This document shows, piece by piece, positions 1 through 64,000 of a DNA stretch of 64,000 nucleotides. The notes below the pieces were generated by a model. The model saw only the letters and a program-made list of their open reading frames with translations, searched no databases and was not told the DNA's origin. Origin of the DNA: Dissostichus eleginoides. Its lineage: Eukaryota. Numbering within the stretch: the first letter of the stretch is position 1; each line of letters begins with the position of its first letter. The stretch spans positions 26,420,913 to 26,484,912 of the forward strand of contig CM062274.1 in NCBI GenBank assembly GCA_031216635.1, written 5' to 3'. A program made the translations under genes and the position numbers.

Positions 1-3000
1 TTTGAACTCCACTCTCCATGTTGTATGTATTTTTTGTGCATATGATCACCCTGAAAATGTCAACTGAAAGTAACACATCGTTATCTGGTTTTATGTAATT
101 CCCATTAGTTCAATTTTTTTTTTTTCCAGAGCATGTTACACACCTTGGTGTAATGTTTTCTTATCACCTCGGTTGCAATTTCCAAACAATACACTGTATC
201 TTTTAAATCAGTAAGGGATTGCTGCCCTCTTTGGCCAATATTGACCTTGGAGTTTGATATTAATACCACATCAGTGCTGTCTATGGACCTAATAGGGCCG
301 AGTCTGATGATGAATGAGCACTCAGTACTGACCTATAAGGGGTACGACACAATGGAGACTAAAAAAAGGAAACTAACATTTCAGCTCCCTTACCAACATA
401 GCTTTAGGTGCTTTCCCACCTAACCTGTTTCCCAAAGTAAGCTTACATTTTATTGCATTTGTCAATTCGATACCAGTGGGTGATTTTAGCGTCAATTTAA
501 CAATTCAATACTATTAATATGAAGTAGGATCATTGTTTCCAGACTGTGCTGTTGTTTGGGATGTTGGGATAGATTTAAATATATGACATTTTTAGTTTGT
601 GTTTTTCTTAAATCATTTTAGACATTCAATGTGTAGGGTGAGACACACCATTTGTATTTGTTTGCACTTTGTAGGGTGAAATTTGAATGTTTAAAAGTTG
701 TACTGACCAATTTACCCCTAAACAAGCAATACAAAATGTAAACTCAGAAAGCAAAACGGTTTGATTGTGGGATCTCAAGCATTGATTGTTCTTCATGCAT
801 TGCGTGAAAATGACTTTAACAAAGGTGTGTTCAGCTTGCGTTGTGTCCTTCTCCATGTCCCACCCTTTTTAACGACACACACCTATTTTTATCCGGCTTT
901 AACCCGTACGTCATTATTCACGACATATGAGGTCCAGTTGCAATCTTGATAATAAATAATTTCTAAAGTGAGCTCTTTGGGACAACCGGAGGAAATAAAT
1001 AAAACCAAACAGCGGAGTAAAGTGCTGGATAAGAATAGATAGGGTAGCAGCGAGATTGCATCCATCAAAACTATTAAACAAACTGTCAGTCCATCCTTGT
1101 GTTCATTCATTTGTGATAAGTTACTCTAAATAATTGATAACACATGATTAAGTGCGTCTTATAATTGTGCTCTTATATATTTATTATAAGCTTCAGAAAA
1201 CCTGTCGAAAAAAGGGTGTACACTTTCAAAGTCATCATATTTTGGGGGCACCTGAACTAAACCTGAAATAACTCTGAGCAAGAATGTGTTTTTATGAAAG
1301 AGGAGGGATAAGCCTGTGAGTGTCTGCAAGGACTTCAGTTGGACAGAAAGCAAAATAAATGAAAGTGCCTTAATGTGTGTTACAGTGAAAAACAGGCCGA
1401 ATCGATTCGGCTGAAGTGAAACGCCAGGCGGTTTCACACCAAACCACTGGGTTATTCTTCAGGGTCTGTTTATACTGTTTGAGCCGTGAAAGAACAAAAA
1501 CAACTTGGTCCGGAGTGCCGCTTTTATTCAGCCCGAGTTAGGAGGATAGATGAACTAAATATCTTGTGGCAATCAATGAGTATCGATCAATCCCCTGAAA
1601 TGCTTTTATTTCAGGCATGCTATGGACCAAAGTGAAAAGTGGTTTGTAGTTAATGGAGAGAAAGTGTAGAAATAGGATACTGTGCTCTATGAAGCTGCTT
1701 TGTTTTCCTAATGACCTCTCTGAAATGTCAATGCTGTTTTGGTTAATGAAACAGGAAATAAAAGAGGACATTCTTCAAAGGCTCACGGTTGAGGCTCAAA
1801 TCTATTTTTCAAAACAAACCCATTTTCCGAAATGTAATTCAACAAAATATTCCCCTATCAAATATCCTTTAGTATTTTGTTTTCTTTGCGCAGAGACCAA
1901 CAGCCAGATGTCTTGAATTTAAACAGTTATATTGTATTATACAGTCGATTTCATTTATTGTAGTACAATCTGCACATTTGTACTTTAACGTCTTATTTTT
2001 AACGTCTTATTTTTTTCTTTCTATGTTTAGAAATATATTTGATTTGATTTTATTCTATCTTTTGTTTTACATTCATGCTTTAACTTTTCTTCTTTTTATT
2101 ATTGCAACTATCAACATTTTCCCGGGATAAATAAAGTATTCGGATTCAGATCAAGACAATATTAACATTTAGCAACATTTCTTAATTTATTTTCCCTCTG
2201 TATGGTGAAAATAATCCGTAATATGGGCGGCATTATGTTTTCTACAAAATGGAGAGATTTTCTATTGCAAATGAGTGGTAACTGCATGTAATGTCTTCTT
2301 TTTAAACCAAAAAGATATAGTATACAGCTCAAACAACTGTGCAAATGTATTGTATTTAATCACATTGCTCCTTTGATTGTATATGCAATCAAACCACCTC
2401 TAAAATTTGCCTCAGATTCACCTTGAGTGAAATAACCAAAGGATGGCACCTTTTAAGACGCTATTTAGTATGAATTGTGGAGAAGTTCTCTAGAAATTGG
2501 CCAGAAAAAATGACAAACAGATGAAATTAAGTAACAGCCAGTTTAGGTTTTTCTTTTATCTAAACTATATTGTTTTCGTTATTGAGCATTTGAAGTGCAT
2601 TTTTAATCTGTGATTTGGTCAATGTTTGTTGTGGTACAATATGTAATCAACACCAAGACCAAATGGTCCACTAATATAGAATTCAGGTTCAGTTATTATT
2701 TAAAAGACTGTAACATTAACACAGAAGCATTGCAAATAGAAGCTGTAGCAATGTAAATCAATCTAGCGGCTGATATATTAGATCAGTAGCGTAACCAGAG
2801 GATGGTGCATGGTGAGAGCAGCATGAAATTAGATTTCAGGAAGGCAGCACCAGTGAAAGTGTCTGGCTTCAGTCACAATCTCTGAAAGCAGAAAGAAATA
2901 TGAGGAACATTCACCTTGTAGGACATCTTTCCGAGGCTTTAGCTTTATGAGTTGTCAAGGGAAAGAAAGGAAAGACAGAAAAAACTCTTTGGACAAGGTC

Positions 3001-3825
3001 TGATCTCATCTACCTGAAAGCATGGCTTTTTTACTATCAATCAAAATACTTTATAATCCAAGGGGGAATTTACGCTTTGTGACGGTTGAACCATATTATT
3101 ATATTTTATTGAGAGATTAGAAAGTTTAGTTTAATTTTTTCAAGAAGATGAAACAAAGTAAGACATAATGAAATGGGACACCCTGTTAAGCTATCTGAAA
3201 AAATTGGTATTAAATATAAGTTACCTTTCACATTATCTTAGTTTGAAAAGTACATTTGGATTGAAAAAGGATTTTATTGACTTAAAATTGACCGTATTGC
3301 TTCTGCTCAGATAAAATACTCCAAACCACGGTTTACCAATGGCTGGAACTGCGACAACAATTGATAACCTAAAACAAATGGCAGCACTGATCGAGGTTTA
3401 CTGTAACGGTCCAAGTCTGTTCACAGTTTCTTACGCACTTTAAGTCCTTAAACAATGCCAGAATAGCCCAACTTGTTCCCGTTTGTTTTCACTTCCAGTC
3501 TGTCTTCTTCTGTTGATTTCTCTGACGTCCAACGCTCTGTCTTTTACCCTCTTTCCTTCTCTCCCTTCATCCTCCTTAGCAACGGTCATTATTTTGCTTG
3601 CAGCGGTGTGTTATCGAGTATTAACAACCTCTCAAATGTCCAAATTGACCAATTGAAATCGAGTATTCAACTAAGCCTTGTAATAAACTGAGGTAACCGA
3701 ACAACACAGAATGTGGTGCCTGTACCACAAAGTGAGATAATTGGGTTGACAAACTCTGCTTTTATAGGAGTAGATCACCATGGTTACCAGAGTATATCAC
3801 CATGGTTACCGGGGAAATATTGCAC

Positions 3826-4290
3826 AGTGGACGGGTGGCGCAGTGGTCTGTGCGTCTGATCATCAGATCAAGGGGGCGTTGGGGAACTCCAGTTCGAAAC
3901 CCGCTCCCGCCGCCACTGCGTCAGGCCGTTGTGTCCTTGGGCAAGACACTTCACCCGAATGTGCTCCTGTGGGTATTGTCCACAGTACATGTATGATATC
4001 AATGTGTACTTGTAAAAACACCTGATGACTTTGAGGTGTGAAGATGGGCGGTGTGATGCAGTGCGCTGTGCAATGATGATCAGATCAAGGGGGTGAAACC
4101 CGCCGCCGCTGCATCTGTAAAGCCGTTGTGTCCTTGGGCAAGACACTTCACCTGAACTGCTCCTGTGGGTATTGTCCACCGTAGATGACCATTACATGTA
4201 TGTATGATCTGTATGTGTAATGTGTATTTGTAAAGCGCTTTGAGAGTCATTGATAAAGTCCTATAATAAATATAAGGATTATTATTACAG
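3826..4290 (+). mobile_element. tRNA-derived SINE, dimeric (full unit + 5'-truncated unit)
   Basis: tRNA-like head ggcgcagtggtctg...agttcgaaaccc (A/B boxes). Body gggcaagacacttcacc...ctcctgtgggtattgtccac. Tail tgtaaagcgctttgag...ataataaatat. The second copy at 4075-4290 repeats the body and tail. Confidence 0.7.
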
Positions 4291-6976
4291 TTAGCCTGCT
4301 ACCAGAACAAGCTAACTTCAGAGGATGTGCTCAAAACCTGCCAACATATGGACTACTTTCTACCTAAAGGTGGATTTGGTTTGCAGTAGGTCAGTCATCC
4401 ACCCTGAAGAAAATAGACAGACATGATAAAACTCAAGGCTCCAATATTCACTAAACCACTAAAACAAAGTGAAAAGGAATTGCTTCTTCTCCGCAAAGTT
4501 GCCTTGACTTTTTTCATTTTAGTGATGGCTGCTGGAACAATGCTGTTTTAATGCTGCTTTGTCTAGAAGGTAAAAGCTGAAATCCACTCTGCAGAAGGTA
4601 AAAATAGTTTTTTTTAATGTAAACGTATTAGATATAGGTATAGAAATGTAAGATATAACTCCTCACAACATCTGACAGAGTCGTGGCTGGTTAAAATCTC
4701 CTGGAGCCTGTAACTGTAACAGAGACATACTGGATGAGATGGGCTGATTTTCCCACTTGCTCTGACTCATATTTGTACAGAGGATTACAAATAAGGGCGA
4801 AAGCACACATGGGAGCTAGGCGAGGAGCAAACTTAGTCAAACAGAATCCAATTTACTGTAACCTATAGTTTAAAAGACAGCCCAAAATGTTAAACTAGGT
4901 TAAAACATTGCAAAAAGCTCACTAGGTAAAATAAAGTGTTTTCATTTGTTTAAAGCAGAGAATAAAACAACAAATTGAAGTACCAATATATTTATTTCCT
5001 TCTAAGTTCCAAGTAAGTTTAGGCGAACCTCCCCAACACACTTTTTGAACATTAAAGCATATCAAAATGTCACAGTAGAGGCAAAAAATACAAATATAAA
5101 CCTGTAAATGAGCAGAATAGGGCCCCTTTAAGTACCGATCACTAACAATACACAGATATTTTATAGATAGTCAAATCATAATGCTGTTCAAGACACTCTA
5201 TACTGTACGTAATGGCAATTATATCTGCATTTTATTGCCATAGTCTCTCAATTCTTACATTGTTGAGGCTTCTTCTCTATGTGATTGCACCTCAGGGAAA
5301 TAAACACAGTATAACACCTTGCGTCTTTTATTAGAAAAGTAATCTGCACATTGTAAAATATAACATGATGATTATAAAAGCAACATGTCAGAAAGACCTC
5401 ATCACTTCTTTTCCTCTCCGTGTTTTGACAGTCTGAAATTACTTTTTATGTACACGTATTCATAACGAATTGTTCTTTACACATAACAGCAAAGAAATAT
5501 GCACTCCATATCAAACAAATGTATAGCCTTTGCTTTACTTTAATATGTATTAGATATATAATGTCTCTAGAGTTTTTTTACTACTATAGCTTAGTTTAAT
5601 TATAATAATTAACCTTTCAATATCAATTTTGAAGTTGATTTTTACACCACATGTATCTACAGTACGTCTAATTAAATATCATATTTAATTAATGGTGTTG
5701 AGGATATCATGTGTGTTTAACAAGTTTGCCTCTACTAGATTAACTCAACTGGATTAGAAAAAAAACTGAGAAAACAGAACCATTTAATAACCAGCTTTGT
5801 TTTACCAGTTACCTTGTTTGGGAAGTAACAGATTACATGTAATGGGATTACGTAATGAGACAAAAAAAAGGTCATTCTCTTACAGTTACATTAAGAAAAT
5901 ACGTAATTAGATAACTGTTACGTTTTCCAAAAGATGGGGATTCAAATGTTACTAAACATCTAAAAATGAGAATATTGGGTGAACCTACGGTACGGCCTGA
6001 ATACGCTTCATGGTTTCTCCCAACCATGGCACTTATTCATAACTGCCAATATTAAGCCAGATAACCAAACAAAGAGCCAGGCTATACATGGTAATGGCAC
6101 TAGGTCCGAGTTAACTGCAGAACAAAGATCAATGCAACGGAAAAAAAAGTATAACATTGTTGAAATATTTAGTTTAGTCGTATAATCGCTTTCCAGTTCT
6201 CCAATGTTAACTACAGTTATTGACAGTCTGTTAATTAATGGGACGCATATTGCCAACATTTATGAAGTGAACTGCTTTCAGACCCACAGGCGAGGCAAAC
6301 TGTATCGAGTTTTGTTTATTATGTCAGGAGCCATTAATTTGCTGCCAGCTTTATATTGAATATGTTATCAGAAACCTGGCAAGCGAGAGAGAGCGAAGAC
6401 AAAATGAGCCAATTTAATACTGTTTGGCAAGCGGAGTCAGATTTTACCGCTCGCTGGGCTTTTGTTTGACTGGAAATCTCTGAAATGAATTTGAGGGACC
6501 TCATTTTCCTGAGGTGTTTGCACCTGTACCTTAATTTTATCTACTGTGCTTTCATTAGTGCTCCATGATGCAGAACTGCAATTGGCGTGGGATAATTTTC
6601 TGTTTTCTGATAAGGAAGCTCATTGTCTGTTAACATGCTCTGAGTCCAAGGCAAACGCTTTTCAGTTATAAATGACAAACTCGATTTCAGCTCACGTAAA
6701 CATTCCTTTCAATTCAAGCTAATGGTGGATAGAGGTCACGATAATTTTATGAAATAGATGCTTAAAGGGAACCTATTATGCAAATGTTCAGGTTCATATT
6801 TATATTTTGTGTCTCTACTGTGACATGTTTACATGCTTTAATGTTCAAAAAGGTCTTTATTTGTTTCATTCTGAGGAGAAATATAAGGAATGTCCCACCT
6901 CTTAGTCTATCATGAACATTGTGTTGGAGCACTACCATGGTTACATAGTGATGTCACTATGTTACAGAGGTAAACA

Positions 6977-7033
6977 GTGTGTGTGAGTGTGTGTGTGTGT
7001 CTGTGTGTGTGTGTGTCTGTGTGTGTGTGTGTG
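6977..7033. repeat. (GT)n microsatellite, interrupted
   Basis: gtgtgtgagtgtgtgtgtgtgtctgtgtgtgtgtgtgtctgtgtgtgtgtgtg. Confidence 0.9.
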
Positions 7034-8268
7034 ATGACCGATTATGATCCTATATAGTTTTATCCAGAAAAGCATTGTGTGCCTGTTTGCAGATTCTGTG
7101 CTTTCATTCTTCAGCCAAAGGTTAAATATAGGAAGAATTGTCTGAATCAGTCCTCATCATCCATCTTGGCCGGACACTGTGTGTGTTTCCTTTAAAGTGC
7201 CAGTGAAGTGCATTTTTTTGCGCCAAAATGAAATGGCAGTTTCATTTCTTACATATAATTGTACCTGTTCATGGCTAAAATAATTTTTTAGGAAGTGCGA
7301 GGGACGAGATAAACATCGCAAATTTTTCATCCCGTGAACGGCCGTCTGAGCCTACCGCTGCTGCAGACGATAGCGGCTGTGACGTCACAAGATGGGCCCA
7401 GTTGTGATTGTAAACATGGCGGAGCCTTCGGAAAGTGATACTGGTGCGAGAGAAATGAGTGATTTTGACAGCTTTTCGGACAGGATAGATGAGGAAAGTG
7501 GCCATGGAAGTCAATTTAGTTGAGGACAATATTTTGTCATAGATCTAGAGTAGATCTACACACAGGATTGGCCATCACCTGATCATACATTCATCTGTTC
7601 ATAGCATGATGCAACATTCATGTTCACATGCAGTGTTGTGCTAGTTACTGAAAACCAGTAACTAGTTACAATTACTAGTTACTTCACTACTTACACCAAA
7701 AAGTAATGCGTTACTGTGAAAAGTAACTTTTTAGTTACTTAAAAAAGGGCACCCATTAATGCCCTTATACTGTAGCCTTCATTTCAGTACTGTTATTGCA
7801 TCGGAGAATAATACAACCTGTTGATCAACTTGACATGCATTTGCATCACTGAACTCTGCTAAGCAATGTGGTCTATACAAACACAAACACAAAGATATGT
7901 TTCAAAGTGCCAATCCAGCCGCTGTTGCTTAGGTGGAGGTGGAGTGGCGTCGGATGAGTCTGGGTCTGTGGTCTTAGCTACTAGCTTCGTCCCAGCATGT
8001 TGTTTCTGCAGATGTTTCAACAGATTTTAATTGCTGTTTTGGGCAGTCGATAGGATCTTTGACCCGCCAAGACACAACTTACATTTAACTAAAACGTTCT
8101 TTTCTTTGTGCTCGACAAAAGTGAAATAGTGAGAATATCTCCAGGCGGAGAAACTCGACTTGAGCTCTGCCGCCGCCATGATAGTCTTGTTAGTAAACAC
8201 AAACACAGTGGCCTGTATTTTTCATAAACAATCTACGAATCTACGAAACAATGACACCAGCCACTCAC

Positions 8269-8386
8269 CTTCATCTTTTGGGAACAGAAACATCGCCACT
8301 TCGGCAGAATTGACATTACCACAGCCAGCGGCAATGCATCGCTTCCCGTGTGTTTTTCCTCCCTTTTTCTTCACTGTCGCCTCCAT
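8269..8386 (-). CDS. THAP-domain first coding exon (candidate)
   Basis: Minus-strand translation MEATVKKKGGKTHGKRCIAAGCGNVNSAEVAMFLFPKDE(G) has the THAP C-x4-C...F.FPKD...EW signature (compare THAP1 CSAYGCKN...FHKFPL). It ends at a strong donor AAG|GTGAGT (+ strand ccactcac). The upstream part of ORF 8222..8683 is not conserved-looking. Downstream exons were not located. Confidence 0.4.
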
Positions 8387-8721
8387 TGTCAAGTTTCCTC
8401 GATTGGCAATCACTTCCAGTCGACTGCGAAACACTTTCCAATAAAATACTCGCTCAAAAACGTTGGTAAATTCCACTTTGAAACAGAGACAAAATGAACG
8501 GTGGTGAATGTAAACACTTCGGCTGAGCCCATCTTCTGACGTCACGCAGTAGATCGCAAGCCACGCCCACGAAGGCGGAGGTTTCCCAGCGGAAAATTCC
8601 AACTCGTCAAATTCGTTGCTATTCCAACATCTTTGATATGGGTTCCAATGGACAATTTTGGTCATTACTATACTTATTAGCATAACAGATCATGCACCGG
8701 CGCACACTTCACTGGGTCTTT

Positions 8722-9345
8722 AAGGCCTCTACACACCGGCCCGACTTTGGGAGTCAGAGGCCGTCCGAAGCCGTCAGAGGCAGTCGGGCATTCGCGTCGC
8801 ACTACTCAGGTTGGTGTGTTGTCTCTTTACGGCACATTTTCAACCCTCCCGCCTCCTCCCGCGGGAGGCCAAAGAACGGACAAATCAATAACTCTGATTG
8901 GCTGTTCAGCTTAGCTAATCAGTGCATCAGAAGTGAAGCGGAAGTGAGGGACCAAAACAAACGATAAGAAGGCACACACAGACGGCTAATCTTCCTCATT
9001 TTCATCTCACCCGGACGCAAGAGTTTCTTTTTTATCATGACAGCATGGAATGAAGAAAGTGAAGACCAACTGATCAACTGCTTATATTACTAAGTCTGTT
9101 CTTCTTCTCTCGGTGTATAAAACGCAGTCTGTCTTCCGGTTGTTGCCTCTTTTGAATGACGAATACACACTACCGCCGCCTGCTGGTAAGGAGAGTTATT
9201 GCCACTCGTCGGCTGAAGTATTTGCGGTGTGTTCGTAGGCGGGCGGCTTTATCCGACGAAGCCAACGAAGCCCGACGTAGCTGACGTAAAAGTCGGGACG
9301 CCTTCGGTACGCGTTCTTTGGTCTCAGGTTGGTGTGTAGAGACCT
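8722..9345 (+). mobile_element. Candidate TIR element (AAGG(C/T)CTCTACACACC termini) with promoter-like interior
   Basis: 5' aaggcctctacacaccggcc and 3' ggttggtgtgtagagacctt. An internal near-copy of the 3' end lies at 8806-8835. The interior has CCAAT (ctgattggctg) and CpG-rich blocks. Confidence 0.4.
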
Positions 9346-10639
9346 TTACAGCACTTGTGCGGGGGAAATGGAAATGGATGTCAACAAGGATTTAAAACTG
9401 AACCTGCAGCACTTGTTCCCAGCTTCCTTAACGACCTCTACTTCAAAACATAAAAGGTTTCCCTTTTGGTTGCAACACCTCCTCTGTCTCCTTCTCTCTG
9501 GGAGCAGTGCAAGCTAAAAAATATTAATGCTGACTGTTATGATCATTGTACTGTGCAAAGCAATCTGCTGCAGGCCTGGAGAATGCAGAAACAAACATAA
9601 GGACTGTTTGTCTTTCTATATGTCTGTATGGATCATGGCAGGATAAATCTGTTAGGGGCCCTGGGAACAAAATATGCTGCAGGGGGTGTATTGTGTGCAA
9701 ATTGTGTGTGTACACAGTTTCTGGAACAATAGTGTGTGATTATGTGATTAAACACGACTAATTGCATTACTTATGCATCATCTGGGCACAATATAAACTA
9801 ACATAATCAACGTCATTATCACGCTATCAAAACTAGACTTCGACATGGTGCTGTATCATAAAGTAACGGCCCTAAACACCTGCAGTCTCACAAAAAATAT
9901 GTGGTTCTGGTGCATTGACTTGTTGGCAAACAACGAGCTAACATGCAAGCCAAGATGCTAGCGCTAGTCCCAAAAGCTCCACATGAATATATAAATGAAT
10001 AAAGCTTTTTTGTTCTATCTTCCGTCTCTGTACCGAGCTTGAGCGGGGATAAAAGCTCAGTTAGGGAGCTCATTAGCTCAGCCATTAATGGACAATAACT
10101 TCACAAACGATGTATTTGTATCATCAAGTCCTGTCTCATAAGTGTCTAGAAATGTTCGTTTTTTCCTGGAGCAGTTTATCCTCCAACAGAGGAGGTTAGA
10201 TTAAAGTGGATGCTGCAACACAGCTAATAAACCAGAGTAATAGCTTCTTCCATTTTGGACGCTAACATCAGAGGAAGAGAGAAAGATAGCAGACAGGTGG
10301 CAGAGAACAAGGAGATGCATAAAAAGAGGAGACAGAGTAGGAGAAGAAAGGACGAGTGAGGGAGTTTGCTTAGCTTTTTAGCATTAATTGAGTCAATCTG
10401 GAGGGTAAATGTCTAATGTTTTAGATGTTGACTAGAGTTATTTGCAGGGAAATGTAAACTCATGTGTGGCTCCTAAAAAAAGGAATGTGAGAGGGATACA
10501 ATCCTCAAACTATCCATTATCTTCTGCATCTGTGGTCAGAGTATATGGTGTGAGCCACAGGAGCCAGAGCTCCTCCTACAGGCAGGTTTGGGCTCTGCAG
10601 CGCTGCATGTGGGAAATGTAAAGGCAGATGCATGTAGGC

Positions 10640-11120
10640 AGTGGTGTAAGAAGTACTCAGATATCTTACTAGTAAAATAGCAACACTCAATTGAACAATG
10701 CTCTGTTTCAAGTGAAAGTTCAGCGATCAAAGAAGTAAGCTAAAGTATTGTCATTCAAAAGTACCAGAAGTAAAAGTTATTGGTAATAAAGGACCATTTC
10801 CGAATATATCAAATTACTGAATGATGACTATTGGTGCACTAATGTGTTCATAAGATCTGCTAAATGTGGAGCTAATTTGACTGACTTCTGGATACCTTGA
10901 CCTATAATCATATGTCAAAGTGTAATTATTAGTTGATTCATGTTTTGTATTAGCTAGCAAACGGAAACTGTAAAGCAACTAAAGCTGTCAAATATATAAA
11001 TTGAGTAAAAAGTAGCATAAAATGTAAATACTGTAAAAATGATATTTAAGTACATTACTTGAGCAAGTTTACTTTATGTGAGCACTGATGGAAGAAGTAC
11101 TCAGATCCAAGACAATGCAC
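10640..11120 (+). mobile_element. hAT/Tol2-like element remnants (subterminal AAGTACTCAG / TACTTGAG motifs)
   Basis: cagtggtgtaagaagtactcagatatcttac resembles the Tol2 terminus CAGAGGTGTAAAGTACTTGAGTAA. Repeated gaagtactcag/tacttgagcaag motifs follow. Similar motifs occur at 15250-15300, 45040-45095 and 49060-49110. Confidence 0.4.
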
Positions 11121-12717
11121 ATGAGTATTGAAATATTCAAGACGTGTACAATTATAACGTAAATATGAATGATGGGGATCAAATTAAAAACAGTAAAGTG
11201 CAGCAGAACAATTTATTAATGTTAATTCTATCAATCAGCTTCACATAAGGTTGTGATGGTTCCTACATCCACAAAACACAAGTCATCATTTGCTTTGCCT
11301 GTCGGTCGTCAGGTCACTGCAGTCAACTCTGATTATCCACACGGTCCTGATGTAGCAGATTAGCTGCTTTTTTCTAAATTAATCCCTCAATTGTTGGTTA
11401 TTTATTTATTATGCTCACGCTTATTCAATGTCATAGACAAAAACTGTAGGTCCAAGGGGCTTTTAAACAAAATATTAAAGGATGAAATCCATTAATAATG
11501 GCCATAATACATAAGCATAAACTAGGCTTAGGGGGTAGCTTTTAAATTCATCTTTAAAGATATCAACACTTTCAGCTGCTCATAGACCCTCCGGCAGGCT
11601 GTTCTAATAGCTCGAAGCACAAAAACTAAAAGCTTTTGCTTTTTGGAACAACTTGTGTGAGGGGACCTGGGGGCTTGTTTCATCAAAAATGCAGCCTACA
11701 ATTTGCAACATGAGATAATACCCTCCTATTATACTGTTCAGAACAAATTCAATATTCGGGATGCATGCATGAGCATGCAAGGAAAGTGTAGTGCTTGAAA
11801 ACATTTTCCACAATTTGCGAGTGGCAATCTTTTGCAAACTGCACACCCTGGGTTACACTTTGCAGGCATGTTAGACAAATCAGCTGGTTCAAGGCTACTG
11901 TGTGTAGTGCTTTATAAACTGGTCATATTATTTCAAAGAAGCAATATAAAACTGAAAGGCAACCCCTCTGTAAAGACTTTAAAATGCTTGCTCTCCATTT
12001 GGTCTCAAACAACACTCAGCAGGCCGCACACTTCTGAATCAATTGTTACTGATTCATGACTGAAGCTCGAGTGCTACATGCCAGACAGCTAAGATATCAC
12101 AGCTGGAATATGAATGAATGTCTTGACAATGTTCCTTCAGTAAACACATCCCGAAAACTGCTGTGCAAACTCAAAGGGAAGCGTAAAGTAATGAGAAAGT
12201 AATGACTCATATCTCCATTCAGCCTTTCCTCTGAATAAAGCGGACTCACTGTGTCACTTCTAAAAGGCTACTCGTAGACAGCTTAGATGGCGAGTTAGAA
12301 AAGGGCAGAATATCAAAGCCAACATGCGATCAGCTTTCTCTAAAGTAGTTCTAAAATTAAACGCATGGAGACACGACTCAAACTGAGGTGCTGTCTGCAG
12401 CAGCTGGAAGAGTCAAGGGGAAATAGCTAAGGTATCATTAGTAAATGAACAGTTTTGATCTTTATGAAAAGAAATTCCCGCAGGCTGCAGAGAATTATTA
12501 AGGGTTGGGAAGGTTTATCTAAGAGTAAAATTATACTTGGAATACAATGATTTCAAAGCCTCCTATCCTTGTGTCTGAGAGTGATTCAGAATATTCTTTT
12601 CTTTTATCATTGATCCTCTCATCTCTCTGCAGATTTTCAGAAGCTTTGGAGGTTTCTGGTACCTGATGACGCAACCGCTGGCAGACAGAAATGGCATCTG
12701 TGAAAATCCCCACTGGG

Positions 12718-12721
<4 letters not shown>

Positions 12722-12792
<71 letters not shown>
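12722..12792. repeat. (GT)n microsatellite
   Basis: Uninterrupted gt dinucleotide run of ~35 units. Confidence 0.95.
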
Positions 12793-12793
<1 letters not shown>

Positions 12794-15403
12794 ATTCGGA
12801 GTTGATTTCATCCTGTTCTTTGACGGTTAGCAATCACAGGGCGGAAGGGAGCTCTGATTGTGATGAACCTGCTTCCTGCTGTTCTCTCTGTCAATCCAAT
12901 CGCTGTGTTTCCTTTCCAGCGGGATGACTACGGTCCAGTTTGCTGTCCACAAATGTTCTTGGACACAAATACTGCCACTTCTTTAGTGCCTCACACTGCC
13001 AATGTTTGCCAGGCCGGTGGCGTTATATATTTTCCTGGGCCAATATCCTGTCACAAAGCCCTACAGTATTGGGATGAGTGCTGCACAGATCAACATACAT
13101 TAACTCTAGTTACAGTTTTTGTTTTTGGTGCTGCCATGTTGTGCTTTCGAGCTCTGTCAATGCAATTAGCTTAGTCAAGCAGACAAATTAACTTGGGGTA
13201 GAAAAGTAATTATGTTAGAAAAGGGCAACTGGGCTTGCTTCGGGCATCAGAGTGACTTCTGGTATTCATAAAGGAACATTAGGATCCTGTGGACGTCATT
13301 AAATCCATCCTCCACAAAACCATCTTGTGTTAAAATAATCAGTCTGACCATTTCTACATCCAATCTGTAGCCGACAGAACCCAAAGGACTCTCCTCAGCA
13401 GCTGAAATCTGTCAGCAGTGACTAATTATAGAGGGTAAGGTGTGGGGATGTCCAAATCCTGAAATAGGAAAGAAAATGTGTGAGCAATGCTTAATAATCT
13501 AGTTTAAAGATTCAAATTAACAGCAGCACTACGCAGAAATCTAACTTTCAAATGTTGAATAATGCTTGTTTCTTTCTGGATATAACTGGTTAGTTATTGA
13601 AAAAAAAGTATTCTCATTCTACTTAACACAGCACAGGAAAAACAGCTATGTTCACATGCCCCCTTGTGGATCACATCTGTCACATATTAATTTTATGGCA
13701 TAGTTTGACACCTTATTAATAAGTAAAATGTCTACCATGGATCTGTTTGGAGCCCCCTTTCTGGGACTGTTAATAAATGCATTGTTGCTCCGTTGGTTTA
13801 TTTAAAAAACCCAGTGTTTATCATCATTTAGTTCTTGTGCAACATGAAGCCTCTTATAAATGTTGAATTAATGTAGTTGTTTTAAGCTTATATAGATTGT
13901 TGGACATCAGTCTCAATTCTAAAGTGCCATCTGAGTTTTCCTTAAGTAAAAATCTCTTTATCTGCATTTGCTATTTTGGATCTTCAGTCATTCTGTGTAG
14001 CTTTTTGGCCAAATGAACCAGCCTGGGTGGAATTAACAATCAAACATAAAAACGAATTACTGTATATTGAGTCATCTCTGTGTGTGACTAGCACCAGGCT
14101 GCTCTGTATCTGCATCACTGCTTTTGCAAACTGTGTTACCATCATCTGGTTTCATATTATTTATATTTCACGTCACTGCAGGAGGTTCAGGCAGTCATAC
14201 ATCTCTGTAGTTCTGTGTTTTTAATAACTTTGTTTGGTTGGTGGTGGGTCAGTGCCTTCTGTCTTTGAGGAACCAATTTCCTCTGCCGATCTGTGAGATA
14301 AAGATTAATTTAAATTCTGATATTTGAATAGATGTTTAAACTGGGAACGTGTGTTTCAACTAATGTACCCATCGTTAAATAATTATATTTCAGCAGTGTG
14401 TGAACAATAGGCTATATAAGTAGTAGTATTCGCCAAATTAAATGTTCCCAACTTGTGTGTAAGTGGGCTTTTTAACCCCTCTGAATAACACTTTATAAGA
14501 ATTTTTGTGAACTCAAATAAATAAGGTCCAGGGAAAAAACATCAAGCTGTTAAATCCTCATTTATATACCAGAATACAAACATAAAACAGCACTCATACA
14601 CAAGTGCTTAGAGTCCACAGCTAAATATTCTGTGAAATATGTTTTAGCATGGTGAACAGGGCTGGGCAGCATAGTGAAATTAACTTTGTCATACTTGTTT
14701 TGTTTGTAGCAGAACTCTTCATCCAGAGGAGGGCAGCATTTTGTCCGTGTTAAAAATAGCTCAGCCCATGTGGATAACTGGAAATTTTAGTGTTTAACCA
14801 GGAAGTCAGCCACAGATTACCTCTGTCAAGTTACAGACACTGACCCTGACATTACTTCTGATTTTCCTTTCAAAGTAAAAGTCTTACAGAAAAGGATTGC
14901 AGCAAATTTCTCAGTGCCTAAAAGAAAGAAATTAAGACTATTGCACAAATCGTCAGAATATTCTTTTAAATCACAAAGAAGCAGATTTTTGGGACATGCT
15001 ACTTAAATGTAATGTATGCTATTTCTTTCTGTAACAAGCACTGGGACACTAGCCAAATAAAAGACAAGTGTCTTATCAGTAGGGGACATACGGGTATTAG
15101 ATGATAAAGATATTTAACTCTTTACATTCACCTTCACATGTAGTTGAATTCACAAACAACAGAAACGTTGTTTGTATTATTTGCATTTAATGCTAAACAT
15201 TATAATAGTGAGAATTAGTTTGGGTAAAAACTATGATGGTGAAGGTATATTTTATAAAGTACTGTACTTAAGTATATGTTGACATATTTGTACTTGACTT
15301 CAGTATATCTATTCTATTCTTTTATAGACATTTTATATTGCATGGTATCGATTTACTTTTTAAATGTACATGATATGACACATTGCTGTACTACTCTGAC
15401 TCT

Positions 15404-15466
15404 ACCCATATCATACTCTACCCATATCATACTCTACCCATATCATACTCTACCCATATCATTATA
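15404..15466. repeat. 16-bp minisatellite (cccatatcatactcta)x4
   Basis: Four tandem copies of cccatatcatactcta. Confidence 0.9.
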
Positions 15467-16496
15467 CTCCACATTGACCAGACTACATAAAAATGCTATC
15501 TTTTGATAAAAACTGAAAAATATATTTTGTTATAATAAAATAACACTGTGTAACACTAACAACCCAAATCATTCTGATAATTACATTTCACTGGTAATAC
15601 TTCTGTTCTTTTACTTATGCAACAATAATGAATATCGGAAACGTACAGAGTATTTTTTTATTAGGATATATCTTCTTTTACAACGCCTAAGTAAATACAC
15701 CTGAGTATCACTTCTTCCTCCACTGGGTTTAACGCTATACAGTCTATGGTTTAACGTCAATGTCACAACCTTTATTTTGAAAACACAAGCACACCGGAAG
15801 TTAAAACGGTGTGCTGCTAGCATTATGCTAACCTGTGCGCAGCAGTGACAGCTCTGTATTTCTCAACACTCCTCTTATCCCAGAACTAAAGTCAACCTGG
15901 ACTTTCTGACCACACCTGCAGAAGTATCGCCTGGATGTTAACAGTTAAGTAAACCTCAGTTACTTTATTTAACTAGATGTTGCATAACGCATTCTGTGAA
16001 CTAAGTGTATTGCTAGCTTTGTTGTACTTTTATATGCAAATGTCATGGAGAGCTAATTAAGCAATTTTCATAGTAAACATTAAAACCATATATACTTTGT
16101 TGTTTTAACTTAGTATTATTCGTTTTATAGTACAAGTTATTATATGCAAATAACACTTCTTAAGTAACGCCAATTGTGTTAAAGTGCATCCAGATGCATT
16201 CAGTTTCTGATATAATCATTGTGGCATGTTTTGCATCTTTTTAATGCCCTCATTTTTTTATTTGTTTTAGCTTAGGGCAATACTTCCGGTTTGCTTCTCA
16301 GCAATTTCTTTTTTTCCGTGTGCGCCAGTGTGGGTGTGTCCCACTGTACATACTGTCCCGTTATGGTCTCACGTTGAAGTTTACAACATATATATTGACA
16401 TTTCAACTGCACTAAAAGTATTAAGCAGATGGAAAACATTGTATTTATATGATTCATTTCCCATTAAGTATTGTGGTGTGTTCTCTCCTCACAGGC

Positions 16497-16660
16497 ATGG
16501 CTGTGTTTGAGAACTGCTCTGTGTTGTTTGAGCTGAAAGCTTTGCCTTACAAGGAGAAGAAGGAGCTGAAATCAGCAATAACAGAGAATGGAGGCAACAT
16601 TTCCTTTGTTGTCAATAAAAAGGTCGAGGGTGTGATCACTTCCTATACTGCCAGGCTATG
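16497..16660 (+). CDS. parp4: parp4 coding exon 1 (ATG, BRCT domain N-terminus)
   Basis: Acceptor ctcctcacag|GC precedes the ATG at 16497. Translation MAVFENCSVLFELKALPYKEKKELKSAITENGGNISFVVNKKVEGVITSYTARL resembles the human PARP4 N-terminus (MVMGIFANCIFCLKVKYLP...KENGGKFSF). Donor ctatg|gtcttt ends the exon in phase 2. The donor choice is the weakest call in the gene. Confidence 0.65.
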
Positions 16661-16839
16661 GTCTTTTGATTAAAAACGAAATATCTTCCTCCAACATGAT
16701 TAATGTACATAAAGCTTGCATGTTTAAACTGTGTCCTTGTGTTGCAATGTTAAAGAACAATCATATATTGCTCTCTGCCTACATTTCCCACAGTGCTCTC
16801 TGATAGTGACCAATGATGTATCAACCTGAGCTCCAACAG

Positions 16840-17018
16840 GCTGCGTAGCATCCAGAAATACCAAACGCCTGTGGTCAGGGTGGAATATGTGAACAGCTGT
16901 CTGGAGAAGGGAGTTCTTCTGCCTGTGGATGAATACAAGCTGGACATTTCCTCTCCCTCTGTGTTCTCTCCTCCTCTTCCCCCCTCCTCACCAAGGCGTA
17001 GTCCAATCTCACATCAAG
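16840..17018 (+). CDS. parp4: parp4 exon 2 (BRCT)
   Basis: Translation LRSIQKYQTPVVRVEYVNSCLEKGVLLPVDEYKLDISSPSVFSPPLPPSSPRRSPISHQ, donor caag|gtatta. The acceptor is ambiguous (aacag|g at 16840, or ctgag|c at 16831). All other frames hit stop codons. Confidence 0.6.
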
Positions 17019-18259
17019 GTATTATCAGCATAGGTAGTAATTGTTAACAAAAAGCATGTATACTAAGCACATGTTATATGCAACAAAACATTACACTTAA
17101 ACAGGATTCGAAAATTGGCTGCACACAGAACTGATTAGGTTTTGGTGGTCAGATGTCACGTTCACTGTGACCTCACACAACCCTTTTTTATCTTCCTAAT
17201 TAATATGCTTATTATGACAATTTCCCACAAATGTGTAATTGGATAAAACTAGGAAGTGATGGCATTTTATACAGACATGGATGCAACTTTACTGGTTGCA
17301 TAATGCATAAAACCTTTAGGGAGTAATTCTAGTTTTTCTTTTAATGTAGACACAATGTTTTAAACAACATAAATACCCTTTATTAGGTCACCTTTTAAGG
17401 TCCACTAGAAGTAAAGTAGTATATCATGATTCCATGGGATCCTTGAAACTTTCAAATTAGCAAGACAAAATAAAGGCCTTGAATCTTTGTTTTTTTGCTG
17501 TCCAGAAACACTGCAACCATAAATGCTTATAGCAACAGTCGAAGATAAAATAAAATCAGTTATTGTGGATTCTCACTTTATAATATGATGTACTGCAGCT
17601 TACTTGATCCCCATTGGACAATAATGTATTGTTACTGCAGCAGTGAATGGAAGATGGTGAAGGCCATAGACCCCTAACTCTGATATTTGGGAATGCACCT
17701 TATTTACGTGTTGGTCTATAAAGCTTTTACATTACATTTGCGTTGTTTTAAAATGTGCAGTGTGGGTTTTTATGCACTGTATATGTATACAGAGGTGAAG
17801 GACTGTAATATAACAATGATTACTTTTTCCGGTTTACTGTCTCTTCCGGAAACTAACTCAATCAGAATCATGGACTCCACCCGGTTCCAACACAACGATG
17901 ACTCATGATTCCTCTGAGTCGTTTATCTGCTCTCAGGAACAGACACAAGTCGGAGCTTATTGTCGATCAATTGTTATGTCCTCCCACTTCAGTTTCCACC
18001 TTGATAGATGGACATTGTGATTAAAAAGTACAGTTGAGACTCAGTCAGCAGGTTTATCTTCATAGCAGCCTTTTCTTTAATAACCTGCAGCAGTGTTGTA
18101 AATCAAGAGCTTTGTGAAGTGTTTTCATAGGAACCCACAATGCTTACATAGCCTGTGTGTACTCAGGTTTAAATGCATACCAGTTCTAATGCTTTTATTG
18201 CAGAACAAGTAAAGTGAGGTGTCGTTCATGTGTATTTTCTTGTGTCTTTTGTATTTTAG

Positions 18260-18344
18260 TGTCCAAAGTACCATCAAGCAACACCGAGCTCTCTAAGAGG
18301 CAAGAGACTTCAGGGAAGAGCAGAAACATCTTGGAAAAGTTCAG
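18260..18344 (+). CDS. parp4: parp4 exon 3
   Basis: Acceptor gtattttag|tg, donor ttcag|gtgtga. Translation VSKVPSSNTELSKRQETSGKSRNILEKF is phase-consistent with exons 2 and 4. Confidence 0.7.
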
Positions 18345-18885
18345 GTGTGAACATCGACCCTTCTCAAGAAGTTTGTTGTATTAACCCTGCGGTATCAGTG
18401 ATGAAGCTGAACATGACATAGTTACATCAAACAGATGGTTAAAGGTTCAGTCATGCAGACCTTTTGTTATGATTGTAAATATGTGTGACCTTTGCACTGC
18501 TGAGACCTTTATCAAGCTGATCGGTGACCTATTCCTGTATCTCTTAGCAGTTCCTGATCCTTCAGACAAATAATTCAAAGATAGTATTGTTACAGAGAAT
18601 AGCTTTGTACACTCACAGGCTCAACACATTTTGTCACCTGAGTATGCAGCTCACGAAGAATAATTTGCATGAATAAATAGAAAACTGTCCTTCTTTTAAA
18701 TCTCAATGTTCTCCATGTGAAGATGCATTTGTTGCTGCTCCCATACTTTGTCACATGGTGGTAGGAACAACTGGATGAAAAACACCACAAGAGTTCAAAC
18801 ATTAGGTCGACATTTCTGCAAAAATGTGTATTCCCTAATAACATGTATGCATGAATTCATCTTCATTTTCAATTACATTCCACAG

Positions 18886-18964
18886 AATTTATACTGAAAC
18901 TGATACGACTCTTCCGAAGTACCCGGATCATTTTCAAGTGGCAAAGTATTCAATCTTTGAAAAG
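18886..18964 (+). CDS. parp4: parp4 exon 4
   Basis: Translation RIYTETDTTLPKYPDHFQVAKYSIFEK matches human ...PQDFEVAKYNTLEK. Acceptor tccacag|, donor gaaaag|gtaaag. Confidence 0.8.
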
Positions 18965-19047
18965 GTAAAGCTGCAGTTTATTTTTAGCTTTTCTTATACT
19001 GCTTCTACAGTAAATATGTATTGTTAATATTATACATTTCGCTCCAG

Positions 19048-19152
19048 ATAAACAGCAGGACGTGGTGTGTGCTGGAGCTTCAGAGTTACAGAGGAGAGAC
19101 AGGATGCCGGTACCGGGTGGTCAGGTACTGGAAGGACGATATCGGAGCCAAG
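19048..19152 (+). CDS. parp4: parp4 exon 5
   Basis: Translation INSRTWCVLELQSYRGETGCRYRVVRYWKDDIGAK. Acceptor gctccag|, donor gccaag|gtatga. Confidence 0.8.
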
Positions 19153-19798
19153 GTATGAATTATTATACATCACTGCTTTGCTGAGCTAATAAATGACTTT
19201 ATTTACTTTTTAGACATAGATGAATTTCATTCAACTTCATACACTGCACGCAATTCATATCACCATTTTTTATTTCTAAACTTCCTGCCTTCCCTTCATT
19301 TTTTAAGCTGTTTGTAATGATATAGTAATTGACTGTTTCCCTAGACATACTACATTATTTAAATATTAGTTTTGAGTTGCTATACATGTTATTTGACCAG
19401 TGAATCTGTTTCTCTGTTATTCAACGTTTTCTTTCATGTTGCTTTTAACTCACAGATTAAAATGCTGGACATTTCATTTTTCTGGCTTTATGACCCATTT
19501 ATAATATCTTCTCCTTTATGTCTTAAAACATGCTGTCTATTGTAATATGATGTTAAAGTTGACTGAAGTTAAAGAATCTGAAAAACTGAAGAGACCACCA
19601 GCAGAGTAAACATCAGCGAACCACAACAAATCAATTCCAGCAATCACCAGGAGACTAAGATGGGCACTTTTTTTATAACATGTCACATTACATAAAGTAC
19701 CATAAAATCAACATTTGGGACTCGAATCAGACTTCAGTTATAGAGTAACTTGAACATTGTAAAAACATCAAAACCAATGCCTGTGTTTGTGCTAACAG

Positions 19799-19957
19799 AA
19801 TGCGGCGGTGAGGGATATGCTGGTGCATCTGTCCACCTCAGAGGAAGCTCTGGAGGTCTACAAGACCCTGAGAGAGACCCTGCAGGCTGATGGTCTGCAG
19901 CTAAGGAACAACACCCCCCCACAGGCCCCAGACCTCGGCTCCGACCCCCTCCAGCTG
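19799..19957 (+). CDS. parp4: parp4 exon 6
   Basis: Translation NAAVRDMLVHLSTSEEALEVYKTLRETLQADGLQLRNNTPPQAPDLGSDPLQL. Acceptor gctaacag|, donor cagctg|gtggga. Confidence 0.8.
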
Positions 19958-19974
19958 GTGGGACATTACATTTA

Positions 19975-20130
19975 ATTTCATTTGGCAGATGCTTTTATCC
20001 AAAGCGACTTACAATGAGTGCATTCAACCAGGAGGGTACAGAGCAACAAGAATCATGTAGGTATTAGTTTGAACTATGCCAAACCATTCGAAGTGCTAGT
20101 ACATTATTACAATATGTATAGAGATTCATT
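19975..20130 (-). mobile_element. SINE tail fragment (gcttttatccaaagcgacttaca motif, reverse orientation)
   Basis: cagatgcttttatccaaagcgacttacaat is the reverse complement of the 59500-59530 SINE tail motif gtaagtcgctttggataaaagcg. Confidence 0.45.
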
Positions 20131-20754
20131 GGCCGAGGTGCAGTCGAAAAAGGTGTGTTTTCACTTACCCTTTACTTTATTTAAACCTTTAAGAAATTGA
20201 TATGATAAACAATAAAGCTGCCGACAGTAAGTAGAAGGATACTATTCTGTTCCTCTTGAACGGTATTTCTTTCACAATTAAATGTATTGCACCAGCATGT
20301 GGTGGATAAATGTAATAAGTTATGTTTATTTATACAATAATACATGCAAAGTCAATGAATTAACATCATTCCCTGTCAATATGCAACATTATTACACATT
20401 ACAAAACTATTTAAAGGGTAAATAATTATTCATTTCATAGAAAAAAATCCCAATAATAAAAATGACAGTACAAAGTACATTAGATTACACAATTGTCTTG
20501 ATTTTTAAATACCTAGCCTTCATAAAATACAAAACTGTCTTTGTTTAAAATGAAATGAGAGGTGTTTTAGAGACTCTACTCCAAGCTTTATTGCAGCTTA
20601 CATTTTCATGGTACAGATGTTCCTAATATACATCAGTGTATCTTAGTTAGCAGCGTTCTGAGTTTGTTAGGGTGAGTCACTGCTTCTGGACATTTGTGTA
20701 GCTGAATCTAATGAGCTGTTGATTTGATTTGCATGTTCCTTGTTTTACTGACAG

Positions 20755-20892
20755 CTGCTGCTGGAGGAGAAGCTGAACACAGGAAGCTTATCACAGGAAG
20801 TGGGAGTGTTTGTGGAGCTGCTGTGGACCGAGGCCCTGGGCTGCCTCGGCAACATCCTCACAGTCCCCATCAACAAGCTCAGCCTCAACGAT
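20755..20892 (+). CDS. parp4: parp4 exon 7 (PARP regulatory helical domain)
   Basis: Translation LLLEEKLNTGSLSQEVGVFVELLWTEALGCLGNILTVPINKLSLND aligns with human ALLLEEVMNSSTLSQEVSDLVEMIWAEALGHLEHMLLKPVNRISLND. Donor aacgat|gtaagc. Confidence 0.9.
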
Positions 20893-21035
20893 GTAAGCTC
20901 CTCTCTGTGGATCGTGCTGCTGTCAGACTACTGAGAGAAACATCAGCTGCCCCATCAGCCTTATTTGTTTGACCTTCCCGGAAAGACAGTCTAATGATGC
21001 ATCTCATTACAATTATTCTTGTGCTCCGTGTCTCG

Positions 21036-21042
21036 TGTGTGC

Positions 21043-21076
<34 letters not shown>
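21036..21076. repeat. (GT)n microsatellite abutting the parp4 exon 8 acceptor
   Basis: tgtgtgcgtctgtgtgtgtgtgtgtgtgtgtgtgtgtag|gtt. Confidence 0.9.
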
Positions 21077-21247
21077 GTTAGCAGGGTGGAGGGCTTGTTG
21101 CTCCAGGCTCAGAGGAAGCTGAAGGAGTCAGATTATAATGAGGTTGCGTCTCTTATTGATGAGGTTTACACCCTGCTGCCGCACAAAGAGCCATGCCCCT
21201 TTCCTCCCACTGCCAAGTTCATCTCTCAGAAACTGGATCTCTGTCAG
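21077..21247 (+). CDS. parp4: parp4 exon 8
   Basis: Translation VSRVEGLLLQAQRKLKESDYNEVASLIDEVYTLLPHKEPCPFPPTAKFISQKLDLCQ (human VSKAEGILLL...LIPHKG...ADLCQ). The acceptor follows a (GT)n tract directly: gtgtgtgtag|gtt. Confidence 0.88.
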
Positions 21248-21946
21248 GTAACACTGAACTCACACACAATCACTAACACAAACACTAAGACATGTATAGG
21301 CAAGGCAAGGCAAGTTTATTTATATAGCACCTTTCAGCACATGGCAATTCAAAGTGCTTTACAAAATAAAATAAAAGACATTTAAGAAGAAATACAGCAG
21401 AAATATAGACAGCTTGAAGCAAATAATTATGAATTGTAAGGCCACATGCTGTCTTTTTCCTAAATACAGTATCCGTTGGTGTGTTCACAAACATAGCCAA
21501 AAACCCTGTTGATGAGTGTGCTGTTGATGGACTTTTACAATGACGTCATTGAAAAACATTGATGTACAGTATGTCTGGGTTGGATTTCTTTTGTATACTA
21601 ATTACATAAATGGTACTTAAGCAAGAAGTATATAATAAATACTTTTTAAAGTTAGTTTATATCATGGTGATCCTTATAAACACTGATAAGTCAGGGTGTC
21701 CGCGGGGTCTTAAAAAGTATTAAAAGTTGATAAATCAATTCAGCGAAAATTAAGGCTATTAAAAAGTATTAAAAAGTGTTAAACGGCATTTTCCAAGGTA
21801 TTAAGAAGGTCCACAGCAACGACAACATGAAACACCCTTTAATTTACTGCAACGACATGTCGGGAAACCCCCTCAAGGCGGCCCCATGCATAGCGCGCTG
21901 TCAAATGCTGCTTCTTATTTTAAGTTTCGTTGCCTTGCTCTGCTCT

Positions 21947-21962
21947 GGGGGGGGGGGGGGGG
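21947..21962. repeat. G16 homopolymer
   Basis: Sixteen consecutive G (ctctgggggggggggggggagag). Confidence 0.9.
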
Positions 21963-23812
21963 AGAGTGTGTTGGGCACCACTGATGGGGATCAGAGCTGT
22001 CCGGTCCCACATGCTAAGTGCTAGCCAGAAAGTCGTGGCGTTTAAGTCCCGACTCTCCCGATGGCCAATCCGTGCCTCCCCTGACTGCACGTTGCTGACA
22101 CACACCGCTGCAGTGCAGACTCTCTGCACGGAGGAGCCACGGAGCAGCAGCGGAGTCCGGGCGATGCTGCTCCTCCAAGGAAGAGACACACGTTCACTAA
22201 GCCAGAAAAACGATATCCGGTCACAGAGATCTGCTATTTTAAAGTAAAGTCAACACATATCAACCCTAAATATAGTCTATATTAAGAACGAGAAAAGTCT
22301 TAACATATATATCATTTTTTGTAAACATATGACACATGTGCGAGGGTGATGACGTCAGAGCATCGTCCTATGTGGCTTAGCCCCGGCCCAATTTAAACCC
22401 TGGGTATTTGTGAGGGAGCTCCTATATGGCATTACCCCGCTGAAGCTCACCAAAGTTTAATATTTCATAGTTCAAAGTTTTGTCAATTGGTTTGTTTCTT
22501 GGTCAAATACTGGTTTCTGAGGAGTTTGACTGGAATGAAAGAGCACAACGTGTGTCTACAGAAGCAACAAAGCAGCATACTGCATTAAACCTGACCTTGA
22601 CGAGAGGTTGAAGTTCATGTGGAGAGGAGGCTCTCCTACTACTTTCTAATGGTTTATTTTTCTAATAAACCTTGCATTGGGTTGGTCACACAATTCATTC
22701 TCTTGTGCTTTGTTCTATCTGAATTATGATAAGGAGTTATCACAAACTGTTTAGTTGTGCTATCTTACAATCAATACTATATATAGTAAATGTGAGGTAA
22801 AGTGTGTTGCCAATGTAACCGGTTAGAACTCGAAGTTGCGATGAGGTCTTAAAATGTATGGAAAGGGTCTTAAAAGGTCTTAAATTTGACTTCAGGATTC
22901 CTGCATATACCCTGTAAGTACACAAAGAGTTGGCAGTTAAGATAATCATTAATTCTCATAATGATCAATACAACATTATTTGTTGTGACTGTCATGTTTT
23001 GTTTTCATTTGAGCGATAACAAGTTTGAACCTTCCTGGCTTCTGAAGCTATTTAGTTCGTCATTATTTAAATGTTCCATTTAACAGAGAAGTTATACACA
23101 ATAAAATGGTTAATATTTACATTTGAATTCATTGCATTTATTATAAAGTCATTCTGTGTTTACTAAATGATGTGACCCAATTTGGTTTATTTCGTTTTAA
23201 TCGACTCCAGTGTGTAGAACATTTTCACTGTTTGGCCACATATAGTAATTGATTTACTTTACATCAAATGTAGGAGCCAAATGTAGGGTCTCTGTGTGTT
23301 TTATTCATTATATGGAATGTTTGACTCATCAGTGGTGGGTTTGTTCACTGGAGCGTGGGCTGGAGTAAGTGGTGGTTTAACCTGCGATCACCTGCTCACT
23401 TGGGTTTAGAGGTGGGGAAGCAACATTTTCTGTTCACCGCATACTTTTTACCACAATGTCTACCTCATTTCCATTTCCATCACACTTCCACTTGCACTCG
23501 CCGTCGTATTCAAAGGAATTGGTTATGGATTGTATTTCATTTTTGTTTGTGGAAGAATACATTGTCAAACAAACCCATGGAGTAGAGCGGATATGTTCGT
23601 GCACGTCATACTAGTGTTTCTTCTCATGTTTTGCCCCTTGCAGCTTGTTTTTGACTAGCTAGAGCCACAATAGCAAATGTAAAAACATGAATTGTTTAAA
23701 CCTAAACAAATATTCTGAAATACACAGCATTCATTTTCATTCATAAACACAAGTCACCAGTGTCCCCTGTGCATATTCAGGTTAACTCATCATGATATCT
23801 TCCTTTGTCTAG

Positions 23813-23964
23813 TTAATCCGAGATGTTCTCAACGTGAGTGAAATGACCCTGAGGAGCCCCATGCCCTCCTGCCTGGGGAAGTACCGCGCTCTGAGGTGCA
23901 GCATTGAGGCGGCCCCCCCCGACACCCCCGAGCTTCAGGCTGTCACCTCCCTGCTGCAGGAAAG
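23813..23964 (+). CDS. parp4: parp4 exon 9
   Basis: Translation LIRDVLNVSEMTLRSPMPSCLGKYRALRCSIEAAPPDTPELQAVTSLLQE(R) (human LIRDMVNVCETNLSKPNPPSLAKYRALRCKIE). Acceptor ctttgtctag|, donor gaaag|gtagcg. Confidence 0.88.
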
Positions 23965-24935
23965 GTAGCGTAACACCTCAGAAATACTGGAGGAAGCCAT
24001 TCAGTGATGCATAGCTTCCAAACCACAAACACATACATCTATTCACAAGAAGGACTTGCAGATATAAATTCCCACCAACTGTTATTTATGTTCCTATTTC
24101 AGGCCGTTTATAGTCACAAATCTGATAAAATATATGAGCATCATCACGTAATTTAATAGTGAGTCTCATTCGGCTGGTTCTTCCCAATTGTAGCCATTTA
24201 TTTGTATTAAAGGTCCATCTGCAGCACTGAGGAGAAACATTATAGAATGAGCGCTGGGGGTGATGCCCCTCAGACCTCCATTTTTATCAATTTCCTGTCT
24301 TACTCAAAAGATATACAGAGTTTGCTATTATTGGACCATAAATCTGTGAATAGCACTGTATCTGCTTCGGAGGGTTTGCATTTTTAGCTCAGTAAAGACA
24401 CATCTGTATTCCACATCTGGTTTAAAACTATTATTCATGGTTTTATACATCAAACTCAAGCTTTTTTGCCACGACATACCTCCTCTTATATACTTTATTC
24501 TTCACTTTCAATCAAACACTACCCAATTCATTAAGTTAGATTTATAACTGTTAAATTATAGACAACACTTTGGGCAAAATCTAAAAAAGAGCCCAGTAAA
24601 TTTCCAGAAGAAGAGAGAGAGTTTGAGGGCACAGAATGCAGTTTCAATATTAATTAGCCTTTCCTCTTCTCGAGACATAAATAATACAGATAATACGTGT
24701 TCACCAAAGGCTTTGTATGAAGTAACCGGGACCATACCATTCAGATTAATTGTAAAGGAATATAAATAATAATAGTGTGTGTACGTTTAGAGGTAAAAGC
24801 CCAAGTGTGTTTTAAACCCTAATGGGGCCAGTAGTGTCCATCCATAAACACCTACAAATATGTTTTTGATACATAAATGTTTGTTTCCGTTGAGTTTGGG
24901 CTCTCACTTCCCATGTTCCTATCTGTTCTTTGCAG

Positions 24936-25067
24936 GAAGATGCAGATCAAACAGGTTCTGCGTGTCAGCCGAGGAGTGGAGCTCCAGACGTTTAAGAGTG
25001 AGTTTGGGAACGTGAGGCCCCTGCTGCACTCCTCCAGCCCCAGCAACTTTGTTGGAGTCCTGTCTCG
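24936..25067 (+). CDS. parp4: parp4 exon 10 (start of PARP catalytic domain)
   Basis: Translation KMQIKQVLRVSRGVELQTFKSEFGNVRPLLHSSSPSNFVGVLSR (human ...LSKLGNVRPLLHGSPVQNIVGILCRG). The donor ctcg|gtgagc runs straight into a (CA)n tract. Confidence 0.88.
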
Positions 25068-25070
25068 GTG

Positions 25071-25144
<74 letters not shown>
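25068..25144. repeat. (CA)n microsatellite starting inside the parp4 exon 10 donor
   Basis: ctcg|gtgagcacacacacaca... about 36 units. ORFs 24852..25145 and 24919..25143 are repeat-translation artifacts. Confidence 0.95.
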
Positions 25145-25145
<1 letters not shown>

Positions 25146-25409
25146 CTCTCTCCAGTACCTTTTGTATTTGTTAATCCTTCTGCTTGCGCTCCTACTTTGA
25201 AAAACATTAATGCCATGTAATGTTGATCATCTGTTTATACACGTTTGTGTTGTTCAAAACGTCCTCTGAATCCATGAATCCTTAATAACAGTTGATGAAA
25301 CTGTTTGTTAACAAAAAATAATACTATCTTCAAGTTCATCACAATCAGAGCTTCCTTCCGCTCTGTGATTGCTAACCTTCAAAGAACAGGATGAAAATCA
25401 ACTCTGAAT

Positions 25410-25411
<2 letters not shown>

Positions 25412-25456
<45 letters not shown>
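25412..25456. repeat. (CA)n microsatellite
   Basis: tcacacacacacac...acacgcgc. Confidence 0.9.
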
Positions 25457-26008
25457 GCATCCTGAGATTTATCTGTCAATTGTTGTTGGATAATCCCAGG
25501 TTTTCTTGCAAGGACACTGATAGAGATCATTTCTGAGACGAAAAAGTACTTGTTGATTTTTTAAATCCAGACTGACTTCTGTACGGAGGGTGTACCACCA
25601 AGAAAACATGATATACTGTTCTGACTTGAAATTAAAAAAAGGTTTACTTTTCCTGGGCTCTTTGGCTCTACATTTAATTAAAGGCAGTTTTGATGGATTT
25701 AGGGATAAATGAAGCTCATAGATCATAGTCTATGCTGTGTGTAACGTGAGTGTTATAGTTCCTTTGTGCAACCAGTTCAAATTGGATTCTGATGTTGGTT
25801 CCTTTTAAAGAATAATGCGAACAACTCCAAACAAGCAGTTCATCTGAATTGAGCGCTTAGACTCGCAGTGGAGCGTAGCTTTAGTAATGTGATATATTTG
25901 ATGATATTGTAATGCAGACAGGTACAGTTTAGTGAAGGTCTTCAAATGGACAACTAAGACATTTTATTTGGATTTTTTTTACTTTAACAATGTTTAACCT
26001 CTCTTTAG

Positions 26009-26107
26009 TGGTCTGCTGCCGCCCCGTGTCGGAGTGGAGCATCATGGGATTGAGAGAACAGACGCGGGTAATCTGGGCAGTGGAATCTATTTTAGTGATG
26101 ACCTGAA
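26009..26107 (+). CDS. parp4: parp4 exon 11 (PARP catalytic)
   Basis: Translation GLLPPRVGVEHHGIERTDAGNLGSGIYFSDDL (human GLLLPKVVEDRGVQRTDVGNLGSGIYFSDSL). Donor cctgaa|gtaagt. Confidence 0.9.
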
Positions 26108-26850
26108 GTAAGTGGAACATCTGAAATCAAGTTTGTTATGAAATATAAATCCTACTTCTATATACTACTCTTGAATTGCCTAAAACATTACCGAATGTAA
26201 TGAAACGATTGCGTCTATGAGAATTCATTGTATCTAAAACAGAGGTGTCCAAACTTTTTTCACCGAGGGCCACATACAGAAAAACATACGAAGGGCTGGG
26301 CCGCTCATTAGAGGTATATTACCTCGTAAGTTCAGTTATAAATAAGCAAAATCAATCAAATGTAGGTAAATGAAGCTTGTGAGTGTTGGCAGCTCATCCC
26401 TTAAAACAGAAGATTGATTATAATAAGGAGAAATAGAAGGGTGTATTTCATGCTTGTTATGTAAATAAGTCATTGGGCTTTTTCTTAACAACTAAGATAT
26501 GTTAGAAAATGTTTCCAACTTTAATTGACTGAATCCATTGAAAAGTGGTCTTATTAACACATGAAAACTACTGTGTAGTATATTTTTACATTTATCTTTA
26601 AGAAGTACAATACAAGACAAGCACAAGTTTCATTTGTGGACCATATTCCATTATACTTTTTTAATTTGCTGAGGGCCGATTCAAAATGGTCCGCGGGCCG
26701 CATTTGGCCCCCGGGACGTAGTTTGGACACCCCTGATCTAAAAGATGCTTTTCTAATGAGTCTTTGATCCTCATTTCATCCTATGGGGAACCAGATGGCA
26801 ACAACACACTCATCTGTAGTGAGACTGTTTTCCACTCTCCTTATCCACAG

Positions 26851-27034
26851 CACCAGTTTGAAATACTCCAAGCGCAGCGAGACAGACGGCTCTCGGCTGC
26901 TGTTGGTGTGTGATGTGGCGCTGGGTCAGTGCATGGACGTCCATAAGAAAGACCTCACCCTGACCGAGGCTCCGGAGGGATACGACAGCGTGCACGGGGT
27001 CCGCCGCACCCCCAACACTCACTCTGAGTTTGTG
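26851..27034 (+). CDS. parp4: parp4 exon 12 (PARP catalytic)
   Basis: Translation TSLKYSKRSETDGSRLLLVCDVALGQCMDVHKKDLTLTEAPEGYDSVHGVRRTPNTHSEFV (human STSIKYSHPGETDGTRLLLICDVALGKCMDLHEKDFSLTEAPPGYDSVHGV). Donor gtg|gtaggt. Confidence 0.9.
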
Positions 27035-27038
27035 GTAG

Positions 27039-27492
27039 GTGTTTTCATGCTAATTGTTAAGAAAATATCACTCGTAACCGGCTTGAGCTTCAATAATCAG
27101 GATACATGTATTTATTATCCTTGCAAGAATGGAAGTAGTCATCACATACAGAGGATACAGTATGGGACAAATAGTTCCCAGAACAGTGTCCTTCAGATGC
27201 TTTATACAAGAGAGGGTGTATTCAGTCACAAGATGCAGAATACCGGTTCAAAGCAGTATACAATGTTTAGTTTAGATTAGCTAAGATCCACGTAAGCAAT
27301 GATCATGCTTGTCATATGTCTATCTCCATAGAGGCTGAATCATCATGTTAATCACATAGCTGTCGTATTTCTAAAACAGTCCTGATGCTCTTCTAGGTAA
27401 TCACACATCCTGTTACGCACACAGCTACGTACGGCCTTTGTTATCATGCGCTACTCTGATATTGGAAGAGTACATTCAGTATTTTCCCAACA
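27039..27492 (+). mobile_element. MITE family C copy 1 (~450 bp, TIR GTGTT(A/G)GGAAAATA)
   Basis: Begins 4 bp after the exon-12 donor. About 90% identical to the reverse complement of 33477-33899. Confidence 0.65.
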
Positions 27493-28061
27493 CTAATGTA
27501 CATGAAATTAAAGCCTGTTTCTGCAGCTAAAATAGATTTTATTTCTTTATTTTCAAGACTGTGATACAGTTTATCAAATTAGATTTTAAGATGCTGAGTG
27601 AAATAAACAAAGACTGACTGTTTTGCACTATCAAAGCTTGTATTAAGAATCTTAGGAGATAAATGTGTATATGATTGTATAGATGTGTGTGCAAGTACGT
27701 AGTATGTATTGTTTGTCTGTTCATTATTGTAACAAAAACGAAAAACAACTAAAAGGATTTCAAATGTACTTTTGAATTATATATCATGTTTTCTACATAA
27801 TCTCCCTGAAAGAAAAAGTAAAACATATTTTTGGTGATTGTGGTTATAAATGTTATTTAGTGCTGTTGGATTAGAAGTTTTTGACCAAAGTTTCAAATGT
27901 TTTTGAAAAGATAACATATTTCTTTATTTTTAACCATATTCTTTGATATATTCTATAGAGATTTTAATAATTGTTATATACAAATAATTTCAAAGCTTTA
28001 AATAATCTTTACTTCTAAGTCTGTGTACACTGTAACATGTATACTTGTACTTGTGCTCCAG

Positions 28062-28224
28062 GACGATGAGTACGTGGTGTACAGTCCTGATCAGGTGAAA
28101 CTGAAGTTTGTGGTTCAGTTCAGCGTCGAGGGAGACGCACCGAAGGAGTTCAGTCCAAACATCAACATCTGCGCTGAGCCCTCTCCGGACCGAGATGAGA
28201 AGATAACTGAGAAACCTGACAATG
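28062..28224 (+). CDS. parp4: parp4 exon 13 (end of PARP catalytic)
   Basis: Translation DDEYVVYSPDQVKLKFVVQFSVEGDAPKEFSPNINICAEPSPDRDEKITEKPDN (human DDEFVVYKTNQVKMKYIIKFS). Donor aatg|gtatac. Confidence 0.88.
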
Positions 28225-28616
28225 GTATACTTCTCCTGAGGTCCAGCACTTTGAATATCTGATCTGATATACACACCCATATTGTTTTGAGGTGTATGTC
28301 ATGTTTTATTTCAGTTGAGGGATGATGAAAAAAAGTCTTGCTTCTTCCAGCTCCTAAAGACATTTTAAAACCACTTTGCTAATATTATATTGGTATTTGG
28401 GAACAACACAACTTTAATAAAGTAAAATCCCCCAATCCACTTAAATTAGGCAGCGTTTTACTTCAGACAGTAGGAAAGCTTTTCTCCCAAGATTAATGGA
28501 CAGGTCAGATTGGGAATGGAAATAAAGAGATCCACAGTGTTTTGCCATTGAAAGGATCAATGTTGTCATTACACTGCAATCAAACAAACATTGTGTGTGT
28601 CTTGGTTTGTGTGTAG

Positions 28617-28759
28617 ATAAGGAGCTCACGTTGGATGAAATTGAAATCTGTACTAACCCTCTGGACGACATGAAGTCCGGACTGATGGACAGCTCAGGTC
28701 AGCAGCTCCCTCTGCAGGCCGTCCACGTGAAGTGCAAATTGATGGATCTGCTCTCTCAG
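28617..28759 (+). CDS. parp4: parp4 exon 14 (VIT domain start)
   Basis: Translation DKELTLDEIEICTNPLDDMKSGLMDSSGQQLPLQAVHVKCKLMDLLSQ (human ...GNLVPLEDVHIKGRIIDTVAQ). Acceptor gtgtag|, donor ctcag|gtgaaa. Confidence 0.85.
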
Positions 28760-28964
28760 GTGAAAACAGACCAACTCACTCAGATTTTTTGTTCAGATAG
28801 ATGATCTATTGGTTGATTTGAATTAAACCTCGTAAAATGCATCAGACTACCATAGGAGAATATATCTTATTCTCATTGCTAAATGTACTGGATCTAAAAA
28901 AACACTGTTATACAAGTATCTAATCCGTAATTAAACTCAATTGTTCCTTCTGTCCTCTTTTCAG

Positions 28965-29096
28965 GTCATCATCTTCCAGAAATACACAAATCTGAGCTCT
29001 GTGCCCATCGAGGCAAAGTATGTCTTCCCCCTGGAGGATTCTGCAGCAGTGTGTGGATTTGAAGCTTTTATTAATGGGAAACATGTGGTGGGACAG
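28965..29096 (+). CDS. parp4: parp4 exon 15 (VIT)
   Basis: Translation VIIFQKYTNLSSVPIEAKYVFPLEDSAAVCGFEAFINGKHVVGQ is near-identical to human VIVFQTYTNKSHVPIEAKYIFPLDDKAAVCGFEAFINGKHIVGE. Confidence 0.93.
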
Positions 29097-29412
29097 GTAA
29101 CCTAACTTTACTTTCACAGATATTAGTCTTACCCTCTAGTTACTGTATTTATTTCTCATATAGACTTATTTTATTCATTAGATCATTTCTTAATGATTTA
29201 TCTAATTTATTAATATCTGGCAGTTTCTATGTGCTGGGGACCTGTACTTTACATTTATATCATAAAACTTACTGTGAACTGGAAAATAAACTATTTTATT
29301 AAACATATTTTGTCATTGTATTATGTCTAACAGCAAAACTCACCCACCAGTAAAATACAAATTCACTTTATGGATTTTTTGTCAAAACTATTTTGCCTTG
29401 TTTGTATCTCAG

Positions 29413-29499
29413 GTGAAAGAGAAAGAGACGGCACGCAGGGAGTACAAGCAGGCGATAAAGAAAGGACATGGAGCCTACCTCATGGACCAGGACGCCCCC
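29413..29499 (+). CDS. parp4: parp4 exon 16 (VIT)
   Basis: Translation VKEKETARREYKQAIKKGHGAYLMDQDAP (human IKEKEEAQQEYLEAVTQGHGAYLMSQDAP). Donor ccccc|gtatgt. Confidence 0.9.
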
Positions 29500-30047
29500 G
29501 TATGTTCACCCTCTGCATTCAAGATCTAAACAAAACAATCTCTGATTCTGAAATATTACTCTGATCAATCAATATAAAAGAAAGTGTTATTACCCCTTTT
29601 CACAACACCTTATTTACTTATCGAATCAATGCATGAAATTGGGTTGCAAAAGCCGGAAACGACTGGTTACAGAAGTGTTTTCGCTATTCTCTATTCGTTC
29701 AACATTATTATCAGTATTGCTTCATGAAGAGACACGGGACTCGCCCAAATTCTCTGATAAGTAACAATCATATTTACAAGCTTAAACTATTCCACTATAA
29801 CACTATATGTAATTTAGCATTGCAGAAGGCTGTAGAAACTACAATGCCCATGAGCCCCAGAACACCGTTGTTATGGAGAAAAAAAATGTGTTTCAGTTAT
29901 TTACAAACGCAGCCCCATTTATGTTCAGCCAAAGTTCACCCCAAAATTCAAAATACATCTTGGATATGTCTATCTCCCAAGAAATGAACCTTTAATGTAC
30001 ACACCTTGTTTCTTCTACTTTGTATCAACAGATTTTGATTGTTAGTG

Positions 30048-30560
30048 TTAAAGGTCACCTATTATGCAAAATCCACTTTTTCATGTCTCTTCTACATCAA
30101 CATGTGTCCCCTCTGTGTAAAGAGATCCTGAAAGTTTCAGGAAAAAAGATTCTCTCACTTTTTGTGCTGATCCATTTATATAAAAACCTGTCTGAAAATG
30201 AGCTGATCAGATTTGTGCCACTTTATGATGTCATAACGATGTTTTGGGTTGTGTAACCATTAGCCAATCACCAACCAGGTACCCCCCCCCATCCTTATCA
30301 CCTGAATCTCCTCCTAGAGCACCATTGTGTTCTTTTTAACCAAATATCTCTCAGAGGGGCGTGGGGAGGGGCTCCTTATTTTCATCTAAAGTAACAGACA
30401 GAGAATCAGCACTTTGGAAACAGGGCTGAAACAGAGGGGATTATGGGATGCTGCAATGATCTGTTTGGTGTTTGGAGCCAAACACTTCAGAGACAAGTTT
30501 TGTATACATCTGAGACCTATAATATATCGATGAAAAAGACTATAATAGGGGACCTTTAAA
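30048..30560 (+). mobile_element. MITE family B copy (TIR TTAAAGGTCACCTATTATGCAAAA)
   Basis: Starts ttaaaggtcacctattatgcaaaa and ends tataataggggacctttaaa, giving ~24-bp terminal inverted repeats. About 513 bp. Lies in parp4 intron 16. Confidence 0.7.
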
Positions 30561-30666
30561 TACTGTATTCAAGTAAAATGTATACAAAATGATTTTCCTC
30601 CAGAGGTGATTAAAATAGTTATTTCCACTTTGTATCTCTAACTCCTTCACTGTGTGCTCTCTGCAG

Positions 30667-30831
30667 GATGTGTTCACCATCAGTGTGGGCAATCTGCCGC
30701 CCAATGCGACCGTCCTCATTAAAGTCACGTTTGTGTCCGAGCTGGTCGTCACGGACGGGTTAATTTTCTTCCATCTCCCTGGGAGCGTGGCTCCATGGCA
30801 GGAGAGTGCGGCGCTCAACCAGACCACACAG
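30667..30831 (+). CDS. parp4: parp4 exon 17 (VIT)
   Basis: Translation DVFTISVGNLPPNATVLIKVTFVSELVVTDGLIFFHLPGSVAPWQESAALNQTTQ (human DVFTVSVGNLPPKAKVLIKITYITEL...ATVAPWQQDKALNE). Acceptor ctctgcag|, donor acacag|gtaaag. Confidence 0.9.
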
Positions 30832-32205
30832 GTAAAGGGAGGTCCAAATGTATACCCCAACAACAATACTCCACAAAGTAAAGTCTTAATTCACCCTTTC
30901 ACTCTTGCCTTCAACTCCTAATCCACTAACCCCTCGCCCTTATTCCACCTAGCTTAGCACTTTTTACTTTTGTTGTTATTTATTTTTCTTCTTTACTTGA
31001 TTGTAAAGTGCTTTGAGCACCAGGAAAAGCGCTATATAAATGTAATGTAGTATTATTATTATTATATTATTATTATTATTAATCTGAATGTTGTCTTAAG
31101 GTGCAACAACGATTCAATCAGAAGAGATGTTTTTGATGTAAGAATACATATGTATTGCCAGGAATACACAAATGAATGTAATGGAGTTTTGGCGATTAGG
31201 CCCCGTTATGCAGGAGTATCATTTGGGAGGGGAGAACCGATCCGATGAAACCCCCGGGGTCTAGACACTGGTGGTGGTGAATGGATAGTTGGGTTCGGTC
31301 TGAAGGGGAGTGGCTTAGCTTGACCCTGGATTCAGAGGGACAGGAGGTGAAAAAGGGGAGGAGGAGGGTTGCGGGTTGAGTCACCTGAAATGACAGCTGA
31401 CAGAGGGGGGAGAGCAGATTTAAAAAAGGGTTAGCGGAGCGCTATGATAGGCATGTGAGAATAGAGCGAAGTGATTGGTTAAGCTGGGGAGTGACGCCCC
31501 CGATCACTTAATGAGAGGAGAGAGAGTAGTGACGTAGACATAGTAAATGAATGAGTAAAGAAGGTCTTCCTGGTTGAACTTGCGCTGAGCTTCAAAAGTG
31601 CCTTAAAAGAGCGAAACAGCAAAAAAGAGTATAATACACACCCGAATAAGATAAGATGGACCTTTATCAATCCCGTGGGGAAATTCAGTAGTTTAACAGC
31701 AACAGATTAAAATTGGAAAACAGGATAGCACAGAATCACACAGATTGATACAATTAAGGATAAAATCAAAGATACAAATTAAAAATGGTAAATGACTATA
31801 AAATAAGAAATGAATTCAAATGAACATATATACATATTTAGTCATGTGTACATATTATTTACATGTGTGTTTGAAAACAATGTGTATTTTGCAATATATG
31901 CATGTGTTTTCATCAGTTTGAATTATTTACTTTTTTAGTATTTTTCTCCTTTTTTGTGGCTTGAAAGCAATTAAATATATAAGATATCAAATAAAGCGGG
32001 ACTTTTCATAGTCTTCCTTCATAAAGCTATCCTACGTCTGCATGAACCATTCAACAATGGAGAGATACAAATCGGAGGTGTTGCTGTTTTTATTGTTCAG
32101 TTTTTCCAGTTGTGTTTGTGTTCGTCTAACTTACTTATGTGCGGGGCTCTGCATTGAAAACTAAATACTGTTAATGTTCCTTGTTTGTCTTGCATTGATC
32201 AACAG

Positions 32206-32243
32206 GTCACTGTGGAGAAGGTGTGTGTGAAAGATGAGGCGAG
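32206..32243 (+). CDS. parp4: parp4 exon 18 (short)
   Basis: Translation VTVEKVCVKDEAR (human DTVEKICIKEIGT). Acceptor gatcaacag|, donor gcgag|gtgagc. Phase links exons 17 and 19. Confidence 0.75.
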
Positions 32244-32555
32244 GTGAGCTATGTTTTGTATTTTGACTATTTTAATGCACTTTAGCTTAATTGTAATCCT
32301 TCAATTTGACACCACCTTTTGTTCTGAATGTTTGTGAAAAAGCACACTGTCCATTAACTTGTTTATCCACAAATATTGCATCAATGACACTTTTGTCCGT
32401 TAATAATTTGTCATTATCTCAGTTAAACATTTGGATAGAGAAATAAGTTGTGTTTTTCATCGTTGCCTCTTTGTCCTTCTTACTGTGTTTTTGTAATGTA
32501 GACTTTAATGTACATCACATTAAAGGCTTTGCTCAATCTGTTGTTTATTTCTCAG

Positions 32556-32637
32556 AGAGTTCACCCTGGACATGTCGATTGAGATGCCGAATGAGATCAC
32601 AAAGCTGCGTTGCATCAGCCATAAAGTCAAGATCAAG
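32556..32637 (+). CDS. parp4: parp4 exon 19
   Basis: Translation EFTLDMSIEMPNEITKLRCISHKVKIK (human SFSLTMSIEMPYVIEFIFSDTHELKQK). Donor atcaag|gtaatc. Confidence 0.85.
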
Positions 32638-32827
32638 GTAATCTGTGTTTGACATTTGTTTGGGATTTTTTAGACATTGTTACATGGCTGTCAGTTATCG
32701 TCTCTGTCTTACTGTGTTCCTCCACACATCAAGAAATAACAAATATTGTACACTTCTATAGAAATAGCATGTATTCTCTTGACTTGATGCGTTTGGAAAT
32801 GCAGACAAAAGTGTACCAAAAATATGT

Positions 32828-33070
32828 AAAATGCCTTAAAGGTGGGGTAGGTAAGTTTGAGAAACCGGCTCGAGATACACTTTTTGTTATATTCCATGGA
32901 ATGCTCTTAACATCCCGATAGCAATGAATATCTTAAGTGCTTTGACAAAAAATCGTTCGTGTGTGTTGGAGGAGGGGCTCTGTAAGGAAGTGGCAGATTT
33001 TTTCAGGTTGTGTATTTTCAAATTCTAGCGCACTCGAGCTGGTTTCTCCAAAATTACCTACCCCACCTTT
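32828..33070 (+). mobile_element. MITE family A copy (TIR AAAGGTGGGGTAGGTAA..., internally deleted)
   Basis: aaaggtggggtaggtaagtttgagaaaccggctcgag ... ctcgagctggtttctccaaaattacctaccccaccttt. Long palindromic termini. Confidence 0.65.
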
Positions 33071-33476
33071 AATGCTAAATTGTTTGGCATTTTGATCATG
33101 TAGCCGTACATTGCACAACCTGGATAATGAAAAGTAAAATGTCTACGTATGTAATTCTACTATTGGGGTTGTCATTTCTACCTCACTCTAGTGCTGAAAT
33201 GATGCCAGAGTTTTTTATAATTAACAATATCTTGATTTAGCTAAATAGTTTTCATCTCCAAATCTCCCTGGCACAGCTTCAATAAAATACCTTGTTTTTT
33301 TATCATACCAAAATTAGTTTTGTCTTTATCTGCTAATCAGACTGCATAAATGTACAGTTTTTGTATCGGATTACGCAGATTTGTCATTATGTTGGAGGTA
33401 TCTTACACTAAATATTTGACTCGTCGTTACTATGTTTGATAGTATAGTCCATAATAAAATAAAATGATTTCTTTAT

Positions 33477-33899
33477 GTTGGGATAATACTGAATGTACTC
33501 TTCCAATATCAGAGTACACATGATAACAAAGGCCCTACGTAACTGTGTACATGACAGGATGTATGATTACCTAGAAGAGCATCAGGACTGTTTTAGGCAT
33601 ATGACAGCTATGTGATTAACATGATGATTCAGCTTCTATGGAGATAGACATATGACAAGCATGATCATTTCTGACGTGGAGCTAATCTGAACTAAACATT
33701 GAATACTGCTTTCTATTCCTCCATCTTGTGACTGTGTAACTCCCTCTCTTGTATATAAGCATGTGAAGGACACTTTTCAGGGGAACTATTTGTCCCAAAT
33801 GCTCTGTATGTGATGACTACTTCCATTATTACAAGGATAATTAATACATGTATCCTGACATTGAAGCTCAAGCCGGTGACGAGTGATATTTTCCTAACA
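33477..33899 (-). mobile_element. MITE family C copy 2 (inverted orientation)
   Basis: gttgggataatactgaatgtactcttccaatatcagag ... gtgatattttcctaacac is the reverse complement of copy 1. Lies in parp4 intron 19, ~60 bp upstream of exon 20. Confidence 0.65.
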
Positions 33900-33960
33900 C
33901 TTTATGATCTTCATGTGTATCCTTTTTTCTTTTCTGTGTGTTTGTGTGATATTCCCACAG

Positions 33961-34098
33961 AAAACCGACTGTAAGGCAGTGTTGAGCGTGCTGCCAGGAG
34001 AGGTCATGGGTCCAGTTGGCTTCATGCTGTCCGTCACTCTGTCAGAGGTCCACCTGCCCAGGATGTGGGTGGAGAAACACCCCGACAAGGACAGCCAG
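33961..34098 (+). CDS. parp4: parp4 exon 20
   Basis: Translation KTDCKAVLSVLPGEVMGPVGFMLSVTLSEVHLPRMWVEKHPDKDSQ (human RTDCKAVISTMEGSS...LPRMWVEKHPEKESE). Confidence 0.9.
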
Positions 34099-34124
34099 GT
34101 CTGCATGTCTGTCTGCATGCATTC

Positions 34125-34705
34125 CTCTCTTTATCTCTCTCTGGAGCCAAGGCAGAACGTATACAAGTTAGCGCTGAGCTTCAGTCTGCAACGTTCAAAA
34201 CAACAGATAGAGCCAGACATCTAGGTGTCGTCATGGACTCTGACCTGAGTTTCAACAGTCACATTAAAACAGTTACTAAATCAGCCTACTATCACCTAAA
34301 GAACATATTAGGATTAAAAGACTAATGTCACAGCAGGATTTGGAAAAACTTGTCCATGCTTTTATCTTCAGCAGACTTGACTACTGTAATGGTGTCTTCA
34401 CAGGTCTCACTAAAAAATCCATTAGAAAGCTGCAGCTGATTCAGAACGCCGCTGCTCGAGTCCTCACTAACACTAAGAAAGTACTTTTAAATCCAGGCTG
34501 AAGACTTTTCTCTTTGCCGCTCTTTTAATTGAACTATTCATATCTTAAACTGCACTGTAACTTTTATTCATGTATTTTGTCTTTTAATGTTTATTTTATT
34601 ATCTTTGCTTTTTAATGACTGTTTTTAAATGCCATTTTCTTAATGTCTTTCATTTTGTAAAGCACTTTGAATTGCCTTGTGTTGAAAGGTGCTATATAAA
34701 TAAAC
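34125..34705 (+). mobile_element. Non-LTR retrotransposon 3' fragment (teleost-common repeat)
   Basis: Translated remnant ...DSDLSFNSHIKTVTKSAYYHLKNI...LIHAFI.SRLDYCN...KLQLIQNAAARVLT, then tail gtaaagcactttgaattgccttgtgttgaaaggtgctatataaataaa. The same tail occurs at 21285-21365 (-), 51440-51840 (+), 30985-31085 and 4225-4290. Confidence 0.55.
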
Positions 34706-34774
34706 TTGTCTTGCCTTGCCTCTCTTCATCTCCCTCTGTCTCTTTGTTTAAACATCTCTCACTTTCTCCTCTAG

Positions 34775-34964
34775 GCCAGCATGTTAGTTTTCTATCCAGA
34801 CTTTGAAGTGAACTCCGAGCGTGAATCTGATGAACTCGTCTTGCTGCTCGACACGTCGGAGTCCATGAAGGGAGAGTCTCTCATCTTGGCCCAGAAAATC
34901 GCCCTGAAGGTCCTCAGACAAATCGATAACAAAACCAAACTCAATGTCATTTTATTTGGCACAG
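34775..34964 (+). CDS. parp4: parp4 exon 21 (vWA domain start)
   Basis: Translation ASMLVFYPDFEVNSERESDELVLLLDTSESMKGESLILAQKIALKVLRQIDNKTKLNVILFGT (human ACMLVFQPDLDV...VIICLDCSSSMEGVTFLQAKQIALHAL...KVNIIQFGTG). Contains the vWA MIDAS-like D-x-S-x-S motif. Coordinates cross-checked against ORF 34781..35002. Confidence 0.9.
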
Positions 34965-35391
34965 GTCAGTTTGAATGTGTATTCATTTTGGGTAAAAATT
35001 GATAAAGCAATACGGGGAAGTACAAGTTAGAAAGGTGAGACAATGTTAAACTATCTCACCATTAATGAGTAAGCTAAAAGTAATTTGACTGAATCAAATA
35101 AATGAAATAAAAGATGAATAAGTTATGTAATAAAACTGCAAGGCACAAGCCATGACACTGCTTTGGTTTTGATAATATGTTATTTACTCTTACATTCATT
35201 AGTGCTTCAGCACTTCCTCTCACGTCATCCAACATTTCAAGTACAAGAAAACTGCTTTTAGGGACTTTCCGTCTGAAGTCAACTCTTATTTTACATAAAA
35301 GTCTCCTCTTATTCCAAACTCAGTTCAACCAATAGATTATAATTTTAGCGAAAGTATAATGTGTTTTTTTTTCTGTGTGTTTGTCTGTCAG

Positions 35392-35462
35392 ATCACAAAG
35401 ACGCTTTCCTCACAGCACGGCCGCTCTTTGAAGCTCAACCGGCAGCAGAAACATTTATCAAG
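35392..35462 (+). CDS. parp4: parp4 exon 22 (vWA)
   Basis: Translation DHKDAFLTARPLFEAQPAAETFIK. Acceptor gtctgtcag|, donor atcaag|gtgagt. Phase links exons 21 and 23. Confidence 0.75.
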
Positions 35463-36154
35463 GTGAGTCTTTGGTTCATTAATATAACATAGAATGAAGG
35501 TTCATTCTATATATAGCTATATAACATTTTAATCTATAAAATGTATCTCACCTCTCTGTGTAATGTACTGTAGTATCGACTAAACCACCTTAAACGACTT
35601 ACCAATCACTGTACTGTAATAACATATTTTCAGTATACTACACTTGAGTTTTCGGCCATGACAGGAACTTGGTCCTGTGACACATGGACTCGATAAACTT
35701 GACTATTCCTTACAATATATTTCTCATATCTCTAAAATAAAACAGGAAACGATATTGAGAAGTATTGCCTTGGCAAAATTGGTCAGTGTAAGATGAATTT
35801 CTTATTTTAGTTTACGGCTTTCTATAACGACATACAGAATAATACTATATTAGATTTGAAAAGTAAACTAGTCATTGAAGAGACTTAAAAGTAATTCCAG
35901 AACATACTGGAAGGAACTGTTTTAGCTGTACACAAAACGTGTGCTGTTGTTTTTATCAAACAGGTCCGTTTTACACAGAACTTATTTTTTACAATATTCC
36001 AAAAGCCTATGGAGAAATCCCATTGCTTTTTTGTCGGGGGAACCCATGCTCAGCTTATTTCCAAGTCGGCCTACAAAAATACGTCATCACTGTACCACTC
36101 TATAAACCCGTTTCTGATTGAGATTCTCATTCCTCCTCCTCTCCCTGCCACCAG

Positions 36155-36342
36155 CTCTCCTCTCCAGTAGGGGGCAGCACTGAGCTGTGGCGGCCCCTGC
36201 GAGCTCTCAGCCTGCTGCCTCCGTCCCGCGGCGTCAGGAACCTGCTGCTGCTGTCGGACGGACACATCCAGAACGCAGAGCTCACCCTGCAGCTGCTCAG
36301 AGACAACGCCGAGCACAGCCGCCTCTTCACCTGCGGCCTCAG
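36155..36342 (+). CDS. parp4: parp4 exon 23 (vWA)
   Basis: Translation LSSPVGGSTELWRPLRALSLLPPSRGVRNLLLLSDGHIQNAELTLQLLRDNAEHSRLFTCGL (human ...GNTDFWKTLRYLSLLYPARGSRNILLVSDGHLQDESLTLQLVKRSRPHTRLFACGI). Confidence 0.9.
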
Positions 36343-36981
36343 GTCTCAAAGGGTCATAGGTCACAGGGGAGGGGGGTTTTCTCAGAAAGGAGAATACATT
36401 CCTGCGTTTTAAAGGTCCCCTATTATACTGTTTTTCATCAATATATTATAGGTCTCAGATATAAAATCTTATTTTACCTGCCCCTTCTTAAAAAAAATAA
36501 CAACAAACCAAATGAAATAACCATACGAACGTAAAATAAAAGCAACTATTCTTTCAGTCACAGTTGCTTACAAATACTGAAACATAAAACCAGAACACAA
36601 TCAAAAGTAAACTTCAGACTGTCTGATTACGCTTTCTTTATACATTTTCTTAAACATATTGATCTAGTTATATGATTGGAAATATGTCCTGACACCAGAG
36701 ACACAAAGACATAATGGCTGAGCTGTCTAACAACATAAGAATGAAAACAAAGTAAACACAAGTCTGAATGAAAATAGAACAGAAATGGGGGAATGTCCCT
36801 ACTAAGTGTGTAAGGAATCTCACTCTCCCTCATAACCACGACCGATACGGGTTGTAACTCTCTCAGCTTTAATGACAAAACTTGTTGTATTCAGCCTTGC
36901 CTTGCTTTGCACACTGAGGTTCTTTTTCACAACAGACATTTTAAAGTTGCTGTTTTTTTTATGTTTGTTCGGTCATTTCAG

Positions 36982-37081
36982 CCCGACAGCCAATCGGCAC
37001 ATGCTCAGAGCCCTGGCTCAGGCCGGGGGCGGAGCCTTTGAGTTCTTCGACACAAAAACCAAACATAACTGGACAGATAAG
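36982..37081 (+). CDS. parp4: parp4 exon 24 (vWA)
   Basis: Translation SPTANRHMLRALAQAGGGAFEFFDTKTKHNWTDK (human GSTANRHVLRILSQCGAGVFEYFNAKSKHSWRKQ). Confidence 0.9.
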
Positions 37082-37565
37082 GTAGGACTGACTAGCTTTA
37101 CATTTTATTATAACACATTATTGGACTTTTTTACCCAATGCAAAACATGAATTTGAATCTGATGATCTCCATATGTGTTGAAAGTATCCACATGTTTCCC
37201 AAGAGGACCTAACACGTGTAATGTTGTAAAATGGGCCGACAGACTTTCACATTGAGAAAGAAATTGTTTTATTCATGTGTTAACCCTTTGTTAACTCTTC
37301 ACCCTTCAGTAAAGGGAACGGAGAACTTCCACATCAACACATTGTGCAATATAAATACCATTACCATCATTACAAAACACTCGCTGCTATATAACATGTG
37401 CAATATTATTATTATTAACAATGTGCTATGATAAACGTGCAATTAGGGTTGCACTACTAATTACTGGTTATATTGACATAAATTATGTGACCGTCTATGT
37501 TTCATGTAGATATTTAATTGCTCTTTATAAATAAAGTCTTATCTTATCTTTGATTTTGGCGGAAG

Positions 37566-37736
37566 GTTGCATCTCAGCTGCATCGTATGGCGTCTCCCAG
37601 CTGCAGTTCAGTGTCAGTGAAGTGGCAGCAGTTCAACCCGACAGCGCCCCCTCCTGTTCAAGCTCCCAAGCAGCTCCACGCTCTGTTCAATGATTGCCAC
37701 ACCCTGGTGTACGGCTTTGTGCCGCACTGCACTCAG
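37566..37736 (+). CDS. parp4: parp4 exon 25
   Basis: Translation (VASQ)LHRMASPSCSSVSVKWQQFNPTAPPPVQAPKQLHALFNDCHTLVYGFVPHCTQ (human ...RLCSPSCHSVSVKWQQLNPDVPEALQAPAQVPSLFLNDRLLVYGFIPHCTQ). An alternative in-frame acceptor lies at 37578 (atctcag|ctg). Confidence 0.85.
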
Positions 37737-37743
37737 GTACACA

Positions 37744-38258
37744 CTTAAAGGTCCCCTATTATACTGTTTTTCATCAATATATTATAGGTCTCAGATATAT
37801 ACAAAACATGTCTCTGAAGTGTTTGGCTCCAAACACCAAACAGATCATTGCAGCATCCCATAATCCCCTCTGTTTCAGCCCTGTTTCAAAAGTGCTGATT
37901 CTCTGTCTGTGTCTTTAGATGAAAATAAGGAGCCCCTCCCCACGCCCCTCTGAGAGATATTTGGTTAAAAAGAACACAATGGTGCTCTAGGAGGAGATTC
38001 AGGTGATAAGGTGGGGGGGGGGGTTACCTTGGTTGGTGATTGGCTAATGGTTTCACAAGCAAAAAATCATTATGACATCATAAAGTGGCCAAAATCTGAT
38101 CAGTTCATTTTCAGACATATTTTTATATAAATAGATCAGGACAAAAAGAGAGATAATCTTTTTTCCTGAAACTTTCAGAGTCTCTTTACACAGAGGGGAC
38201 ACATGTTGATGTAGAAGAGACATGAAAAAGTGCATTTTGCATAATAGGTGACCTTTAA
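37744..38258 (-). mobile_element. MITE family B copy, inverted relative to 30048-30560
   Basis: Starts ttaaaggtcccctattatactg and ends cattttgcataataggtgacctttaa. Internal sequence is co-linear with copy A in reverse complement (ORFs 30020..30256 and 38053..38382 translate alike). Lies in parp4 intron 25. Partial copies at 36408-36468 and 49268-49430. Related termini at 6766-6900 and 57345-57480. Confidence 0.7.
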
Positions 38259-39195
38259 TATACACGACTGGAAACAGCTTACTTTGCTTAGCCCAGGGGT
38301 CTGCAACCTTTTTGACCAAAAGAGCCATTTTGCTCCCTTTTCCAACAATTCTTTTTGTCTGGAGCCGCAAAACATATTTCATAGCTTGATAGCTTATAAA
38401 GTTGGATTTATTGTTATATCACAGACAAAAACTACATTTTTTTTTGCATTTATTATTTATTACATTATATAAAACTCTTAACCTCTAATAAGAAACAAAG
38501 AACTCCTATAAGGAGAATTAAAAAAAATACACAGGCCTACTTTAAAATAAAATAAACACAGCACTTGGGGAGTCCTCTGCACATTTGAAGGAAAGAAAAT
38601 AGAATTAAAATTGACCCACTTTGAAATAAATAAAACATAGCTGCACCCTAAAAAGAGTTAACTGATTGAATTATGACTGAAGATCGTCAGCTGTCTTCCT
38701 CTTCCGTTTTTCTCCTTGATACGTAAAGGCTGCAGCACCTTTGATGACTTCTCTCCACATATCAAACATACCGGTAAACCAGCATCGTGCCGGGGGTCAG
38801 GTTATTCACCTGTAAGAAAAGCCGCTGGCGCGGGACCGTAGCAGGATATGACGCATATTTTAGTTGACCTAATTAAAACCGTTTTGTTTTTTATTTATGT
38901 GTCACAGTATCACCTCAAAATACAAGATACGAAACATTTTCAGCCATGCAACAAAATGTAAATAGTCCTACAAATACTTTTATTTCCTACTTATTTTTGT
39001 CTAAGCTCAAGGGAGCCAGAGCAGAGGGCTTAAAGAGCCGCATGCAGCTCGAGAGCCGCAGGTAGCCGACCCCTGGCTTAGCCTATAAAATATTAAAAAC
39101 TTGATATGAACACAATAGGGCAAAAATATTTTAAAAGCTTCAATATTATCCAGCATTTTTCCTTGATAAATGACTCAAATAATGACTTATCACAG

Positions 39196-39276
39196 GCCAC
39201 CCTGCTCGGAAATCTCAGCGGTCAGGAGCTCCAAACCATGGTTTCAACCAGTGAGCTGCAGAAGACCAGAGGCACA
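39196..39276 (+). CDS. parp4: parp4 exon 26
   Basis: Translation ATLLGNLSGQELQTMVSTSELQKTRGT (human ATLCALIQEKEFRTMVSTTELQKTTGT). The donor ggcaca|gtaaga runs straight into (CA)n. Confidence 0.9.
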
Positions 39277-39281
39277 GTAAG

Positions 39282-39332
<51 letters not shown>
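39277..39332. repeat. (CA)n microsatellite starting at the parp4 exon 26 donor
   Basis: ggcaca|gtaagaacacacacacaca... Confidence 0.95.
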
Positions 39333-39334
<2 letters not shown>

Positions 39335-39616
39335 CACTCTCCAGTCCCTTTTGTATTTGTTAATCCTTCTGCTTGCACTTCTACTTTGAAAAACATTAAT
39401 GCCATGTAACGTTGATCGTCTGTTTATACACGTTTTGTGTTGTTCAAAACGTCCTCTGAATCCATGAATCCTGAATAACAGTTGATGAAACTGTTTGTTA
39501 ACAAAAAATTATACCATCTTACATAATTGCACTCATCTTAACTAGTTGACCCTGCAGACACTGATGCAGGTTGTTGTTGATTATAGATTATGATGTGTAT
39601 TAATGTGTGTGTTCAG

Positions 39617-39695
39617 TTTCTTCACAAGCTCACTGCGAGGGCCCTCATCAGGGATTACGAAGACGGAAGCCTGGATACCAATGAAGCCGAACATG

Positions 39696-39697
<2 letters not shown>
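39617..39697 (+). CDS. parp4: parp4 exon 27
   Basis: Translation FLHKLTARALIRDYEDGSLDTNEAEHE (human MIHKLAARALIRDYEDGILHENETSHE). The donor catgag|gtgtgt is the first repeat unit of a ~190 bp (GT)n tract. Confidence 0.9.
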
Positions 39698-39775
<78 letters not shown>

Positions 39776-39809
39776 TGTGTGTGTGTGTGTGGTGGTGTGT
39801 GTGTGTGTG

Positions 39810-39887
<78 letters not shown>
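39698..39887. repeat. Long compound (GT)n microsatellite starting at the parp4 exon 27 donor
   Basis: catgag|gtgtgtgtgt... about 190 bp with a few ggt/gtt interruptions. ORFs 39590-39981 on both strands are artifacts. Confidence 0.95.
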
Positions 39888-39890
<3 letters not shown>

Positions 39891-39962
39891 CAAAAGAAAC
39901 CTGCATCGCTTTAGACGTCTAGTCCCAGCTCCAGGTGTTAAACTGGACCTTTTTTGTTTCAG

Positions 39963-40058
39963 GGAAAGAAAGCGGAGCTGAAGCGCTTCATCATCCAGTT
40001 AAGCAAAGAGTTCTCCATCCTGTCTCAGTTCACCAGCTTTGTGGCCATCGAGGAAAGG
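39963..40058 (+). CDS. parp4: parp4 exon 28
   Basis: Translation GKKAELKRFIIQLSKEFSILSQFTSFVAIEER (human MKKQTLKSLIIKLSKENSLITQFTSFVAVEKR). Confidence 0.9.
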
Positions 40059-40159
40059 GTTTGTTAAATGAAAAACATTATTTATTTATATTTGTCCACC
40101 TTTCCAGCCCAGATTTGAAGGTTTTGTAGCACCCAACCATCCCCTCTACCTTGTTTTAG

Positions 40160-40318
40160 GACTCAGAACAACCAGAGGAAGGCTTTACAGACATCCCAAA
40201 GCTACTCGCCGAGGAAGATGTGGACTTCCTCCCCTACATGGGCTGGATTTCTCCTCAGGACAGTGAAGAGGAGGACTCTGAGGATTATTTGGAAAGGAGG
40301 AGGTCCAAATGCTTAATG
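40160..40318 (+). CDS. parp4: parp4 exon 29
   Basis: Translation DSEQPEEGFTDIPKLLAEEDVDFLPYMGWISPQDSEEEDSEDYLERRRSKCLM (human DENESPFPDIPKVSELIAKEDVDFLPYMSWQ). Donor aatg|gtaaagtcac. Confidence 0.88.
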
Positions 40319-40420
40319 GTAAAGTCACATTGTGCAATCAGGGGACAAGAAAAAAGCATCTTTACTTGTTATGATTTACTAATTGACAATATCCTTTCTG
40401 CCTTCGTCTCTCCGTTGTAG

Positions 40421-40480
40421 GAGTTTGGGTTCCAAGCAACCGCTGAGGATGACTCTGAAGAGATCTCTGATTGCTTAATG
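40421..40480 (+). CDS. parp4: parp4 exon 30 (duplicated mini-exon)
   Basis: Translation EFGFQATAEDDSEEISDCLM, with acceptor ccgttgtag| and donor aatg|gtaaagtcac. It belongs to a tandem exon+intron unit duplication, so its inclusion in mature mRNA is uncertain. Confidence 0.65.
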
Positions 40481-40582
40481 GTAAAGTCACATTGTTTAAT
40501 CGGGGGACAAGAAAAAGGCATCTTTACTTGTTATGATTTACTAATAGACAATATCCTTTCTGCCTTCGTCTCTCCGTTGTAG

Positions 40583-40873
40583 GAGTTTGGGTTCGAAGTG
40601 ACCGCTGAGGATGACTCTGGGGATGCTAAGGATGAGTCTGAGGATGAGTCTGAGGATGCTAAGGATGAGTCTGAGGATGAGTCTGAGGATGAGTCTAAGG
40701 ACTTGTCTAAGGATGAGTCTGAGGATGAGTTTGGGGATGCTAAGGATGAGTTTAAGGATGCTAAGGATGAGTCTGAGGATGCTAAGGATGAGTCTAAGGA
40801 TGCTAAGGATGAGTCTGAGGATGAGTCTGAGCCTCTGGTTGGATTAAAAAGTGATCCAATAATCCAAATGAAG
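40583..40873 (+). CDS. parp4: parp4 exon 31 (acidic octapeptide-repeat exon)
   Basis: Translation EFGFEVTAEDDSGDAKDESEDESEDAKDESEDESEDESKDLSKDESEDEFGDAKDEFKDAKDESEDAKDESKDAKDESEDESEPLVGLKSDPIIQMK. It carries 24-bp (DESEDAKD-type) repeats. The frame is confirmed by ORF 40598..40948. Confidence 0.8.
40617..40840 (+). repeat. parp4: Coding 24-bp tandem repeat (acidic DESEDAKD-like octapeptides) inside parp4 exon 31
   Basis: gatgagtctgaggatgctaag-type units repeated ~9 times with variants (gac ttg tct aag, gat gag ttt ggg/aag). Confidence 0.85.
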
Positions 40874-41453
40874 GTAATGTCACATTGCATTTACTATAAT
40901 AATGAGGAAACAAAAGCGTTTGCTTGTTGTTATTTGAAGATGCCCTAAAATCCCAAACTTCCCTCCAGAGGGAATTTCTCTGAAAAATAAAGCATTTTTT
41001 GTACATTTAAGCATGTAAACAGACAGGAGAGGCACAAAATACAAATATGAACCTGAAAATGAGGATAATATGTCCTCTTTAATAAATAACACTTTAACAA
41101 GTTGCATTTGTCTCCCTTTGTGCTTTGTATGATAGGGGACTTATTCCCGTAAAATGTTCAGCAACAAATTGCTGCTTCACATTTGCTATTTTAAAGTGAC
41201 AATAAATGCATCGCTTTCAGATAGAGCTGTTATTTGTAATGCATTGACTGTGTTAAAACTAAACAAAAACATACCAATTGGCAGGTTAACAAATCCTTAA
41301 TGAGTGTCCTCGTGTGGCGTCACTCACATGTTATTAGAGAGGCAGGACAATGCAATACTGCAACATTAATTTTTGTTTGAAAAAAATTCAATTGTCCAGT
41401 TATCATTTGTAAGAAAAAGGTTTTGACTTTTTTATTGTTTCTGTGTTTTTTAG

Positions 41454-43351
41454 CATGGGTCCTCTCTGAGAAGAAGAGGGGACGTGGACAGATCGGCACC
41501 TTCAGCAGCGTGTGAACCCCCCATGCGTGATTTTGAAGTAGCACTACATTCTTTTGAAATGCATCAATTGGATGAAGAATTGCATTTGGATTCAGACTGC
41601 TCATTTCATCCTCCATCATCTCCTCCTTTCCACATGAAGGAACTCACCCAAAAACGTTCTTTCCGTGCGCCTCTCCCTCTGATCAGTGGTCTTCCAAGCC
41701 GCTCATTTCATCCTCATGGACTAATGGCAGCAGAAGTTCCCAGACGCCACGTCATCATGTTCGGTGCAACGCAAGCTGCAACTGACTCAGATGTGTCGAT
41801 GAAGATGAGCGATGATGGGCCTGAACCTCCTGTGACAGGGAAAGCATTTTCATTCTCAAGACAGAAAAAAGCACTCTCCTATTCTGCTCATTCACTTCAA
41901 TGCCAGTCAACCTCTCAAGACCCTCCAGCTCCCCCTCCTCCTACTCTTGGTCCAGCTCCTCCGCTAGCTGAAATTTTACTTGGCACTAATGCCATGTCGG
42001 ATCAGGTCAGTGAGTCACTGGTGGGACGCGCTTTCGGGAACAGAGCGCTATCAGCTTCCTATCAAACAGGAACCTCCTCTGGTCTCTGGGATGCAGGATT
42101 GTTTGCACCCCAGGAACGCAGCTCGAGTTTTGGATCTCCTGTGAAAGGTCAGTCAGGAGGGTTTTCCAGTAGTGCAGCATCTTTATTCTCCTCAGATCAA
42201 AGACAAAAAGGAAGCTTATTTTCTGATGAACTTGAAAGGGCAGGCTTTGGTCTCATGGGTTGTGCGCTTGAAGAAGAACCCGTTAGACAAGATCAGCCAA
42301 TGAAAGATGCCCCTCCTGTTTCACTTGATGAAGCATCAGATGTCGATGTAGAGCGACGTATGCACAAATCCACAGGTAGACCATTAGCAATGCTTGAAGA
42401 AGATGATCCCTCATGTGGAAGTTCTTGGGGAGGACTGGTCCACATGAAGGAACTCGCCCAAAAATCTCCTCTTCGTGTGCCACTCCCTCCGGGTGGTCGT
42501 CAAATTCCCTCATTTCATCCTCGAGAACAAATGGCAGCAGAAGTTCCCCAACGCCACAGCATCATGAACGGTGCAACGCGAGCTGCAACTGATTCAGATG
42601 TGATGATGATGATGAACGACCGTGCGCCTGAACCTCCTGTCACAGGGAAAGCATTTTCATACAGAAATGCACTGTCCTATTCTGCACATTCACTTCAACG
42701 CCAGTCCACCTCTCGAGACCCTCCAGCTCCCCCTCCTCCTACTCTTGGTTCAGCTCCTCCGCTAGCTGAAAGTTTACTTGGCACTAATGCCATGCCGGAT
42801 CAGGTCAGTGAGCAAATGGAATCACAAGCTCTCAGGATCAGAGCGCTATCACCTTCCTATCAAACAGGAATCTCCTCTGGTCTCTGGTCTGGACTCCAAA
42901 GCAGCTTGAGTTGTCCCACCTTTCCAGGTGCTATGAATATCCATGTCGGTGCGTCTGATTTGGATATGACAACTGAATGTGCGACTGAATCTCCTGTGAA
43001 AGGTCAGCCAGGAGGGTTTTCCAGGAGTGCATCATCTTTATTCTCCACAGCTCAGCTCTTATTTTCTGATGAACAAGAAATGGCAGGCTTTGGTCTCAGG
43101 GGTTGTGCGCTTGAAGGAAAACCCATTAGACAAGATCAGCCAATGAAAGATGCCCCTCCTGTTCCACTTGATGAAGCATCAGGTGTCCATGTAGAGCGAC
43201 GTAGGCACAAATCCAGAGGTAGAGCATTAGCAATGCCTGAAGAAGATGATCCCTCATGTGGAAGTTCTTGGGGAGGACTGCTCCCGCGTAAACGTGGGAT
43301 TGGTTTTTTAAAGGCCTCCAGGATGCGTCAATCAGCTGATCAACCATTTGA
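41454..43351 (+). CDS. parp4: parp4 exon 32 (1.9 kb exon with two ~270-aa tandem repeats; S/P-rich)
   Basis: Open frame 41454-43352 (ORF 41484..43355). Acceptor gtgttttttag|cat is in phase with exon 31. Two ~810 bp tandem copies (FHMKELTQK...SCGSSWGGL / VHMKELAQK...SCGSSWGGL). The proposed donor tttga|gtgagt at 43352 overlaps an in-frame TGA. Confidence 0.78.
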
Positions 43352-43682
43352 GTGAGTCCCCAAACGTTTTTTTGTTTTAATAGATAAGCTCCTACTAAGA
43401 AAACTGTGATAACTATTGAATAATAGTTGTTGACAAAAAATGCTCTACTTATTTATAATTTTTTTAAAGGCTTTGGTTGACAAAATTAACATAGATGAAT
43501 TCATCTGCATGTTAACTGAAAAGTATTGTTGTAAATCCTCTGATTATGTACATGTATGCATGTGGGAAAAAAAGTCAGTATATGTGTGTATTTATGTTTA
43601 CATTCTTTGATTTATGTGTGTTTTTTAATACACAACATCCAGTGTTCTCTAAGAGTGTCCTGTTGTGATCATGTCGTTTCAG

Positions 43683-43749
43683 GAGGAAGTCAGCAGACCC
43701 TGAAGCGCTGAAGCTCAGATGGACAGAGATCTTCCAAATGCAGCATTCG
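43683..43749 (+). CDS. parp4: parp4 exon 33
   Basis: Translation (E)RKSADPEALKLRWTEIFQMQHS. Acceptor tcgtttcag|, donor attcg|gtaaga. It is in frame only with the 43352 donor of exon 32. Confidence 0.75.
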
Positions 43750-44128
43750 GTAAGAAAATATCAAAATGAACGTATTGTTCTCGAGTACCTTTTCTTTTCC
43801 TGCTGACAGGATACAATGACAGCCCTTTGAATGGTTTATCAATTCTGATCCTTTGATCATTTCTGTGTGAAACCCATTTGGGATGATTAGCTGTCGGAAG
43901 GCTGCTTTGCACTTCTTGTTAAAACACTGTAACTATAGCGATACAGCGGTTAGAGATATGTTTACTGACAGCGGGGCAAATTTGGGTTTCAAAAGCAATC
44001 TTATGCAACGTGGCGATGTTCGGTATTATCGTACAAGCATTTTGGAAAAATACTTTAGATGCTTTTAAAAGTACTAATACCTAACTGTGGAAATACTCCA
44101 CTCCTTATCATGCACTCAAACCCTTACT

Positions 44129-44511
44129 TAAAGGTAGGGTAGGTAAGAATGGAGAAACCAGCTTGAGTGCGCTAGAATTTGAAAGTACACAACCGAAAGA
44201 AATCTGCCCCTTCCTTCAGACTTCCTTACAGAGCCCCTCCAACACACACGAACGCGCACATGACCAATGAGGGCACGAGATAAGTTTGTGCACAGATGGA
44301 AGGCTGACAGGCAGGTAGGCCATCCAGTTATTTTAGCCGGGCCGGCTCAGATGATTGGTCGTGCTTTTTACAGCGCACGGCTTCCAAGATGAAATATTTG
44401 TATGTATTTATTGTCAAAGCATTTAATTTATTCATTGCTATCGGGATGTTAAGAGCATTCCATGGAATATAACAAAAAGTGTTTCTGAAGTGAATTACCT
44501 ACCCCACCTTT
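44129..44511 (-). mobile_element. MITE family A copy (full, ~385 bp)
   Basis: aaaggtagggtaggtaagaatggagaaaccagcttgagtgcgctag ... gaattacctaccccacctttaag. In parp4 intron 33. Orientation opposite to copies 1 and 3. Confidence 0.65.
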
Positions 44512-45221
44512 AAGTAAAAGTATATAAACATTATCAGTAAAATGCATTAGTTAATCGTAAGTAAAAGTTTGCAATGAAATATATCATCAGTGAGTGTTTT
44601 ACTATTAAATGGTGTTTTTTGGATGTATTTATTGCTGCAGTAATGCTTATGTTATTGTGCTGCTGCAGATGGTTAAGGTTATATGTACATTGCAGGTCCT
44701 TTACATACAAGTTGAATCTACAGCAATTCATTATATTCTATAAGATTATGTTTGTAGCTTTGTCGCTGTCCTGCAGAACCATGTATCTCTGAACATTTAA
44801 AAAAACGATGTGATCATACATTTTTCTGCTGATCCAAAAGGCTTTTTTCATTATTTATTCACATTAGGAAGTATGATATATTTTTCAACACATAAAGGGA
44901 ACACCTATCCTTCATCAGATTATCACAAACACATCTTAAGATGCATGGTTTTAAACTGGAGAGGAAGGGAATGAAAATTGGTGATCTGAAATCTATTTGC
45001 TGCATAAAAGGGAAATACTCAAATTCAAATTTAAGGTACTTTTATTAAACGTAAATACAGTACTGGAGTAAATGTACTTGGTTGAGTTCCACAACTCTGT
45101 ACATTACACATATAACCTTTTGCACCTTTTTCTATTTCTATTTTTTTTTTTTAGCTGGCACTTTAACCATGGGGGCGTAATTACTACTTTATGAATTTGT
45201 GACATTTTATTTGTGTTTCAG

Positions 45222-45324
45222 GAGGGTTACTGGCAGTTCACCGCAGAGCTGGGTGAGCTGATCAATTTGGATGTGGACCTATTCGCCAACGTGTTCCTGA
45301 AAAACAAAGGCATCCAGTCTCTGG
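45222..45324 (+). CDS. parp4: parp4 exon 34 (MVP-interacting region)
   Basis: Translation EGYWQFTAELGELINLDVDLFANVFLKNKGIQSLG (human EDGFWKLTPELGLILNLNTNGLHSFLKQKGIQSLG). Confidence 0.88.
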
Positions 45325-46204
45325 GTGAGGACTCTCAGAAACAGATGCAGCCTTTAGAGTGGGAATAGATTTGTCATTTCAGATCATTTCCACATCTTTC
45401 TGTGGCCAAAAGATTGGGTTTACACGTGGAGATAGAAGTATCATCGCCGAATAGTGCCAACATGTTCTTATTAAGTTTAATATAACCTTCCAAGCACTAT
45501 AATATTAACCAATCAGACGAGAATGTCCTATTTGTATTCATGAGTTTTTAGTTTTTAAATCATTAAGATGAGTTTCAAAATAACCTGTTAATGACTAAGT
45601 CTCTTTCCTTGTCAAAATATAAGAAAAAACACTTTGATTCAAAATATAACTCCTCTCTTTGGGGGTTCTATTAAAAGGTATTTACCAGTGAAAAGTTTAA
45701 TATTGAATGTAAAATCAGTATTCAAAGTAAGTAAGTTGCGAGAGCCATTACCAGTGTTAAAACTCAAGGGAGAAGAGAACAATAACCTCAAAACTGACAC
45801 ATTTTAGTGTGTGAAAAGGGAGACAATTGCAAACAATTATCATGCCATGCCTCTGCTTTGTAGAGACTTCAATCAAAAGCCACATTTTCCACTTTTCAGC
45901 ACAAGTATATTTCATGATAGTTTGGGTTATATTTGTCCAGGGTTTGAGATTAACATCTGCTTCACAATGGAGATGTAAGAGATGTTTTTGTGGGGCTCCA
46001 AGTGGAAAAATACACTTAAAAAAATGCAACTGTGACATCTCTGTCCACAATAAATGTGCCTGTCTTTCAGTTTTCATTGAGGACTCTCGCATAGTTGCAC
46101 TGCTTTTTCTTTTTTAAGTCTTACAGATATCTCAGCCATGATGATGAGTTTGTTTCCCACGGATGTTAAAAGCATGTACTGTACTTGTCTGTGTGTGTGT
46201 TTAG

Positions 46205-46337
46205 GTGTGAAGGCCCATGCAGACATCCTGAAGCTGGTGGCGACTCTGCTGGTTCTGCAGCTGATGAGAGAGGAGAAGATAGAGGAGGGCAAACTGCTCC
46301 GCACCCTCTTCTGCCTGGACGACTCCCCTCTGCCCAG
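46205..46337 (+). CDS. parp4: parp4 exon 35 (MVP-interacting region)
   Basis: Translation VKAHADILKLVATLLVLQLMREEKIEEGKLLRTLFCLDDSPLPR (human VKGRECLLDLIATMLVLQFIRTRLEKEGIVFKSLMKMDDPSISR). Confidence 0.88.
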
Positions 46338-47290
46338 GTCTGTCCAAAACTTAATCGAACAACATGAAGATCCTGAATAAAAACACCTAAACTGATTCAA
46401 AGCTTAAAGGCTTACACTGCAACCAAAGTACAAAGGTGTGAAAAGAGGAAATGTAACAGGAAGAGAAACACATCACAACACAACAAAGCATTTATCTCTC
46501 GAATCATAACCTTGAGATGCCCATTGACTTTAAACACTTAAATATGTTGTTCTCATTTGCAAAATATTCAATATTTATTGCAATGTTCTTCTCTGGGTGA
46601 TTAATTTTTTTGGTAAATGTTTTTATTGATTTTCTTTCTTTTGACAAAAGCAAGTGATACAGATTCAGTAAGGATATATACACATACACATGCTAACAAA
46701 TCTTAATTTCAATCCCACCACTCTCCCACCCACCACCCATTAACCCATTGAGTTACAGGATACAGAGCCCTTTAACAGTAAATACAGTGTTTTCATAATT
46801 ACACTAGTTCAAGGGGGGCAAAGAAGGAAGAAAAAAAAAAAAGCACAGAGATAAACACAAAGAAAGAAAATTATAATAATGATAATGGAATAGAAAGAGA
46901 AAGAGAAAAATTATGAATCATAATATATAAATATATATTAAATGCTCACCACTCAATCCAACCTTATTCTTTATCAAGTGGATCTTGTAAGGAGTCATAG
47001 AAGTCCAGAAAGGGTTTCCATGTTCTAATAAAGGTGTTAAGGAGCCCCTGAGTAAGAACTTAATTTTCTCTAACTGTAAGAAGTACATAACATCTTTGAC
47101 CCACTGAGAAAAGGATGGAGGGGAATGTTGCTTCCATTTTAGAAGAATCAAACGTCTCGCAAGAAGTGTAGAAAAGGCTATAACTACATGGGCACTGTTT
47201 GGTAGGGTCTGGGTGATTTTTTGAGACTAGCTGTCACTCTATCCAGAGTGGCAACCTGTTTTCATATCGACTTTCTTCTTCTTCCTCCAG

Positions 47291-47561
47291 GCCTGAGCGT
47301 TGGGAGGAGGTGAAGAGGGCGGTGGACTGGGTCTGCTGGGCGGACCGGCAGTACCCGTGTGTCTACAGCCGGCTGGAGTTTGGATTCAGCTGGGAGTCCT
47401 CCACCCGCCAGCTGCTGGGCTTCGAAGGCCTCCCTCCCTTCTCCGCTCTCAGGGGGCTGAACCTGCAGAAGACCGTCCCCAGGTCCTGGTCCACTGAGCA
47501 GGATAGTGAGAGGGAGGTTCATACCCCTTTGCCTTTTTATGGGGATTACATAATCTATTAG
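47291..47561 (+). CDS. parp4: parp4 terminal coding exon 36 (stop TAG 47559-47561)
   Basis: Translation (R)PERWEEVKRAVDWVCWADRQYPCVYSRLEFGFSWESSTRQLLGFEGLPPFSALRGLNLQKTVPRSWSTEQDSEREVHTPLPFYGDYIIY* (human NIPWAFEAIKQASEWVRRTEGQYPSICPRLELGNDWDSATKQLLGLQPIS). Frame matches ORF 47310..47561. Confidence 0.82.
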
Positions 47562-50057
47562 ATGTATTTGTAGCCCTTTTATTGTCAGTGTGTTTACATG
47601 TTCTTAAATAGGTAGATAAAATTGGCTTACTGCAGACCGGATTTATTCAACTTAAACTGCTTCGGGCGGATGTCTACATATCGCCTTTTCTGCACATCAG
47701 CATCTTTTTTCAAATGTATTCCAATAAGGCGATAGCTTATACTGTTTTACACCGTGGGAAGAGTTGCACCCCTCGTCTTTCTTCTGACCGTTCCACCGTT
47801 TTGGTCAAGTTGAAAATATTTAAACTATTAAAGACGCTGTTGACGTCACTGTAGGAAATGACTGTCTCACTGTCAGATAGTAACCATCATAACAACGACC
47901 AAAGAGCCTGTTTGTTGGAGCAGATCTGCCGGTGAGTGTGTCGCCTATATCGTACCATACACATATCATCCTCCTCACTCTAAAGCTGAAAGCTGTGACG
48001 CTCAATCACACAAAATGTGAGAACAAGCATCCTCCTGTTTGTTCTCATAGACACAATGTCAAACAAATACATAGCAAAAATCGATAATAAAATCCAAGGG
48101 GTGAGGCTAGTCTGTCACACAACAATGGTGATACAGTGTCAAGATCTTGCTGTCATAGAAACAACAAAACAACCCTTGGAGCGTTATGTGGACACGCCCT
48201 TATTCGGGGGAAAGAGGATTTAAAGGCTAGATTACATTTCATGGCCATGTACACTGATAGTTATCATCTTGTTCACTTGCATGCAAGTCCACAACAATGC
48301 CTTCAGACAGAGATAGCATCATTGTGACCAGTGATCAAAGGGAAGGTCACGTATGGGTAGCAGTGTATTTGCATGTTTGTAATCATCCCCTCCCAAATAG
48401 TCAAAGTCTACTTCCTCTAAATATTTTACTGGTAAATGTAGTCACAGCTGTCTTCCCACAGTTGAACACACAGTCACATGTTATTATAAAATAAGGAAGC
48501 GGTGCCTTTGTGCCCAAAAAGGGTCAGTTTCTTGGAAACATCTTTGACTGACCTGCTGAATGTGTGTGTTGCTTCTCTGAGTAACCTTGTACATGTGAAT
48601 CTTTATTTGTCTTGTGTTTCATTTATAACTGCTGAAGCACCTTTTGATTATTTTAGTGTAGGATATAGGATATTCTTTCACAGTATATGCAGTTTTATAT
48701 CATGGTAGCGGTATAAATCAGGGTACAGTATAGTATTGTTCTGTAAATTCAATAAGAAGTGGATTAAAACAACCTGTTTTTGGATTATTTTCCTCTTTTA
48801 TTTGGAACTACAATATTAACAAAATCAACCGACTCACGAGAGACAAAGCCAAATACTCAAAACCTTTAAAATTCTGAATGTGAAACACGTTTTAAGGTTA
48901 AACGGTGCAAATAACTTTGACTTTGAAATACATATCAGTCTGACTTCAGTCAATGCAATATGAAGCACCATAAACATCCCACAAGTTTTAATTTCAATAT
49001 ATACCAAAAGAATATATCATTTCATATCATGTTTCATTCAAAAAAGTAAAGTAAAACTCCCTTTTTTTGAAGTACATTACAGTACTCGAGTAAATGTGTA
49101 CATTTTATATAGCTAGATCAGGAAATGGCAACTTTTTTATACAAGATAACACTTATTATAAAAATATGGTGGGTGTATTACATGTTCTCTGACAAGATAA
49201 AGCTCTTGCACACAACAACTTGCTGTTATCAGATAAAAAGCAGCTTTACCACTTCCCATTTTTTCTTAAAGGTCCCCTATCATGCAAAATGCACCTTTGA
49301 TGTCTTTTATACACACATATGTGTCCCCGGTGTGTAAGGAGACTCACAAAGTGTCAGAAAATACAACCCTTTCTCTTTTCCTCCGTACCCAAATCTCTAA
49401 AAATGGGGGTACAACGGAGCTGATCCAGATGTGCTGCGGTCATGACGGACATTACTGAAATGTGGGCTGGCTTTACACCCACGGCCCTATCAGAAACGTC
49501 GCTATCAGAAACAATGCCCGACTATTTTGGAAGTAATATGATCAATGTTTACATTAGCAAGCATCGCTAACACTCAGAGCTAACACTACTGGAGAGAGTA
49601 TGTGTAAAGAAGCAGGATATAAAAAGGTACTCCCCACTATATGTGTTTGTAATCATGAACAAAAATAAAATCTTTCAGTTCCCCAGTTGTCTTCATTTGT
49701 TTTCTTGTGTTTATCAGCATTGATTTAAGATCCCTGCTTTCACAACGATGTCAGCTAATACTCTTTTAAACTTGTCAAAGAGAGCTCTACGGGATCAGTA
49801 CATCTTGAATGTTATTAAACTTCATGGGTTGTTAAGACCATATGTCTCTATTTAACACAATGGACTCTATTATAACACTTATTTCAATGTGCTTCGAGAA
49901 TACTATGTTTTAATCATGGTAATGTCAATAAAGCTGATTTAAATTTGTCTTGACTCTCAGCGTTAGAAAAAAATAGCATTTCCTTATATATGTATATTGT
50001 TTTTTAGATAGATAATTATCTGGTACAGCAATAGGAAAATACTCTTAACACTTGAGA

Positions 50058-50155
50058 GTTGTGACTTCCTCAAAAAGAGACATTTTTTAGAAATTGAAAC
50101 CAACCAACACACTTTCCTCAGTCACATACTTCAATACTTGACATTCCCATGAGCG
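50058..50155 (+). promoter_or_regulatory. Proximal promoter of lectin gene 1 (PU.1/ETS box + ISRE-like GAAATTGAAACC)
   Basis: gtgacttcctcaaaaagag is the reverse complement of a PU-box (CTTTTTGAGGAAGT). GAAATTGAAACC at ~50090 matches the ISRE/IRF consensus GAAANNGAAAC. A second GGAA lies at 50113. The block is conserved in the paralog upstream region 61477-61600. Confidence 0.5.
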
Positions 50156-50225
50156 ATGGAGGAAATCTATCTCAACCTTGACGATGTCAAACCCCTAAGC
50201 TCAAGATCATCAACAAAACAAGAAG
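50156..50225 (+). CDS. C-type lectin gene 1, exon 1 (cytoplasmic tail)
   Basis: Translation MEEIYLNLDDVKPLSSRSSTKQE, ATG at 50156, donor gaag|gtaagg. The paralogous exon sits at 61601. Confidence 0.8.
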
Positions 50226-50297
50226 GTAAGGGTCAGTCAGACAGAGTGAGCTGTGGATTTTGGATTTATTATACTCCCTGGTTTTCTCTGTGTTCAG

Positions 50298-50387
50298 GTC
50301 CCAGCAGATTTCCCCCAGCGTCTGTTCTCGGTCTGGGGCTGCTGGTTGTTTTCCTGCTGGCTGGACTCATCGGCCTCGCTGTCCACC
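50298..50387 (+). CDS. C-type lectin gene 1, exon 2 (transmembrane segment)
   Basis: Translation GPSRFPPASVLGLGLLVVFLLAGLIGLAVH is a hydrophobic signal-anchor typical of type II C-type lectin receptors. Donor cacc|gtgagt. Confidence 0.8.
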
Positions 50388-50605
50388 GTGAGTCTTATTT
50401 TTAATATATATATTATATTAGTTTCATAAGTCATTTTGAACGTGTGATTTTAAGGAGCAATATTCTGCTCTGAAAGATGCACATTTGACCAAAACATCTA
50501 TTGTTTTTCTATTTTTCTCCTAGGGCGAAAGTAGATAACATTCACTTTGGTTTGTGTCAGTCGGATTGCATCAGGTAATTTAAGAAACATCTTTTTTCAT
50601 TTCAG

Positions 50606-50793
50606 ACCATAACTCAGTAGGTGGCGCAGCTGCAGATCTCTCCGCTGTCAAAGCAAACCTGACGTTTGACGTGAGCGTCTCCAGGCCAGAGATCAGCTGC
50701 TCTACTCAGTGACTGAAGAGAGAGACAGACTGAATGCCAACCTCACTGAAAAGACCAGAGAGGTTGACAGGCTTCAGAGTTTGTCCAAACAGA
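50606..50793 (+). CDS. C-type lectin gene 1, neck exon (frame-inconsistent; possible internal acceptor at 50710)
   Basis: Homologous to the lectin-2 neck exon, with a single ...LQARDQL...NANLTEKTREVDRLQSLSKQ unit. Using the canonical acceptor cattcag|acc gives an in-frame TGA at 50710. Only the internal acceptor ctactcag|tg restores the frame shared with the donor caga|gtgagt. Confidence 0.5.
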
Positions 50794-51439
50794 GTGAGTG
50801 CTTTTCTATGACGGTTTTGCACAGGGCTGGGCAATATGGATTATATCAATTGTCATGATATTTTTGAGCAAATACCTCAATATTGCATCGATATTCTAAG
50901 GTTGGCAATTGCTCCTTTGAAATAATAACATGAGCGTACCAGAGAATGTCATTGGAAATGTTATAATGTGATTGAACAAAGATATAATGCAAACTTAAAA
51001 AGGTCAAAGACAAAAGATGTTACACTCTACAATGATGTCTTCATACTAGCGTGTTGTCTTTTCATAAAAATATGAAAAGATAACATGCCAACTTACTATA
51101 TGATGAAATCCAAAGTTCAACAAACTTATCTATTATTGTTGGACAATATCAATATATTGCCAAACCCTTCTGCATAAAAGTGTAGAACACCTTATTTTAC
51201 TCTCAGCACCTTTTCTTCACTCTCTGTTAATTTAATCATACATTTTTTTTATGTGTACAGCCCTTTAAAAAAAATCTTAGTAACATCATTTTAAAAGCTA
51301 AAAAGCTTCAGTCCCATCACTTCACATAATTATAAGATTGTGAATAACTAAATATCTCTTTATTAGGATGTTTTAAAAATGTTGACACCTTGTATTCTGC
51401 ACATTTTTAACTGCTCTCTTTTTATAGGTTCTGTCCCTG

Positions 51440-51840
51440 AAACTGCGCTGGTTCAGCCATTTCTAAAAAAGCCCTCACTTGATTCCCCATTCTTAAACAT
51501 TTTAGACATATTTCCAAGCTCCCATTTTTAGATAAAGTTTTAGAAAAAACTGTAGCAGAATAATTGTTAGCTTTTATCAATGACAACAATATTTTAGAGA
51601 AATTCTAATCTGGCTTTAGAAAAATTCATAGTACTGAAACGGCTCTTTTTGAAGTTTTTAATGACTTGTGTGATTTTATTTGTAGGCTTATTATATTTAT
51701 TTTCTATGTGTTTTTATGTTTACATGCTGTTGTTTAATTATCTAGCTCACCGTGTATTTTTATGTTAGAGCACTTTGTAACTGTGTTTTGAAAGGTGCTA
51801 TATAAATAAAGTGTATTATTATTATTATTATTATTTATAT
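51440..51840 (+). mobile_element. Second copy of the non-LTR 3' fragment family (in lectin-1 intron)
   Basis: Ends ...ttagagcactttgtaactgtgttttgaaaggtgctatataaataaagtgtattattattattattattt (tail + (TTA)n). Confidence 0.45.
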
Positions 51841-52222
51841 GGTGATCTACAAGATATATTTCCCAGGAATGTTTTTTATATCATCTTCCTTTTTTGATGT
51901 CATGTCAGTCAAAATTACCGCCTTTATTGCAGTATTTTTTTACTTGATTCATTAAGCAATTGGACTTATAGTACCGAGTAAGGAATCATAACAGACTCTT
52001 AAAATGATGCAGAGTGAGAGAAGTTTTATCCTTTGTCCCATGCAATGATACCGGTCTATCAGAATAGATCTTGGCTACCATCAACAATGCTTATTGAATA
52101 TGTATTTTTCAAAATCACACAAGGGACAAGAATGCTCTAAGAGTTGAATATTTCAGCAAGGAGTCAACTAAATCTTACAACTCAAAAGAAGGTAATAAGG
52201 CATGTCTTGTGTTTTTTTGCAG

Positions 52223-52365
52223 AGAAAACGTGTCCTGCAGGATGGAGGATGGTCGGTTGTGTCTGTTATCTCCTCTCTACGGGGAAAGCTTCATGGGAAC
52301 AAAGCAGACAAAACTGCAGAGCCAGAGGAGCAGATCTGGTGATCGTAGACAGTAATGAAGAACAG
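52223..52365 (+). CDS. C-type lectin gene 1, CTLD exon A
   Basis: Translation KKTCPAGWRMVGCVCYLLSTGKASWEQSRQNCRARGADLVIVDSNEEQ (CTLD CPxGW...CY...W..S...C...GA.L..I.S.EEQ). Frame matches ORF 52144..52437. Confidence 0.85.
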
Positions 52366-53939
52366 GTAATGTGTGCTGCTTTAACAATTTATTGTTTTAC
52401 TTATCTGAATCATATACAGAATATAAAGGTTCTTTAATTGAATAGGTGCCAATGTATATTGAATAATTAAAATTAACAAAACTTTGATTTTATATTTTTT
52501 ATATGGTGGTTTTATCTATCATTTAGCTTATTTATTACTTATCTACTTCACAGCTGTGTGTTATCGTTACTGGCTTTTATGCACAATGAGTTATTTTACT
52601 TTTGATACTTCAAGTTTATTTTTATGCTAATACTTTAGTGTTTAAGTACAAATGTTCCCAAAGATGACCACACCCCTTTGTACTACACTGCGTTCAATTG
52701 TGTTTTTATTGCATGCTTTTATGTGTATCTTTCATACGTATCATTTAGATTAGATTACAAAAATGAAATGTATGATTTATGTGTAACGACTGAATGAACA
52801 CCAGTAGAGGACTCAATAGTGTTGTGTTCAAAATTCCAGGAAAGACAGACAACTTCTAAGTTTAACTATTTATTATAAGAGAGCAAAATATATATATTCA
52901 CTTGGCCAAGGACTCCGTCACGTCATAGAAATCACAGGCAGCAAAGCTGTAATCTGTAACCTTGGTTTAGACTTTGGCTCTCTCTTGTTGGTACACAGAC
53001 TCAGATAAGGTCTCTTGGCAACACGACCTTCCAATCAGCATTCGGCCGGCCGGCGAAGTCCCTCCCTATACTATCCGCTATCCTAGTAATTTGTTTTCAC
53101 TAAAGCTGCTTTGCAGGCATATAGTGGAATCCTTCATTTACACTGCTTCCTAGCTATGCGTGGGTGCGAAGCTCCCATACAACTCGAGGCCGGAGCGATG
53201 TCCTGTGTATGAATAACTCTTTGTATGCTTCCAGTGTCTGCACCTGACCTTGCTACTCTGTATTGCAGGCTAAAACTTTCTTATGTGACTTTTCCCTTCG
53301 TTTCCTATACAATCCATCAAACCTTGGGATTGGTGATTTTGTCTATTTATTCCAAAGTCACATCAACATAAAATGAGCACAATAAGCTTATAATGTAATA
53401 ATAAGAATCAGTCTTTCTAATGTTATACAAAAATAGACTCCACAATAGCACGACTCAGGGACAGAGGCTTAGGTTGCAAAAAGGTCTTTATAGCAGAGGC
53501 TCGGCACACGGGAGATCAGTCAGTAAGGCAACCAAAACAGGTGAGGATTAGGCAGGAACAGGGTCAGGACACGAAGCTGGGTCAGGTACACGTGGAAACA
53601 AGATACTAGTAGGAATAAACACTGCTGGAATGCTAGGAATAACAAAGACGAACTGGCACTGAGGGGAATGTGGACGCAGACTAAATAGACAGGGGGAGGG
53701 ATGATAATGGGGCACAGGTGAGGCTAATTAGGGATGGGAAGCAGGTGGAGTTCAATCAAGGGCAAGAAAGCTGAAACTGAAATGAGAGAAACAAAATAAA
53801 AACAGGAATACTGTAATAACAAAAACATCAACATGCTGGCTAGGGCCTTACATTATGTCTGAGTTAGTTAGAAGGGAATAGTTATCCGAATGTCGATGTT
53901 GATCCCTGTAAACTTCATTTATAATATGTTTAAGACTAA

Positions 53940-54128
53940 GGCCCGTCCACACGGAGAAGAAACCAAGACGAAACCGATTTCGAACTGAAGTCGTTTTCAA
54001 AAAAGTCTTCCGTCCAAACGAAACCGCTCGAAACCGCTGGAGAGGCTGTAGTACATATGCCGGGCCTGTAAGTGGCGCTGTACTTCCGCCACAAAATACA
54101 CCAAAAGCAGCGAATAAGACCGATGATG

Positions 54129-54174
<46 letters not shown>

Positions 54175-54566
54175 CATTATTGTTGCTGATGGTTGTGGTA
54201 GAGGAGCTGTAGATTTTTCACTAACATCTGTATCATGGTCGGTAGCGTCTGGAGCATGAATGCAACCCTGTGATCCGCCATTGTTGTTGTTGTTGGCGAA
54301 ACGCATCAGCAATGACGCGGGGTGAGCAGGAGAGGTGGGGAGAGGCGGGGCTATGGCGTCATCGATTCAGGAAATGATCGTATAGGGCGTATACACGGAG
54401 CTGCAAGCGTTTCGTCTCCAGACTTACCCACTTTGGGAGCCGTTTTCAAAGTGTATCGGTTTCGGGCTCCGAAGCCGCGGCTCCGTTTCGGCTTCGTGTG
54501 GACAAACCGTCTACGATAAAGAACTTTAGCGGATGCAACTGAAATCGTCTCCGTGTGGATGGGGCC
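53940..54566 (+). mobile_element. TIR element (GGCCCGTCCACACGGAGA termini) containing (ATT)n
   Basis: 5' ggcccgtccacacggagaag ... 3' tctccgtgtggatggggcc are perfect ~17-bp inverted termini. Internal (ATT)14 at 54130-54172. In lectin-1 intron 4. Confidence 0.65.
54130..54172. repeat. (ATT)n microsatellite
   Basis: (att)x14 inside the TIR element 53940-54566. Confidence 0.95.
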
Positions 54567-54608
54567 TAAGACATCAGGACCTTTTATATTAATATTTTTC
54601 TTTTACAG

Positions 54609-54712
54609 AAGTTCATGACCAGCATGATCAAGGAACCAACTTGGATTGGGTTGAATGACATAGACCAAGAGGGGACCTGGAAATGGGTCGATGGATCTCT
54701 ACTGACTCAGAA
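54609..54712 (+). CDS. C-type lectin gene 1, CTLD exon B
   Basis: Translation [34 protein letters not shown] (WIGL.D...EG.W.WVDGS). Acceptor ttttacag|, donor cagaa|gtaagg. Confidence 0.85.
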
Positions 54713-55856
54713 GTAAGGCATAGTTGATATTATAGGTGCCTTCATACTATAGCTGTGCGTTACATGGCTTTTTTGTATGACTGTCTAAACATAATTATTA
54801 ATTGTTAATACTTTTCTGAATTTACGGAACCCAAGTCTAGAAACTGCTGATCATAACCATTCAACGTTTTTGTTGTATTTAAGAGAATAATGAAAGGGGT
54901 GTCTTAATAAAAATGAGGTGTGCTTCTTTTTTTTCTTGAATCAGCAATTTGCCCCAAAATAGAGGAAAGCAGGCAGTGAAAGTACATCAGAAGTGTGGGG
55001 GACTTCAACAAATTGACGAAACATGCATTGAACATTTGACCTTGGGAATAAAATTGGTGGGAAGCCAAAACTCCAAAGTAGATTTTACTAGAAATTAGGG
55101 GATGGGGGAAATAATTGATACAGCATAGTATCGCGATACTTTGCGTGGCGATATTGTATAGATATACGGACGCCAAGTATCGATATTTTATTATATAAAC
55201 TGTAGCATATCCCTCGGAAAGATGGTCGTACACTTGACTGATGATTTCAAATGTATTGAAAACTCCAAAAACCAACGTAAGAGCTACACAAAGAAACAAA
55301 ACAACAAATACACTTAGGCTACATCCATATGAGCATGACTTTAGAATACCATTAAACAAGAGAACTTCAAATAGTTAGCAAAGTTATAATACATAAACGA
55401 ATTAAGACACAAACCACATTTTTATATTACAGTTAACACTAACCTTGTGCCTCTTCGGGGGGTGCTAATACTTAAATGTAAACTTTATCTTTGATATCGC
55501 CGTATTTAAAGGTTGGTATCTCTGTTAATATCTGTACTTTATCTCCGTTCTTTTCCAACGTCAAGTTTTTGCTTTGGGAACAGTAACTTCCTGCTAATAG
55601 CGCAAAGTCGCCTTCAAAATAAAAGCATGTCTATATAAAACAGGAAGTTACGTTAAGACATGTATACAATTGCAATGAAAGCAACAAAAACAATGCCATC
55701 TCCTTTTCAGGTTCAATGAACACAAATTAGGTTATTTACATAAACTATTCATATTGCAAATACATTTTTTAAAGGGAAGACGGACATGGATATGCAATAT
55801 ATCGTATCGCAATACTTAGCATATCGTAGAACCGCAATACTTTCGTATCGTGTCTT

Positions 55857-56243
55857 AAAGGTGGGGTAGGTAATTCGCTTCAGAAACACTTTTTGTTATA
55901 TTCCATGGAATGCTCTTAACATCCGATAGCAATGAATATATTAAATGCTTTGACAATAAACACATTAAAAAATGTCATCTGTGGAAGCCGTGGCGCTGCA
56001 AAAAGCACGACCAATCATCTGAGCCGGCCCGGCCAAAATAACTGGATGGCCTACCTGCCTGTCAGCCTTCCATCTGTGCACAAACTTATCTCGTGCTCTC
56101 ATTGGTCATGTGCGCGTTCGTGTGTGTTGGAGGAGGGGCTCTGTAAGGAAGTCTGAAGGAAGGGGCAGATTTTTTTCGACTGCGTACTTTCAAATTCTAG
56201 CGCACTCGAGCTGGTTTCTCCATTCTTACCTACCCTACCTTTA
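55857..56243 (+). mobile_element. MITE family A copy (in lectin-1 intron 5)
   Basis: aaaggtggggtaggtaattcgcttcag ... ctcgagctggtttctccattcttacctaccctaccttt. Flanked by tatcgcgata / (GTATC)n-like palindromic repeats at 55100-55200, 55800-55856 and 56245-56290. Confidence 0.6.
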
Positions 56244-56599
56244 AGTATCGCGATAGTATCGTATCGTATCGTATCGCGGGGAGCCTGGTGATTCCCACCC
56301 CTGCTAGAAATACATAAAGCTGCATTTATGATGTTTTGGCATCATGTGGAAGCTGTGGATTGCTTGATTGGAATCAGAAGTAAAGGTCTGTGTTTCGATG
56401 CCCAGCCCATACAATTAACATGTTGTTGTGTTGATGTGTTATTGAACCCCACAAGCAATTGGCATAACCAAATGTGTGGGGATTTTGGTCTCTTTGAGCA
56501 TGGGTGTAAATGGGTGAATGCTATATGTAAAAAGCATTTAAATGCAGTTCAAGTTGGGGGGAGGTATCCTCAAAAACTAACTTTTGTATGACTTCCTAG

Positions 56600-56753
56600 G
56601 TACTGGGGAAAGCCACCTGATAATGGTAATGGTGATCCTAAGTGGGGTGAAGAGGACTGTGCATGTCTTGTAAATAACTGGAATGGTGAAAACAACTGGA
56701 ATGATCTGCGGTGTACTACCCCTCTGCAATGGATCTGTGAAAAAATACTGTAG
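56600..56753 (+). CDS. C-type lectin gene 1, CTLD exon C (stop TAG 56751-56753)
   Basis: Translation YWGKPPDNGNGDPKWGEEDCACLVNNWNGENNWNDLRCTTPLQWICEKIL*, with the WND and conserved Cys. There is no canonical EPN/QPD triplet. Confidence 0.85.
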
Positions 56754-57680
56754 CTTGTGTCTGTGAGGCAGTGGGTTTGTCTTCCCATTGGAAGGTTGTG
56801 GGTCCGATCCCAGCTCCTGCCGTCCTCAAGTCGATGTATCCCACTTAACCCCAGATTAATCCCTTATGAATGTTAGCTTCCTTGAGCTGGTGGCATTTAG
56901 TTTGGCTGCCCCTGCCTATGAATATGAGAGGATGCTAGATATGTACAGTATATACAGTATGTATGCTTTGAGGAGTTGTAAAGATTGGATAAGCAATATA
57001 TAAAATGCTATCAATTTACCAATACATTTTTTACTACTTTTACAATTGATGCAAAATGACTTCAAAAGTGCTTTTGTATTTGCTAAACTGTATATATAGA
57101 GAAAGAGAGTCTACATCAACAAGTGGTTGGAGGTCAGGAATGAAGTTATTGGTTTGAGTTTTGGCCAAATGTGACTGCTTGTTACTGGGAATATTAACCA
57201 TGGGAAATTAGGATGTTTAGCATGTTTTATACATGCTCATGATCATCATATGCAATTAAAAAAAAGCTACATATTGTACCGCTTATATGCTATGAAATAA
57301 TAAACGTTGTCCTGAAATGCATTTATTAGGATAATAAAGTTGACTTTAGCTGTTCCAATCACAAGTTCATATTTGTATTTTTTGCCTCTACTGTGACATG
57401 TTTCCATGCTTTAATGTTCAAAAAGCTCTTTATTTTTCTCATACTGCCTGTGCTGCAGCACCTCTTTTCACCCTCTGTCTGAAACCAGAGCCCAGTCTGC
57501 TCTGATTGGTTAGCTAGCCGGCTCCGTTGTGATTGGATATGACATTGTATGCACCTGTCCTCTGGTTGAACTCCTGATACCAAGGGTGACGTGGGAAGGT
57601 TGCTTACGTAGGACAAAGCAAATAAATACGCACAGACAAGGCGTCCTCGTGGGCCGGCATGACCAGATGCTCAGAAGGTT

Positions 57681-58850
57681 ATGGATAACCTCGCATCACT
57701 AACCGCCAACATAGCACAGATGGGACATCAACTCAACCTGGTTTCAACTCATCTTACTCCGCCTGCTCCTGAGGATCCAGCTCCCCCACAAGAGTTAGCA
57801 CCGGTTCCAGCCCAGCCCGCTCTCCCTTCACGTGAGCCAAATATTCCCACTCCAGAGCGGTACGCAGGTGCCTTAGGGACATGTAAGTCTTTCTTAATGC
57901 AGTGTTCTCTTGTCTTTGAGCAGCAGCCGTCTACTTATGCTAACGACAGAGCTAAGATTTGTTATATGATAGGTTTACTTACGGGTAGCGCCCTAGCCTG
58001 GGCATCAGCTGTATGGGAGAGTCAGTCCAACCTTTGTAATTCTTATCCAGAGTTTGCAGAGGAAATGAAGAAAGCATTCCACCACCCCGTCAGCGGTAGG
58101 GACGCTACTAAACGCCTCCTCTCACTGCGACAGGGCTCCCGTAGTGTAGCCGAATACTCAGTGGAATTTAGGACCTTAGCTGCAGAGGCGGGTGGAATGA
58201 CACAGCGCTTCAAGGGGTTTTTCCAACAGGGCTAACTGATTCTGTTAAGGATGAGTTAGCAGTGAGGGACGAATCAGCTAACTTGGATGAGTTGGTCTCC
58301 CTAGCCATAAGACTGGATAACCGCCTTAGGGAGCGACGTAGGGAAAGAGCCAGCCGATCTCCTGGGTCACTCCCCTCTCGCCCTGTCTCGTCTCCTCTCG
58401 CAAGATTCAGGTCGGAAACTTTCCCAAGTCCCAGTGCCCCATCTGAATTATTTTCTCCTCTCCTGTCTTCAGAGGAACCGATGCAGCTAGGCAGAGCCCG
58501 ACTCACTCCCCAAGAACGTCTCCGGAGAATAAGAGAAGGACTTTGTGTCTACTGTGCTCACTCCGGTTCGTGGACAAATGCCCCCAGCGCCCAAAAGAGG
58601 GTGCTCGCCAGTAAAGGTGGGGATACTGGTGAGCAAGGCTGTTTCTTCCTCAACCCCCCAGACCTGCAAGCCACTTGGAGCCACACTGTTGTTAAACCAA
58701 CAGTCTCTCACTCTGCCTGCCCTAGTGGACTCTGGGGCTGATGAGAGCTTTTTGGATGCCCAACTGTGGCTCTGCAGCAGGTTTACTCGACATTGTCGCC
58801 GTTTCTCAATGTCGAGTAAACCTGCTGCAGAGCCACTATTTCAAGTATAG
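57681..58850 (+). mobile_element. Ty3/gypsy-type LTR retrotransposon fragment (gag + start of protease, frameshifted)
   Basis: ORF 57681..58235 is a retrotransposon Gag-like sequence (…[18 protein letters not shown]…). ORF 58262..58741 contains a zinc-knuckle-like [11 protein letters not shown] 58545..58850 contains the aspartic protease motif [10 protein letters not shown]. The three run in different frames and truncate before RT, so the element is decayed. Confidence 0.7.
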
Positions 58851-59336
58851 GACTGTTTAAATGTATGTTAAATGCCCAGCATTCGGCGCCACTCGATGAC
58901 GTAGTGTACTTGAAATAGTGGCTCTGCAGCAGGTATACTCGACATTGAGAAACGGCCTGAGTCTCCATGAACCACGTTACGATCAAGCATTTTGGACTTC
59001 CGCTGTCGCAACTCTTCTATCTATACGGCGCTGCGTCCACATAGCTATAGTGAAATAATATAATCGAAAACATTAAGCCTCTTTGATTTAATAATCGGAG
59101 CTGAAACCTCTCTGCCATCTCATATAATACTAACTTCCTTATTTATCTTTGAATAATAATAACATAAAAATAAAGACGACTATACTACGGTCCTTCGGTC
59201 CTGATATTAGCACCTGCAGGCAGGCTCCATGGGCCTGTCAGCTCCGGACAGCGCAAAATGCGTATATGAAGTGCTACGTCATGAACGCAATAAATCATAC
59301 CCTCGTGGGGGCGCGCTCATGTGATTGGCTTAGAAT

Positions 59337-59555
59337 GGGGGCGGCTGTGGCTCAGTGGATAGAGATAGATAGAGTGCTGGACTTCGAATCAGGGGGTAGC
59401 AAGATCGAGTCCCACTGCAGTCAATATGTCATTGTGTCCCTGGGCAAGACACTTCACCCCAAATTGCTCCTGTGGGGATTGTCCACAGTACTGAATGTGT
59501 GTAAGTCGCTTTGGATAAAAGCGTATAACAAATGACATGTAATGTAATGTAATGG
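59337..59555 (+). mobile_element. tRNA-derived SINE (same family as 3826-4290)
   Basis: ggcggctgtggctcagtgg (A box), cttcgaatcaggg (B box), gggcaagacacttcacc...ctcctgtggggattgtccacagta, tail gtaagtcgctttggataaaagcgtat + (GTAAT)n. Confidence 0.7.
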
Positions 59556-60056
59556 AGGAAACATCTGATTGGCTATAGATAGAACAAATTACAAGTACGA
59601 ATCGTGTGACTGTCAGGGGACTCTTCAAAAACCCACACACGAATGCACAGCAATCCATGCACAGAAAGTGGGTTGTGTTTGCAGGTGCAGCGGTTTTAAA
59701 CGGAAAACAAATATGTGTTGATCAAAAATACATATGCAAAACTTTTTTCTGTGTTTGTATTTTATTTACATGTATATAAAAAGGGACACATTTGTGTGTG
59801 CATTGAAAAACACAAGTGTGAATCCGGAAATACAAGTGTGACTCCTTCTGTGTGCATGTGTGTATTATGAGACTGTTCTGAGCCCATACAACAGTGAGGA
59901 AAAAACAACTCGTACCTCGCAGACCACACAGACCTGGGTGTCTGAACGGATGCCATAGAGGTCCTATTCCTTGCGGCGGCATCTTTGACACGAGAGTTGG
60001 CCTCCTCCCACAGCACAGTCTCCGATGCGTGTGTTGGTAGCTTGGCACGCTACATC

Positions 60057-60061
60057 CCTCT

Positions 60062-60100
<39 letters not shown>

Positions 60101-60160
60101 TTCATTTATTCATTTATTTATTTATTTATTTATTTATTTATTCATTTATTCATTTATTTA
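60057..60160. repeat. (ATTT)n microsatellite with TTCATTTA variants
   Basis: tttatttatttattt... about 25 units. Confidence 0.95.
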
Positions 60161-60758
60161 ACAGGGACAGTGCACATTAATTAACATTGCTGTAAATGTG
60201 CCAGAGTTAGCCAAGAGGCTATTTTTCGTCTGTAGTCCCTGGACAGATTTTACAGTCAACCAAAAACACATTTCATTTTAAACAAGTAAATACAATCAAA
60301 TTAAAACATGCAACATACAGTACTGGAATACTTAAATAAAACAATTAAAAGACAGAACAATAAAACAAAACAAATAAAACAAAACAAAAGAACATGATAA
60401 AACACAGACAGTGGGTTGTAAGGTGCAGAAGATTGTGTCAGTGTTGGCAGAGCTGATTCCTCACTAACCAGGTTTTGAGTTTGGATTTAAATAAACTGAA
60501 TGTAGTCTGGTCTCTGATTGTAGAGCAGCTTTAACAGAAAATGATGACTGACCGAAATAACTTTTTCTGAGTGGAATAATGCAATCTCCTCTCTCTGCAC
60601 CTCTTGTTATCCTAGTTGCAGTTGTGTGTATGTTAATAAACTGTCTAAGAGGAGGTGAGGTAAGGCCGTTGACAATCTTGTAAAAAAGGCAAGCATTTGC
60701 ATGTTTAATTAGGTTTTCCCAGCTCAACAAGTTGTGCGTATGTTGGTAGCTTGGCATG

Positions 60759-61064
60759 CTACTTCCTCTCTGCAACAACAGTCGGACGGAGGTTGTCGTC
60801 GGGTTCCGGGATACGCTTGCAGTGGCTGGCGTGGATCCAAGGAATCTTTCCGGCAACCTTCACGGCGGTCTTGGTGATGAGGAGAATGTGGAACGGACCC
60901 TGGAACCGTTGCTGCTTCCAGTGTTTCCTCCTGAAGTCTTTGATCACTACCCAGTCACCGGGCTTGTGGTGTTGTGGCGCATCAGCTGGCGTCGGCAGTA
61001 CGGCTTTCACCTGAGAGTGGATAGCTGAGAGGGAGACTGAAAGACTTATACAGTAGTTCAACAA
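60759..61064 (-). mobile_element. Retroelement integrase C-terminal fragment
   Basis: Minus-strand ORF ...PGDWVVIKDFRRKHWKQQRFQGPFHILLITKTAVKVAGKIPWIHASHCKRI is the GDWV/SH3-like integrase C-terminal domain typical of gypsy/retroviral integrases. The motif gttggtagcttggca(c/t)gctac is duplicated at 60033-60060 and 60737-60765. Confidence 0.6.
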
Positions 61065-61474
61065 AAGGTAACTTAAAGTGTCTCAACTTTCAGAAACTAA
61101 CATTACATTAACAGAATAATATTCTTTAAATCTGTGCCAGTTTGTCTTGTGCCTTGTGCCATCAAGAGAGCCAGCTTTTCACACCAAAAAATATTTGTAG
61201 CTGCTTTCACAATGATGACATGCTATTCTCTTTTTATTAACCAGTAAAATAGATCTTTACAGGATCAGAATATTTTGAATATTATTAATCTTTGTGGCTT
61301 TGTAAGATTATATGTCTCTATTTAACACAATGGACATGATTATCACACATGTTTCAGTCTTAAATCTGTATTGTCAATGTGCTTTGGCAATAGTATGTTT
61401 TTAATATGGTCATATCAATAAAGTTAATATTTCCTGATATTCTTTTTTTTTATATATATATATATATATAAAAT

Positions 61475-61600
61475 GATGTGTCACTTCCTCAAAAAGATAA
61501 AGCATTTAGAAATTCAAACCAGCAACCACACTTTTCCCGGTCACATACTTCAGGATACTTGCTGCAGAGCTGACCTTCTAGGAAAGAGTTGGCATGAGCA
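61475..61600 (+). promoter_or_regulatory. Proximal promoter of lectin gene 2 (conserved PU.1/ETS box, degenerate ISRE)
   Basis: tgtcacttcctcaaaaaga and gaaattcaaacc lie in the same order and spacing as upstream of gene 1. The ISRE second half-site is G>C substituted. A (TA)n at 61452-61472 sits immediately upstream. Confidence 0.45.
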
Positions 61601-61670
61601 ATGGAGGAAATCTATGCCAATGTTGACGATGTCATATCCCTAAGCTCAAGATCATCAACAATACAAGAAG
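61601..61670 (+). CDS. C-type lectin gene 2, exon 1 (cytoplasmic tail)
   Basis: Translation MEEIYANVDDVISLSSRSSTIQE is the paralog of 50156-50225 and sits in the same promoter context. Confidence 0.8.
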
Positions 61671-61743
61671 GTAAGAGTGTCAGTCAGAGTGCACTGTGGA
61701 TTTTGGATTTATTGTATTACTCCCTGGTCTTCTCTGTGTTCAG

Positions 61744-61833
61744 GTCCCAGGAGATTTCCCCCAGCGTCTGTTCTCGGTCTGGGGCTGCTGGGTGTTTTCC
61801 TGCTGGCTGGACTCATCGGCCTCGCTGTCCACT
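61744..61833 (+). CDS. C-type lectin gene 2, exon 2 (transmembrane)
   Basis: Translation GPRRFPPASVLGLGLLGVFLLAGLIGLAVH, donor cact|gtgagt. Confidence 0.8.
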
Positions 61834-62040
61834 GTGAGTCTTTCTTTTAATACGTTTAATAATGTCATTTTGAACGTGTGATTTTCAAGAGTAATATTCT
61901 GCTCTGAAAGATGCACATTTGACCAAAACATCTATCGTCTTTCTACTTTTCTCCAAGGGCCAAATTAGGAAAACATTGACCATGGTTTGTGTCAGTATGA
62001 TTGCATCAGGTAATTTAAGAAACATCTATTTTCATTCCAG

Positions 62041-62328
62041 ACCATAACTCAGTAGGTGTTGCAGCTGAGCATCTCCAGGCCAGAGATCAGCTGATCAACC
62101 AGCTGAAGGCCAACCTCACTGAGCGTCTCCAGGCCAGAGATCAGCTGATCAACCACCTGAATGTAAACCTGACTGAGCGTCTCCAGGCCAGAGATCAGCT
62201 GATCAACCAGCTCAATGTAAACCTCACTGAGCGTCTCCAGGCCAGAGATCAGCTGATCAACCAGCTGAAGGCCAACCTCACCGAAAAGACCAGAGAGGTG
62301 GACAGGCTTCAGAGTTTGATGGACAAGG
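62041..62328 (+). CDS. C-type lectin gene 2, neck exon with 4 x 18-aa repeats
   Basis: Translation YHNSVGVAAEH + (LQARDQLINQLKANLTER)x4 variants + ...KTREVDRLQSLMDK. Phase-consistent with flanking exons. Confidence 0.8.
62083..62298 (+). repeat. Coding 54-bp tandem repeat x4 (lectin-2 neck)
   Basis: ctccaggccagagatcagctgatcaacc(a/c)(g/c)ctgaa(g/t)g(c/t)(c/a)aacct(c/g)ac(t/c)gag(cgt/aag) x4. Each unit encodes LQARDQLINQL(K/N)(A/V)NLTE(R/K). Confidence 0.9.
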
Positions 62329-63055
62329 GTGAGTGCTTCATGTGGGGTTTTGCATCGGGCTCGGTATGTATATGTAAGATATCAATTATCATAATATGTT
62401 TTACAAAATACCTCGATATTGATAGTCTAAGGCTGACTATTGATCCTTTCATAAAATAGTTACACAATGACACTTTTTCATTAATGATAATCATGAATTA
62501 GTTTTTAATGACTTAGTTGTGAATGATTTCATTTATAGTTTGTTTTATTTTTCTTCAGCCACCATATTTATATTTCTCTGTAAACTATGCTTATGGCCAG
62601 TTTCCTTGTCTAAATACTTTAATATAAGCAATAGGAAGAAGAACTTAGAGGTAGTTTGTTCCAGATATTTGCAGCATAATAATAAAAAAGGATAACAAGG
62701 TTTCAAACCAATTTAGAACTGTTGCCGAAAGTCAGACCCAGTTTTCCAGTCGGTCTAGAAACTAACACCGAGATGTTGCCACTGTCTGTGTTTAAGTGGA
62801 TGTCATTGAAGACTTTAACAAGATCAGTCTCAGTGCTGTGGTGCCTGACTAGATCACATCGAAACAGTTATTTAAATCCCAAAAAAGAGAAGTAGTTGCT
62901 CTGCAATGAAATATGTGATCTCTTTTGATCCCTCTAAAAATGCTTGATAAATATTTTTTTTCATTATTATTACAAAAGTGACATATAATGCACTCAAGAG
63001 TTCCATATTCCAGCAGTTAAAGCAGTAAATCAACAAGATCTTAACACTTTTACAG

Positions 63056-63198
63056 AGAAAACGTGTCCTGCAGGATGGAGGAAGTTTGGTTGTTCCTGTT
63101 ATCTCCTCTCTACTGAGAAAGCTTCTTGGGAACAAAGCAGAGACAACTGCAGAGCCAGAGGAGCAGATCTGGTGATCGTAGACAGTAAGGAAGAACAG
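63056..63198 (+). CDS. C-type lectin gene 2, CTLD exon A
   Basis: Translation EKTCPAGWRKFGCSCYLLSTEKASWEQSRDNCRARGADLVIVDSKEEQ. Confidence 0.85.
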
Positions 63199-63416
63199 GT
63201 AATGTGTGCTGCTCTAACACTTGTGATTGTATAACTCCCTGCTTTTATCAATCAATAATGTTTTTATTGTACATATACTAGCAAATGTGTCTATCAGCTA
63301 TAATGATTACGTCACAACAATGGTGTTAATTACATATTTCTGAGCTAATAAAAAGGGAAAAGTTATCTGAATGGTGATGTCCATCCAAGTAAACTGCATT
63401 TTTAATATGTGAACAG

Positions 63417-63529
63417 GAATTCATCTCTAGCATGAAGATGAAGGAACAAACTTGGATTGGTTTGAGTGACAGAGAAGAGGAGGGGACCTGGAAATGGGTG
63501 GATGGATCTCCACTGACCCTGACTCTGAC
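63417..63529 (+). CDS. C-type lectin gene 2, CTLD exon B
   Basis: Translation [38 protein letters not shown]. Acceptor gtgaacag|, donor ctgac|gtaagg. Confidence 0.8.
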
Positions 63530-63772
63530 GTAAGGCTTTACTTTGGTTTAAATACAGACGCTGGTTTATGTTGTGACCTTTCTAAATGTTTCACATGTTT
63601 CTGTAATGGGAGTTAACACAACACACAGGATGCATTTAAACGTAGGGTGTCTGCCCCTTTCACCAGAAGATTCATTTGGGTATTAAGAAAAGAACATGGC
63701 TGTATTACTTATAGTTATTTGTATTTGATGTCCAATCTTTTAGTTATCTTGTTTTCCTGTAATACCTGTTAG

Positions 63773-63894
63773 GTTTTGGAACGGAGGAGAGCCTAATATT
63801 GGCGAGAGACTGTGCAGAATTGTATCCTTACACCAATGGGTGGAACGACCAGTCCTGTCGGGACAATGTGCATTCGATCTGTGAGAAAGATTAA
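63773..63894 (+). pseudogene. C-type lectin gene 2, last CTLD exon with apparent 1-bp deletion (frameshift)
   Basis: The in-phase reading gives FWNGGEPNIGERLCRIVSLHQWVERPVLSGQCAFDL*. The +1 frame from ~63814 gives canonical DCAELYPYTNGWNDQSCRDNVHSICEKD*. Compared with paralog 56645-56660 (ggtgaagaggactgtgca), this exon reads ggcgagagactgtgca, one G short. Confidence 0.55.
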
Positions 63895-64000
63895 CATTGG
63901 TGTCTGTTTGGATCCTAAACATGCAATCATGCTTTTACAATTTAGTTTAAATCGAGTTATTTAAAACTATACAAAATGTCTGATTTCATGAATAATAATT

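Follow-up and report, generated by a model that had tools for sequence, protein, structure and literature searches.

The 64,000-nucleotide window from Dissostichus eleginoides very probably carries a notothenioid parp4 (vault PARP) gene whose linker was enlarged by local duplications, and whose single-C deletions are likely assembly errors. Judged by its sequence, the gene at positions 16497-47561 is parp4. Human PARP4 was the top match in a phmmer search against PDB chains (E = 0, 1279 bits), while the next best match, PARP2, reached 56 bits (about 56 bits for PARP1/2). This result upholds the name given in a first-pass annotation made from the letters alone. The alignment is collinear, with query residues 1-1230 matching human PARP4 3-1219 and residues 2009-2151 matching human 1572-1715. 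A Pfam/HMMER examination of the translation, which that annotation had suggested, found BRCT, PARP, VIT and VWA each above gathering score. [quoted passage not shown] Human PARP4 (vPARP; PDB 11jf, 9bw6, 9bw7, 8sx1, 9dfo) has the same domain order, and its catalytic-motif residues are identical to the aligned fish residues. The human protein is 1724 aa long and the fish model 2187 aa. Model residues 1-1235 are 70-81% identical to the matching part of five full-length PARP4 proteins from teleosts, in alignments almost free of gaps.

An independent splice-aware reconstruction on the + strand, where all features described here lie, gave 36 coding exons, the first opening with the ATG at 16497 and the last closing with a stop codon that ends at 47561, with GT-AG boundaries at 35/35 introns. 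Both the earlier exon count and the placement of exons 29-32 at 40160-43351 were reproduced. Splice scores are weak at the exon 1 donor and at the acceptors of exons 19 and 25. Exon 1 (16497-16622) begins the BRCT domain and has the same N-terminus as the gene models P0085 and P0056. Since its ATG lies 2 nt past an AG acceptor, an upstream non-coding exon is likely. Exon 2 (16794-17018) encodes the BRCT core and is followed by exons 3 (18260-18344), 4 (18886-18964), 5 (19048-19152) and 6 (19799-19957). The helical/regulatory domain is encoded by exons 7 (20755-20892) and 8 (21077-21247), and exon 9 (23813-23964) precedes the PARP catalytic domain. The latter extends over exons 10 (24936-25067, with the His of the LLHSS motif), 11 (26009-26107, GSGIYFSD), 12 (26851-27034) and 13 (28062-28224, DDEYVVY). 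After exon 14 (28617-28759), the VIT domain is encoded by exons 15 (28965-29096), 16 (29413-29499) and 17 (30667-30831). Exon 18 (32206-32243) is a 38-nt micro-exon reading VTVEKVCVKDEA, with DTVEKICIKEIG in human, and is followed by exons 19 (32556-32637) and 20 (33961-34098). The vWA domain starts in exon 21 (34775-34964) and continues through exons 22 (35392-35462), 23 (36155-36342) and 24 (36982-37081). Exons 25 (37566-37736), 26 (39196-39276) and 27 (39617-39697) lead to exon 28 (39963-40058), which together with the start of exon 29 is the last human-conserved part before the linker.

Long stretches had been described as near-identical to human PARP4. This is true of LIRDYEDG in exon 27 (39644-39667), which is identical, but it was overstated for the longer peptide VIIFQ...VVGQ, carried by exon 15 (28965-29096), where 35/44 residues match. 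Beyond the linker, the MINT domain starts in exon 33 (43683-43749) and occupies exons 34 (45222-45324), 35 (46205-46337) and 36 (47291-47561). The Ser of KGIQSLG in exon 34, a residue in exon 35 and an Arg in exon 36 are aligned with, and identical to, human S1614, K1618 and R1689, which in the human structure are MVP contacts (PMC12280208). Over this domain the five teleost proteins again show 70-81% identity.

The assembled coding sequence is 6563 nt long (3n+2), and the claim that all 36 exons translate as one frame did not survive. The gene had also been called complete, a description to be qualified by the one-base deletion in exon 2, which breaks the frame. Relative to D. mawsoni, one C is absent at 16822 (TCC to TC), giving an in-frame TGA at 16827-16829, codon 54. 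D. mawsoni reads TCC at this site, Notothenia reads VSNLSS, and both D. mawsoni and N. coriiceps are intact there. In exon 36, the window has a run of four C residues at 47477-47480 where D. mawsoni and T. bernacchii have five. The ancestral C-terminus, "...TVPQVLVH*", would end at TGA 47495-47497, whereas the assembled frame continues with an altered C-terminus to TAG 47559-47561.

The two single-C deletions, both specific to the window, are most likely assembly consensus errors and not true inactivation. Each is a C lost within a C run, a typical consensus error. Could the gene instead be a young pseudogene or be undergoing inactivation, with a real deletion in exon 2 and further decay in exon 36? 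Both lesions would fit such a history, as would the absence of exon 2 from the NCBI model P0085, the one public annotation for this species, and several frame-breaking indels are also present in conserved exons of D. mawsoni. We nevertheless consider decay quite unlikely. In D. mawsoni these indels are as frequent as in introns while substitutions are constrained, which argues for assembly errors rather than decay. Only 27 sites differ between the window and D. mawsoni over exons 1-28 (dN/dS 0.18), against about 3% difference in introns. Splice sites are canonical throughout. The 6.5 kb coding sequence has no further stop or frameshift, although in flanking, mostly intronic sequence lineage-specific indels of 1-2 nt number about 1.9 per kb. 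The N-terminal part of the protein, comprising BRCT, the helical domain, the PARP catalytic domain, VIT and vWA, is under purifying selection.

P0085, entered at NCBI as [quoted passage not shown] (1493 aa), stems from this locus and, very probably, from this assembly. It is 100% identical to the window in most exons, as well as in the acidic repeat peculiar to the species, while the window locus shares about 97% identity with the D. mawsoni loci; D. eleginoides is thus the most likely source by sequence. P0085 lacks exons 2, 8 and 27, keeps little of exon 32 and stops short at its C-terminus; the 36-exon model is more complete.

The toothfish linker, about 780-800 aa overall, is roughly twice the length of the linker in other teleosts and human. 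Measured from DFLPY to GYW it is 800 aa, against 231-402 aa in seven credible teleost models (Etheostoma, Dicentrarchus, Polymixia, Haplochromis, Oryzias, Lates and Takifugu); a Sander linker of 100 aa comes from a truncated model. Measured by the alignment gap, it is 778 aa in the fish and 352 aa in human PARP4, whose linker is thus about 350 aa. The five full-length teleost proteins (Etheostoma cragini, 1591 aa; Dicentrarchus labrax, 1606 aa; Polymixia lowei, 1661 aa; Haplochromis burtoni, 1698 aa; Oryzias latipes, 1719 aa) have linkers of 231-375 aa. In each of them a Pro/Ser-rich linker with short internal repeats of its own comes after an acidic stretch, and none has the large repeat or the DESEDAK array described below. 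The first-pass annotation had called the expansion teleost-specific and proposed a comparison across teleosts. That comparison contradicts it, as the duplications were found only in notothenioids.

Exons 29-32 had been said to lack a close human counterpart. In exon 29 (40160-40318, phase 0-0), the first 26 or so codons (DIPK..EDVDFLPYM.W) clearly match human residues 1180-1212, while the remainder is acidic. The statement holds beyond that point, where fish and human linkers are unalignable except for one weakly shared motif, S[FY]HP..SSPFH[MF], which resembles human 1452-1485 (conditional E = 0.003). Exon 30 (40421-40480) is a predicted 60-nt phase 0-0 mini-exon, EFGFQATAEDDSEEISDCLM. The predicted exon 31 (40583-40873) has 97 codons, 46% of them for Asp or Glu, is also phase 0-0 and contains the DESEDAK minisatellite. 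These two additional small exons would give the fish linker a block of 46% Asp+Glu that the human linker does not have. Exon 32 (41454-43351; 1898 nt), predicted as one exon, is the largest and corresponds in position to human exon 30. It encodes a Ser/Pro/Ala/Gly-rich linker, 50% of which is S/P/G/A/T/Q. From composition, an open frame as long as its 633 codons has a probability of about 1e-13, and 2000 shuffles yielded none longer than 292 codons. Over 632 residues of exon 32, AlphaFold2 predicted no secondary structure at a mean pLDDT of 38, but from an input of only three sequences, so that the low pLDDT is weak evidence for disorder. The linker between vWA and MINT is accordingly modeled as unstructured. 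An exhaustive HMMER search of 1.84 billion representative proteins for homologues of exon 32 matched T. bernacchii alone.

The module had been described as fast-evolving, acidic, Ser-Pro-rich and built by local duplications, and this description was borne out: three kinds of repeat were found, and dN/dS exceeds 1 in exon 32. A 162-nt cassette is duplicated in tandem at 40310-40619 (1.9 copies, 94% identical). Because this cassette joins a 102-nt intron to the opening 60 nt of the exon behind it, its duplication would yield an in-frame phase 0-0 mini-exon. A coding minisatellite at 40604-40831 has periods of 9, 12, 21 and 33 nt, each a multiple of 3. A tandem duplication of about 810-850 nt lies within exon 32 (41629-42441 / 42439-43284). 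Its unit A (41631-42440, 270 codons), at the start of which the motif shared with human is located, and unit B (42441-43283, 281 codons) are 86% identical in nucleotide sequence.

Comparison with related species suggests the order of these events. Units A and B of three species form separate clades, with paralogues 86% and orthologues 92-97% identical. The 162-nt cassette has one copy in Trematomus, two in the window and three in D. mawsoni, which has two mini-exons of the exon 30 type where T. bernacchii has none. The first window copy groups with the first D. mawsoni copy and the T. bernacchii copy, and the second window copy with the third of D. mawsoni, whose second and third copies are 98.6% identical. 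The acidic minisatellite of exon 31 has 39 codons in T. bernacchii, 79 in D. mawsoni and 97 in the window. As far as the sequences indicate, then, the linker duplications are common only to notothenioids, and some occur only within Dissostichus. First, the unit of about 270 codons in the large exon was very probably duplicated in tandem before the Dissostichus/Trematomus split. Tandem duplication of the cassette very probably added the predicted mini-exon, and slippage lengthened the 9/12/21-nt minisatellite across the series of 39, 79 and 97 codons.

Part of exon 32, exons 30-31, or both might be missing from mature mRNA as exitrons or skipped cassette exons, leaving a true linker near the usual 250-400 aa. 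The phases allow it: exons 29, 30 and 31 are each phase 0-0, so the frame would survive their skipping. Public models also point in this direction, as P0084 of T. bernacchii leaves out some 80 aa of unit A, and only fragments of exon 32 survive in P0085. However, the P0084 "intron" has no GT-AG boundaries and mimics a 243-nt deletion in unit B, features that suggest an alignment artefact, and the omission of conserved exons 2, 8 and 27 makes P0085 a poor model overall. Against removal, exon 32 is fully open over 633 codons in the window and 565 in T. bernacchii, and 10/10 indels between them are multiples of 3, even within the parts that the models remove. We therefore regard a spliced-out linker as very improbable.

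Selection on exon 32 differs from that on the remainder of the gene, where dN/dS is 0.18 for exons 1-28 and 0-0.22 for exons 33-36. In exon 32 it is 1.48 against D. mawsoni, 1.6-2.6 against T. bernacchii and 1.7 between units A and B. The excess over 1 is significant in 1/2 alignments (Fisher p = 0.0004), and the ratio is 1.6 in the other. These values would fit an adaptive linker that, as has been proposed in primates, binds proteins of pathogens or cargo and to which the doubling and the acidic block would give valency or new specificity. The corresponding exon has a human-rhesus dN/dS of 1.75 in Daugherty et al. (2014, PLoS Genet; PMC4038475). Both units have stayed open since the Dissostichus-Trematomus split, the start of unit A shares its motif with human, and short repeats centred on PPPF[ML]K-like motifs occur independently in other teleosts. 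On the other hand, dN is 0.10-0.11 against T. bernacchii and 0.039 against D. mawsoni, close to intron divergences of 8-12% and 3%, so the exon 32 data are compatible with neutral drift of an unconstrained sequence. A loss of 243 nt from unit B in T. bernacchii had no apparent ill effect, and copy numbers and array lengths vary between sister species in the way unstable repeats are expected to. The shared-motif evidence is weak, and the linker has no known binding partner. An adaptive origin consequently appears unlikely.

Expansion of this region had been proposed as another axis of variability in PARP4, but Daugherty et al. (2014) had already reported this variability. There the largest PARP4 exon, human exon 30, is disordered, positively selected and highly variable in sequence and length among vertebrates (PMC4038475). 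The human region and exon 32 are alike in being the largest exon, lying between vWA and the vault-binding domain, being predicted disordered, differing in length and sequence from lineage to lineage and having dN/dS >1 with the rest of the gene constrained, and in both genes four short exons follow it. The study covered mammals and birds, with fish pairs absent from its main text. The internal tandem duplication of about 270 aa, the exon-cassette duplication and the coding minisatellite do not appear there (PMC4038475).

By analogy with the human structure, the linker may serve as a tether between the vault's inner wall and the modules for catalysis and interaction. The linker's amino acid sequence would be nearly free to drift, or under diversifying selection, while the frame would have to stay intact, since the MINT anchor comes after it in the coding sequence. 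The gene and the phenomenon are already known, and the toothfish linker is an extreme lineage-specific case.

The parp4 gene was rebuilt independently by tblastn and a simple splice-site scorer, using as queries the protein fragments from the first homology search, every one of which was PARP4. The resulting model runs on the + strand from an ATG at 16497 to a stop codon ending at 47561 and comprises 36 coding exons, with GT-AG boundaries at 35/35 introns. The exon count of the first-pass annotation was reproduced, and its bounds for exons 29-32 (exon 29 starting at 40160, exon 32 ending at 43351) agree exactly with ours. The two peptides that it quoted, at 28965-29096 and 39644-39667, are both encoded on the + strand. 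The DNA of the window is AT-rich and vertebrate and carries dinucleotide microsatellites. A 38-nt micro-exon at 32206-32243 encodes VTVEKVCVKDEA, matching human DTVEKICIKEIG. Residues 1-1235 of the model are 70-81% identical to five full-length teleost PARP4 proteins in nearly gap-free alignments, which validates the exon junctions of the conserved part. Several acceptors were rejected on the basis of human homology. For exon 36, 47231 and 47249 were dropped for 47291, which also has a far stronger acceptor score (9.6). For exons 35 and 27, 46127 and 39587 were dropped for 46205 and 39617, respectively, though with lower splice scores. The start codon lies 2 nt past a good AG acceptor at 16493-16496 (TCCTCACAG followed by GCATG), and one or more non-coding 5' exons are expected upstream of 16495. 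Rfam and tRNA scans gave no result bearing on parp4. The 36-exon model could supersede the public parp4 models of D. eleginoides, D. mawsoni and T. bernacchii, all of which are fragmented or truncated. The D. mawsoni annotation divides parp4 into at least five 'hypothetical proteins', and RefSeq labels the T. bernacchii remnant 'uncharacterized protein LOC117481322'.

The conceptual protein is 2187 aa long once one base is restored. Searched against all PDB chains, it hits full-length human PARP4 with E=0 and 1279 bits, compared with only about 50-56 bits for PARP2 and PARP1, and the named matches in the protein searches were PARP4 in every case. The identification of the gene as parp4 was therefore correct. 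P0085, the partial NCBI PARP4 of D. eleginoides, is 100% identical to the window across most exons, the idiosyncratic acidic repeat included, and two D. mawsoni loci (L002 and L003, from GCA_011823955.1) are about 97% identical to the window in DNA. The source is thus almost certainly the Patagonian toothfish. Fish residues 1-1230 align with human PARP4 3-1219 and residues 2009-2151 with human 1572-1715. The BRCT, PARP, VIT and vWA domains predicted from sequence are all present above Pfam gathering scores. BRCT occupies residues 3-90 (BRCT_2 9e-10, BRCT 1.4e-7), an assignment valid only with the exon 2 base restored. The PARP catalytic domain (PF00644, 1.2e-27) lies at residues 414-573, and its motifs LLHSS, GSGIYFSD and DDEYVVY align with human LLHGS, GSGIYFSD and DDEFVVY. 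We take the aligned residues to be the H-Y-E triad of the PARP fold. VIT (residues 639-749, 3e-36) is followed by vWA at 888-1043 (VWA_3 2.7e-16, 888-1039). The C-terminal MVP-interaction domain (MINT, exons 33-36) scores 111 bits against human PARP4 1572-1715, and Pfam PF26156 (PARP4_MVP-ID) is precomputed on the public T. bernacchii model (P0084) and on a further protein entry, P0100. In KGIQSLGVK the Ser and Lys, and in SRLE the Arg, are identical to human S1614, K1618 and R1689, which contact MVP repeats 3-5 in the cryo-EM structure of the human vault-PARP4 complex (PMC12280208).

The concatenated coding sequence is 6563 nt long (3n+2) and is thus not a single uninterrupted ORF. In exon 2 one C is absent at 16822, where the window reads GTATCAACCTG and D. 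mawsoni reads GTATCCAACCTG; the Notothenia protein has VSNLSS at this site. A TGA follows at 16827-16829 (codon 54), and the BRCT domain as assembled is cut at residue 53. P0085 skips exon 2, by which the public D. eleginoides model avoids the frameshift. Alternative joins of exons 1 and 2 (donors 16654 and 16660 to acceptor 16840, donor 16622 to acceptor 16856) also avoid it, yet their splice scores are poor, and they remove or replace the BRCT core that the normal exon 2 encodes in N. coriiceps and D. mawsoni. In exon 36 a run of five Cs is shortened to four at 47477-47480, a change specific to the window. D. mawsoni, T. bernacchii and other percomorphs terminate in (P)VLVH, whereas the frame of the window continues for 21 extra codons to 47561, the ancestral stop corresponding to 47495-47497. 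The first-pass annotation placed the gene and its coordinates well and overlooked both the frameshift and the altered stop.

If the deletions at 16822 and 47477-47480 were real, this copy of parp4 would be decaying. However, only 27 sites in exons 1-28 are different from D. mawsoni (dN/dS 0.18), against about 3% divergence in introns, and the 6.5 kb coding sequence contains no further lesion, while the mostly intronic flanks carry about 1.9 lineage-specific small indels per kb. Furthermore, both lesions are losses of a single C within C runs. Assembly consensus errors are the likelier explanation of the two losses. The D. mawsoni loci carry 1-2-nt indels in conserved parp4 exons 7, 8, 10, 17, 24 and 32. 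There the exonic indels are about as frequent as intronic ones despite strongly constrained substitutions (the same 0.18), which is more suggestive of indel errors in the assembly than of a pseudogene and indicates that these assemblies do contain such errors. The two single-base deletions offer concrete targets for assembly polishing.

Other features were found within and around the gene. A UnaL2 LINE 3' element lies on the - strand of intron 6 at 19972-20022, 15 nt past exon 6 (Rfam RF00436, 57 bits). An (AC)28 run at 39283-39337 lies just past exon 26, and a (GT)97 microsatellite at 39698-39887 begins at the exon 27 donor; D. mawsoni and T. bernacchii likewise have a long (GT)n run there. 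Downstream of parp4 on the + strand are a C-type lectin domain exon (52141-52434, weak Pfam Lectin_C match) and an exon of LQARDQLINQL coiled-coil repeats (62019-62456), which probably belong to a CD209/CLEC-like receptor gene or cluster. The corresponding D. mawsoni stretch carries the annotation of a Lectin_C protein of 1137 aa. A Ty3/gypsy-type gag remnant (Retrotrans_gag, Ty3_capsid) lies at 57663-58232 on the + strand and an MLV-type integrase C-terminal fragment at 60762-61082 on the - strand. Comparison of T. bernacchii CADEHM010000276.1 (positions 1-8500) with 49700-64000 of the window matched 292-3255 of the former, upstream of T. bernacchii exon 28, to 60948-64000, downstream of parp4. 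T. bernacchii exons 1-27 were not found within 10 kb of exon 28. The arrangement upstream of that exon is either a rearrangement or a misassembly.

Homology to human PARP4 extends through DVDFLPYM(S/G)W in the first ~26 codons of exon 29, stops, and resumes at MINT. The interval between the human-aligned parts is 778 aa, compared with 352 aa in human. Counted between the DFLPY and GYW anchors, the linker (exons 29-32, 40160-43351) is 800 aa in the window, 402 aa in Takifugu, 391 in Lates, 375 in Oryzias, 333 in Haplochromis, 283 in Polymixia, 268 in Dicentrarchus, 231 in Etheostoma and 100 in a truncated Sander model. Since the seven credible models of other teleosts span only 231-402 aa, the enlargement is no teleost character, and the expansion first described as teleost-specific has a notothenioid scope instead. 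An exhaustive HMMER search with exon 32 against 1.84 billion representative proteins returned only the T. bernacchii orthologue and one spurious match, P0101 (E = 4.6e-6), an unrelated repeat protein and the sole non-notothenioid match. Low-complexity candidates dominated the second and third word-indexed protein searches (8000 scored; 16 and 2 hits). When the linker was compared with the eight other teleost linkers by sensitive BLAST, all matches were compositional. Those linkers have short internal repeats of their own, so repeat turnover seems to be a general mode of linker change. Within the otherwise unalignable linker, window ~41595-41700 (aa 1413-1446) weakly matches human PARP4 1452-1485 (CSFHPPSSPPFHMKEL...PLPLISGLPS and GSYHPSASSPFHFQP...RLPMASALPE, respectively), and the linkers of Haplochromis and Oryzias contain repeated PPPF[ML]K-like motifs. 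Scanning by regular expression for a common FHMKEL/PPPFMK motif gave suggestive, weak matches. Judged from sequence, the local match may be a conserved short linear motif.

Three nested processes of linker growth can be read from the DNA: tandem duplication within an exon, duplication of a phase 0-0 cassette, and minisatellite slippage. Together these repeats bear out the local-duplication origin proposed for exons 29-32. The first process produced units A (41631-42440) and B (42441-43283) of exon 32, which are 86% identical, and all repeat offsets are multiples of 3. A and B form separate clades in a six-unit tree covering three species, with orthologues 92-97% identical, placing the duplication before the Dissostichus-Trematomus split; T. 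bernacchii unit B has since lost 243 nt. The second involves a 162-nt cassette, tandemly duplicated at 40310-40619, which consists of a 102-nt intron and the first 60 nt of the next exon. Because the cassette carries both splice sites in phase 0-0, its duplication created the in-frame mini-exon 30. Copies number one in T. bernacchii, two in the window and three in D. mawsoni, whose two youngest copies are 98.6% identical. Intron 31 begins with an older, diverged relative of the cassette intron. The third is a minisatellite in exon 31 (40583-40873) with 9/12/21-nt periods, encoding (D/E)ES(E/K)DAK. At 97 codons in the window, where 46% of its residues are Asp or Glu, this exon is longer than in D. 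mawsoni (79 codons) and T. bernacchii (39 codons). The copy numbers of linker repeats thus differ between sister species.

Exon 32 (41454-43351) is open over 633 codons, compared with 19-43 stops in each of the other five frames. The composition-based probability of such a frame is P ~ 1e-13, and the longest among shuffles was 292 open codons. Its T. bernacchii orthologue is open over 565 codons, and 10/10 indels between the two are multiples of 3. Pairwise Nei-Gojobori estimates, made without site models, gave an exon 32 dN/dS of 1.48 against D. mawsoni and, against T. bernacchii, 1.6 with a protein-guided alignment to 2.6 with a nucleotide-guided one (Fisher p = 0.0004); units A and B compared with each other gave 1.7. 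Elsewhere dN/dS was 0.18 (exons 1-28) and 0-0.22 (exons 33-36). The description of exons 29-32 as a fast-evolving module was therefore upheld (1.48-2.56 in exon 32 compared with 0.18 in exons 1-28). Half of the exon 32 residues (50%) are S/P/G/A/T/Q, and AlphaFold2, from a shallow alignment, predicted no secondary structure (mean pLDDT 38). As dN in exon 32 approximates intron divergence, unconstrained drift is possible. The simplest reading is that of a disordered spacer with a free or diversifying sequence, in which the essential MINT anchor encoded downstream protects the frame.

Human PARP4 has 34 exons in total, and its exon 30 corresponds to exon 32 (1898 nt) of the window. Each is the largest exon of its gene, lies between vWA and the vault-binding domain, and precedes four short exons (33-36 here). 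By this positional equivalence the phenomenon that was flagged was already known, and the novelty claimed for it had largely been anticipated in 2014 (PMC4038475). [quoted passage not shown] Positive selection on it was reported for primates and bats, pairwise comparisons of other vertebrates, birds among them, lending further support, and both its sequence and its length were found to vary strongly across vertebrates (Daugherty et al. 2014). The features of that hypervariable region, namely its position, predicted disorder and a dN/dS of at least 1 with constraint elsewhere, are all found here. The notothenioid scale, the mechanisms of growth and the copy-number differences between sister species appear to be undescribed.

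Beside the domain composition, conserved MVP-contact residues, constraint pattern and duplication history shown here, human structure and biochemistry (PMC12280208) suggest an arrangement in which MINT would be docked on MVP repeats 3-5 inside the vault, with the BRCT-PARP-VIT-vWA part hanging from it via the linker. Speculatively, a longer and partly polyanionic tether might alter reach or interactions within the cage. It is equally speculative that unit duplication might multiply a short binding motif, for which there is one weak match (SFHPPSSPPFHM to human SYHPSASSPFHF). An SSPFH[MF]-type motif, possibly conserved, stands at the start of the ~270-aa unit, which is present in two copies with dN/dS >1, and the copy number in the strongly acidic exon array is still shifting between sister species. 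A disordered PARP4 region proposed as a host-pathogen or cargo-recognition surface in mammals might have been adaptively multiplied in Antarctic notothenioids, through a twofold ~270-aa unit and a new acidic array, into a longer multivalent arm, but we consider this unlikely. The locus neatly illustrates duplication of an exon cassette and within an exon in a disordered, fast-evolving region, and leaves prior knowledge of PARP4 and vaults unaltered. It extends to fish the pattern of mammals and birds, in which a single disordered PARP4 exon escapes the constraint acting on the remaining gene.

What the first reader, a model, noticed from the sequence alone, without database searches (positions are those of the whole stretch)
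21036..39887. Four parp4 splice sites are physically fused to dinucleotide microsatellites
Exon 8 acceptor: (GT)n...gtgtag|GTT. Exon 10 donor: ctcg|GTGAGCACACACA(CA)n. Exon 26 donor: ggcaca|GTAAGAACACACA(CA)n. Exon 27 donor: catgag|GTGTGTGT(GT)~95. In the last case the donor GT is itself the first repeat unit. Intronic (GT)n/(CA)n tracts next to splice sites are known length-dependent splicing modulators, for example the CFTR exon 9 TG tract and eNOS intron 13 CA repeats. Four such sites in one gene is unusual, and these tracts are likely length-polymorphic.
Basis: partly seen in the sequence, partly recalled or inferred. Interest (0 to 1): 0.55.

Follow-up and report, generated by a model that had tools for sequence, protein, structure and literature searches.

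The report
Fish parp4 splice sites abutting AC/GT repeats
Four splice sites of a fish parp4 gene really do sit directly against long (GT)n or (CA)n repeats, far more often than chance allows, but this is a local example of a pattern already described across bony-fish genomes and not a special device of this gene.

Summary
The + strand carries a parp4 orthologue. Its spliced exons align without gaps to human PARP4 across all four boundaries. (GT)20 ends 2 nt before the exon 8 acceptor. (CA)36 starts at +6 of intron 10, and (AC)28 at +7 of intron 26. The exon 27 donor GT is the first unit of a ~95-unit GT tract. Under uniform placement in introns, 4 of 5 tracts this close to a splice site has P about 1e-6.

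Teleosts as a group carry AC repeats just after 5' splice sites and GT repeats just before 3' splice sites (Lin et al. 2016). Three of the four sites follow that polarity, and so do 9 of 10 AC/GT-bearing splice sites in this gene. Related fishes carry short AC or GT runs at three of the four sites, so these tracts are lineage-specific expansions of old seeds.

The tracts are not independent. Intron 10 is a mosaic, (CA)36-A-B-(CA)21. Segment A is a 95% copy of the CA flank of intron 26. Segment B is an inverted 92% copy of another CA/TG flank 12 kb upstream.

Only intron 26 meets the definition of an AC-GT bridging intron. (AC)28 and (GU)95 also flank exon 27, and folding predicts that they loop it out. 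No transcript or population data were available.

The parts
20755..20892 (+). parp4 exon 7, with donor GAT|gtaagc
   Evidence: tblastn hit. Gapless alignment SLND|VSRVEG to human PARP4.
21035..21074 (+). (GT)20 tract ending 2 nt before the exon 8 acceptor AG. Pure (TG)14 lies at 21046-21074. It stands in place of a polypyrimidine tract.
   Evidence: The longest pyrimidine run in the last 40 nt is 3.
21077..21247 (+). parp4 exon 8 (171 nt)
21252..21292 (+). Imperfect AC-rich tract just after the exon 8 donor (gtaaCACtgaactCACACACAatCACtaaCACaaaCAC). It is predicted to pair with the GU tract upstream of exon 8.
   Evidence: Also AC-rich in relatives L004, L005, L008, L011 and L012.
24936..25067 (+). 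parp4 exon 10 (PARP catalytic domain), with donor TCG|gtgagc
25073..25144 (+). Pure (CA)36 starting at +6 of intron 10
25145..25330 (+). Segment A, a 95% copy of intron 26 positions 39337-39520
   Evidence: (D9, D16). Its motif TTAATAACAGTTGATGAAACTGTTTGTTAAC is orthologous to intron 26 of relatives (z = 11).
25331..25411 (+). Segment B, a 92% inverted copy of 12794-12871
25412..25454 (+). Pure (CA)21 in mid-intron 10. I read it as the right half of the split ancestral CA tract. Native intron 10 sequence (GCATCCTGAG...) resumes just after it.
26009..26107 (+). parp4 exon 11, with an ordinary polypyrimidine acceptor
12722..12871 (+). (TG)35 plus a 78-nt flank upstream of parp4. This is the proposed template of segment B.
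39196..39276 (+). parp4 exon 26, with donor ACA|gtaaga
39283..39337 (+). (AC)28 starting at +7 of intron 26. It is absent at this site in four related fishes.
39337..39520 (+). Native intron 26 sequence that served as the template for segment A
39604..39612 (+). Short (TG)4.5 run 4 nt before the exon 27 acceptor. It pairs with the first AC units when intron 26 is folded alone. Related fishes carry 2-9 units here.
39617..39697 (+). parp4 exon 27 (81 nt, phase 0). Skipping it would be in frame.
39698..39887 (+). (GT)~95 tract whose first GT is the exon 27 donor. It makes up 190 of the 265 nt of intron 27.
   Evidence: The donor GAG|GTGTGT is shared by relatives, which carry 3-11 units.
39963..40058 (+). 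parp4 exon 28, with an ordinary acceptor (ttttttgtttcag)

Best explanation
These are ordinary teleost intronic AC/GT microsatellites sitting on splice sites of a parp4 orthologue. They are an instance of the known fish-wide signature: AC after the 5' splice site and GT before the 3' splice site.

**Origin (shown)**
- Short GT runs at the exon 8 acceptor and in the exon 27 donor (GAG|GTGTGT), and a short CA-rich run after the exon 10 donor, are present in related fishes.
- These runs sit in sequence that selection on the splice sites keeps in place, so they act as permanent seeds. In this lineage they expanded to 20, ~95 and 36+21 units.
- The CA tract after the exon 26 donor is new in this lineage. 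It grew from gtaagaaCA(ca).

**Origin (inferred)**
- The CA tract of intron 10 was later broken and repaired. Each broken end copied the flank of another CA/TG microsatellite in cis: intron 26, 14 kb downstream, and a (TG)35 tract 12 kb upstream.
- The result is (CA)36-A-B-(CA)21.

**Effect on splicing (inferred from Lin et al. 2016, not shown here)**
- The tracts are tolerated, or mildly helpful, parts of constitutive splice-site recognition.
- GT tracts stand in for the missing polypyrimidine tracts at the exon 8 and exon 27 acceptors.
- Intron 26 can form an AC:GU bridge between its two ends.
- The U1-binding positions of the donors are untouched, because the CA tracts begin at +6 or +7.
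For: - **Boundaries and gene identity:**
- **Non-random placement:** P about 1e-6.
- **Polarity across the gene:** AC hexamers lie within 40 nt after 4 of 20 donors and before 0 of 20 acceptors. GT hexamers lie before 5 of 20 acceptors and after 1 of 20 donors.
- **Weak pyrimidine tracts:** the exon 8 and exon 27 acceptors, both GT-bearing, have a longest pyrimidine run of only 3. That is the lowest value among the 20 acceptors, shared only with exon 6, which has no GT hexamer.
- **Published basis:** PMC4691745 describes exactly this signature, its frequency (0.09-2.29% of fish introns, 10% of zebrafish genes) and poor conservation of individual instances.
- **Relatives, exon 8 acceptor:** TG run of at least 10 (L005, L011), 10 (L008), imperfect (L012).
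- **Relatives, exon 10 donor:** gtgagaacccacacacacat (L004), gtgagatcacacaaac (L005), gtgagattaaacacacacaaag (L009).
- **Relatives, exon 27 donor:** (GT)11, 7, 6 and 3+3 in L002, L003, L001 and L007.
- **Relatives, exon 26 donor:** no CA tract in four species.
- **Intron 10 mosaic:**
- **Intron 26 bridge:** an 11-bp helix in both the minimum-energy and centroid structures.
Against: - Only 1 of about 20 introns (intron 26) has the AC-5'/GT-3' pair that defines the published class.
- Introns 7 and 10 carry orphan tracts. Intron 27 has the opposite polarity (GT at a 5' splice site).
- In Lin et al.'s minigenes, a GT-rich 3' end without an AC partner spliced inaccurately. The intron 7 acceptor is therefore not obviously "helped" by its tract.
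- Folding energies of intron 26 and intron 7 are no better than dinucleotide shuffles (z = +1.8 and +2.2).
- When intron 27 is included, (AC)28 pairs with (GU)95 instead of the intron 26 acceptor.
- No transcript data, no population data, and no genome-wide baseline for this species were available.
Confidence: 0.68

Rival explanations
1. The tracts are length-dependent regulators of alternative splicing. They would act through UG-binding proteins (TDP-43, CELF) and CA-binding proteins (hnRNP L), or through cross-exon AC:GU duplexes. In particular, (AC)28 in intron 26 and (GU)95 in intron 27 would close a loop around exon 27 and promote its in-frame skipping. GU20 before exon 8, paired with AC tracts after exon 8 or exon 10, could loop out or back-splice those exons.
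For: - Folding of 39267-39972 puts (AC)28 into a helix of about 55 bp with the distal GU repeats. Exon 27 and both its splice sites are enclosed (-236.9 kcal/mol, z = -3.6).
- Exon 27 is 81 nt and phase 0.
- The GU tract before exon 8 pairs with the AC-rich tract after it, both in the window and in relative L008.
- Precedents exist in CFTR and eNOS (PMC2978352; Hui 2003 via PMC3833109).
- Lin et al. call the cross-exon arrangement inhibitory and largely avoided in zebrafish.
Against: - No transcript evidence of skipping or of circular RNAs.
- Lin et al. found AC-GT introns equally often in constitutive and alternative introns. They could not detect Dscam-like choice at loci with an AC tract followed by GT tracts in successive introns.
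- Exon 27 encodes a highly conserved peptide (70% identical to human).
- The folds for exon 8 are not better than shuffles (z about -0.7 to -0.8).
- Proteins and co-transcriptional splicing may prevent long duplexes from forming.
Confidence: 0.17
2. The tracts are neutral mutational by-products with no effect on splicing. Splice-site consensus sequences (GTGTGT donors, TG-rich acceptors, gtaagaaCA) are protected seeds, and slippage in fish expands them. Proximity to splice sites would then reflect where seeds survive, not function.
For: - Tract length varies enormously between species at the same site: 3 to 95 units at the exon 27 donor, and 0 to 28 at the exon 26 donor.
- Individual instances are poorly conserved in fish generally.
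- Fish show large-step microsatellite mutations.
Against: - The strict polarity (AC only after donors, GT almost only before acceptors, 9 of 10) is not predicted by seeding alone.
- The GT-bearing exon 8 and exon 27 acceptors lack any other pyrimidine tract, yet they must be used to make a conserved protein.
- Lin et al. showed functional dependence in minigenes.
Confidence: 0.3
3. The CA tracts at the exon 10 and exon 26 donors were delivered by a transposable element that carries or targets CA repeats. Segments A and B would be parts of that element.
For: - There are two copies of A and two copies of B, each abutting a CA/TG tract.
- Microsatellite-targeting retrotransposons exist in fish (my own knowledge, not checked here).
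Against: - Segment A contains a 31-nt motif that is orthologous to intron 26 of at least three other species (27/31 identical to L007, z = 11). A is therefore native intron 26 sequence.
- There are no further copies in the 64-kb window or in about 25 kb of related-fish contigs.
- No terminal inverted repeats are seen by eye.
- No homology extends past the microsatellites or past the A|B junction.
- Searches outside the window found nothing relevant.
Confidence: 0.07
4. Assembly artefact. The long GT tract or the intron 10 mosaic would be a mis-join at microsatellites.
For: - Long dinucleotide repeats are hard to assemble.
- Short-read contigs of relatives break at these tracts (L005 and L011 start inside the TG run).
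Against: - Segments A and B differ from their sources by 5% and 8%, including indels. A mis-join would give near-identical copies.
- All flanking exons are intact and in frame.
- The exact unit count of (GT)~95 remains uncertain.
Confidence: 0.04

Closest known systems
Teleost (AC)m-(GT)n structured introns (Lin et al. 2016, Genome Res 26:12, PMC4691745; signature first noted by Yeo et al. 2004 as cited there)
   Same: [quoted passage not shown]
- The GT tract obscures the polypyrimidine tract.
- Intron 26 has both elements within 40 nt of its ends and a predicted bridging helix.
   Different: - Three of the four flagged tracts are orphans with no complementary partner at the other end of the same intron.
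- One tract (the exon 27 donor) has the reverse polarity.
- (AC)28 and (GU)95 flank an exon, which is the arrangement reported as depleted in zebrafish.
CFTR intron 8 UG(m)U(n) tract bound by TDP-43 (PMC2978352)
   Same: A UG repeat abuts a 3' splice site (here, the exon 8 acceptor) and is likely length-variable.
   Different: - No U tract follows the repeat here.
- The repeat appears to be the ancestral acceptor context in several fishes, and not a disease-associated variant.
- No skipping has been shown.
eNOS intron 13 CA repeat bound by hnRNP L (Hui et al. 2003, cited in PMC3833109; see also PMC5959245)
   Same: A variable-length intronic CA repeat lies downstream of a 5' splice site.
   Different: - Here the repeat starts at +6 or +7, directly after the U1 site.
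- Protein binding and length dependence were not tested.
Human apoA-II (GT)16 3' splice site, and poly(UG) 'pUG' tracts enriched near splice sites (as cited in PMC4691745 and in bioRxiv 10.1101/2025.04.22.650042)
   Same: A GT repeat acts as the 3' splice-site context. Tracts of at least 12 UG units could form pUG folds.
   Different: A 95-unit tract that begins with the donor GT itself is much longer than the human examples mentioned. No structural test was done.
Templated insertions at repaired double-strand breaks (MMBIR and synthesis-dependent repair; PMC8421209, PMC11724301)
   Same: The intron 10 patch consists of two copied segments joined head to head. Each was copied from a nearby locus, starting at a region of homology.
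   Different: - The homology here is a long CA/TG microsatellite, not a few bases of microhomology.
- This is a germline event fixed in an intron.

Membership tests
PARP4 (vault PARP) orthologue | Collinear, full-length-type similarity to PARP4 as opposed to other PARPs, including the PARP catalytic domain | tested here: met
   - 26 collinear tblastn HSPs between 16497 and 40246.
- Spliced exons 7-14 match PDB 11jf_P (PARP4) at E 1.7e-108, against about 1e-17 for PARP1 and PARP2.
- Exons 25-28 match PARP4 only, at E 7e-52.
- Pfam PF00644.
Teleost (AC)m-(GT)n bridging intron (Lin et al. 2016) | At least one AC-repeat hexamer within 40 nt downstream of the 5' splice site | tested here: met
   Met for introns 10 and 26, and also for introns 8 and 25. 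Not met for introns 7 and 27.
Teleost (AC)m-(GT)n bridging intron (Lin et al. 2016) | At least one GT-repeat hexamer within 40 nt upstream of the 3' splice site of the SAME intron | tested here: not met
   Intron 26 is the only intron that meets both this criterion and the AC criterion. Of the flagged introns, intron 7 has GT but no AC, intron 10 has AC but a normal pyrimidine acceptor, and intron 27 has GT at its 5' end and a normal acceptor. As a set, the four flagged sites are not four members of the class. One intron is.
Teleost (AC)m-(GT)n bridging intron (Lin et al. 2016) | [quoted passage not shown] | tested here: inconclusive
   Intron 26 folded alone gives an 11-bp bridge in both the minimum-energy and centroid structures, but z = +1.8. 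When intron 27 is included, the AC tract pairs with (GU)95 instead.
Teleost (AC)m-(GT)n bridging intron (Lin et al. 2016) | Weak or absent polypyrimidine tract at the GT-bearing acceptor | tested here: met
   The exon 8 and exon 27 acceptors have a longest pyrimidine run of 3 and 52% pyrimidines. The run of 3 is the lowest value among the 20 acceptors, shared only with exon 6.
Teleost (AC)m-(GT)n bridging intron (Lin et al. 2016) | Splicing independent of U2AF2 and dependent on the AC:GU pairing | not testable with these tools
   This needs minigene or in vitro splicing assays.
CFTR-type UG-repeat silencer bound by TDP-43 | A UG repeat followed by a short U tract at the 3' splice site, with length-dependent exon skipping | tested here: inconclusive
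   The UG repeat at the acceptor is present, but no U tract follows it. Skipping and length dependence cannot be tested here.
eNOS-type CA-repeat enhancer bound by hnRNP L | A polymorphic intronic CA repeat whose length tunes use of the upstream 5' splice site | not testable with these tools
   The CA repeats are present at +6 and +7. Polymorphism, protein binding and effect were not testable.
Transposable element carrying or targeting CA repeats (for segments A and B) | Many dispersed copies with defined termini, unrelated to the orthologous sequence of the host locus | tested here: not met
   There are only the copies next to microsatellites within 14 kb of each other. Segment A is orthologous to intron 26 of relatives. 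No hits were found elsewhere. The genome of this species itself could not be searched.

The most novel reading that the evidence does not exclude
The AC and GU tracts of this gene may form cross-exon duplexes, which is the arrangement reported as selected against in zebrafish. The candidate pairings are (AC)28 with (GU)~95 around exon 27, and (GU)20 with the AC tracts after exon 8 or exon 10. If they form, in-frame skipping of exon 27, or back-splicing of exons 8-10, would depend on hypermutable repeat lengths. parp4 isoform output would then be a heritable, fast-evolving quantitative trait. A related possibility is that break repair between microsatellites in cis (the intron 10 mosaic) is a general route by which splice-site-adjacent repeats and their flanks spread between introns.
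Probability: 0.12. Interest if true: 0.55.

Novelty: new member of a known kind. Interest (0 to 1): 0.27.

Why it matters
If the main reading is right, this locus adds little new biology. It is a clear, well-resolved example of the teleost habit of placing AC and GT repeats on splice sites. It adds useful evolutionary detail: conserved short seeds inside the splice-site context expand in one lineage.

Two side results could be worth a small follow-up.
- Exon 27 is flanked by a perfectly complementary AC/GU pair. This gives a natural test of whether the "avoided" cross-exon arrangement really impairs exon inclusion.
- The intron 10 mosaic is a tidy germline example of a microsatellite break repaired with two ectopic microsatellite flanks. 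It shows that splice-site-adjacent repeats in one gene need not be independent events.

Tried and rejected
1. **Full-length fish PARP4 proteins.** Searching the large protein collection returned only short read-through ORFs from fish genomic contigs, plus one spliced fragment, P0010. I mapped exons with human PARP4 recalled from memory. The PDB copy of PARP4 then validated this.
2. **A and B native to intron 10.** By eye they resembled intron 10 of relative L004. A shuffle test rejected this (z about 1). Only 25480-25562 and 25911-25939 are detectably orthologous to L004.
3. **Transposable-element origin of A and B.** I found no extra copies in the window or in the relatives' contigs. A metagenome scan with an A motif gave 0 hits. 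A scan with a B motif gave one hit inside a 530-aa ORF on a 28%-GC contig that looks microbial, so I treat it as a coincidence. A protein-word search with ORFs of A and B found nothing.
4. **Intron-bridging AC:GU pairs for introns 7, 10 and 27.** These introns lack the partner tract. The intron 7 fold is unremarkable.
5. **Assembly artefact.** Rejected for the mosaic because the copies differ by 5-8%.
6. **Rfam scan of 12-44 kb.** It found only a LINE 3' element.
7. **Automatic junction refinement.** The script failed where tblastn HSPs ran on into introns (junctions 7/8 and 8/9). I set those by hand and confirmed them by the open frame and the gapless alignment.

Full report
**What the window is**

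The sequence is AT-rich eukaryotic DNA with GC of about 0.38. It contains many microsatellites and a UnaL2-type fish LINE 3' element. Fragments of the same gene recovered from public read assemblies are genomic contigs of other fishes. I therefore treat it as a teleost. The species was not determined.

On the + strand, 26 collinear tblastn matches to human PARP4 run from 16497 to 40246. The query was recalled from memory, so I checked it independently:
- Exons 7-14, joined at the splice sites given below, form one open 394-aa frame. It aligns end to end with PARP4 in the PDB (11jf_P, residues 248-638, E 1.7e-108). PARP1 and PARP2 score only about 1e-17.
- Exons 25-28 form a 143-aa frame that aligns without gaps to PARP4 residues 1041-1181 (E 7e-52).
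- Pfam finds the PARP catalytic domain.

**Checking the observation**

All four sites read as described.

| Site | Sequence at the junction | Boundary | Tract |
|---|---|---|---|
| Exon 8 acceptor | cgtc(tg)14tag\|GTTAGC | exon 8 starts at 21077 | (GT)20 by TRF, 21035-21074 |
| Exon 10 donor | tctcg\|gtgagCA(CA)n | exon 10 ends at 25067 | pure (CA)36, 25073-25144 |
| Exon 26 donor | ggcaca\|gtaagaACAC... | exon 26 ends at 39276 | (AC)28, 39283-39337 |
| Exon 27 donor | catgag\|GTGTGT... | exon 27 ends at 39697 | 190 nt, 39698-39887; pure blocks of 35, 11, 8 and 38 units |

The junction peptides are collinear with human PARP4 without indels: SLND|VSRVEG, VLSR|GLLPP, KTRGT|FLHKL and AEHE|GKKAEL. 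The boundaries are therefore well supported even without transcripts from this species. A spliced fragment from another vertebrate (P0010) has the same order of exons 24-28. The exon numbers are plausible from my partial model but are not verified.

**Is it more than chance?**

The gene has five AC/GT tracts of at least 14 units. Four lie within 0-6 nt of a splice site. The fifth, (CA)21 at 25412-25454, is in the middle of intron 10. Uniform placement in the 13 well-defined introns gives P(at least 4 of 5) = 1.3e-6. Counting only three independent origins gives 1.2e-5. The association is real.

**The rest of the gene shows the same rule**

I surveyed 20 acceptors and 20 donors.

| Hexamer type, within 40 nt | After donors | Before acceptors |
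|---|---|---|
| AC-repeat hexamers | 4 of 20 (exons 8, 10, 25, 26) | 0 of 20 |
| GT-repeat hexamers | 1 of 20 (exon 27) | 5 of 20 (exons 8, 14, 17, 20, 27 by my count) |

Nine of the ten sites follow the rule "AC after 5' splice site, GT before 3' splice site". The exon 8 and exon 27 acceptors, both GT-bearing, have a longest pyrimidine run of only 3. That is the lowest value of all, shared only with the exon 6 acceptor.

**What is known**

This is the signature described by Lin et al. 2016 (PMC4691745). Their main points are:
- AC and GT hexamers are the motifs whose position around splice sites differs most between fish and human.
- AC peaks just downstream of 5' splice sites, and GT just upstream of 3' splice sites.
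- The two co-occur across introns and pair into a bridging hairpin that makes U2AF2 dispensable.
- 0.09-2.29% of fish introns and 10% of zebrafish genes are affected.
- Constitutive and alternative introns are affected about equally.
- Individual instances are poorly conserved because the repeats mutate fast.
- The cross-exon arrangement is "largely avoided".

Even in humans, UG tracts of at least 12 units are reported to be enriched near splice sites (bioRxiv 10.1101/2025.04.22.650042). The CFTR and eNOS cases are real precedents (PMC2978352; Hui 2003 via PMC3833109), but they are more distant comparators.

**How far this locus fits the published class**

By the published definition (an AC hexamer within 40 nt of the 5' splice site and a GT hexamer within 40 nt of the 3' splice site of the same intron), only intron 26 qualifies.
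- Folded alone, intron 26 forms an 11-bp helix between its first AC units and the UGUGUGUGU just before the acceptor. The helix appears in both the minimum-energy and centroid structures. The total energy is not better than shuffles.
- Intron 7 (184 nt) has GT at its 3' end but no AC.
- Intron 10 (941 nt) has AC at its 5' end and an ordinary pyrimidine acceptor.
- Intron 27 (265 nt, of which 190 are the repeat) has GT at its 5' end and an ordinary acceptor.

**Evolution of the four tracts**

Orthologous contigs from other fishes (exon identity 73-97%) show the following.

| Site | State in related fishes |
|---|---|
| Exon 8 acceptor | TG run of at least 10 in L005 and L011 (contigs start inside the repeat), 10 in L008, imperfect in L012, 2 in L004 and L009 |
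| Exon 10 donor | CA-rich in five relatives (gtgagaacccacacacacat, gtgagatcacacaaac, gtgagattaaacacacacaaag, gtgagatcac(a/g)caaacacgcacaaa); absent in two |
| Exon 27 donor | always GAG\|GTGTGT..., with 11, 7, 6 and 3+3 units |
| Exon 26 donor | no tract in four species (gtaagaacattc, gtaagaacacatg, gtgagtccacacg) |

Three of the four tracts are thus expansions of short runs that belong to the ancestral splice-site context. The fourth is new in this lineage. The exon 27 donor hexamer GTGTGT is itself a three-unit seed that selection cannot remove. This explains why "the donor GT is the first repeat unit".

**The tracts are not independent: intron 10 is a mosaic**

- Positions 25148-25330 (segment A), directly after (CA)36, are 95% identical to 39337-39520, directly after (AC)28 of intron 26.
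- Positions 25331-25409 (segment B), directly before (CA)21, are 92% identical to the reverse complement of 12794-12871, directly after a (TG)35 tract upstream of the gene.
- Homology stops at the microsatellites on the outer sides and at the A|B junction on the inner sides.
- Segment A contains TTAATAACAGTTGATGAAACTGTTTGTTAAC, which matches intron 26 of relative L007 at 27 of 31 positions (z = 11, 0 of 500 shuffles). The motif also occurs in intron 26 of L001 and L002. A is therefore native to intron 26 and was copied into intron 10.
- After (CA)21, native intron 10 sequence (GCATCCTGAG...) resumes. In relative L005 that motif lies only 23 nt from the donor, just after the short CA run.

The simplest model, which is an inference, is a break inside the ancestral (CA)n of intron 10.
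- The top-strand 3' end invaded the (CA)n of intron 26 and copied 183 nt.
- The bottom-strand (TG)n 3' end invaded the (TG)35 at 12.7 kb and copied 79 nt.
- The two new ends were then joined.

This model accounts for the orientation of both copies, for the shared breakpoint, and for the two CA tracts flanking the patch. A transposable-element origin found no support. The genome of this species could not be searched. The 5-8% divergence of the copies excludes an assembly mis-join.

**Cross-exon pairing**

(AC)28 and (GU)~95 are perfectly complementary and lie only 360 nt apart, on either side of exon 27. Folding 39267-39972 pairs the whole AC tract with distal GU units in a helix of about 55 bp that encloses exon 27 and both its splice sites (-236.9 kcal/mol, z = -3.6). 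Exon 27 is 81 nt in phase 0, so skipping would remove 27 conserved residues in frame.

The GU tract before exon 8 is likewise predicted to pair with the AC-rich tract after exon 8, both here and in relative L008. Those energies are not better than shuffles.

These are the arrangements that Lin et al. describe as avoided. Whether they affect splicing here is unknown.

**Verdict**

It is a new example of a known teleost feature, with informative evolutionary detail, and not a new kind of element. The regulatory interpretation remains possible but is unsupported by any data available here.

Noticed in passing
window 25068-25454, 39277-39520, 12722-12871: Intron 10 carries a two-part patch, (CA)36-A-B-(CA)21. 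The patch was copied from the flanks of two other CA/TG microsatellites in cis (intron 26, and a (TG)35 tract upstream of the gene). It looks like a break in a microsatellite repaired with two ectopic templates.
   Followed up: yes
window 30048-30559 and 37745-38258: Two adjacent inverted-repeat arms (199 and 278 nt, 93-96% complementary) lie in intron 16, about 110 nt before the exon 17 acceptor, and in intron 25, starting 9 nt after the exon 25 donor. This pair flanks exons 17-25. It is a much stronger candidate than the microsatellites for intron pairing or back-splicing. The arms are probably two copies of one interspersed repeat.
   Followed up: no
window 27270-27448 and 33519-33697: Another inverted pair (179 nt, 91% complementary) lies inside parp4 introns.
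   Followed up: no
window 21248-21292; L004, L005, L008, L011, L012: The exon 8 donor is followed by an AC-rich tract in the window and in five relatives ((CA)6.5 in L008). Exon 8 is thus flanked by GT upstream and AC downstream in several species. This is a conserved cross-exon arrangement, of the kind reported as depleted in zebrafish.
   Followed up: partly
window 28590-28616, 33930-33950, 37737-37744: Further short GT runs lie before the acceptors at 28617 and 33961. An ACACAC run lies at +3 of the donor at 37736. All follow the same polarity rule.
   Followed up: partly
window 19972-20022 (-): Rfam match to the UnaL2 LINE 3' element (57 bits, E 6e-9) in parp4 intron 6. This is consistent with a fish genome.
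   Followed up: no
window 40310-40831 and 41686-43284: The C-terminal part of the gene is repetitive. There is a 162-nt tandem duplication (94% identical) that includes an acceptor-like site. There is also an array with periods of 12, 21 and 33 nt that encodes acidic D/E/S-rich repeats. Further on, a unit of about 800 nt is duplicated in tandem (85-93% identical).
   Followed up: no
window 49764-50640 and 61234-62075; 54626-54711 and 63437-63522: Segments repeated at a spacing of about 11.4 kb (78-93% identical) lie downstream of parp4. One repeated piece reads like a C-type lectin domain (..[16 protein letters not shown].., by eye). This suggests tandemly duplicated lectin-like genes.
   Followed up: no
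window 8222-8683 (-): This ORF ends with a THAP-zinc-finger-like motif (..HGKRCIAAGCGN...FLFPKDE.., by eye). It probably belongs to a neighbouring gene on the minus strand.
   Followed up: no
L005 and L011, position 1: Short-read contigs of two related fishes begin inside the TG repeat at the exon 8 acceptor. The tract is probably long in those species as well, and their true lengths are unknown.
   Followed up: no

Follow-up and report, generated by a model that had tools for sequence, protein, structure and literature searches.

A 184-bp piece of intron 26 of parp4 appears to have been copied into intron 10 of the same gene in Dissostichus eleginoides by ectopic repair of a break in a (CA)n repeat, with two templates serving the repair, an explanation to which we assign a probability of roughly 0.6. 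The copying probably occurred because both introns begin with the same CA repeat. The copied unit, here termed X, is present in two paralogous copies (copy A in intron 10, copy B in intron 26), and in intron 10 it abuts a second unit, Y, exactly and head to head, the two units having opposite strand polarity. X copy A is most likely a DNA-repair scar and not a mobile element homing to splice sites. All positions refer to the window, i.e., the whole stretch of 64,000 nucleotides of contig CM062274.1 that was analysed, and the features are listed in Table 1.

Two copies of X in parp4

The exons around the two copies of X encode PARP catalytic, VIT and vWA domains and belong to parp4; a D. mawsoni protein matches them with 92-100% identity per exon, and the D. 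mawsoni contig JAAKFY010000018.1 (locus L001, corresponding to window ~15910-39189) is collinear at ~97% DNA identity. We retain the exon numbers 10 and 26 used in an earlier, sequence-only reading of this DNA. With a slash marking the splice boundary, exon 10 (backed by tblastn) ends with its donor as ...CTGTCTCG/GTGAG(CA)n, i.e., ...TCTCG/GTGAG, and exon 26 as ...GGCACA/GTAAGAA(CA)n. As judged from its sequence, the stretch 12633-12722 is a putative upstream parp4 exon, probably of the 5'-UTR; its donor (GATACT/GTGTGT) coincides with the first unit of (GT)35, and the D. mawsoni gene model likewise reaches upstream of the first coding exon. The orthologous exon at L001 10100-10135 in D. mawsoni is one T short (aacttgttgg vs aactttgttgg), which results in a frameshift, has the donor GTGAAC instead of GTGAGC, and is partly omitted from the annotated protein P0003; the discrepancy is either an assembly indel or a true difference.

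BLASTN within the window aligned 25148-25330 with 39337-39520 (E 5e-65); the alignment spans 184 nt at 95.1% identity, with 8 mismatches and 4 gap columns, and no third copy was found in the 64 kb at E<0.01. This bears out the sequence-only reading, which had noticed twin units of ~95% identity at 25145-25320 and 39335-39515; the 175-bp unit that it described exists, but its extent was underestimated, as the homology reaches ~10 nt further, to ...ATCTT. That each unit is preceded by a (CA)n at a splice donor was confirmed by TRF and by the sequence itself, the repeats beginning 5 and 7 nt past the respective exon ends, whereas the two repeats, which had been called identical, are each perfect and share their motif but not their length, (CA)36 vs (CA)28. 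From (CA)n into X the homology is continuous without a detectable junction, and in either copy it breaks off sharply at ...ATCTT; X and Y are alike in this respect, the two copies of each unit sharing one non-repeat end nucleotide. An X-like match at 14481-14523 (72%, E 0.02) was discarded as an AT-rich chance similarity.

Table 1. Exons, repeats and duplicated units discussed in the text, with positions in the window.
Feature	Positions	Strand	Evidence
Putative upstream parp4 exon	12633..12722	+	...ctctctgcag/ATTTTCAG ... GATACT/GTGTGT
(GT)35 beside Y copy C, beginning at the donor-like site after the putative exon 12633-12722	12723..12792	+	TRF; sequence
Y copy C, the proposed template for Y, in opposite orientation to copy A	12793..12871	-	92-94% identical to the copy A sequences of Y in both the window and D. 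mawsoni
parp4 exon 10, PARP catalytic domain, ...LLHSSSPSNFVGVLSR	24936..25067	+	tblastn with fish PARP4 fragments, 97% to D. mawsoni P0003
Donor GTGAG followed by (CA)36 (25073-25144), recipient microsatellite and proposed homology anchor	25068..25144	+	TRF; also in D. mawsoni
X copy A, judged by alignment to derive from the 5' portion of intron 26	25145..25330	+	95.1% identical to X copy B across 184 nt
Y copy A, 81 nt long, adjoining X where both homologies end	25331..25411	+	92% to 12871-12794, minus strand; in D. mawsoni
(CA)21 on the outer side of Y copy A	25412..25454	+	TRF
Native intron-10 sequence (GCGCATCCTGAGAT...), orthologous to outgroup	25455..25625	+	Aligned locally with intron 10 of L003 at a score of 46 (shuffles, 12.7+-1.8)
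parp4 exon 26	39196..39276	+	tblastn; outgroup contigs 82-90% identical in DNA
Donor GTAAGAA followed by (CA)28 (39283-39337), native donor-proximal repeat of intron 26	39277..39337	+	TRF
X copy B, source copy as judged by alignment, native intron 26 with a lineage-specific ~110-nt middle	39337..39520	+	End blocks align to outgroup intron 26
Rest of intron 26, including (TG)5 before the acceptor (39603-39616)	39521..39616	+	Aligns clearly to L007 intron 26

Ancestry of the two copies and of the CA repeats

For intron 26, three outgroup lineages were available as Logan contigs from other fishes that extend from exon 26 through the intron into exon 27: L002/SRR31175793, L004/SRR31175776 and L007-9, with intron lengths of 137, 95 and 208 nt, respectively. 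None of these introns contains a long (CA)n or the ~110-nt middle of X, but both end blocks of X are present, in the same order, in all three lineages; in X copy B, the 5' block at 39341-39361 and the 3' block at 39474-39502 align to intron 26 of L002, L004 and L007. The outgroup 5' block (CTGCTTTATATGTTT / CAGTATCTGCTGTACATGTT) matches that of X, the window reading CCAGTCCCTTTTGTATTTGTT, L007 ACAGTATCTGCTGTACATGTT and L004 TCCCTGCTTTATATG. The 3' block reads AATATCAG(CT/TC)GATGAATCTCTTTGTT(A/G)AC in the outgroups vs AATAACAGTTGATGAAACTGTTTGTTAAC in X, with ungapped matches of 25/29 in L004 (AATATCAGCTGATGAATCTCTTTGTTAAC) and 24/29 in L002 (AATATCAGTCGATGAATCTCTTTGTTGAC); as a null for this block, 395 pieces of 140 nt were drawn at random from the actual sequence of the window, the best 29-mer match among them being 21/29, and a local score of at least 21 was obtained with 0.03% of 3000 real chunks (empirical p ~3e-4). 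When X was searched by BLASTN against all fetched DNA, it matched L004 with E 4e-4. Downstream of X, the 3' half of intron 26 aligns plainly with L007, and intron 26 is therefore orthologous overall. Because outgroup intron 26 carries sequence orthologous to both ends of X, the alignments show the intron-26 copy to be native and ancestral at its locus, with a lineage-specific middle, and identify X copy A in intron 10 as the derived copy. At two sites inside the conserved blocks at which A and B differ, it is A that holds the outgroup state, which fits the expectation for two descendants of one ancestral intron-26 sequence.

The orthologous site of D. mawsoni contains the same (CA)n-X-Y-(CA)n arrangement, and between the two species X copy A differs, in an alignment of 184 columns, by 2 mismatches and 2 gap columns (183/2/2 in another alignment), fewer than the 8 and 4 that separate copies A and B. 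Since X copy A is common to both Dissostichus species, the comparison shows that the copying into intron 10 predates their split and is hence old. The sole outgroup for intron 10 (L003) is a distant one, with 74% amino-acid identity in the exon, and between its CA tract and the conserved block there are ~175 nt that have no clear counterpart in the window. A native origin of X or Y in intron 10 found no support in this distant outgroup, the forward alignment of X-Y as a whole yielding no significant similarity (empirical p ~0.08). The reversed (uncomplemented) L003 intron 10 matched window 25326-25345, at the X/Y junction, at 20/21, a score above that of the forward alignment which can reflect chance only; mononucleotide-shuffle p-values are therefore too optimistic for AT-rich introns, and nulls drawn from real sequence were used instead.

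CA-rich tracts follow both donors in the outgroups as well: past the exon-26 donor we found GTAAGAACACATGCGTTCACACTCAACA in L004, GTAAGAACACGCTATACAA(CA)7 in L006 and GTAAGAACAAACACACTCACACGC in L007, and past the exon-10 donor GTGAGAACCCACACACACATACA in L003. These tracts show, at the level of sequence comparison, that the CA repeats at the two donors are older than the X duplication and independent of each other; the TG run before the intron-26 acceptor is kept in L002, L004 and L005. Fish introns have prominent AC-repeat peaks just 3' of their 5' splice sites, an enrichment specific to fish, and GT-repeat peaks just 5' of their 3' splice sites (Lin et al. 2016, PMC4691745). In the window, 4 or 5 of the 7 CA/GT microsatellites abut splice sites, 3 or 4 of them at donors (the splice-site repeats examined were 12723-12792, 21035-21074, 25073-25144, 39283-39337 and 39698-39887). 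Because donor-proximal AC repeats are a documented feature of fish, the position of X after donors needs no targeting: each of the two introns independently has such a repeat, the copied tract starts inside it, and the copy therefore automatically ends up beside a donor. The attractive idea of a composite element that homes to splice donors is thereby removed, its position following from a fish-wide feature.

The parp4 repeats resemble those of the teleost (AC)m-(GT)n structured introns, whose splicing depends on a bridging duplex and is independent of U2AF2 (PMC4691745), in that an AC repeat lies just 3' of both donors and that GT repeats precede acceptors in the window as well, i.e., at 21035-21074, where (GT)20 directly precedes the acceptor of an exon starting at 21077, and in a short form at 39603-39613. 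Unlike in structured introns, however, a GT repeat is absent from the 3' end of intron 10, and intron 26 has only (TG)5; the long partner of the intron-26 (CA)28 lies instead beyond exon 27, as the (GT)97 of the following intron, an arrangement reported as rare in zebrafish, where few AC...GT pairs span an exon (Lin et al., PMC4691745). Exon 27 (39617-39697, 81 nt, in frame) lies between this (CA)28 and the (GT)97 that starts at its own donor (window 39284-39887). In an RNA fold of 39270-39900 (MFE -217.6 kcal/mol, z -4.5), (CA)28 and (GT)97 pair into a duplex of ~54 bp that is predicted to loop out X together with exon 27, and in-frame skipping of exon 27 would be the consequence predicted by this model.

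Mobile-element and templated-repair explanations

One of two explanations offered in the sequence-only reading, a family of repeats that seeks out or generates GT(A/G)AG-CA contexts, found no support, given the orthology of the X ends with intron 26 in three outgroup lineages, the CA-rich tracts already present past both donors in the outgroups, the fish-wide occurrence of AC repeats (PMC4691745), and the absence of mobile-element hallmarks from X. X has no open reading frame (stops occur in all six frames), a tRNA scan detected no tRNA-like head, and there are neither terminal inverted repeats nor a target-site duplication around it; no Rfam family reached its gathering score, the sole matches being sub-threshold ones to SCARNA7 (~22 bits vs a gathering score of 65) that lie over dinucleotide-repeat regions. 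An orthologous outgroup site empty of X was not found either, as intron 26 of L002, L004 and L007 holds both end blocks. X and Y each occur in two copies, with no further copy or fragment in the ~117 kb of fish DNA examined. Patterns of 22 and 27 nt from X and Y had 0 matches in metagenome, prokaryote-genome and viral collections, which contain essentially no fish DNA, and the single stop-free translation of X (30 aa) had 0 matches among 1.84 billion protein representatives, a search of low power in which the parp4 copies themselves are also unrepresented. From its alignment with outgroup introns, X is most likely no mobile element but the native 5' part of intron 26 including its own (CA)n.

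Another explanation holds that X and Y belong to dispersed repeat families which carry a (CA)n end or insert into (CA)n, e.g., the 3' portions of non-LTR retrotransposons bearing a simple-repeat tail, or LINEs/SINEs that target microsatellites, the two parp4 copies being independent insertions. It would account for the fact that both X copies and both Y copies adjoin a CA/GT repeat on a fixed side and that (CA)n flanks copy A on both sides, as after insertion into a microsatellite, and families of microsatellite flanks made by RTE retrotransposons are known in Lepidoptera (PMC2887409). We nevertheless regard it as unlikely: copy B is orthologous at both ends to the intron-26 sequence of the three outgroup lineages, the donor CA tracts at both sites are older than X, the shared end nucleotide of the two copies of each unit is unexpected of independently 5'-truncated retrocopies, and the structural features and additional copies of such a family are missing from X and from the 117 kb, as is, in a weak test, the X-derived peptide from the predicted proteins. 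In microsatellite-associated flank families, described from Lepidoptera and others and derived from RTE, a near-identical flank occurs on one side of different loci (PMC2887409), and one-sided sharing is also seen in X and Y. The lepidopteran families, however, have many dispersed copies and represent retrotransposon 3' ends with remnants of reverse-transcriptase coding sequence, whereas here two copies are known, no coding remnant is present and one copy is native intron sequence with orthology to the outgroups; as far as the evidence goes, the X duplication and these families are alike in outcome, not in origin.

Non-LTR retrotransposons that target microsatellites include Waldo/Mino of insects (ACAY/AC), Kibi/Koshi of fish (TC/TTC) and Dong (TAA repeats). 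Such elements insert between two stretches of the same simple repeat, which is also the situation of copy A, but X-Y has no reverse-transcriptase/endonuclease open reading frame and no 3' tail, and it differs from them in being a chimera of two separately occurring sequences, one of which is native to another intron. The gag, integrase and LINE fragments of the window, when used as queries, had their best matches on short, purely internal Gypsy contigs, and no D. mawsoni proteins were among the results.

Y had escaped the sequence-only reading; it sits directly after X copy A and is followed by (CA)21. The layouts are (CA)36-X/Y-(CA)21 for copy A, (CA)28-X-unique for copy B and, in Y orientation, unique-Y-(CA)35 for copy C, whose surrounding 2 kb is otherwise unique. 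In copy A the homologies of X and Y end at the same base pair (25330/25331); past this point there is no homology to either source, and no microhomology is visible at the junction. From Y into (CA)n the homology is again continuous, and both Y copies adjoin a CA/GT repeat on the matching side. We infer from this geometry that copy C was the source of Y. Intragenic gene conversion, the other explanation offered in the sequence-only reading, largely holds once modified: copying within parp4 is supported, as a one-way, non-allelic and (CA)n-anchored transfer from intron 26 to intron 10, but it was not a conversion between pre-existing paralogues, and a second piece, Y, probably came along from another repeat-tagged locus.

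In the templated-repair model, a double-strand break would have occurred in, or at the edge of, the intron-10 (CA)n before the divergence of D. eleginoides and D. mawsoni, when intron 10 would have read donor-(CA)n-GCGCATCCTGAG. After resection, the left (CA)n 3' tail would have paired with the (TG)n strand of intron 26 and been extended by 184 nt, giving (CA)n-X, and the right (TG)n 3' tail would have paired with the (AC)n strand at 12.7 kb and been extended by 81 nt, giving (TG)n-Y' and, on the top strand, Y-(CA)n. Joining of the extended ends without homology would then have produced the sharp X/Y junction of (CA)36-X/Y-(CA)21; a one-ended invasion plus a template switch could have led to the same product. 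Such invasion and synthesis, with X and Y arriving in one event and copy C as a template, would suit a choice of templates by proximity, the three loci lying within 27 kb of one gene.

A tract made by templated repair has homology at one edge from which synthesis can start, whereas its other edge is an abrupt junction, and germline templated insertions have been recorded as evolutionary scars (review PMC7407515). The parp4 structure is comparable to ectopic templated double-strand break repair (synthesis-dependent strand annealing, end joining) in its one-way, short copy from a nearby paralogous anchor, in having one edge seamless within a repeat and the other abrupt, and in a polarity that fits 3'-end extension. 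It departs from the usual case in that the anchor is a dinucleotide microsatellite instead of unique sequence and that each end of a single break was apparently served by a donor locus of its own; at 184 and 81 nt, the tracts are also longer than polymerase-theta insertions typically are.

The same repeat-anchored copying might alternatively have taken place twice. Y would then be native to intron 10, with (CA)n-Y-(CA)m as the ancestral arrangement; one copying would have brought X to the (CA)n/Y edge, and another, independent one would have carried Y-(CA)m from intron 10 to the 12.7-kb repeat. Since breaks naturally fall at the edge of a microsatellite, a boundary common to both events would not have to be coincidental, and the divergences (~5% between X copies A and B, ~7% between Y copies A and C) cannot tell one event from two; two occurrences with the same boundary would be required, however, a CA tract is missing from the inner side of Y copy C, and intron 10 of the distant outgroup lacks significant similarity to Y, so that we consider this sequence of events improbable. 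Far less probable is an RNA-mediated route, by partial intron transposition through reverse splicing or by repair templated by parp4 pre-mRNA. What suggests it is that all three tracts are found where introns of a single transcript begin: a parp4 5' splice site directly precedes X copy B, and probably Y copy C as well, and the recipient site likewise lies at one, but these positions are explained by donor-proximal repeats without RNA, and no lariat or branch-point signature is visible. We rejected an RNA-templated or reverse-splicing origin on strand polarity: X is sense and Y antisense to the transcript, and with the pre-mRNA as a single template one of them cannot be primed. As for a mis-join at a microsatellite during assembly, long dinucleotide repeats are classic sites of mis-assembly, but (CA)n-X-Y-(CA)n recurs in the independent assembly of D. 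mawsoni with substitutions of its own; two independent assemblies thus show the structure, and an artefact is excluded for practical purposes.

Implications and other duplications in the window

If the repeats acted as anchors in the way proposed for templated repair, (CA)36-X/Y-(CA)21 would be a germline record of one break repaired from two ectopic templates within parp4. The locus is a clean and datable natural example of copying between non-homologous introns through microsatellite homology, in which junctions and orientation can be read base by base; the event is of an ordinary kind with an unusually legible structure, and a single case changes little. More speculatively, and in our view rather doubtfully, the AC/GT repeats at fish splice sites might serve in general as dispersed homology anchors, with breaks being repaired from nearby repeat-tagged introns and intron sequence being shuffled as a result. 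Should such a process be general, 'microsatellite flank families' and the growth of teleost introns would have a source independent of transposons, and a pattern that is common genome-wide would explain the shared flanks among some fish microsatellite markers.

Several other duplications were observed in the window. The 3' coding region (40310-43355) is internally repetitive, with a 162-nt tandem duplication at 40310-40619, an acidic 12/21-nt coding repeat at 40604-40831, and a tandem duplication of ~800 bp (41686-42441 vs 42493-43284, 85-93%) inside an open frame of 623 codons. Interspersed repeats are present as well, with inverted copy pairs of 91-98% identity at 30048-30559/37745-38258, 27270-27448/33519-33697 and 44125-44514/55854-56247, two of these pairs lying within parp4 introns. 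A degraded Ty3/Gypsy gag (Pfam Retrotrans_gag) and a retroviral-type integrase C-terminus are also present (57681-58741 and 60759-61064). A C-type-lectin-like exon region is doubled in direct orientation ~11.4 kb apart (49764-52389 vs 61234-63222, 78-93%), which, to judge from the alignment, resembles the tandem duplication of a gene located downstream of parp4.

Follow-up and report, generated by a model that had tools for sequence, protein, structure and literature searches.

Inverted copies of an LTR-like element in introns 12 and 19 of parp4 from Dissostichus eleginoides

The window (the whole 64-kb stretch of Dissostichus eleginoides DNA analysed here) contains parp4 on the plus strand. 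The best relatives of the gene are PARP4 fragments from Dissostichus mawsoni (89%) and Notothenia coriiceps (96%), and Pfam analysis of the gene product indicates PARP and VIT domains. All notothenioid proteins among the matches come from genome annotation. Coding exon 2 shows an apparent 1-nt deletion around 16822. The 12th coding exon (26851–27034) encodes part of the PARP catalytic domain and ends on a whole codon at the donor GTG/gtaggt. It is followed on the same strand by exon 13 (28062–28224, 163 nt), which begins with DDEYVVY and encodes the final part of the catalytic domain, exon 14 (28617–28759, 143 nt), exon 15 (28965–29096, 132 nt), in which the VIT domain begins, exon 16 (29413–29499, 87 nt), exon 17 (30667–30831, 165 nt), exon 18 (32206–32243, 38 nt), exon 19 (32556–32637, 82 nt), which ends on a whole codon, and exon 20 (33961–34098, 138 nt), which starts on one (KTDCKAV). 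Exon 18 shows homology to the segment TTVEKIGV of P0053 and has an AG acceptor and a GT donor. The exon numbering of the initial annotation agrees with this model, as do its exon-13 acceptor (28062), its exon-19 donor (32637) and its count of seven exons between the two repeats. The length given there for exons 13–19 (797 nt) does not: the true sum is 163 + 143 + 132 + 87 + 165 + 38 + 82 = 810 nt, or 270 codons. Because exon 12 closes and exon 20 opens with a whole codon, this sum must be a multiple of three. The block is in frame, and the frameshift that had been predicted on its skipping is incorrect.

Introns 12 and 19 of parp4 each carry one copy of a repeat, and the two copies are reverse complements. 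As defined by alignment and by its termini, copy A occupies 27055–27492 (438 bp, intron 12) on the minus strand, antisense to parp4 in its LTR-like orientation, while copy B occupies 33476–33899 (424 bp, intron 19) on the plus strand, in the sense orientation. BLAST aligned 27052–27496 with 33902–33473 (395 of 449 columns identical, 88% including gaps, E = 2e-148). Global alignment of the trimmed elements gave 388 matches, 32 mismatches and 22 gap columns, corresponding to identities of 92.4% without gaps and 87.8% with gaps; the initial annotation had set 70% as the value below which its reading would fall. The inverted pair that it reported is real. Its bounds (27039–27492 and 33477–33899) place the pair essentially correctly, apart from the left start, which lies at 27055 rather than 27039. 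With exon 12 ending at 27034, the left arm begins 20 nt from the donor and not 4 bp from it as claimed, whereas the approximately 60 bp quoted between the right arm and the exon-20 acceptor (33961) compares well with the 61 nt measured. The window contains only these two copies of the element.

Both copies have the termini TGTT...AACA, that is 5'-TG...CA-3', and a 13-nt imperfect terminal inverted repeat (TIR) matching at 12 of 13 positions (TGTTRGGAAAATA...TATTTTCCYAACA) is present in both and in their D. mawsoni orthologues. Each copy is bounded by a perfect 5-bp target-site duplication (TSD): CTAAT at 27050–27054 and 27493–27497 for copy A, in the arrangement CTAAT/TGTT...AACA/CTAAT, and CTTTA at 33471–33475 and 33900–33904 for copy B. 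Two 5/5 matches at fixed boundaries have a chance probability of about 1.5e-6. A 3-bp TAA TSD of the PIF/Harbinger-like type was also considered and was dropped once the termini had been aligned in register. The element (424–438 bp) is non-coding, with short broken ORFs only. In one orientation of the 438-nt element a TATAWA motif near position 288 is followed 90 nt on by AATAAA near position 378, about 60 nt from the end; this layout is kept across independent copies, but the motifs are short and fairly common in DNA of 39% GC. On the minus strand of copy A the motifs are TATAAA (27206–27201) and AATAAA (27116–27111). Copy B has TATATAA at 33752–33758, and its AATAAA is mutated to AATTAA (33839–33844).

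In our view, the arms are copies of one retroelement-derived family of approximately 440 bp and are most likely solo LTRs. Like the solo LTRs of LTR retrotransposons and ERVs, they have TG...CA ends, a short TIR and a 5-bp TSD, are a few hundred bp long and occur singly; in one orientation they also show, as motifs in AT-rich DNA, a poly(A) signal preceded by a TATA box. The initial annotation had labelled them MITEs, i.e. non-autonomous cut-and-paste DNA transposons, and a small, non-coding element of approximately 440 bp with a 13-nt TIR, a TSD and scattered solitary copies in introns does resemble one. To our knowledge, however, the only TIR transposon superfamily with a 5-bp TSD in the classification of Wicker et al. 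(2007) is Transib, which has CAC... termini; these are absent from the element, so that its TSD length and TG...CA ends fit no cut-and-paste superfamily. The TATA-to-AATAAA order in a single orientation, a directional layout of promoter-like and poly(A)-like motifs, likewise argues against a MITE, and the genuine MITE in the window (element C, see below) differs in having an 18-nt TIR and TTAA ends. We consider the MITE assignment unlikely. A search of 26500–34500 with ARAGORN and Rfam (E ≤ 1) returned no tRNA-like or Rfam signal. tRNA-derived SINEs lack a TIR and have a tRNA-related head with pol III boxes and a tail that is A-rich or made of simple repeats; the present element has a TIR and lacks a tail, and a SINE or structured-RNA origin was rejected.

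Five copies of the element could be recovered in all, each of them solitary and inside an ordinary host gene. An exact 24-mer scan of the metagenome collection located two partial solitary copies (L002 and L003), and a search of protein space, for which stop-free translations of the element were concatenated, located one degraded copy (P0121/L004); exact 24-mer scans of the viral and prokaryotic collections located none. L003 has one divergent terminus and an intact AATAAA, as does copy A for the latter, while L004 has no recognisable TSD and carries an unrelated internal insertion. The ORFs beside L002 and L003 are host exons, with no gag or pol among them, and neither copy is therefore a full-length element. 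No element with two direct LTRs, PBS, PPT and gag-pol was found in the metagenome, viral, prokaryote or protein-space searches, and the LTR assignment consequently rests on the termini, the TSD length and the short motifs. The family differs from solo LTRs with a recovered parent carrying PBS, PPT or gag-pol, and its LTR membership, whether Gypsy, Copia, BEL or ERV, is putative. An excess of solo LTRs over proviruses is normal (PMC6298018).

The two arms would have arisen by one insertion into intron 12 (antisense) and another into intron 19 (sense), with LTR–LTR recombination leaving solitary LTRs. That they are independent insertions is indicated by their differing perfect TSDs (CTAAT and CTTTA) and by the absence of homology beyond these. 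The presence of just two copies in the window could also suggest an inverted segmental duplication of the local intron in place of two transpositions. We attach almost no probability to this reading: it is ruled out by the distinct perfect TSD of each copy, with homology ending exactly at TG/CA, and by the further copies at the unrelated loci L002, L003 and L004.

D. mawsoni carries both arms at the orthologous positions, and N. coriiceps carries arm B; in the latter the arm-A region is missing from the scaffold owing to assembly gaps. No empty insertion site was found in either species. As judged from these orthologous sequences, both arms were fixed before the split from D. mawsoni, and arm B before the Notothenia split. 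Mismatches between orthologues amount to 1.8% (A) and 1.4% (B), compared with 1.1–2.5% in adjacent unique intron, and A:B complementarity is equal in the two species (92.4% versus 91.7% in the D. mawsoni comparison). Neither arm-versus-intron divergence nor complementarity in the two species gave a signal of constraint, in a comparison of low power with 6–8 substitutions per arm. The arms thus look like ordinary neutral insertions drifting at the intronic rate.

Because the arms are inverted, parp4 pre-mRNA can fold them together. As the initial annotation had described, they are highly complementary and lie in both introns bordering exons 13–19; the RNA duplex prediction that it had suggested gave 393 intermolecular base pairs at -630 kcal/mol, a very stable predicted duplex. 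The predicted gain from pairing was -441 kcal/mol, compared with -11 ± 3.6 kcal/mol in shuffled controls, and the longest perfect A:B runs are 35, 33, 32 and 31 bp. The pre-mRNA may accordingly form an imperfect duplex of about 390 bp, its outer end separated from the exon-12 donor by 20 nt and from the exon-20 acceptor by 61 nt. Exons 13–19 would then occupy a closed loop, in which 569 nt separate the duplex from the exon-13 acceptor and 838 nt separate the exon-19 donor from the duplex. Introns 12 and 19 are short, at 1027 and 1323 nt, and within its own intron each arm lacks a competing partner.

The window also contains several other long inverted pairs. One is formed by element C, a MITE bounded by TTAA with an 18-nt TIR, of which arm C1 (30048–30559, 512 bp) lies in intron 16 and arm C2 (37745–38258) begins 8 nt past the donor of an exon whose last base is 37736. 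The predicted C1:C2 duplex (486 bp, -860 kcal/mol) is stronger than A:B and interleaved with it, and C1:C2 would compete with A:B for pairing. The loop that it would close is a different one, running from exon 17 through the exon with its end at 37736, and the rival circle so defined would join donor 37736 to acceptor 30667.

Reverse-complementary matches are known to favour back-splicing and skipping alike (PMC8330042), and the architecture of the arms is one that promotes both (PMC8330042, PMC8516420). A circRNA from exons 13–19, or skipping of these exons, would be a plausible product of the modelled pair. The expected by-products would be an 810-nt circRNA in which exon 19 is joined to exon 13, an in-frame mRNA joining exon 12 to exon 20 and A-to-I editing of the duplex. 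The predicted back-splice junction (32637 to 28062) reads AAGTCAAGATCAAG joined to GACGATGAG (upstream side also written AAAGTCAAGATCAAG), and the predicted skip junction (27034 to 33961) reads CTGAGTTTGTG joined to AAAACCGACTG (also written CACTCTGAGTTTGTG joined to AAAACCGACTGTAAGG). The skipped mRNA would be shorter by 270 amino acids, losing the final portion of the PARP catalytic domain along with the entire VIT domain.

The parp4 pair resembles inverted Alu and other reverse-complementary (RCM) pairs in that complementary TE copies occupy the introns on either side of an exon block and a long duplex joins the splice sites, so that a circle and a skipped mRNA are expected (PMC8330042, PMC8516420, PMC7819710). 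It differs in that its repeats are LTR-like and not SINEs, its arms are about 430 nt long where 13–40 nt suffice, and the arms enclose seven exons over 6 kb; the parp4 circle is, moreover, a predicted one.

Whether the pair functions as a cis-driver, giving a detectable exon 13–19 circRNA, skipping or both at biologically relevant levels, can be weighed from several directions. The stability of the predicted duplex, the short flanking introns free of competing partners and the approach of the exon-12 donor and exon-20 acceptor to within about 80 nt in the duplex are all favourable. So too are the loss of both circle and skipped transcript on RCM deletion in C. elegans zip-2 (PMC8330042) and the report of a circRNA from human PARP4 (listed in PMC8645988). 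Against these stand the neutral evolution of the arms, the predicted competition from the stronger interleaved C1:C2 pair, the error in the predicted frameshift and the 6 kb between the arms, a distance that may allow splicing of intron 12 before transcription reaches arm B. Most circRNAs that are abundant or conserved do not, furthermore, depend on inverted repeats nearby (PMC7819710), and the circles driven by TEs are for the most part by-products, largely of young insertions (PMC8516420). On balance, a working cis-driver seems possible but doubtful. By analogy with the literature we would expect by-products at a low level at most, and we do not expect the pair to be a regulatory device under selection. 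The explanation that we regard as probable is that of independent solo-LTR insertions which have drifted neutrally and whose pairing yields at most low-level by-products.

The predicted A:B duplex reaches about -1000 kcal/mol near 0 °C, the temperature at which Antarctic notothenioids live, and in these fishes the LTR pair might conceivably act as a cold-stabilized RNA bridge looping out exons 13–19. If so, the consequences would be an in-frame PARP4 isoform without the catalytic end (from DDEYVVY) and the VIT domain, and an 810-nt circRNA with an endless ORF that could undergo rolling translation. The exon 13–19 circle would be a multiple of three in length (810 nt) and, in the parp4 frame, would contain no stop and six in-frame ATGs. 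We nevertheless regard the cold bridge as highly improbable.

Were the pair to drive back-splicing or skipping, it would provide a non-mammalian, LTR-based case of TE-seeded circRNA or isoform birth, datable to the notothenioid radiation and giving a vault-PARP isoform that is in frame and probably without catalytic activity. At present, the main yield is the density of inverted TE pairs in this parp4 gene, together with three corrections to the initial annotation (the TE class, the donor distance and the reading-frame consequence). The finding itself is an ordinary one and is no surprise to a specialist.

Copy B could also act alone and independently of pairing, giving parp4 a promoter within the intron or a site of premature polyadenylation. 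It is in the sense orientation, with the exon-20 acceptor 61 nt away, and has kept its TATA box (33752–33758); in mouse, LTRs that lie in the sense orientation close to acceptors are disruptive more often than any other class (PMC3088655). Its poly(A) signal, however, is AATTAA, in contrast to the intact AATAAA of copies A and L003, and the insertion predates the Notothenia split and has been tolerated ever since; such a role appears quite improbable. Since mammalian LTRs are depleted at positions like that of copy B, in the sense orientation and 61 nt from an acceptor (PMC3088655), some effect of this copy on splicing is conceivable.

Copies A and B, the arms of an inverted repeat lying in introns 12 and 19 of parp4 (+ strand), were recovered in a repeat search of the window as four collinear inverted blocks (27052-27492 versus 33476-33902). 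Gapped BLAST returned one joined alignment of 27052-27496 with 33902-33473, in which 395 of 449 columns are identical (E = 2e-148), and found no third copy in the 64 kb of the window. Trimmed to their true ends, the two elements show 388 matches, 32 mismatches and 22 gap columns, which corresponds to 92.4% identity if gaps are ignored and 87.8% if they are counted; the figure of about 90% in the initial annotation was thus a fair one.

The ends of the repeat were defined by lining up copies A and B with three copies from elsewhere, and across these five copies family homology starts with TGTT and ends with AACA. Copy A (27055-27492) is flanked by a perfect 5 bp direct repeat (CTAAT/CTAAT) and copy B (33476-33899) by another (CTTTA/CTTTA); given the base composition, the chance of two such 5/5 target-site duplications (TSDs) at fixed boundaries is about 1.5e-6. 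Because the two TSDs are different and no homology extends into the flanks, the arms represent two separate insertions, which also rules out a local inverted duplication as their source. The two termini match as an imperfect 13 nt inverted repeat (TGTTGGGAAAATA/TGTTAGGAAAATA). With the family read as in copy B (+), TATAWA occurs at about 288, AATAAA at about 378 and the CA end at about 438. Copy A and L003, one of the copies from outside the window, keep the AATAAA hexamer; in copy B it is mutated to AATTAA, and copy A of D. mawsoni has lost 1 nt from it.

An LTR is defined jointly by TG...CA ends, a short terminal inverted repeat (TIR), a TSD of 4-6 bp and promoter-to-poly(A) order on one strand. 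All of the further copies recovered are solitary and adjoin ordinary host exons: L002 and L003 lie beside such exons in fish DNA stray in metagenome Ga0308020, and L004 (ENA assembly ERZ27317027) was found through a spurious ORF. L004 is degraded and has no TSD, and the terminus of L003 is divergent. No tRNA-like or Rfam signal was found in the repeat region. In the 2007 classification of Wicker et al., 5 bp TSDs are reportedly confined to Transib among the classical cut-and-paste superfamilies, and Transib termini are said to start with CAC. In our view, the ends, TSDs, motif order and solitary copies make it likely that arms A and B are solo LTRs, and the MITE label given to them initially is probably wrong in view of the TG...CA ends, the 5 bp TSDs and the TATAWA-to-AATAAA order. 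The host exons beside repeat copies in the metagenome and environmental assemblies encode a thrombospondin-like EGF repeat and an acidic-tract protein; the fish nuclear DNA present in these assemblies supplied the additional copies of the family.

The window is eukaryotic DNA with 39% GC. At about 97% identity to contig JAAKFY010000018 of D. mawsoni, against about 92-93% to a Notothenia coriiceps scaffold, it comes from a notothenioid close to Dissostichus. Peptides from the putative exons match PARP4 fragments, the best being from D. mawsoni (89%; PARP, VIT_2 and VIT domains) and N. coriiceps (96%). Mapping of these relatives onto the window placed coding exons 1-11 at 16497, ~16800, 18259, 18884, 19045, 19796, 20755, 21077, 23813, 24940 and 25983. 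Exon 12 (26851-27034), whose numbering in the initial annotation agrees with the coding-exon count from the relatives, has a complete codon at its end (...SEFV), as exon 20 (33961-34098) does at its start (KTDCKAV). Exons 13 (28062-28224, 163 nt), 14 (28617-28759, 143 nt), 15 (28965-29096, 132 nt), 16 (29413-29499, 87 nt), 17 (30667-30831, 165 nt), 18 (32206-32243, 38 nt) and 19 (32556-32637, 82 nt) show an AG acceptor and a GT donor in every case. The exon-13 acceptor at 28062 and the exon-19 donor at 32637 had been placed exactly, but the length of 797 nt assigned to the block is incorrect; the exons sum to 810 nt, or 270 codons. As the phases of exons 12 and 20 are fixed by homology, the block length is necessarily divisible by three whatever the small exons, so that skipping of exons 13-19 preserves the frame and the frameshift predicted for it is refuted. 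The resulting protein would lack the VIT domain altogether and, from DDEYVVY onward, the final ~20 residues of the PARP catalytic domain.

RNA duplex prediction between the arms, suggested in the initial annotation, gave a stable cofold of -630 kcal/mol in which 393 base pairs connect the two arms, the longest perfect runs being 35, 33, 32 and 31 bp. The predicted gain over the self-folds is -441 kcal/mol, compared with -11 +/- 3.6 kcal/mol for shuffled partners; at 0 C the duplex is predicted at about -1000 kcal/mol. At its outer end, the exon-12 donor would be 20 nt away and the exon-20 acceptor 61 nt away; inside the loop that it closes, 569 nt would precede the exon-13 acceptor and 838 nt would follow the exon-19 donor. 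Either outcome, exon 12-20 skipping or exon 19-13 back-splicing, would be compatible with this modelled geometry; both depend on reverse-complementary matches in C. elegans zip-2 (PMC8330042).

The window is full of dispersed repeats, and inverted transposable-element pairs are common in it. Element C (30048-30559/37745-38258), with a length of 512 bp, an 18 nt TIR (TTAAAGGTCMCCTATTAT) and TTAA at both ends, is, by contrast, a textbook MITE. The C1:C2 pair is longer and more similar (94.9% identity) than A:B, its predicted duplex is more stable (486 bp, -860 kcal/mol), and because the two pairs interleave it offers a competing loop. The downstream C copy begins only 8 nt past the donor site of an exon whose last base is 37736. 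Other inverted pairs are 44125-44514 with 55854-56247 (395 bp, 95%), 12749-12871 with 25331-25454 (124 bp, 94%) and, in parp4 introns, 21298-21371 with 34648-34721 (74 bp, 95%). Fragments of element C (55 bp) were also noted at 36408-36463.

Both arms occupy orthologous positions in D. mawsoni, and N. coriiceps has arm B at the corresponding junction and an assembly gap in the arm-A region. Mismatches to D. mawsoni affect 1.8% (arm A) and 1.4% (arm B) of aligned bases, compared with 1.1-2.5% in neighbouring unique intron, and arm-to-arm complementarity is alike in the two species (92.4 and 91.7%). The comparison with D. mawsoni, which has low power at 6-8 substitutions per arm, gave no indication that the arms or their pairing are constrained; within that power, the arms evolve neutrally.

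The arms are 6 kb apart, and intron 12 may often be spliced out by the time transcription reaches arm B. Proximal inverted repeats tend not to be required for the circRNAs that are most abundant and conserved (PMC7819710). Where circRNAs are associated with transposable elements, young insertions seem for the most part to yield them as side products, without selection for the circles themselves (PMC8516420). A review on glioblastoma (PMC8645988) includes a circ-PARP4 of human origin, an entry that is uninformative for the fish locus. Given the repeat-rich window, the stronger C1:C2 pair, the spacing, this literature and the neutral arms, we rate A:B as ordinary. A detectable circle or skipped mRNA arising from the putative pairing seems rather unlikely, and a selected function of the pair highly improbable. 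Copy B is mildly unusual in being sense-oriented, LTR-like and only 61 nt from an acceptor, a zone in which mammalian LTRs are depleted and mutagenic insertions concentrated (PMC3088655); its mutated poly(A) hexamer fits tolerated decay. The initial annotation therefore described a real pair with a very stable potential duplex, but erred on the frameshift and probably on the element class. We regard the pair as two old, neutrally evolving insertions, probably solo LTRs, with the potential to form an RNA duplex: a new instance of a well known kind of feature, of low interest unless RNA data say otherwise.

Several further features of the locus were noted. In coding exon 2, the segment 16794-16830 has a 1 nt deletion near 16822, reading GATGTATC-AACCTGAGC where D. 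mawsoni and N. coriiceps have GATGTATCCAACCTGAGC; the shifted frame meets an immediate TGA (..NDVST*). The deletion is either a real loss-of-function allele or an indel error of the assembly; the remaining mapped parp4 exons are all open. In the public D. mawsoni annotation (JAAKFY010000018, 27766837-27792301), parp4 is broken up into three or more separate gene models (428 aa, BRCT; 303 aa, PARP/VIT; 128 aa, VWA), of which the 303-aa model uses an upstream donor and loses VRRTPNTHSEFV from the end of exon 12. A 633-aa open frame (41454-43352) contains an internal direct duplication (41629-42089 with 42439-42887, 85%; 42131-42441 with 42986-43284, 89%), and acidic tandem repeats occur at 40310-40826 (within 40160-40945); in the C-terminal half of parp4, repeats have presumably undergone lineage-specific expansion. 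An open frame at 34280-34498 in intron 20 (...LVHAFIFSRLDYCNGVF...LQLIQNAAARVL...) looks by eye like the C-terminal portion of a reverse transcriptase from a non-LTR retrotransposon. Open frames at 57663-58850 are gag-like and aspartic-protease-like, apparently a Gypsy-type retrotransposon remnant, and are unrelated in sequence to the A/B repeat. Downstream of parp4, tandemly duplicated genes (~50000-63600) appear by eye to resemble C-type lectins (CPAGWR...CYLLSTGKASWEQSR...), with direct repeats at 50148-50640 and 61593-62075 (88%) and at 52215-52395 and 63048-63230 (91%).

Follow-up and report, generated by a model that had tools for sequence, protein, structure and literature searches.

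A 162-bp internal tandem duplication multiplies a short intron in a teleost PARP4 gene

Introns can multiply when a genomic segment that already contains one is copied in place: in this known kind of event, a tandem internal duplication multiplies a pre-existing intron together with exon sequence from both of its sides (PMC4974935). Among the examples given in that source's account of earlier work are the TOUCH3 gene of Arabidopsis (Knowles & McLysaght 2006) and segmental duplications of whole introns (Gao & Lynch 2009). The Rogers model (2011), as cited in the same source, starts from an exonic duplication that includes AGGT, makes its new intron from exonic sequence and leaves the peptide unchanged. 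For vertebrates, intron gain is considered to be very rare (PMC3257199).

The gene studied here is better known for another kind of variability. The largest PARP4 exon (exon 30 in human) encodes a disordered region of ~360 amino acids (Daugherty et al. 2014, PMC4038475), which is highly variable in sequence and length among vertebrates and is under positive selection in primates and bats (PMC4038475). In this study, we describe a 162-bp duplication at the upstream edge of the PARP4 disordered linker, just before the hypervariable largest exon. By a tandem duplication within the gene, it has multiplied an intron that already existed and is, as such, an event of a known kind. We consider it likely that this internal tandem duplication in teleost PARP4 is specific to one lineage and that the mini-exon which it created is to be expected in a substantial share of transcripts.

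The duplicated unit in PARP4

On the + strand of the window (the whole 64-kb stretch of DNA that was analysed), exon translations match the Pfam families BRCT_2 (1.7e-10), PARP (3.1e-13), VIT (2.7e-34) and VWA_3 (7.5e-15), and their arrangement within one gene, BRCT, PARP catalytic, VIT, VWA, is that of PARP4, the vault poly(ADP-ribose) polymerase. A search with the peptide of exons 28-31 brought up fish protein fragments that are colinear with the + strand over 36161-47453 (tblastn), downstream of the exons that gave these Pfam matches. As regards a C-terminal vault-interaction region, two of the fragments, P0002 and P0003, which carry a precomputed PF26156 assignment, map to 45216-47453, where the concatenated exons of the window gave no Pfam match. 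The gene is PARP4.

In a PARP4 intron that precedes the VWA exons (+ strand, roughly 34-36 kb), an open segment (...LEKLVHAFIFSRLDYCNGVFTGLTKKSIRKLQLIQNAAARVLTNTKK) resembles what is left of a retroelement ORF of a kind common in fish genomes. Closer to the duplication, the donor after the exon ending at 39697 (...EAEHE/gtgtgt, the slash marking the splice junction) is the first unit of a (GT)n microsatellite of ~190 nt, which occupies 39698-39887 and fills most of a 265-nt intron, and the preceding intron starts with gtaagaac and continues as (AC)28 (39283-39337). Long GT/AC tracts at donors could affect splicing or vary in length.

The duplication reaches from the end of exon 29 into the start of exon 31, with the following features:

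40160..40318, + strand: exon 29, 159 nt, phase 0-0, placed by tblastn of fish PARP4 fragments, translation and splice flanks
40310..40471, + strand: copy 1 of the 162-bp unit, made up of the final 9 nt of exon 29, the 102-nt intron and the first 51 nt of the mini-exon
40319..40420, + strand: intron copy 1, 102 nt, gtaaag...tactaat (putative branch site)...polypyrimidine tract...gttgtag
40421..40480, + strand: mini-exon, 60 nt, phase 0-0, 20 codons, EFGFQATAEDDSEEISDCLM
40472..40619, + strand: copy 2 of the 162-bp unit, 148 nt of recognisable homology made up of the final 9 nt of the mini-exon, the 102-nt intron and the first 37 nt of exon 31
40481..40582, + strand: intron copy 2, 102 nt, identical to intron copy 1 at 97 of 102 positions
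40583..40873, + strand: exon 31, 291 nt, phase 0-0, starting with EFGFEVTAEDDSGD
40873..40887, + strand: third donor context, GGTAATGTCACATTG, 14 of 15 nt identical to both duplicated donors

Two repeat searches agree on the unit. Tandem Repeats Finder reports period 162 at 40310-40619, with 94% matches, 0% indels and a score of 564, and a second search of the window, with find_repeats, returned two 148-nt copies at 95% and a spacing of 162 (family D5); the unit is thus present head to tail in 1.9 copies on the + strand, at 94-95% identity. We mapped the register of the duplication by comparing each position x with x+162. Homology in this register spans 40310-40457 and includes 8 differences in 148 nt—5 in the intron and 3 in the 37 nt at the start of the exon—and no identical tract exceeds 48 nt. 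Both this comparison and Tandem Repeats Finder place the two copies directly next to each other, with no spacer. The unit is not a dispersed repeat, because blastn matches in the rest of the window are weak and short (16-25 nt, E of at least ~0.1); several of them sit in the adjacent acidic repeat array.

Exon 29 encodes DSEQPEEGFTDIPKLLAEEDVDFLPYMGW...RRRSKCLM and is followed directly by gtaaag; its last 9 nt (tgcttaatg) are part of the 162-bp unit. The donor (ATG/GTAAAG), the tactaat motif, the polypyrimidine tract and the acceptor (gttgtag/G) are the same in both intron copies, and none of the five differences between them (copy-1 positions 40334, 40335, 40340, 40355 and 40384) falls in these splice signals. 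By consensus the donor is a weak one, without G at +5 and with T at -2, features that the orthologous donors of related fishes share. The length of the intron is a multiple of 3 and its sequence is open up to the final TAG, as would be expected by chance with a probability of roughly p ~0.2. Since exon 29, the mini-exon and exon 31 are all phase 0-0 and open, the frame is kept whether the mini-exon is included or skipped.

These data largely bear out the original prediction, which had assigned the locus to parp4 and described a tandem duplication of an exon-plus-intron unit, with introns of exactly 102 nt and with phase 0 in all copies, so that the frame stays unbroken: the period-162 repeat contains a 102-nt intron with exon sequence on each side, both intron copies have that length, and the domain order confirms the gene. 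Its account of the extent of the duplication needs revision. It had counted three consecutive copies, placed the start at 40311 and spoken of extra mini-exons in the plural, but the junction pattern that it quoted occurs exactly twice, the shared tgcttaatg begins at 40310, and the duplication creates one mini-exon.

What could be taken for a third copy is the donor at 40874, after exon 31, whose likeness to the other two is confined to the shared GGTAA[A/T]GTCACATTG (14 of 15 nt). This 15-nt similarity has p ~0.006 against shuffles (0.6% of which reach the score), and beyond the donor context a MAFFT alignment finds merely patchy similarity; an older third unit downstream of exon 31 was rejected, the significance being limited to those 15 nt. 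No significant similarity was found between intron c, downstream of exon 31, and the orthologous intron b of related fishes, and the exon-31 donor context is unlike the orthologous donors of these relatives (gtgagttcc..., gttagtccc...). The likeness of the exon-31 donor to the duplicated donors could be a short conversion tract, the remnant of an older duplication, or chance.

Origin of the mini-exon and the state in related fishes

The mini-exon is chimeric: it joins sequence from the start of the exon downstream to sequence from the end of the exon upstream, as a tandem duplication with breakpoints in both flanking exons would produce. According to the register comparison, nt 1-37 of the mini-exon copy the 5' end of exon 31, with 34 of 37 positions identical, whereas the 3' end of exon 29 recurs as nt 52-60 (tgcttaatg). 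The view that the 60-nt exon as a whole copies the start of exon 31 therefore applies to its first 37 nt and fails for its last 9. The 3 exonic differences in the 37 nt change both affected codons (Q/E and A/V). The 14 nt that lie in between (nt 38-51, at 40458-40471, AAGAGATCTCTGAT) have an in-register match to neither parent, and the exact breakpoints are uncertain for this reason.

One breakpoint probably lay within the final ~9-20 nt of exon 29, and the other at a distance of ~37-50 nt from the start of the acidic exon that comes next. The unit would therefore carry the entire 102-nt intron and all of its splice signals, and the outcome would be one extra intron, by multiplication of the pre-existing one, and one new symmetric 60-nt exon. 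We are highly confident of this structural account. As to the route, an unequal exchange between the GA[G/T]GACTCTG[A/G]GGAT motifs in exon 29 (40274) and in the next exon (40613) is possible but not supported, as it needs an extra 15-nt deletion: the spacing of the two motifs is 177 nt once the 162-bp unit is removed.

For the state in relatives, we used Logan genomic contigs, which were fetched for seven of the matches. Four lineages extend past exon 29; the contigs L010 and L011 end before exon 29 and were left out of the comparison. The related fish contigs are 73-93% identical to the window at the nucleotide level in the aligned pieces. The four lineages have the following structure downstream of exon 29:

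L001: intron of 82 nt, next phase 0-0 exon of 57 nt (contig interval 3021-3333)
L004: intron of 231 nt, next phase 0-0 exon of 48 nt (contig interval 621-1034)
L008: intron of 84 nt, next phase 0-0 exon of 123 nt (contig interval 745-1103)
L009: intron of 85 nt, next phase 0-0 exon of 117 nt (contig interval 706-1032)

A longer intron and then the large exon come after the short exon in all four. The mini-exon is absent from each of them, the donor and acceptor words occur once each at the locus, with no second copy of either, and L001 contains no tandem repeat. The short intron itself has orthologs of 82-85 nt with gtaaac.../...tgttgtag ends among the relatives, reading gtaaac...tgattttactaat...ctgttgtag in L008 and L009, and exon 31 of the window is the ortholog of their single short acidic exon, expanded by a 21-bp array. 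Because the four related lineages have one intron and one short exon, the duplication appears to be lineage-specific and derived, a polarity for which parsimony argues by setting one gain here against repeated loss elsewhere. The search of a 5.8-billion-protein collection returned just partial fish PARP4 fragments, with 76-94% identity over exons 28-29, and a cleaner query, from which the low-complexity part had been removed, had no match in the same collection; neither the species of the window nor a close relative with the duplication was found in the protein and contig collections.

The short exon after exon 29 varies greatly in sequence and ranges from 48 to 123 nt among the lineages, yet it is always phase 0-0 and acidic. 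It has an aromatic/aliphatic core, which reads DLYFD, FDLFE or DLWED in the relatives and EFGFE in the window, and this acidic-aromatic core may be a short linear motif.

Tandem expansions in the acidic linker

Most of exon 31 consists of a 21-bp coding repeat (GCTAAGGATGAGTCTGAGGAT, AKDESED) with ~10 units at 40604-40823, inside which a 9- and a 12-bp periodicity are nested, and D, E or S account for 58 of the 97 residues of the exon (60%). Three frames of the + strand and one of the - strand are all open across 40604-40823, and an open frame alone is therefore no proof of coding in this interval.

The next exon, which is the largest of the gene, has expanded on another scale:

41454..43351, + strand: largest PARP4 exon, 1898 nt, acceptor ttttag/cat, donor GA/gtgagt

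Its human counterpart is the hypervariable, disordered "exon 30" of PARP4. The exon of the window contains an in-frame tandem duplication of ~800-850 bp, whose copies at 41629-42441 and 42439-43284 are 84-93% identical and which roughly doubles the disordered region; the counterpart in L001 has 879 nt, the length of a single copy. Together with the 21-bp array and the ~0.8-kb duplication, the 162-bp duplication forms a nested set of three tandem expansions that lengthen this poorly constrained linker.

Splicing outcome and comparison with known systems

On the basis of the splice signals, we lean towards a substantial inclusion of the mini-exon in the mRNA. The parental intron has to be spliced, and its signals are the same; moreover, the usual mode of removal for introns of ~100 nt is intron definition, in which the closest sites have the advantage. 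As the donor is weak and has no G at +5, it is also plausible that some transcripts skip the mini-exon in frame. If included, the mini-exon would lengthen the disordered linker, which lies between the VWA region and the hypervariable largest exon, by 20 acidic residues, probably with little effect on the folded domains.

The opposite outcome, in which the duplication is silent, is unlikely in our judgement. Exon 29 would then be joined to 40583, or 40421-40480 would be skipped, so that the second unit would lie inside a 264-nt intron and the protein would be unchanged. The weak donor, with neither G at +5 nor a consensus base at -2 (T), the very short length of the exon (60 nt) and the fact that skipping preserves the frame would all suit such an outcome, as would the lack of a purifying-selection signal in the exonic copy (3 differences in 37 nt, with both codons changed, compared to 5 in 102 in the intron). 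Yet the acceptor, branch-site motif and donor that serve the mini-exon are base for base those of a parental intron that must be used, recognition of ~100-nt introns by intron definition works in favour of the nearest sites, and the frame is still open, without any indel, at ~5% divergence. We regard it as very unlikely that the unit is a hypermutable coding VNTR, whose copy number would vary between individuals and give rise to allelic length variants of PARP4. This is the stronger form of the built-in isoform or allelic length variation that the original prediction put forward, a suggestion that gains no support from the present data. Unequal exchange is possible between head-to-tail direct repeats, and each unit gained or lost would keep the frame; against this, there are just 1.9 copies, whose ~5% divergence implies a long coexistence without homogenisation, and 48 nt, the longest stretch over which they are identical, is little for homologous unequal exchange to work efficiently. 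With two copies, this divergence and this tract length, recurrent unequal crossing-over is expected to be infrequent.

That the assembly falsely duplicated a 162-bp segment, or placed two haplotypes in tandem, seems to us barely credible. Assemblies are known to contain tandem duplicates made in error, a general point with nothing specific to this case, but duplicates made by an assembler are essentially identical, and 8 substitutions in 148 nt speak against such an origin; the copies also diverge completely at the junction, single reads span a unit of 162 bp, and the neighbouring exon has independent tandem expansions at other scales, as would be consistent with a real property of the linker. 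The three expansions of 21 bp, 162 bp and ~0.8 kb have also been considered together, as an adaptive and ongoing lengthening of a fast-evolving, possibly pathogen-facing region, with the mini-exon as a regulated cassette exon that might duplicate the acidic-aromatic motif EFGF[Q/E] (compare DLFE, DLYFD and DLWED in the relatives); to this proposal we give very little credence.

If the mini-exon is spliced in, as we expect from the intact splice signals, the locus would represent a clean intron gain in a vertebrate, with an identified source and with an intron and a symmetric exon gained in one step. Given that intron gain is considered very rare in vertebrates, a teleost case whose source sequence is identified is of modest value as documentation. 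The locus also offers a base-resolution view of how the disordered linker of PARP4 changes in length by nested tandem duplications at three scales. Otherwise, the structural variant is an ordinary one, the region being poorly constrained, and it opens no new mechanism or question.

The closest described system is intron multiplication as exemplified by TOUCH3 (summarised in PMC4974935): at both loci, a whole intron is copied with exon sequence from both sides, which adds one intron and one exon and supplies ready-made splice signals. The present case differs from TOUCH3-type cases, as they are outlined there, in that it concerns teleost PARP4, a unit of just 162 bp and a disordered acidic linker, and in that the added exon is predicted from genomic sequence. 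With the Rogers type (2011, cited in PMC4974935), the PARP4 duplication shares that a small tandem genomic duplication alters the number of introns. Unlike in that model, the source of the new PARP4 intron is an existing intron, and the peptide becomes 20 residues longer; intron creation of the Rogers type is ruled out, as the new intron is identical to the neighbouring intron at 97 of 102 positions and the frame gains 20 codons. Mutually exclusive tandem exons (e.g. PMC8373072) likewise have a neighbouring exon that is partly homologous by local duplication and keeps the frame, but the two PARP4 exons would add up instead of replacing each other, and nothing makes them mutually exclusive. A mutually exclusive pair is ruled out here, since the exons measure 60 and 291 nt and their homology is limited to the first 37 nt. 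Finally, the duplication shares its gene and its linker, from the VWA region to the C-terminal vault-interaction region, with the hypervariable region of PARP4 (PMC4038475). That work deals with the largest exon and with its substitutions and differences in length, whereas the duplication described here affects the small exons upstream and has changed the exon-intron structure of the gene.

Follow-up and report, generated by a model that had tools for sequence, protein, structure and literature searches.

The closest described system is exon 30 of human PARP4, the largest exon of that gene, which evolves under positive selection and varies in length (Daugherty et al. 2014, PMC4038475). Its human–rhesus dN/dS is 1.75, positive selection on it is found in primates, bats and other vertebrates, and both its length and its sequence differ from one vertebrate to another, a few conserved residues being kept (PMC4038475); the hypothesis has been put forward that the encoded segment interacts with pathogen factors (Daugherty et al., PMC4038475). 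The equivalent segment of the human protein has been described as an intrinsically disordered linker that holds the positively selected sites (PMC10450202), and cryo-EM places the anchored PARP4 C-terminus at the vault waist, from where the chain extends into the lumen (PMC12280208). Here, we analyzed a 64,000-nt stretch of the genome of Dissostichus eleginoides (hereafter, the window) and compare an internally duplicated exon found in it with this system. We consider it probable, if well short of certain, that the largest PARP4 exon underwent an ancient in-frame, head-to-tail duplication of ~270 codons in the disordered tether between the protein body and the MVP anchor, and that this region has been kept translatable, with dN/dS at or above 1.

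Plus-strand open reading frame (ORF) fragments of the window match, in this order, the BRCT (16.5 kb; E 1e-3, a fragment under the cutoff), PARP (26.9 kb; E 3e-10, over the cutoff), VIT (30.7 kb) and vWA (34.8 kb) domains of Pfam. Downstream, four exons are 98–100% identical to Trematomus and Dissostichus proteins bearing the MVP-interaction domain (MVP-ID), for which Pfam PF26156 (PARP4_MVP-ID; human PARP4 residues 1570–1724) served as the reference, and the encoded C-terminus aligns with human PARP4 1572–1715 in PDB entries 9bw6, 9bw7 and 11jf (E 7e-30). By its domain order and C-terminal MVP-ID, the host gene is PARP4, the vault poly-ADP-ribose polymerase. The four MVP-ID exons, located by tblastn with the C-termini of the Trematomus and Dissostichus proteins, lie on the plus strand at 43683–43749 and, with approximate ends, at ~45222–45326, ~46204–46338 and ~47289–47561. 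In the last of them, the C-run at 47476–47479 has four Cs in the window versus five in four other notothenioid loci, which shifts the frame five codons ahead of the stop, so that the product reads ...TVPRSWSTEQ... up to 47561 and not ...TVPQVLVH-stop; this is either a genuine variant or an error of sequencing.

The exon of interest (41454–43351, plus strand; 1898 nt) is the largest of the gene and lies between the ITIH-like region (VIT and vWA) and the MVP-ID, fourth from last, with four exons after it. It begins in phase 0 behind an acceptor with a polypyrimidine tract and AG (...TTTTTTAG|), is open without a stop across 632 codons, and ends in a split codon, GA|G, at the donor |GTGAGT; in the ORF listing, it is the longest plus-strand ORF of the window. 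Joined to the exon at 43683, the GA|G junction reads ...QPF-E-RKSADPE, identical in the Trematomus and Dissostichus proteins. The preceding exon (40583–40873, plus strand; 97 codons; acceptor ...ccgttgtag|, donor |GTAATG) codes for acidic AKDESEDESED repeats and is in phase 0 at both ends, so that the frame continues into the large exon.

As in human, the largest PARP4 exon is thus followed by four small exons of the MVP-ID, codes for disordered sequence linking the ITIH-like region to this domain, and varies in length and sequence around islands of conserved residues; the dN/dS of 1.75 for the human exon compares with 1.7 between the two fish units described below and 2.75 between unit 1 of the window and of Trematomus. 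Human PARP4 outside exon 30 is under purifying selection, a feature for which the fish comparison covers the C-terminal exons only. The fish exon differs in that its length change is the tandem duplication of a whole module of ~270 codons, the copies of which then diverged and were partly converted, and in having no detectable sequence similarity to the human segment: a profile of the unit, searched against PDB sequences including full-length human PARP4, gave chance matches only. Such a lack of similarity is expected for a hypervariable segment, and it is by position that the large exon would correspond to human exon 30.

Several other features of the window were recorded in passing. The introns of PARP4 contain long (CA/TG)n microsatellites (12600–12760, 24990–25140 and 39650–39900), which are typical of teleost genomes. 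On the 3' side of PARP4 are C-type lectin-like genes (50156–52437 and 61601–61837, with a Lectin_C fragment), two of which have similar first exons beginning MEEIY.N.DDV; PARP4 has a C-type lectin-like neighbor in the loci of Dissostichus and Zoarces as well. Among the lectin genes, at 57681–58850, there are gag ORFs of a Ty3/gypsy-type retrotransposon (Retrotrans_gag, Ty3_capsid, DUF4939).

Most of the large exon is taken up by unit 1 (41628–42437; 810 nt, 270 aa, FHMKEL...SSWGGL) and unit 2 (42438–43280; 843 nt, 281 aa, VHMKEL...SSWGGL), as delimited by codon alignment, which abut head-to-tail without a spacer and are both open in the exon frame. They are preceded by an unduplicated 5' part (41454–41627, HGSSLRRRGD...CSFHPPSSPP), without a second copy in the self-alignment, and followed by an unduplicated 3' tail (43281–43351, LPRKRGIGFLKASRMRQSADQPF-). 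A direct-repeat search found five collinear blocks between 41629–42441 and 42439–43284, at 84–93% identity and a spacing of 798–855 nt. When the exon was compared with itself by blastn, two matches were obtained (41629–42089 versus 42439–42887, 84.6%, 509 bits; 42131–42441 versus 42986–43284, 88.4%, 406 bits), whereas the top off-diagonal match in 30 shuffled controls was at most 30 bits. The direct repeats, self-blastn and codon alignment agree on the tandem duplication of ~810 bp within a coding exon of ~1.9 kb that had been claimed in a sequence-only reading of this DNA, down to the off-diagonal at an offset of ~800–855 nt and, by codon alignment and ORF check, the common frame of the two copies. 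The identity of ~80% that was given there for the units needs correction: we measured 85% at the nucleotide level (669/786) and 72% at the amino acid level (188/262 aligned positions; 65% with gaps), so that ~80% falls between the two. TRF did not report the ~810-nt repeat because its longest period is 500.

Between the two blastn matches, a divergent core (42090–42130 versus 42888–42985) could not be aligned between the units. The unit 2 segment at 42888–42985 (...SCPTFPGAMNIHVGASDLDMTTECAT...), which has no alignable counterpart in unit 1, is found in both units of the icefish and partly in unit 1 of Trematomus and is absent from unit 1 of the window and of Dissostichus, a distribution that makes its loss from unit 1 the most likely history. 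The minus-strand ORFs at 42283–42513 (76 aa) and 43126–43347 (73 aa), which had been taken to confirm the duplication, are indeed present as mirror images of one another; they arise as by-products of it, without evidence that either is a gene. Because the homology shared at the breakpoints is at most TCC, the mechanism is inferred and not demonstrated: unequal exchange or replication slippage at such very short homology would have generated the duplication. An origin from a transposon or minisatellite is ruled out by the presence of only two copies, both coding and without terminal repeats.

Exon 40583–40873 itself consists of 21/33-nt tandem repeats (40604–40831), which code for the AKDESEDESED-type acidic runs, so that this stretch of PARP4 contains three different internal repeats. 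A 162-bp tandem repeat lies at 40310–40619 (1.9 copies, 94%), and each copy of it includes a donor GTAAAG, an intron of ~100 nt, the acceptor ccgttgtag and an exon start. This repeat could provide an extra in-phase mini-exon of 60 nt (40421–40480, EFGFQATAEDDSEEISDCLM) just 5' of the acidic-repeat exon, and Dissostichus locus L001 appears to hold one copy more.

Protein databases gave few matches to the large exon. A word-indexed protein search with the whole exon yielded similar proteins only from Trematomus bernacchii and Dissostichus mawsoni, and among the 1.84 billion representatives searched with a HMMER profile of the unit, only the Trematomus protein was matched. With only two and one protein matches, respectively, these databases were uninformative on the copy number in other fishes, and DNA was compared instead. 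The orthologous DNA was retrieved via the conserved C-terminal domain, for which a protein search returned short fragments only and no full-length PARP4. The window is collinear with loci of Dissostichus (introns ~2% divergent), Trematomus (3–6%) and the icefish Champsocephalus esox (6–8%), which by itself places it in a notothenioid close to Dissostichus, and the two-unit layout is present in five loci from four assemblies, namely the window, two Dissostichus scaffolds, Trematomus and Champsocephalus.

The outgroup sample consisted of Zoarces (eelpout) and Pungitius (stickleback). At the same position, the orthologous exon encodes 335 aa in Zoarces and 348 aa in Pungitius; neither exon gave a tblastn match to the units, and each had one weak match to the unit profile, at the GFG..QDxPM..PPVPL island near the 3' end of the exon. 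In the comparison with orthologous exons that the sequence-only reading had proposed for dating the event, the notothenioids have two units, and eelpout and stickleback a single-length exon; judged by these exons, the duplication occurred after the lineages of eelpout and stickleback had branched off. The exon of Pungitius sinensis carries its own tandem array, a 66-bp repeat in 5.2 copies (...ALSFVPPPPPPFQGSLEQPQP...; L005 8988–9332), and the fragments recovered from poeciliids (GAPPPP runs) and salmonids consist of unrelated sequence with their own proline-rich repeats, which indicates that internal repetition of this exon recurs across teleosts. The Pungitius and poeciliid cases resemble the notothenioid one in that the same exon grew by proline-rich tandem repetition; they differ in that motifs of 6–22 aa are present in several copies, whereas in notothenioids, a near-whole module of 270 aa was repeated once, and the copies are old and diverged.

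The two units can be told apart in all species with the two-unit layout, unit 1 by F-HMKEL, HPHGL and SESLVGRAFGNR, and unit 2 by V-HMKEL, HPREQ, MMMMND and SEQMESQALRIR. In the tree of the 5' third of the units, the unit-1 group was separated from the unit-2 group in 300/300 bootstraps. This tree indicates a single ancestral duplication, in the common ancestor that the window species shares with D. mawsoni, Trematomus and Champsocephalus. A clean split between the two groups was recovered in only 35/200 cases in the all-column NJ tree because of gene conversion in the icefish, which was seen on partitioning of the alignment. In columns 600–825, the two icefish units (C1 and C2) were sisters in 300/300 bootstraps and differed at 10/225 sites, versus 28/153 and 29/213 for the orthologous pairs (p=1e-5 and 6e-4); on the evidence of these columns, the units underwent one episode of gene conversion in the icefish lineage. 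Further candidates, in Trematomus (columns 225–450) and at the 3' end of the window units, were not significant (p=0.18–0.63) and were rejected. The dS between the two window units is 0.11 (0.126 in the first 155 aligned codons), which exceeds the window–Trematomus dS (0.035–0.07) and is close to the window–icefish dS (0.15). These values fit a duplication shortly before the radiation or an earlier one with some homogenization.

The description of the units as S/P/A-rich was borne out, with S+P+A+G accounting for 41% and disorder-promoting residues for 62% of the composition; the phospho-regulation called likely in the sequence-only reading is not supported, S/T-P sites numbering only 1 and 3 per unit. 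In the Uversky charge–hydropathy plot, which was not decisive and is not counted as support, the units did not fall on the disordered side. The AF2 model of the two-unit Trematomus protein had a pLDDT of 31–62 and no secondary structure over both units, where the alignment is shallow, and the adjacent MVP-ID was predicted to be helical, with a pLDDT of 70–96. Part of the low pLDDT over the units may come from that shallowness. Together with the description of the human equivalent in such terms (PMC10450202), the model supports the prediction, made already from the sequence, that both units form an intrinsically disordered linker.

Several explanations compete with an old, translated duplication. 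That the assembly falsely expanded a single unit, or stacked two haplotypes in tandem, can be discounted almost entirely: the copies differ by 15% and several indels, and both units, along with the residues that distinguish them by position, recur in four other loci, in independent assemblies of three other species. We also regard it as very improbable that unit 2 or the whole exon is non-coding and undergoing pseudogenization, or that one unit is spliced out as an internal intron, even though some observations would fit decay. Both D. mawsoni copies (L001 ~9855, L006 ~8790) lack 1 nt of the A-run where unit 2 begins, which breaks the frame and explains the truncated Dissostichus gene model. 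These copies are on different scaffolds, 0.1–0.7% apart, which could be either paralogs or haplotigs, and each has further 1–2-nt indels; the indels sit in homopolymer runs of a long-read assembly, which speaks against decay, and the frameshift is either an assembly error or a real loss. The Trematomus bernacchii protein LOC117481322 omits ILLGSN...GQSGW of unit 1, which the genome encodes (L002 10340–10580). Yet the intron that this model implies is non-canonical (TT..AT) and coincides with a genuine deletion of 243 nt in unit 2, so that a read-mapping artefact is suspected; the gap is probably an annotation artefact, caused by cross-mapping of unit-2 reads because of the repeat. The shortened C-run of the last exon, by which the final residues are altered in the window, could be counted on the same side. 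Against decay, all 632 codons are open in the window, the exon is open in Trematomus and Champsocephalus as well, and the indels that distinguish the window exon from that of Trematomus are all multiples of 3 (10/10, 3–243 nt, including the 243-nt deletion in Trematomus unit 2), compared with 3/9 in the flanking introns, the chance probability of the exon pattern being ~2e-5.

A larger share of doubt, although still the lesser one, goes to neutral expansion, a change in length without consequence for selection, in a disordered tether that can accommodate almost any sequence, with constraint limited to the reading frame, through which the MVP-ID anchor is reached, and to a few motifs; dN/dS values near or above 1 would then reflect relaxed constraint and noise. 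The kept frame is simply accounted for by the translation of the downstream anchor domain, and other fishes have unrelated sequence with their own repeats at this position. Large in-frame deletions were tolerated in either unit: besides the deletion in Trematomus unit 2, the icefish lost ~144 nt of unit 1 and the end of unit 2, which implies that neither copy is needed intact. By NG86, dN/dS was 1.1–6.8 in 10 of the 11 unit comparisons, which are mutually non-independent, and 7 of them, with values of 1.1–1.6, were not significant; the icefish pair C1–C2, affected by gene conversion, had a value of 0.83. With most values individually non-significant, the pattern could stem in large part from relaxed constraint, and these values and the large unit losses make neutrality plausible. 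Against neutrality, however, three comparisons are significantly above 1, namely those between the two window units (1.71, p=0.017), between unit 1 of the window and of Trematomus (2.75, p=0.004) and between unit 1 of Dissostichus and of Trematomus (6.8, p<0.001), and dN in the second of these (0.095) exceeds both dS (0.035) and the divergence of the introns (0.03–0.06), which would not be predicted under pure neutrality. Divergence in the units outpaces that in their own introns (JC 0.08 versus 0.03–0.06 to Trematomus, 0.16–0.18 versus 0.06–0.08 to the icefish), their dS matches the introns, and the exon part that diverges fastest between species is the unduplicated 41454–41627 (JC 0.19 to Trematomus versus introns 0.03–0.06). 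The sole within-gene control, the MVP-ID exons, differs between the window and Trematomus by 3 changes, all of them synonymous. Neutrality is also at odds with motif islands that are invariant across all seven aligned units and with the robust positive selection on the same exon in primates and bats (PMC4038475).

Under the preferred explanation, an old duplication kept in frame, the alignments show copies that have since diverged by amino-acid-changing substitutions and many in-frame indels, both being kept translatable as far as their reading frames attest. The tether from the ITIH-like body to the C-terminal MVP anchor would have roughly doubled in length, giving two independently evolving copies of one set of short conserved motifs (EPPVTGKAFS, DPPAPPPPTLG, SPVKGQxGGFS and GFGLxGCALE..QDQPMKDAPPV), and the surface that was hypothesized to interact with pathogen factors (Daugherty et al.) would thereby have been duplicated. 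An adaptive extension, in which the ancestor of Antarctic notothenioids doubled a positively selected, pathogen-facing disordered module, strikes us as unlikely. Were it true, each vault-bound PARP4 would present two independently diversifying recognition surfaces, analogous to the copy-number expansion of antiviral specificity determinants, and the later in-frame indels and gene conversion would represent ongoing arms-race dynamics.

Internal duplication is not mentioned in PMC4038475, and among the papers searched, none links PARP4 with notothenioids; the duplication thus appears to be a lineage-specific, previously unreported case of the known hypervariability of the largest PARP4 exon. Compared with generic intragenic tandem duplications in disordered regions, with which it shares the head-to-tail arrangement without a spacer, the kept frame, the in-frame indels and gene conversion, we found no mechanistic difference; only its location, at a proposed host–pathogen interface, is special, and beyond the context of PARP4, it is an ordinary intragenic event. 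This context, which the sequence-only reading missed together with the identity of the gene, explains the finding and lends it weight: few disordered regions show recurrent positive selection as clearly as the one encoded by the largest PARP4 exon, which is also a proposed vault-based surface for pathogen recognition. On the practical side, the repeat accounts for broken or odd PARP4 gene models in notothenioid annotations. For the biology of the family, notothenioids offer natural variants of the module, in one-and-a-half-unit, two-unit and converted forms, which has stayed in frame throughout the radiation of these species, and the invariant motif islands point to short linear motifs of importance.
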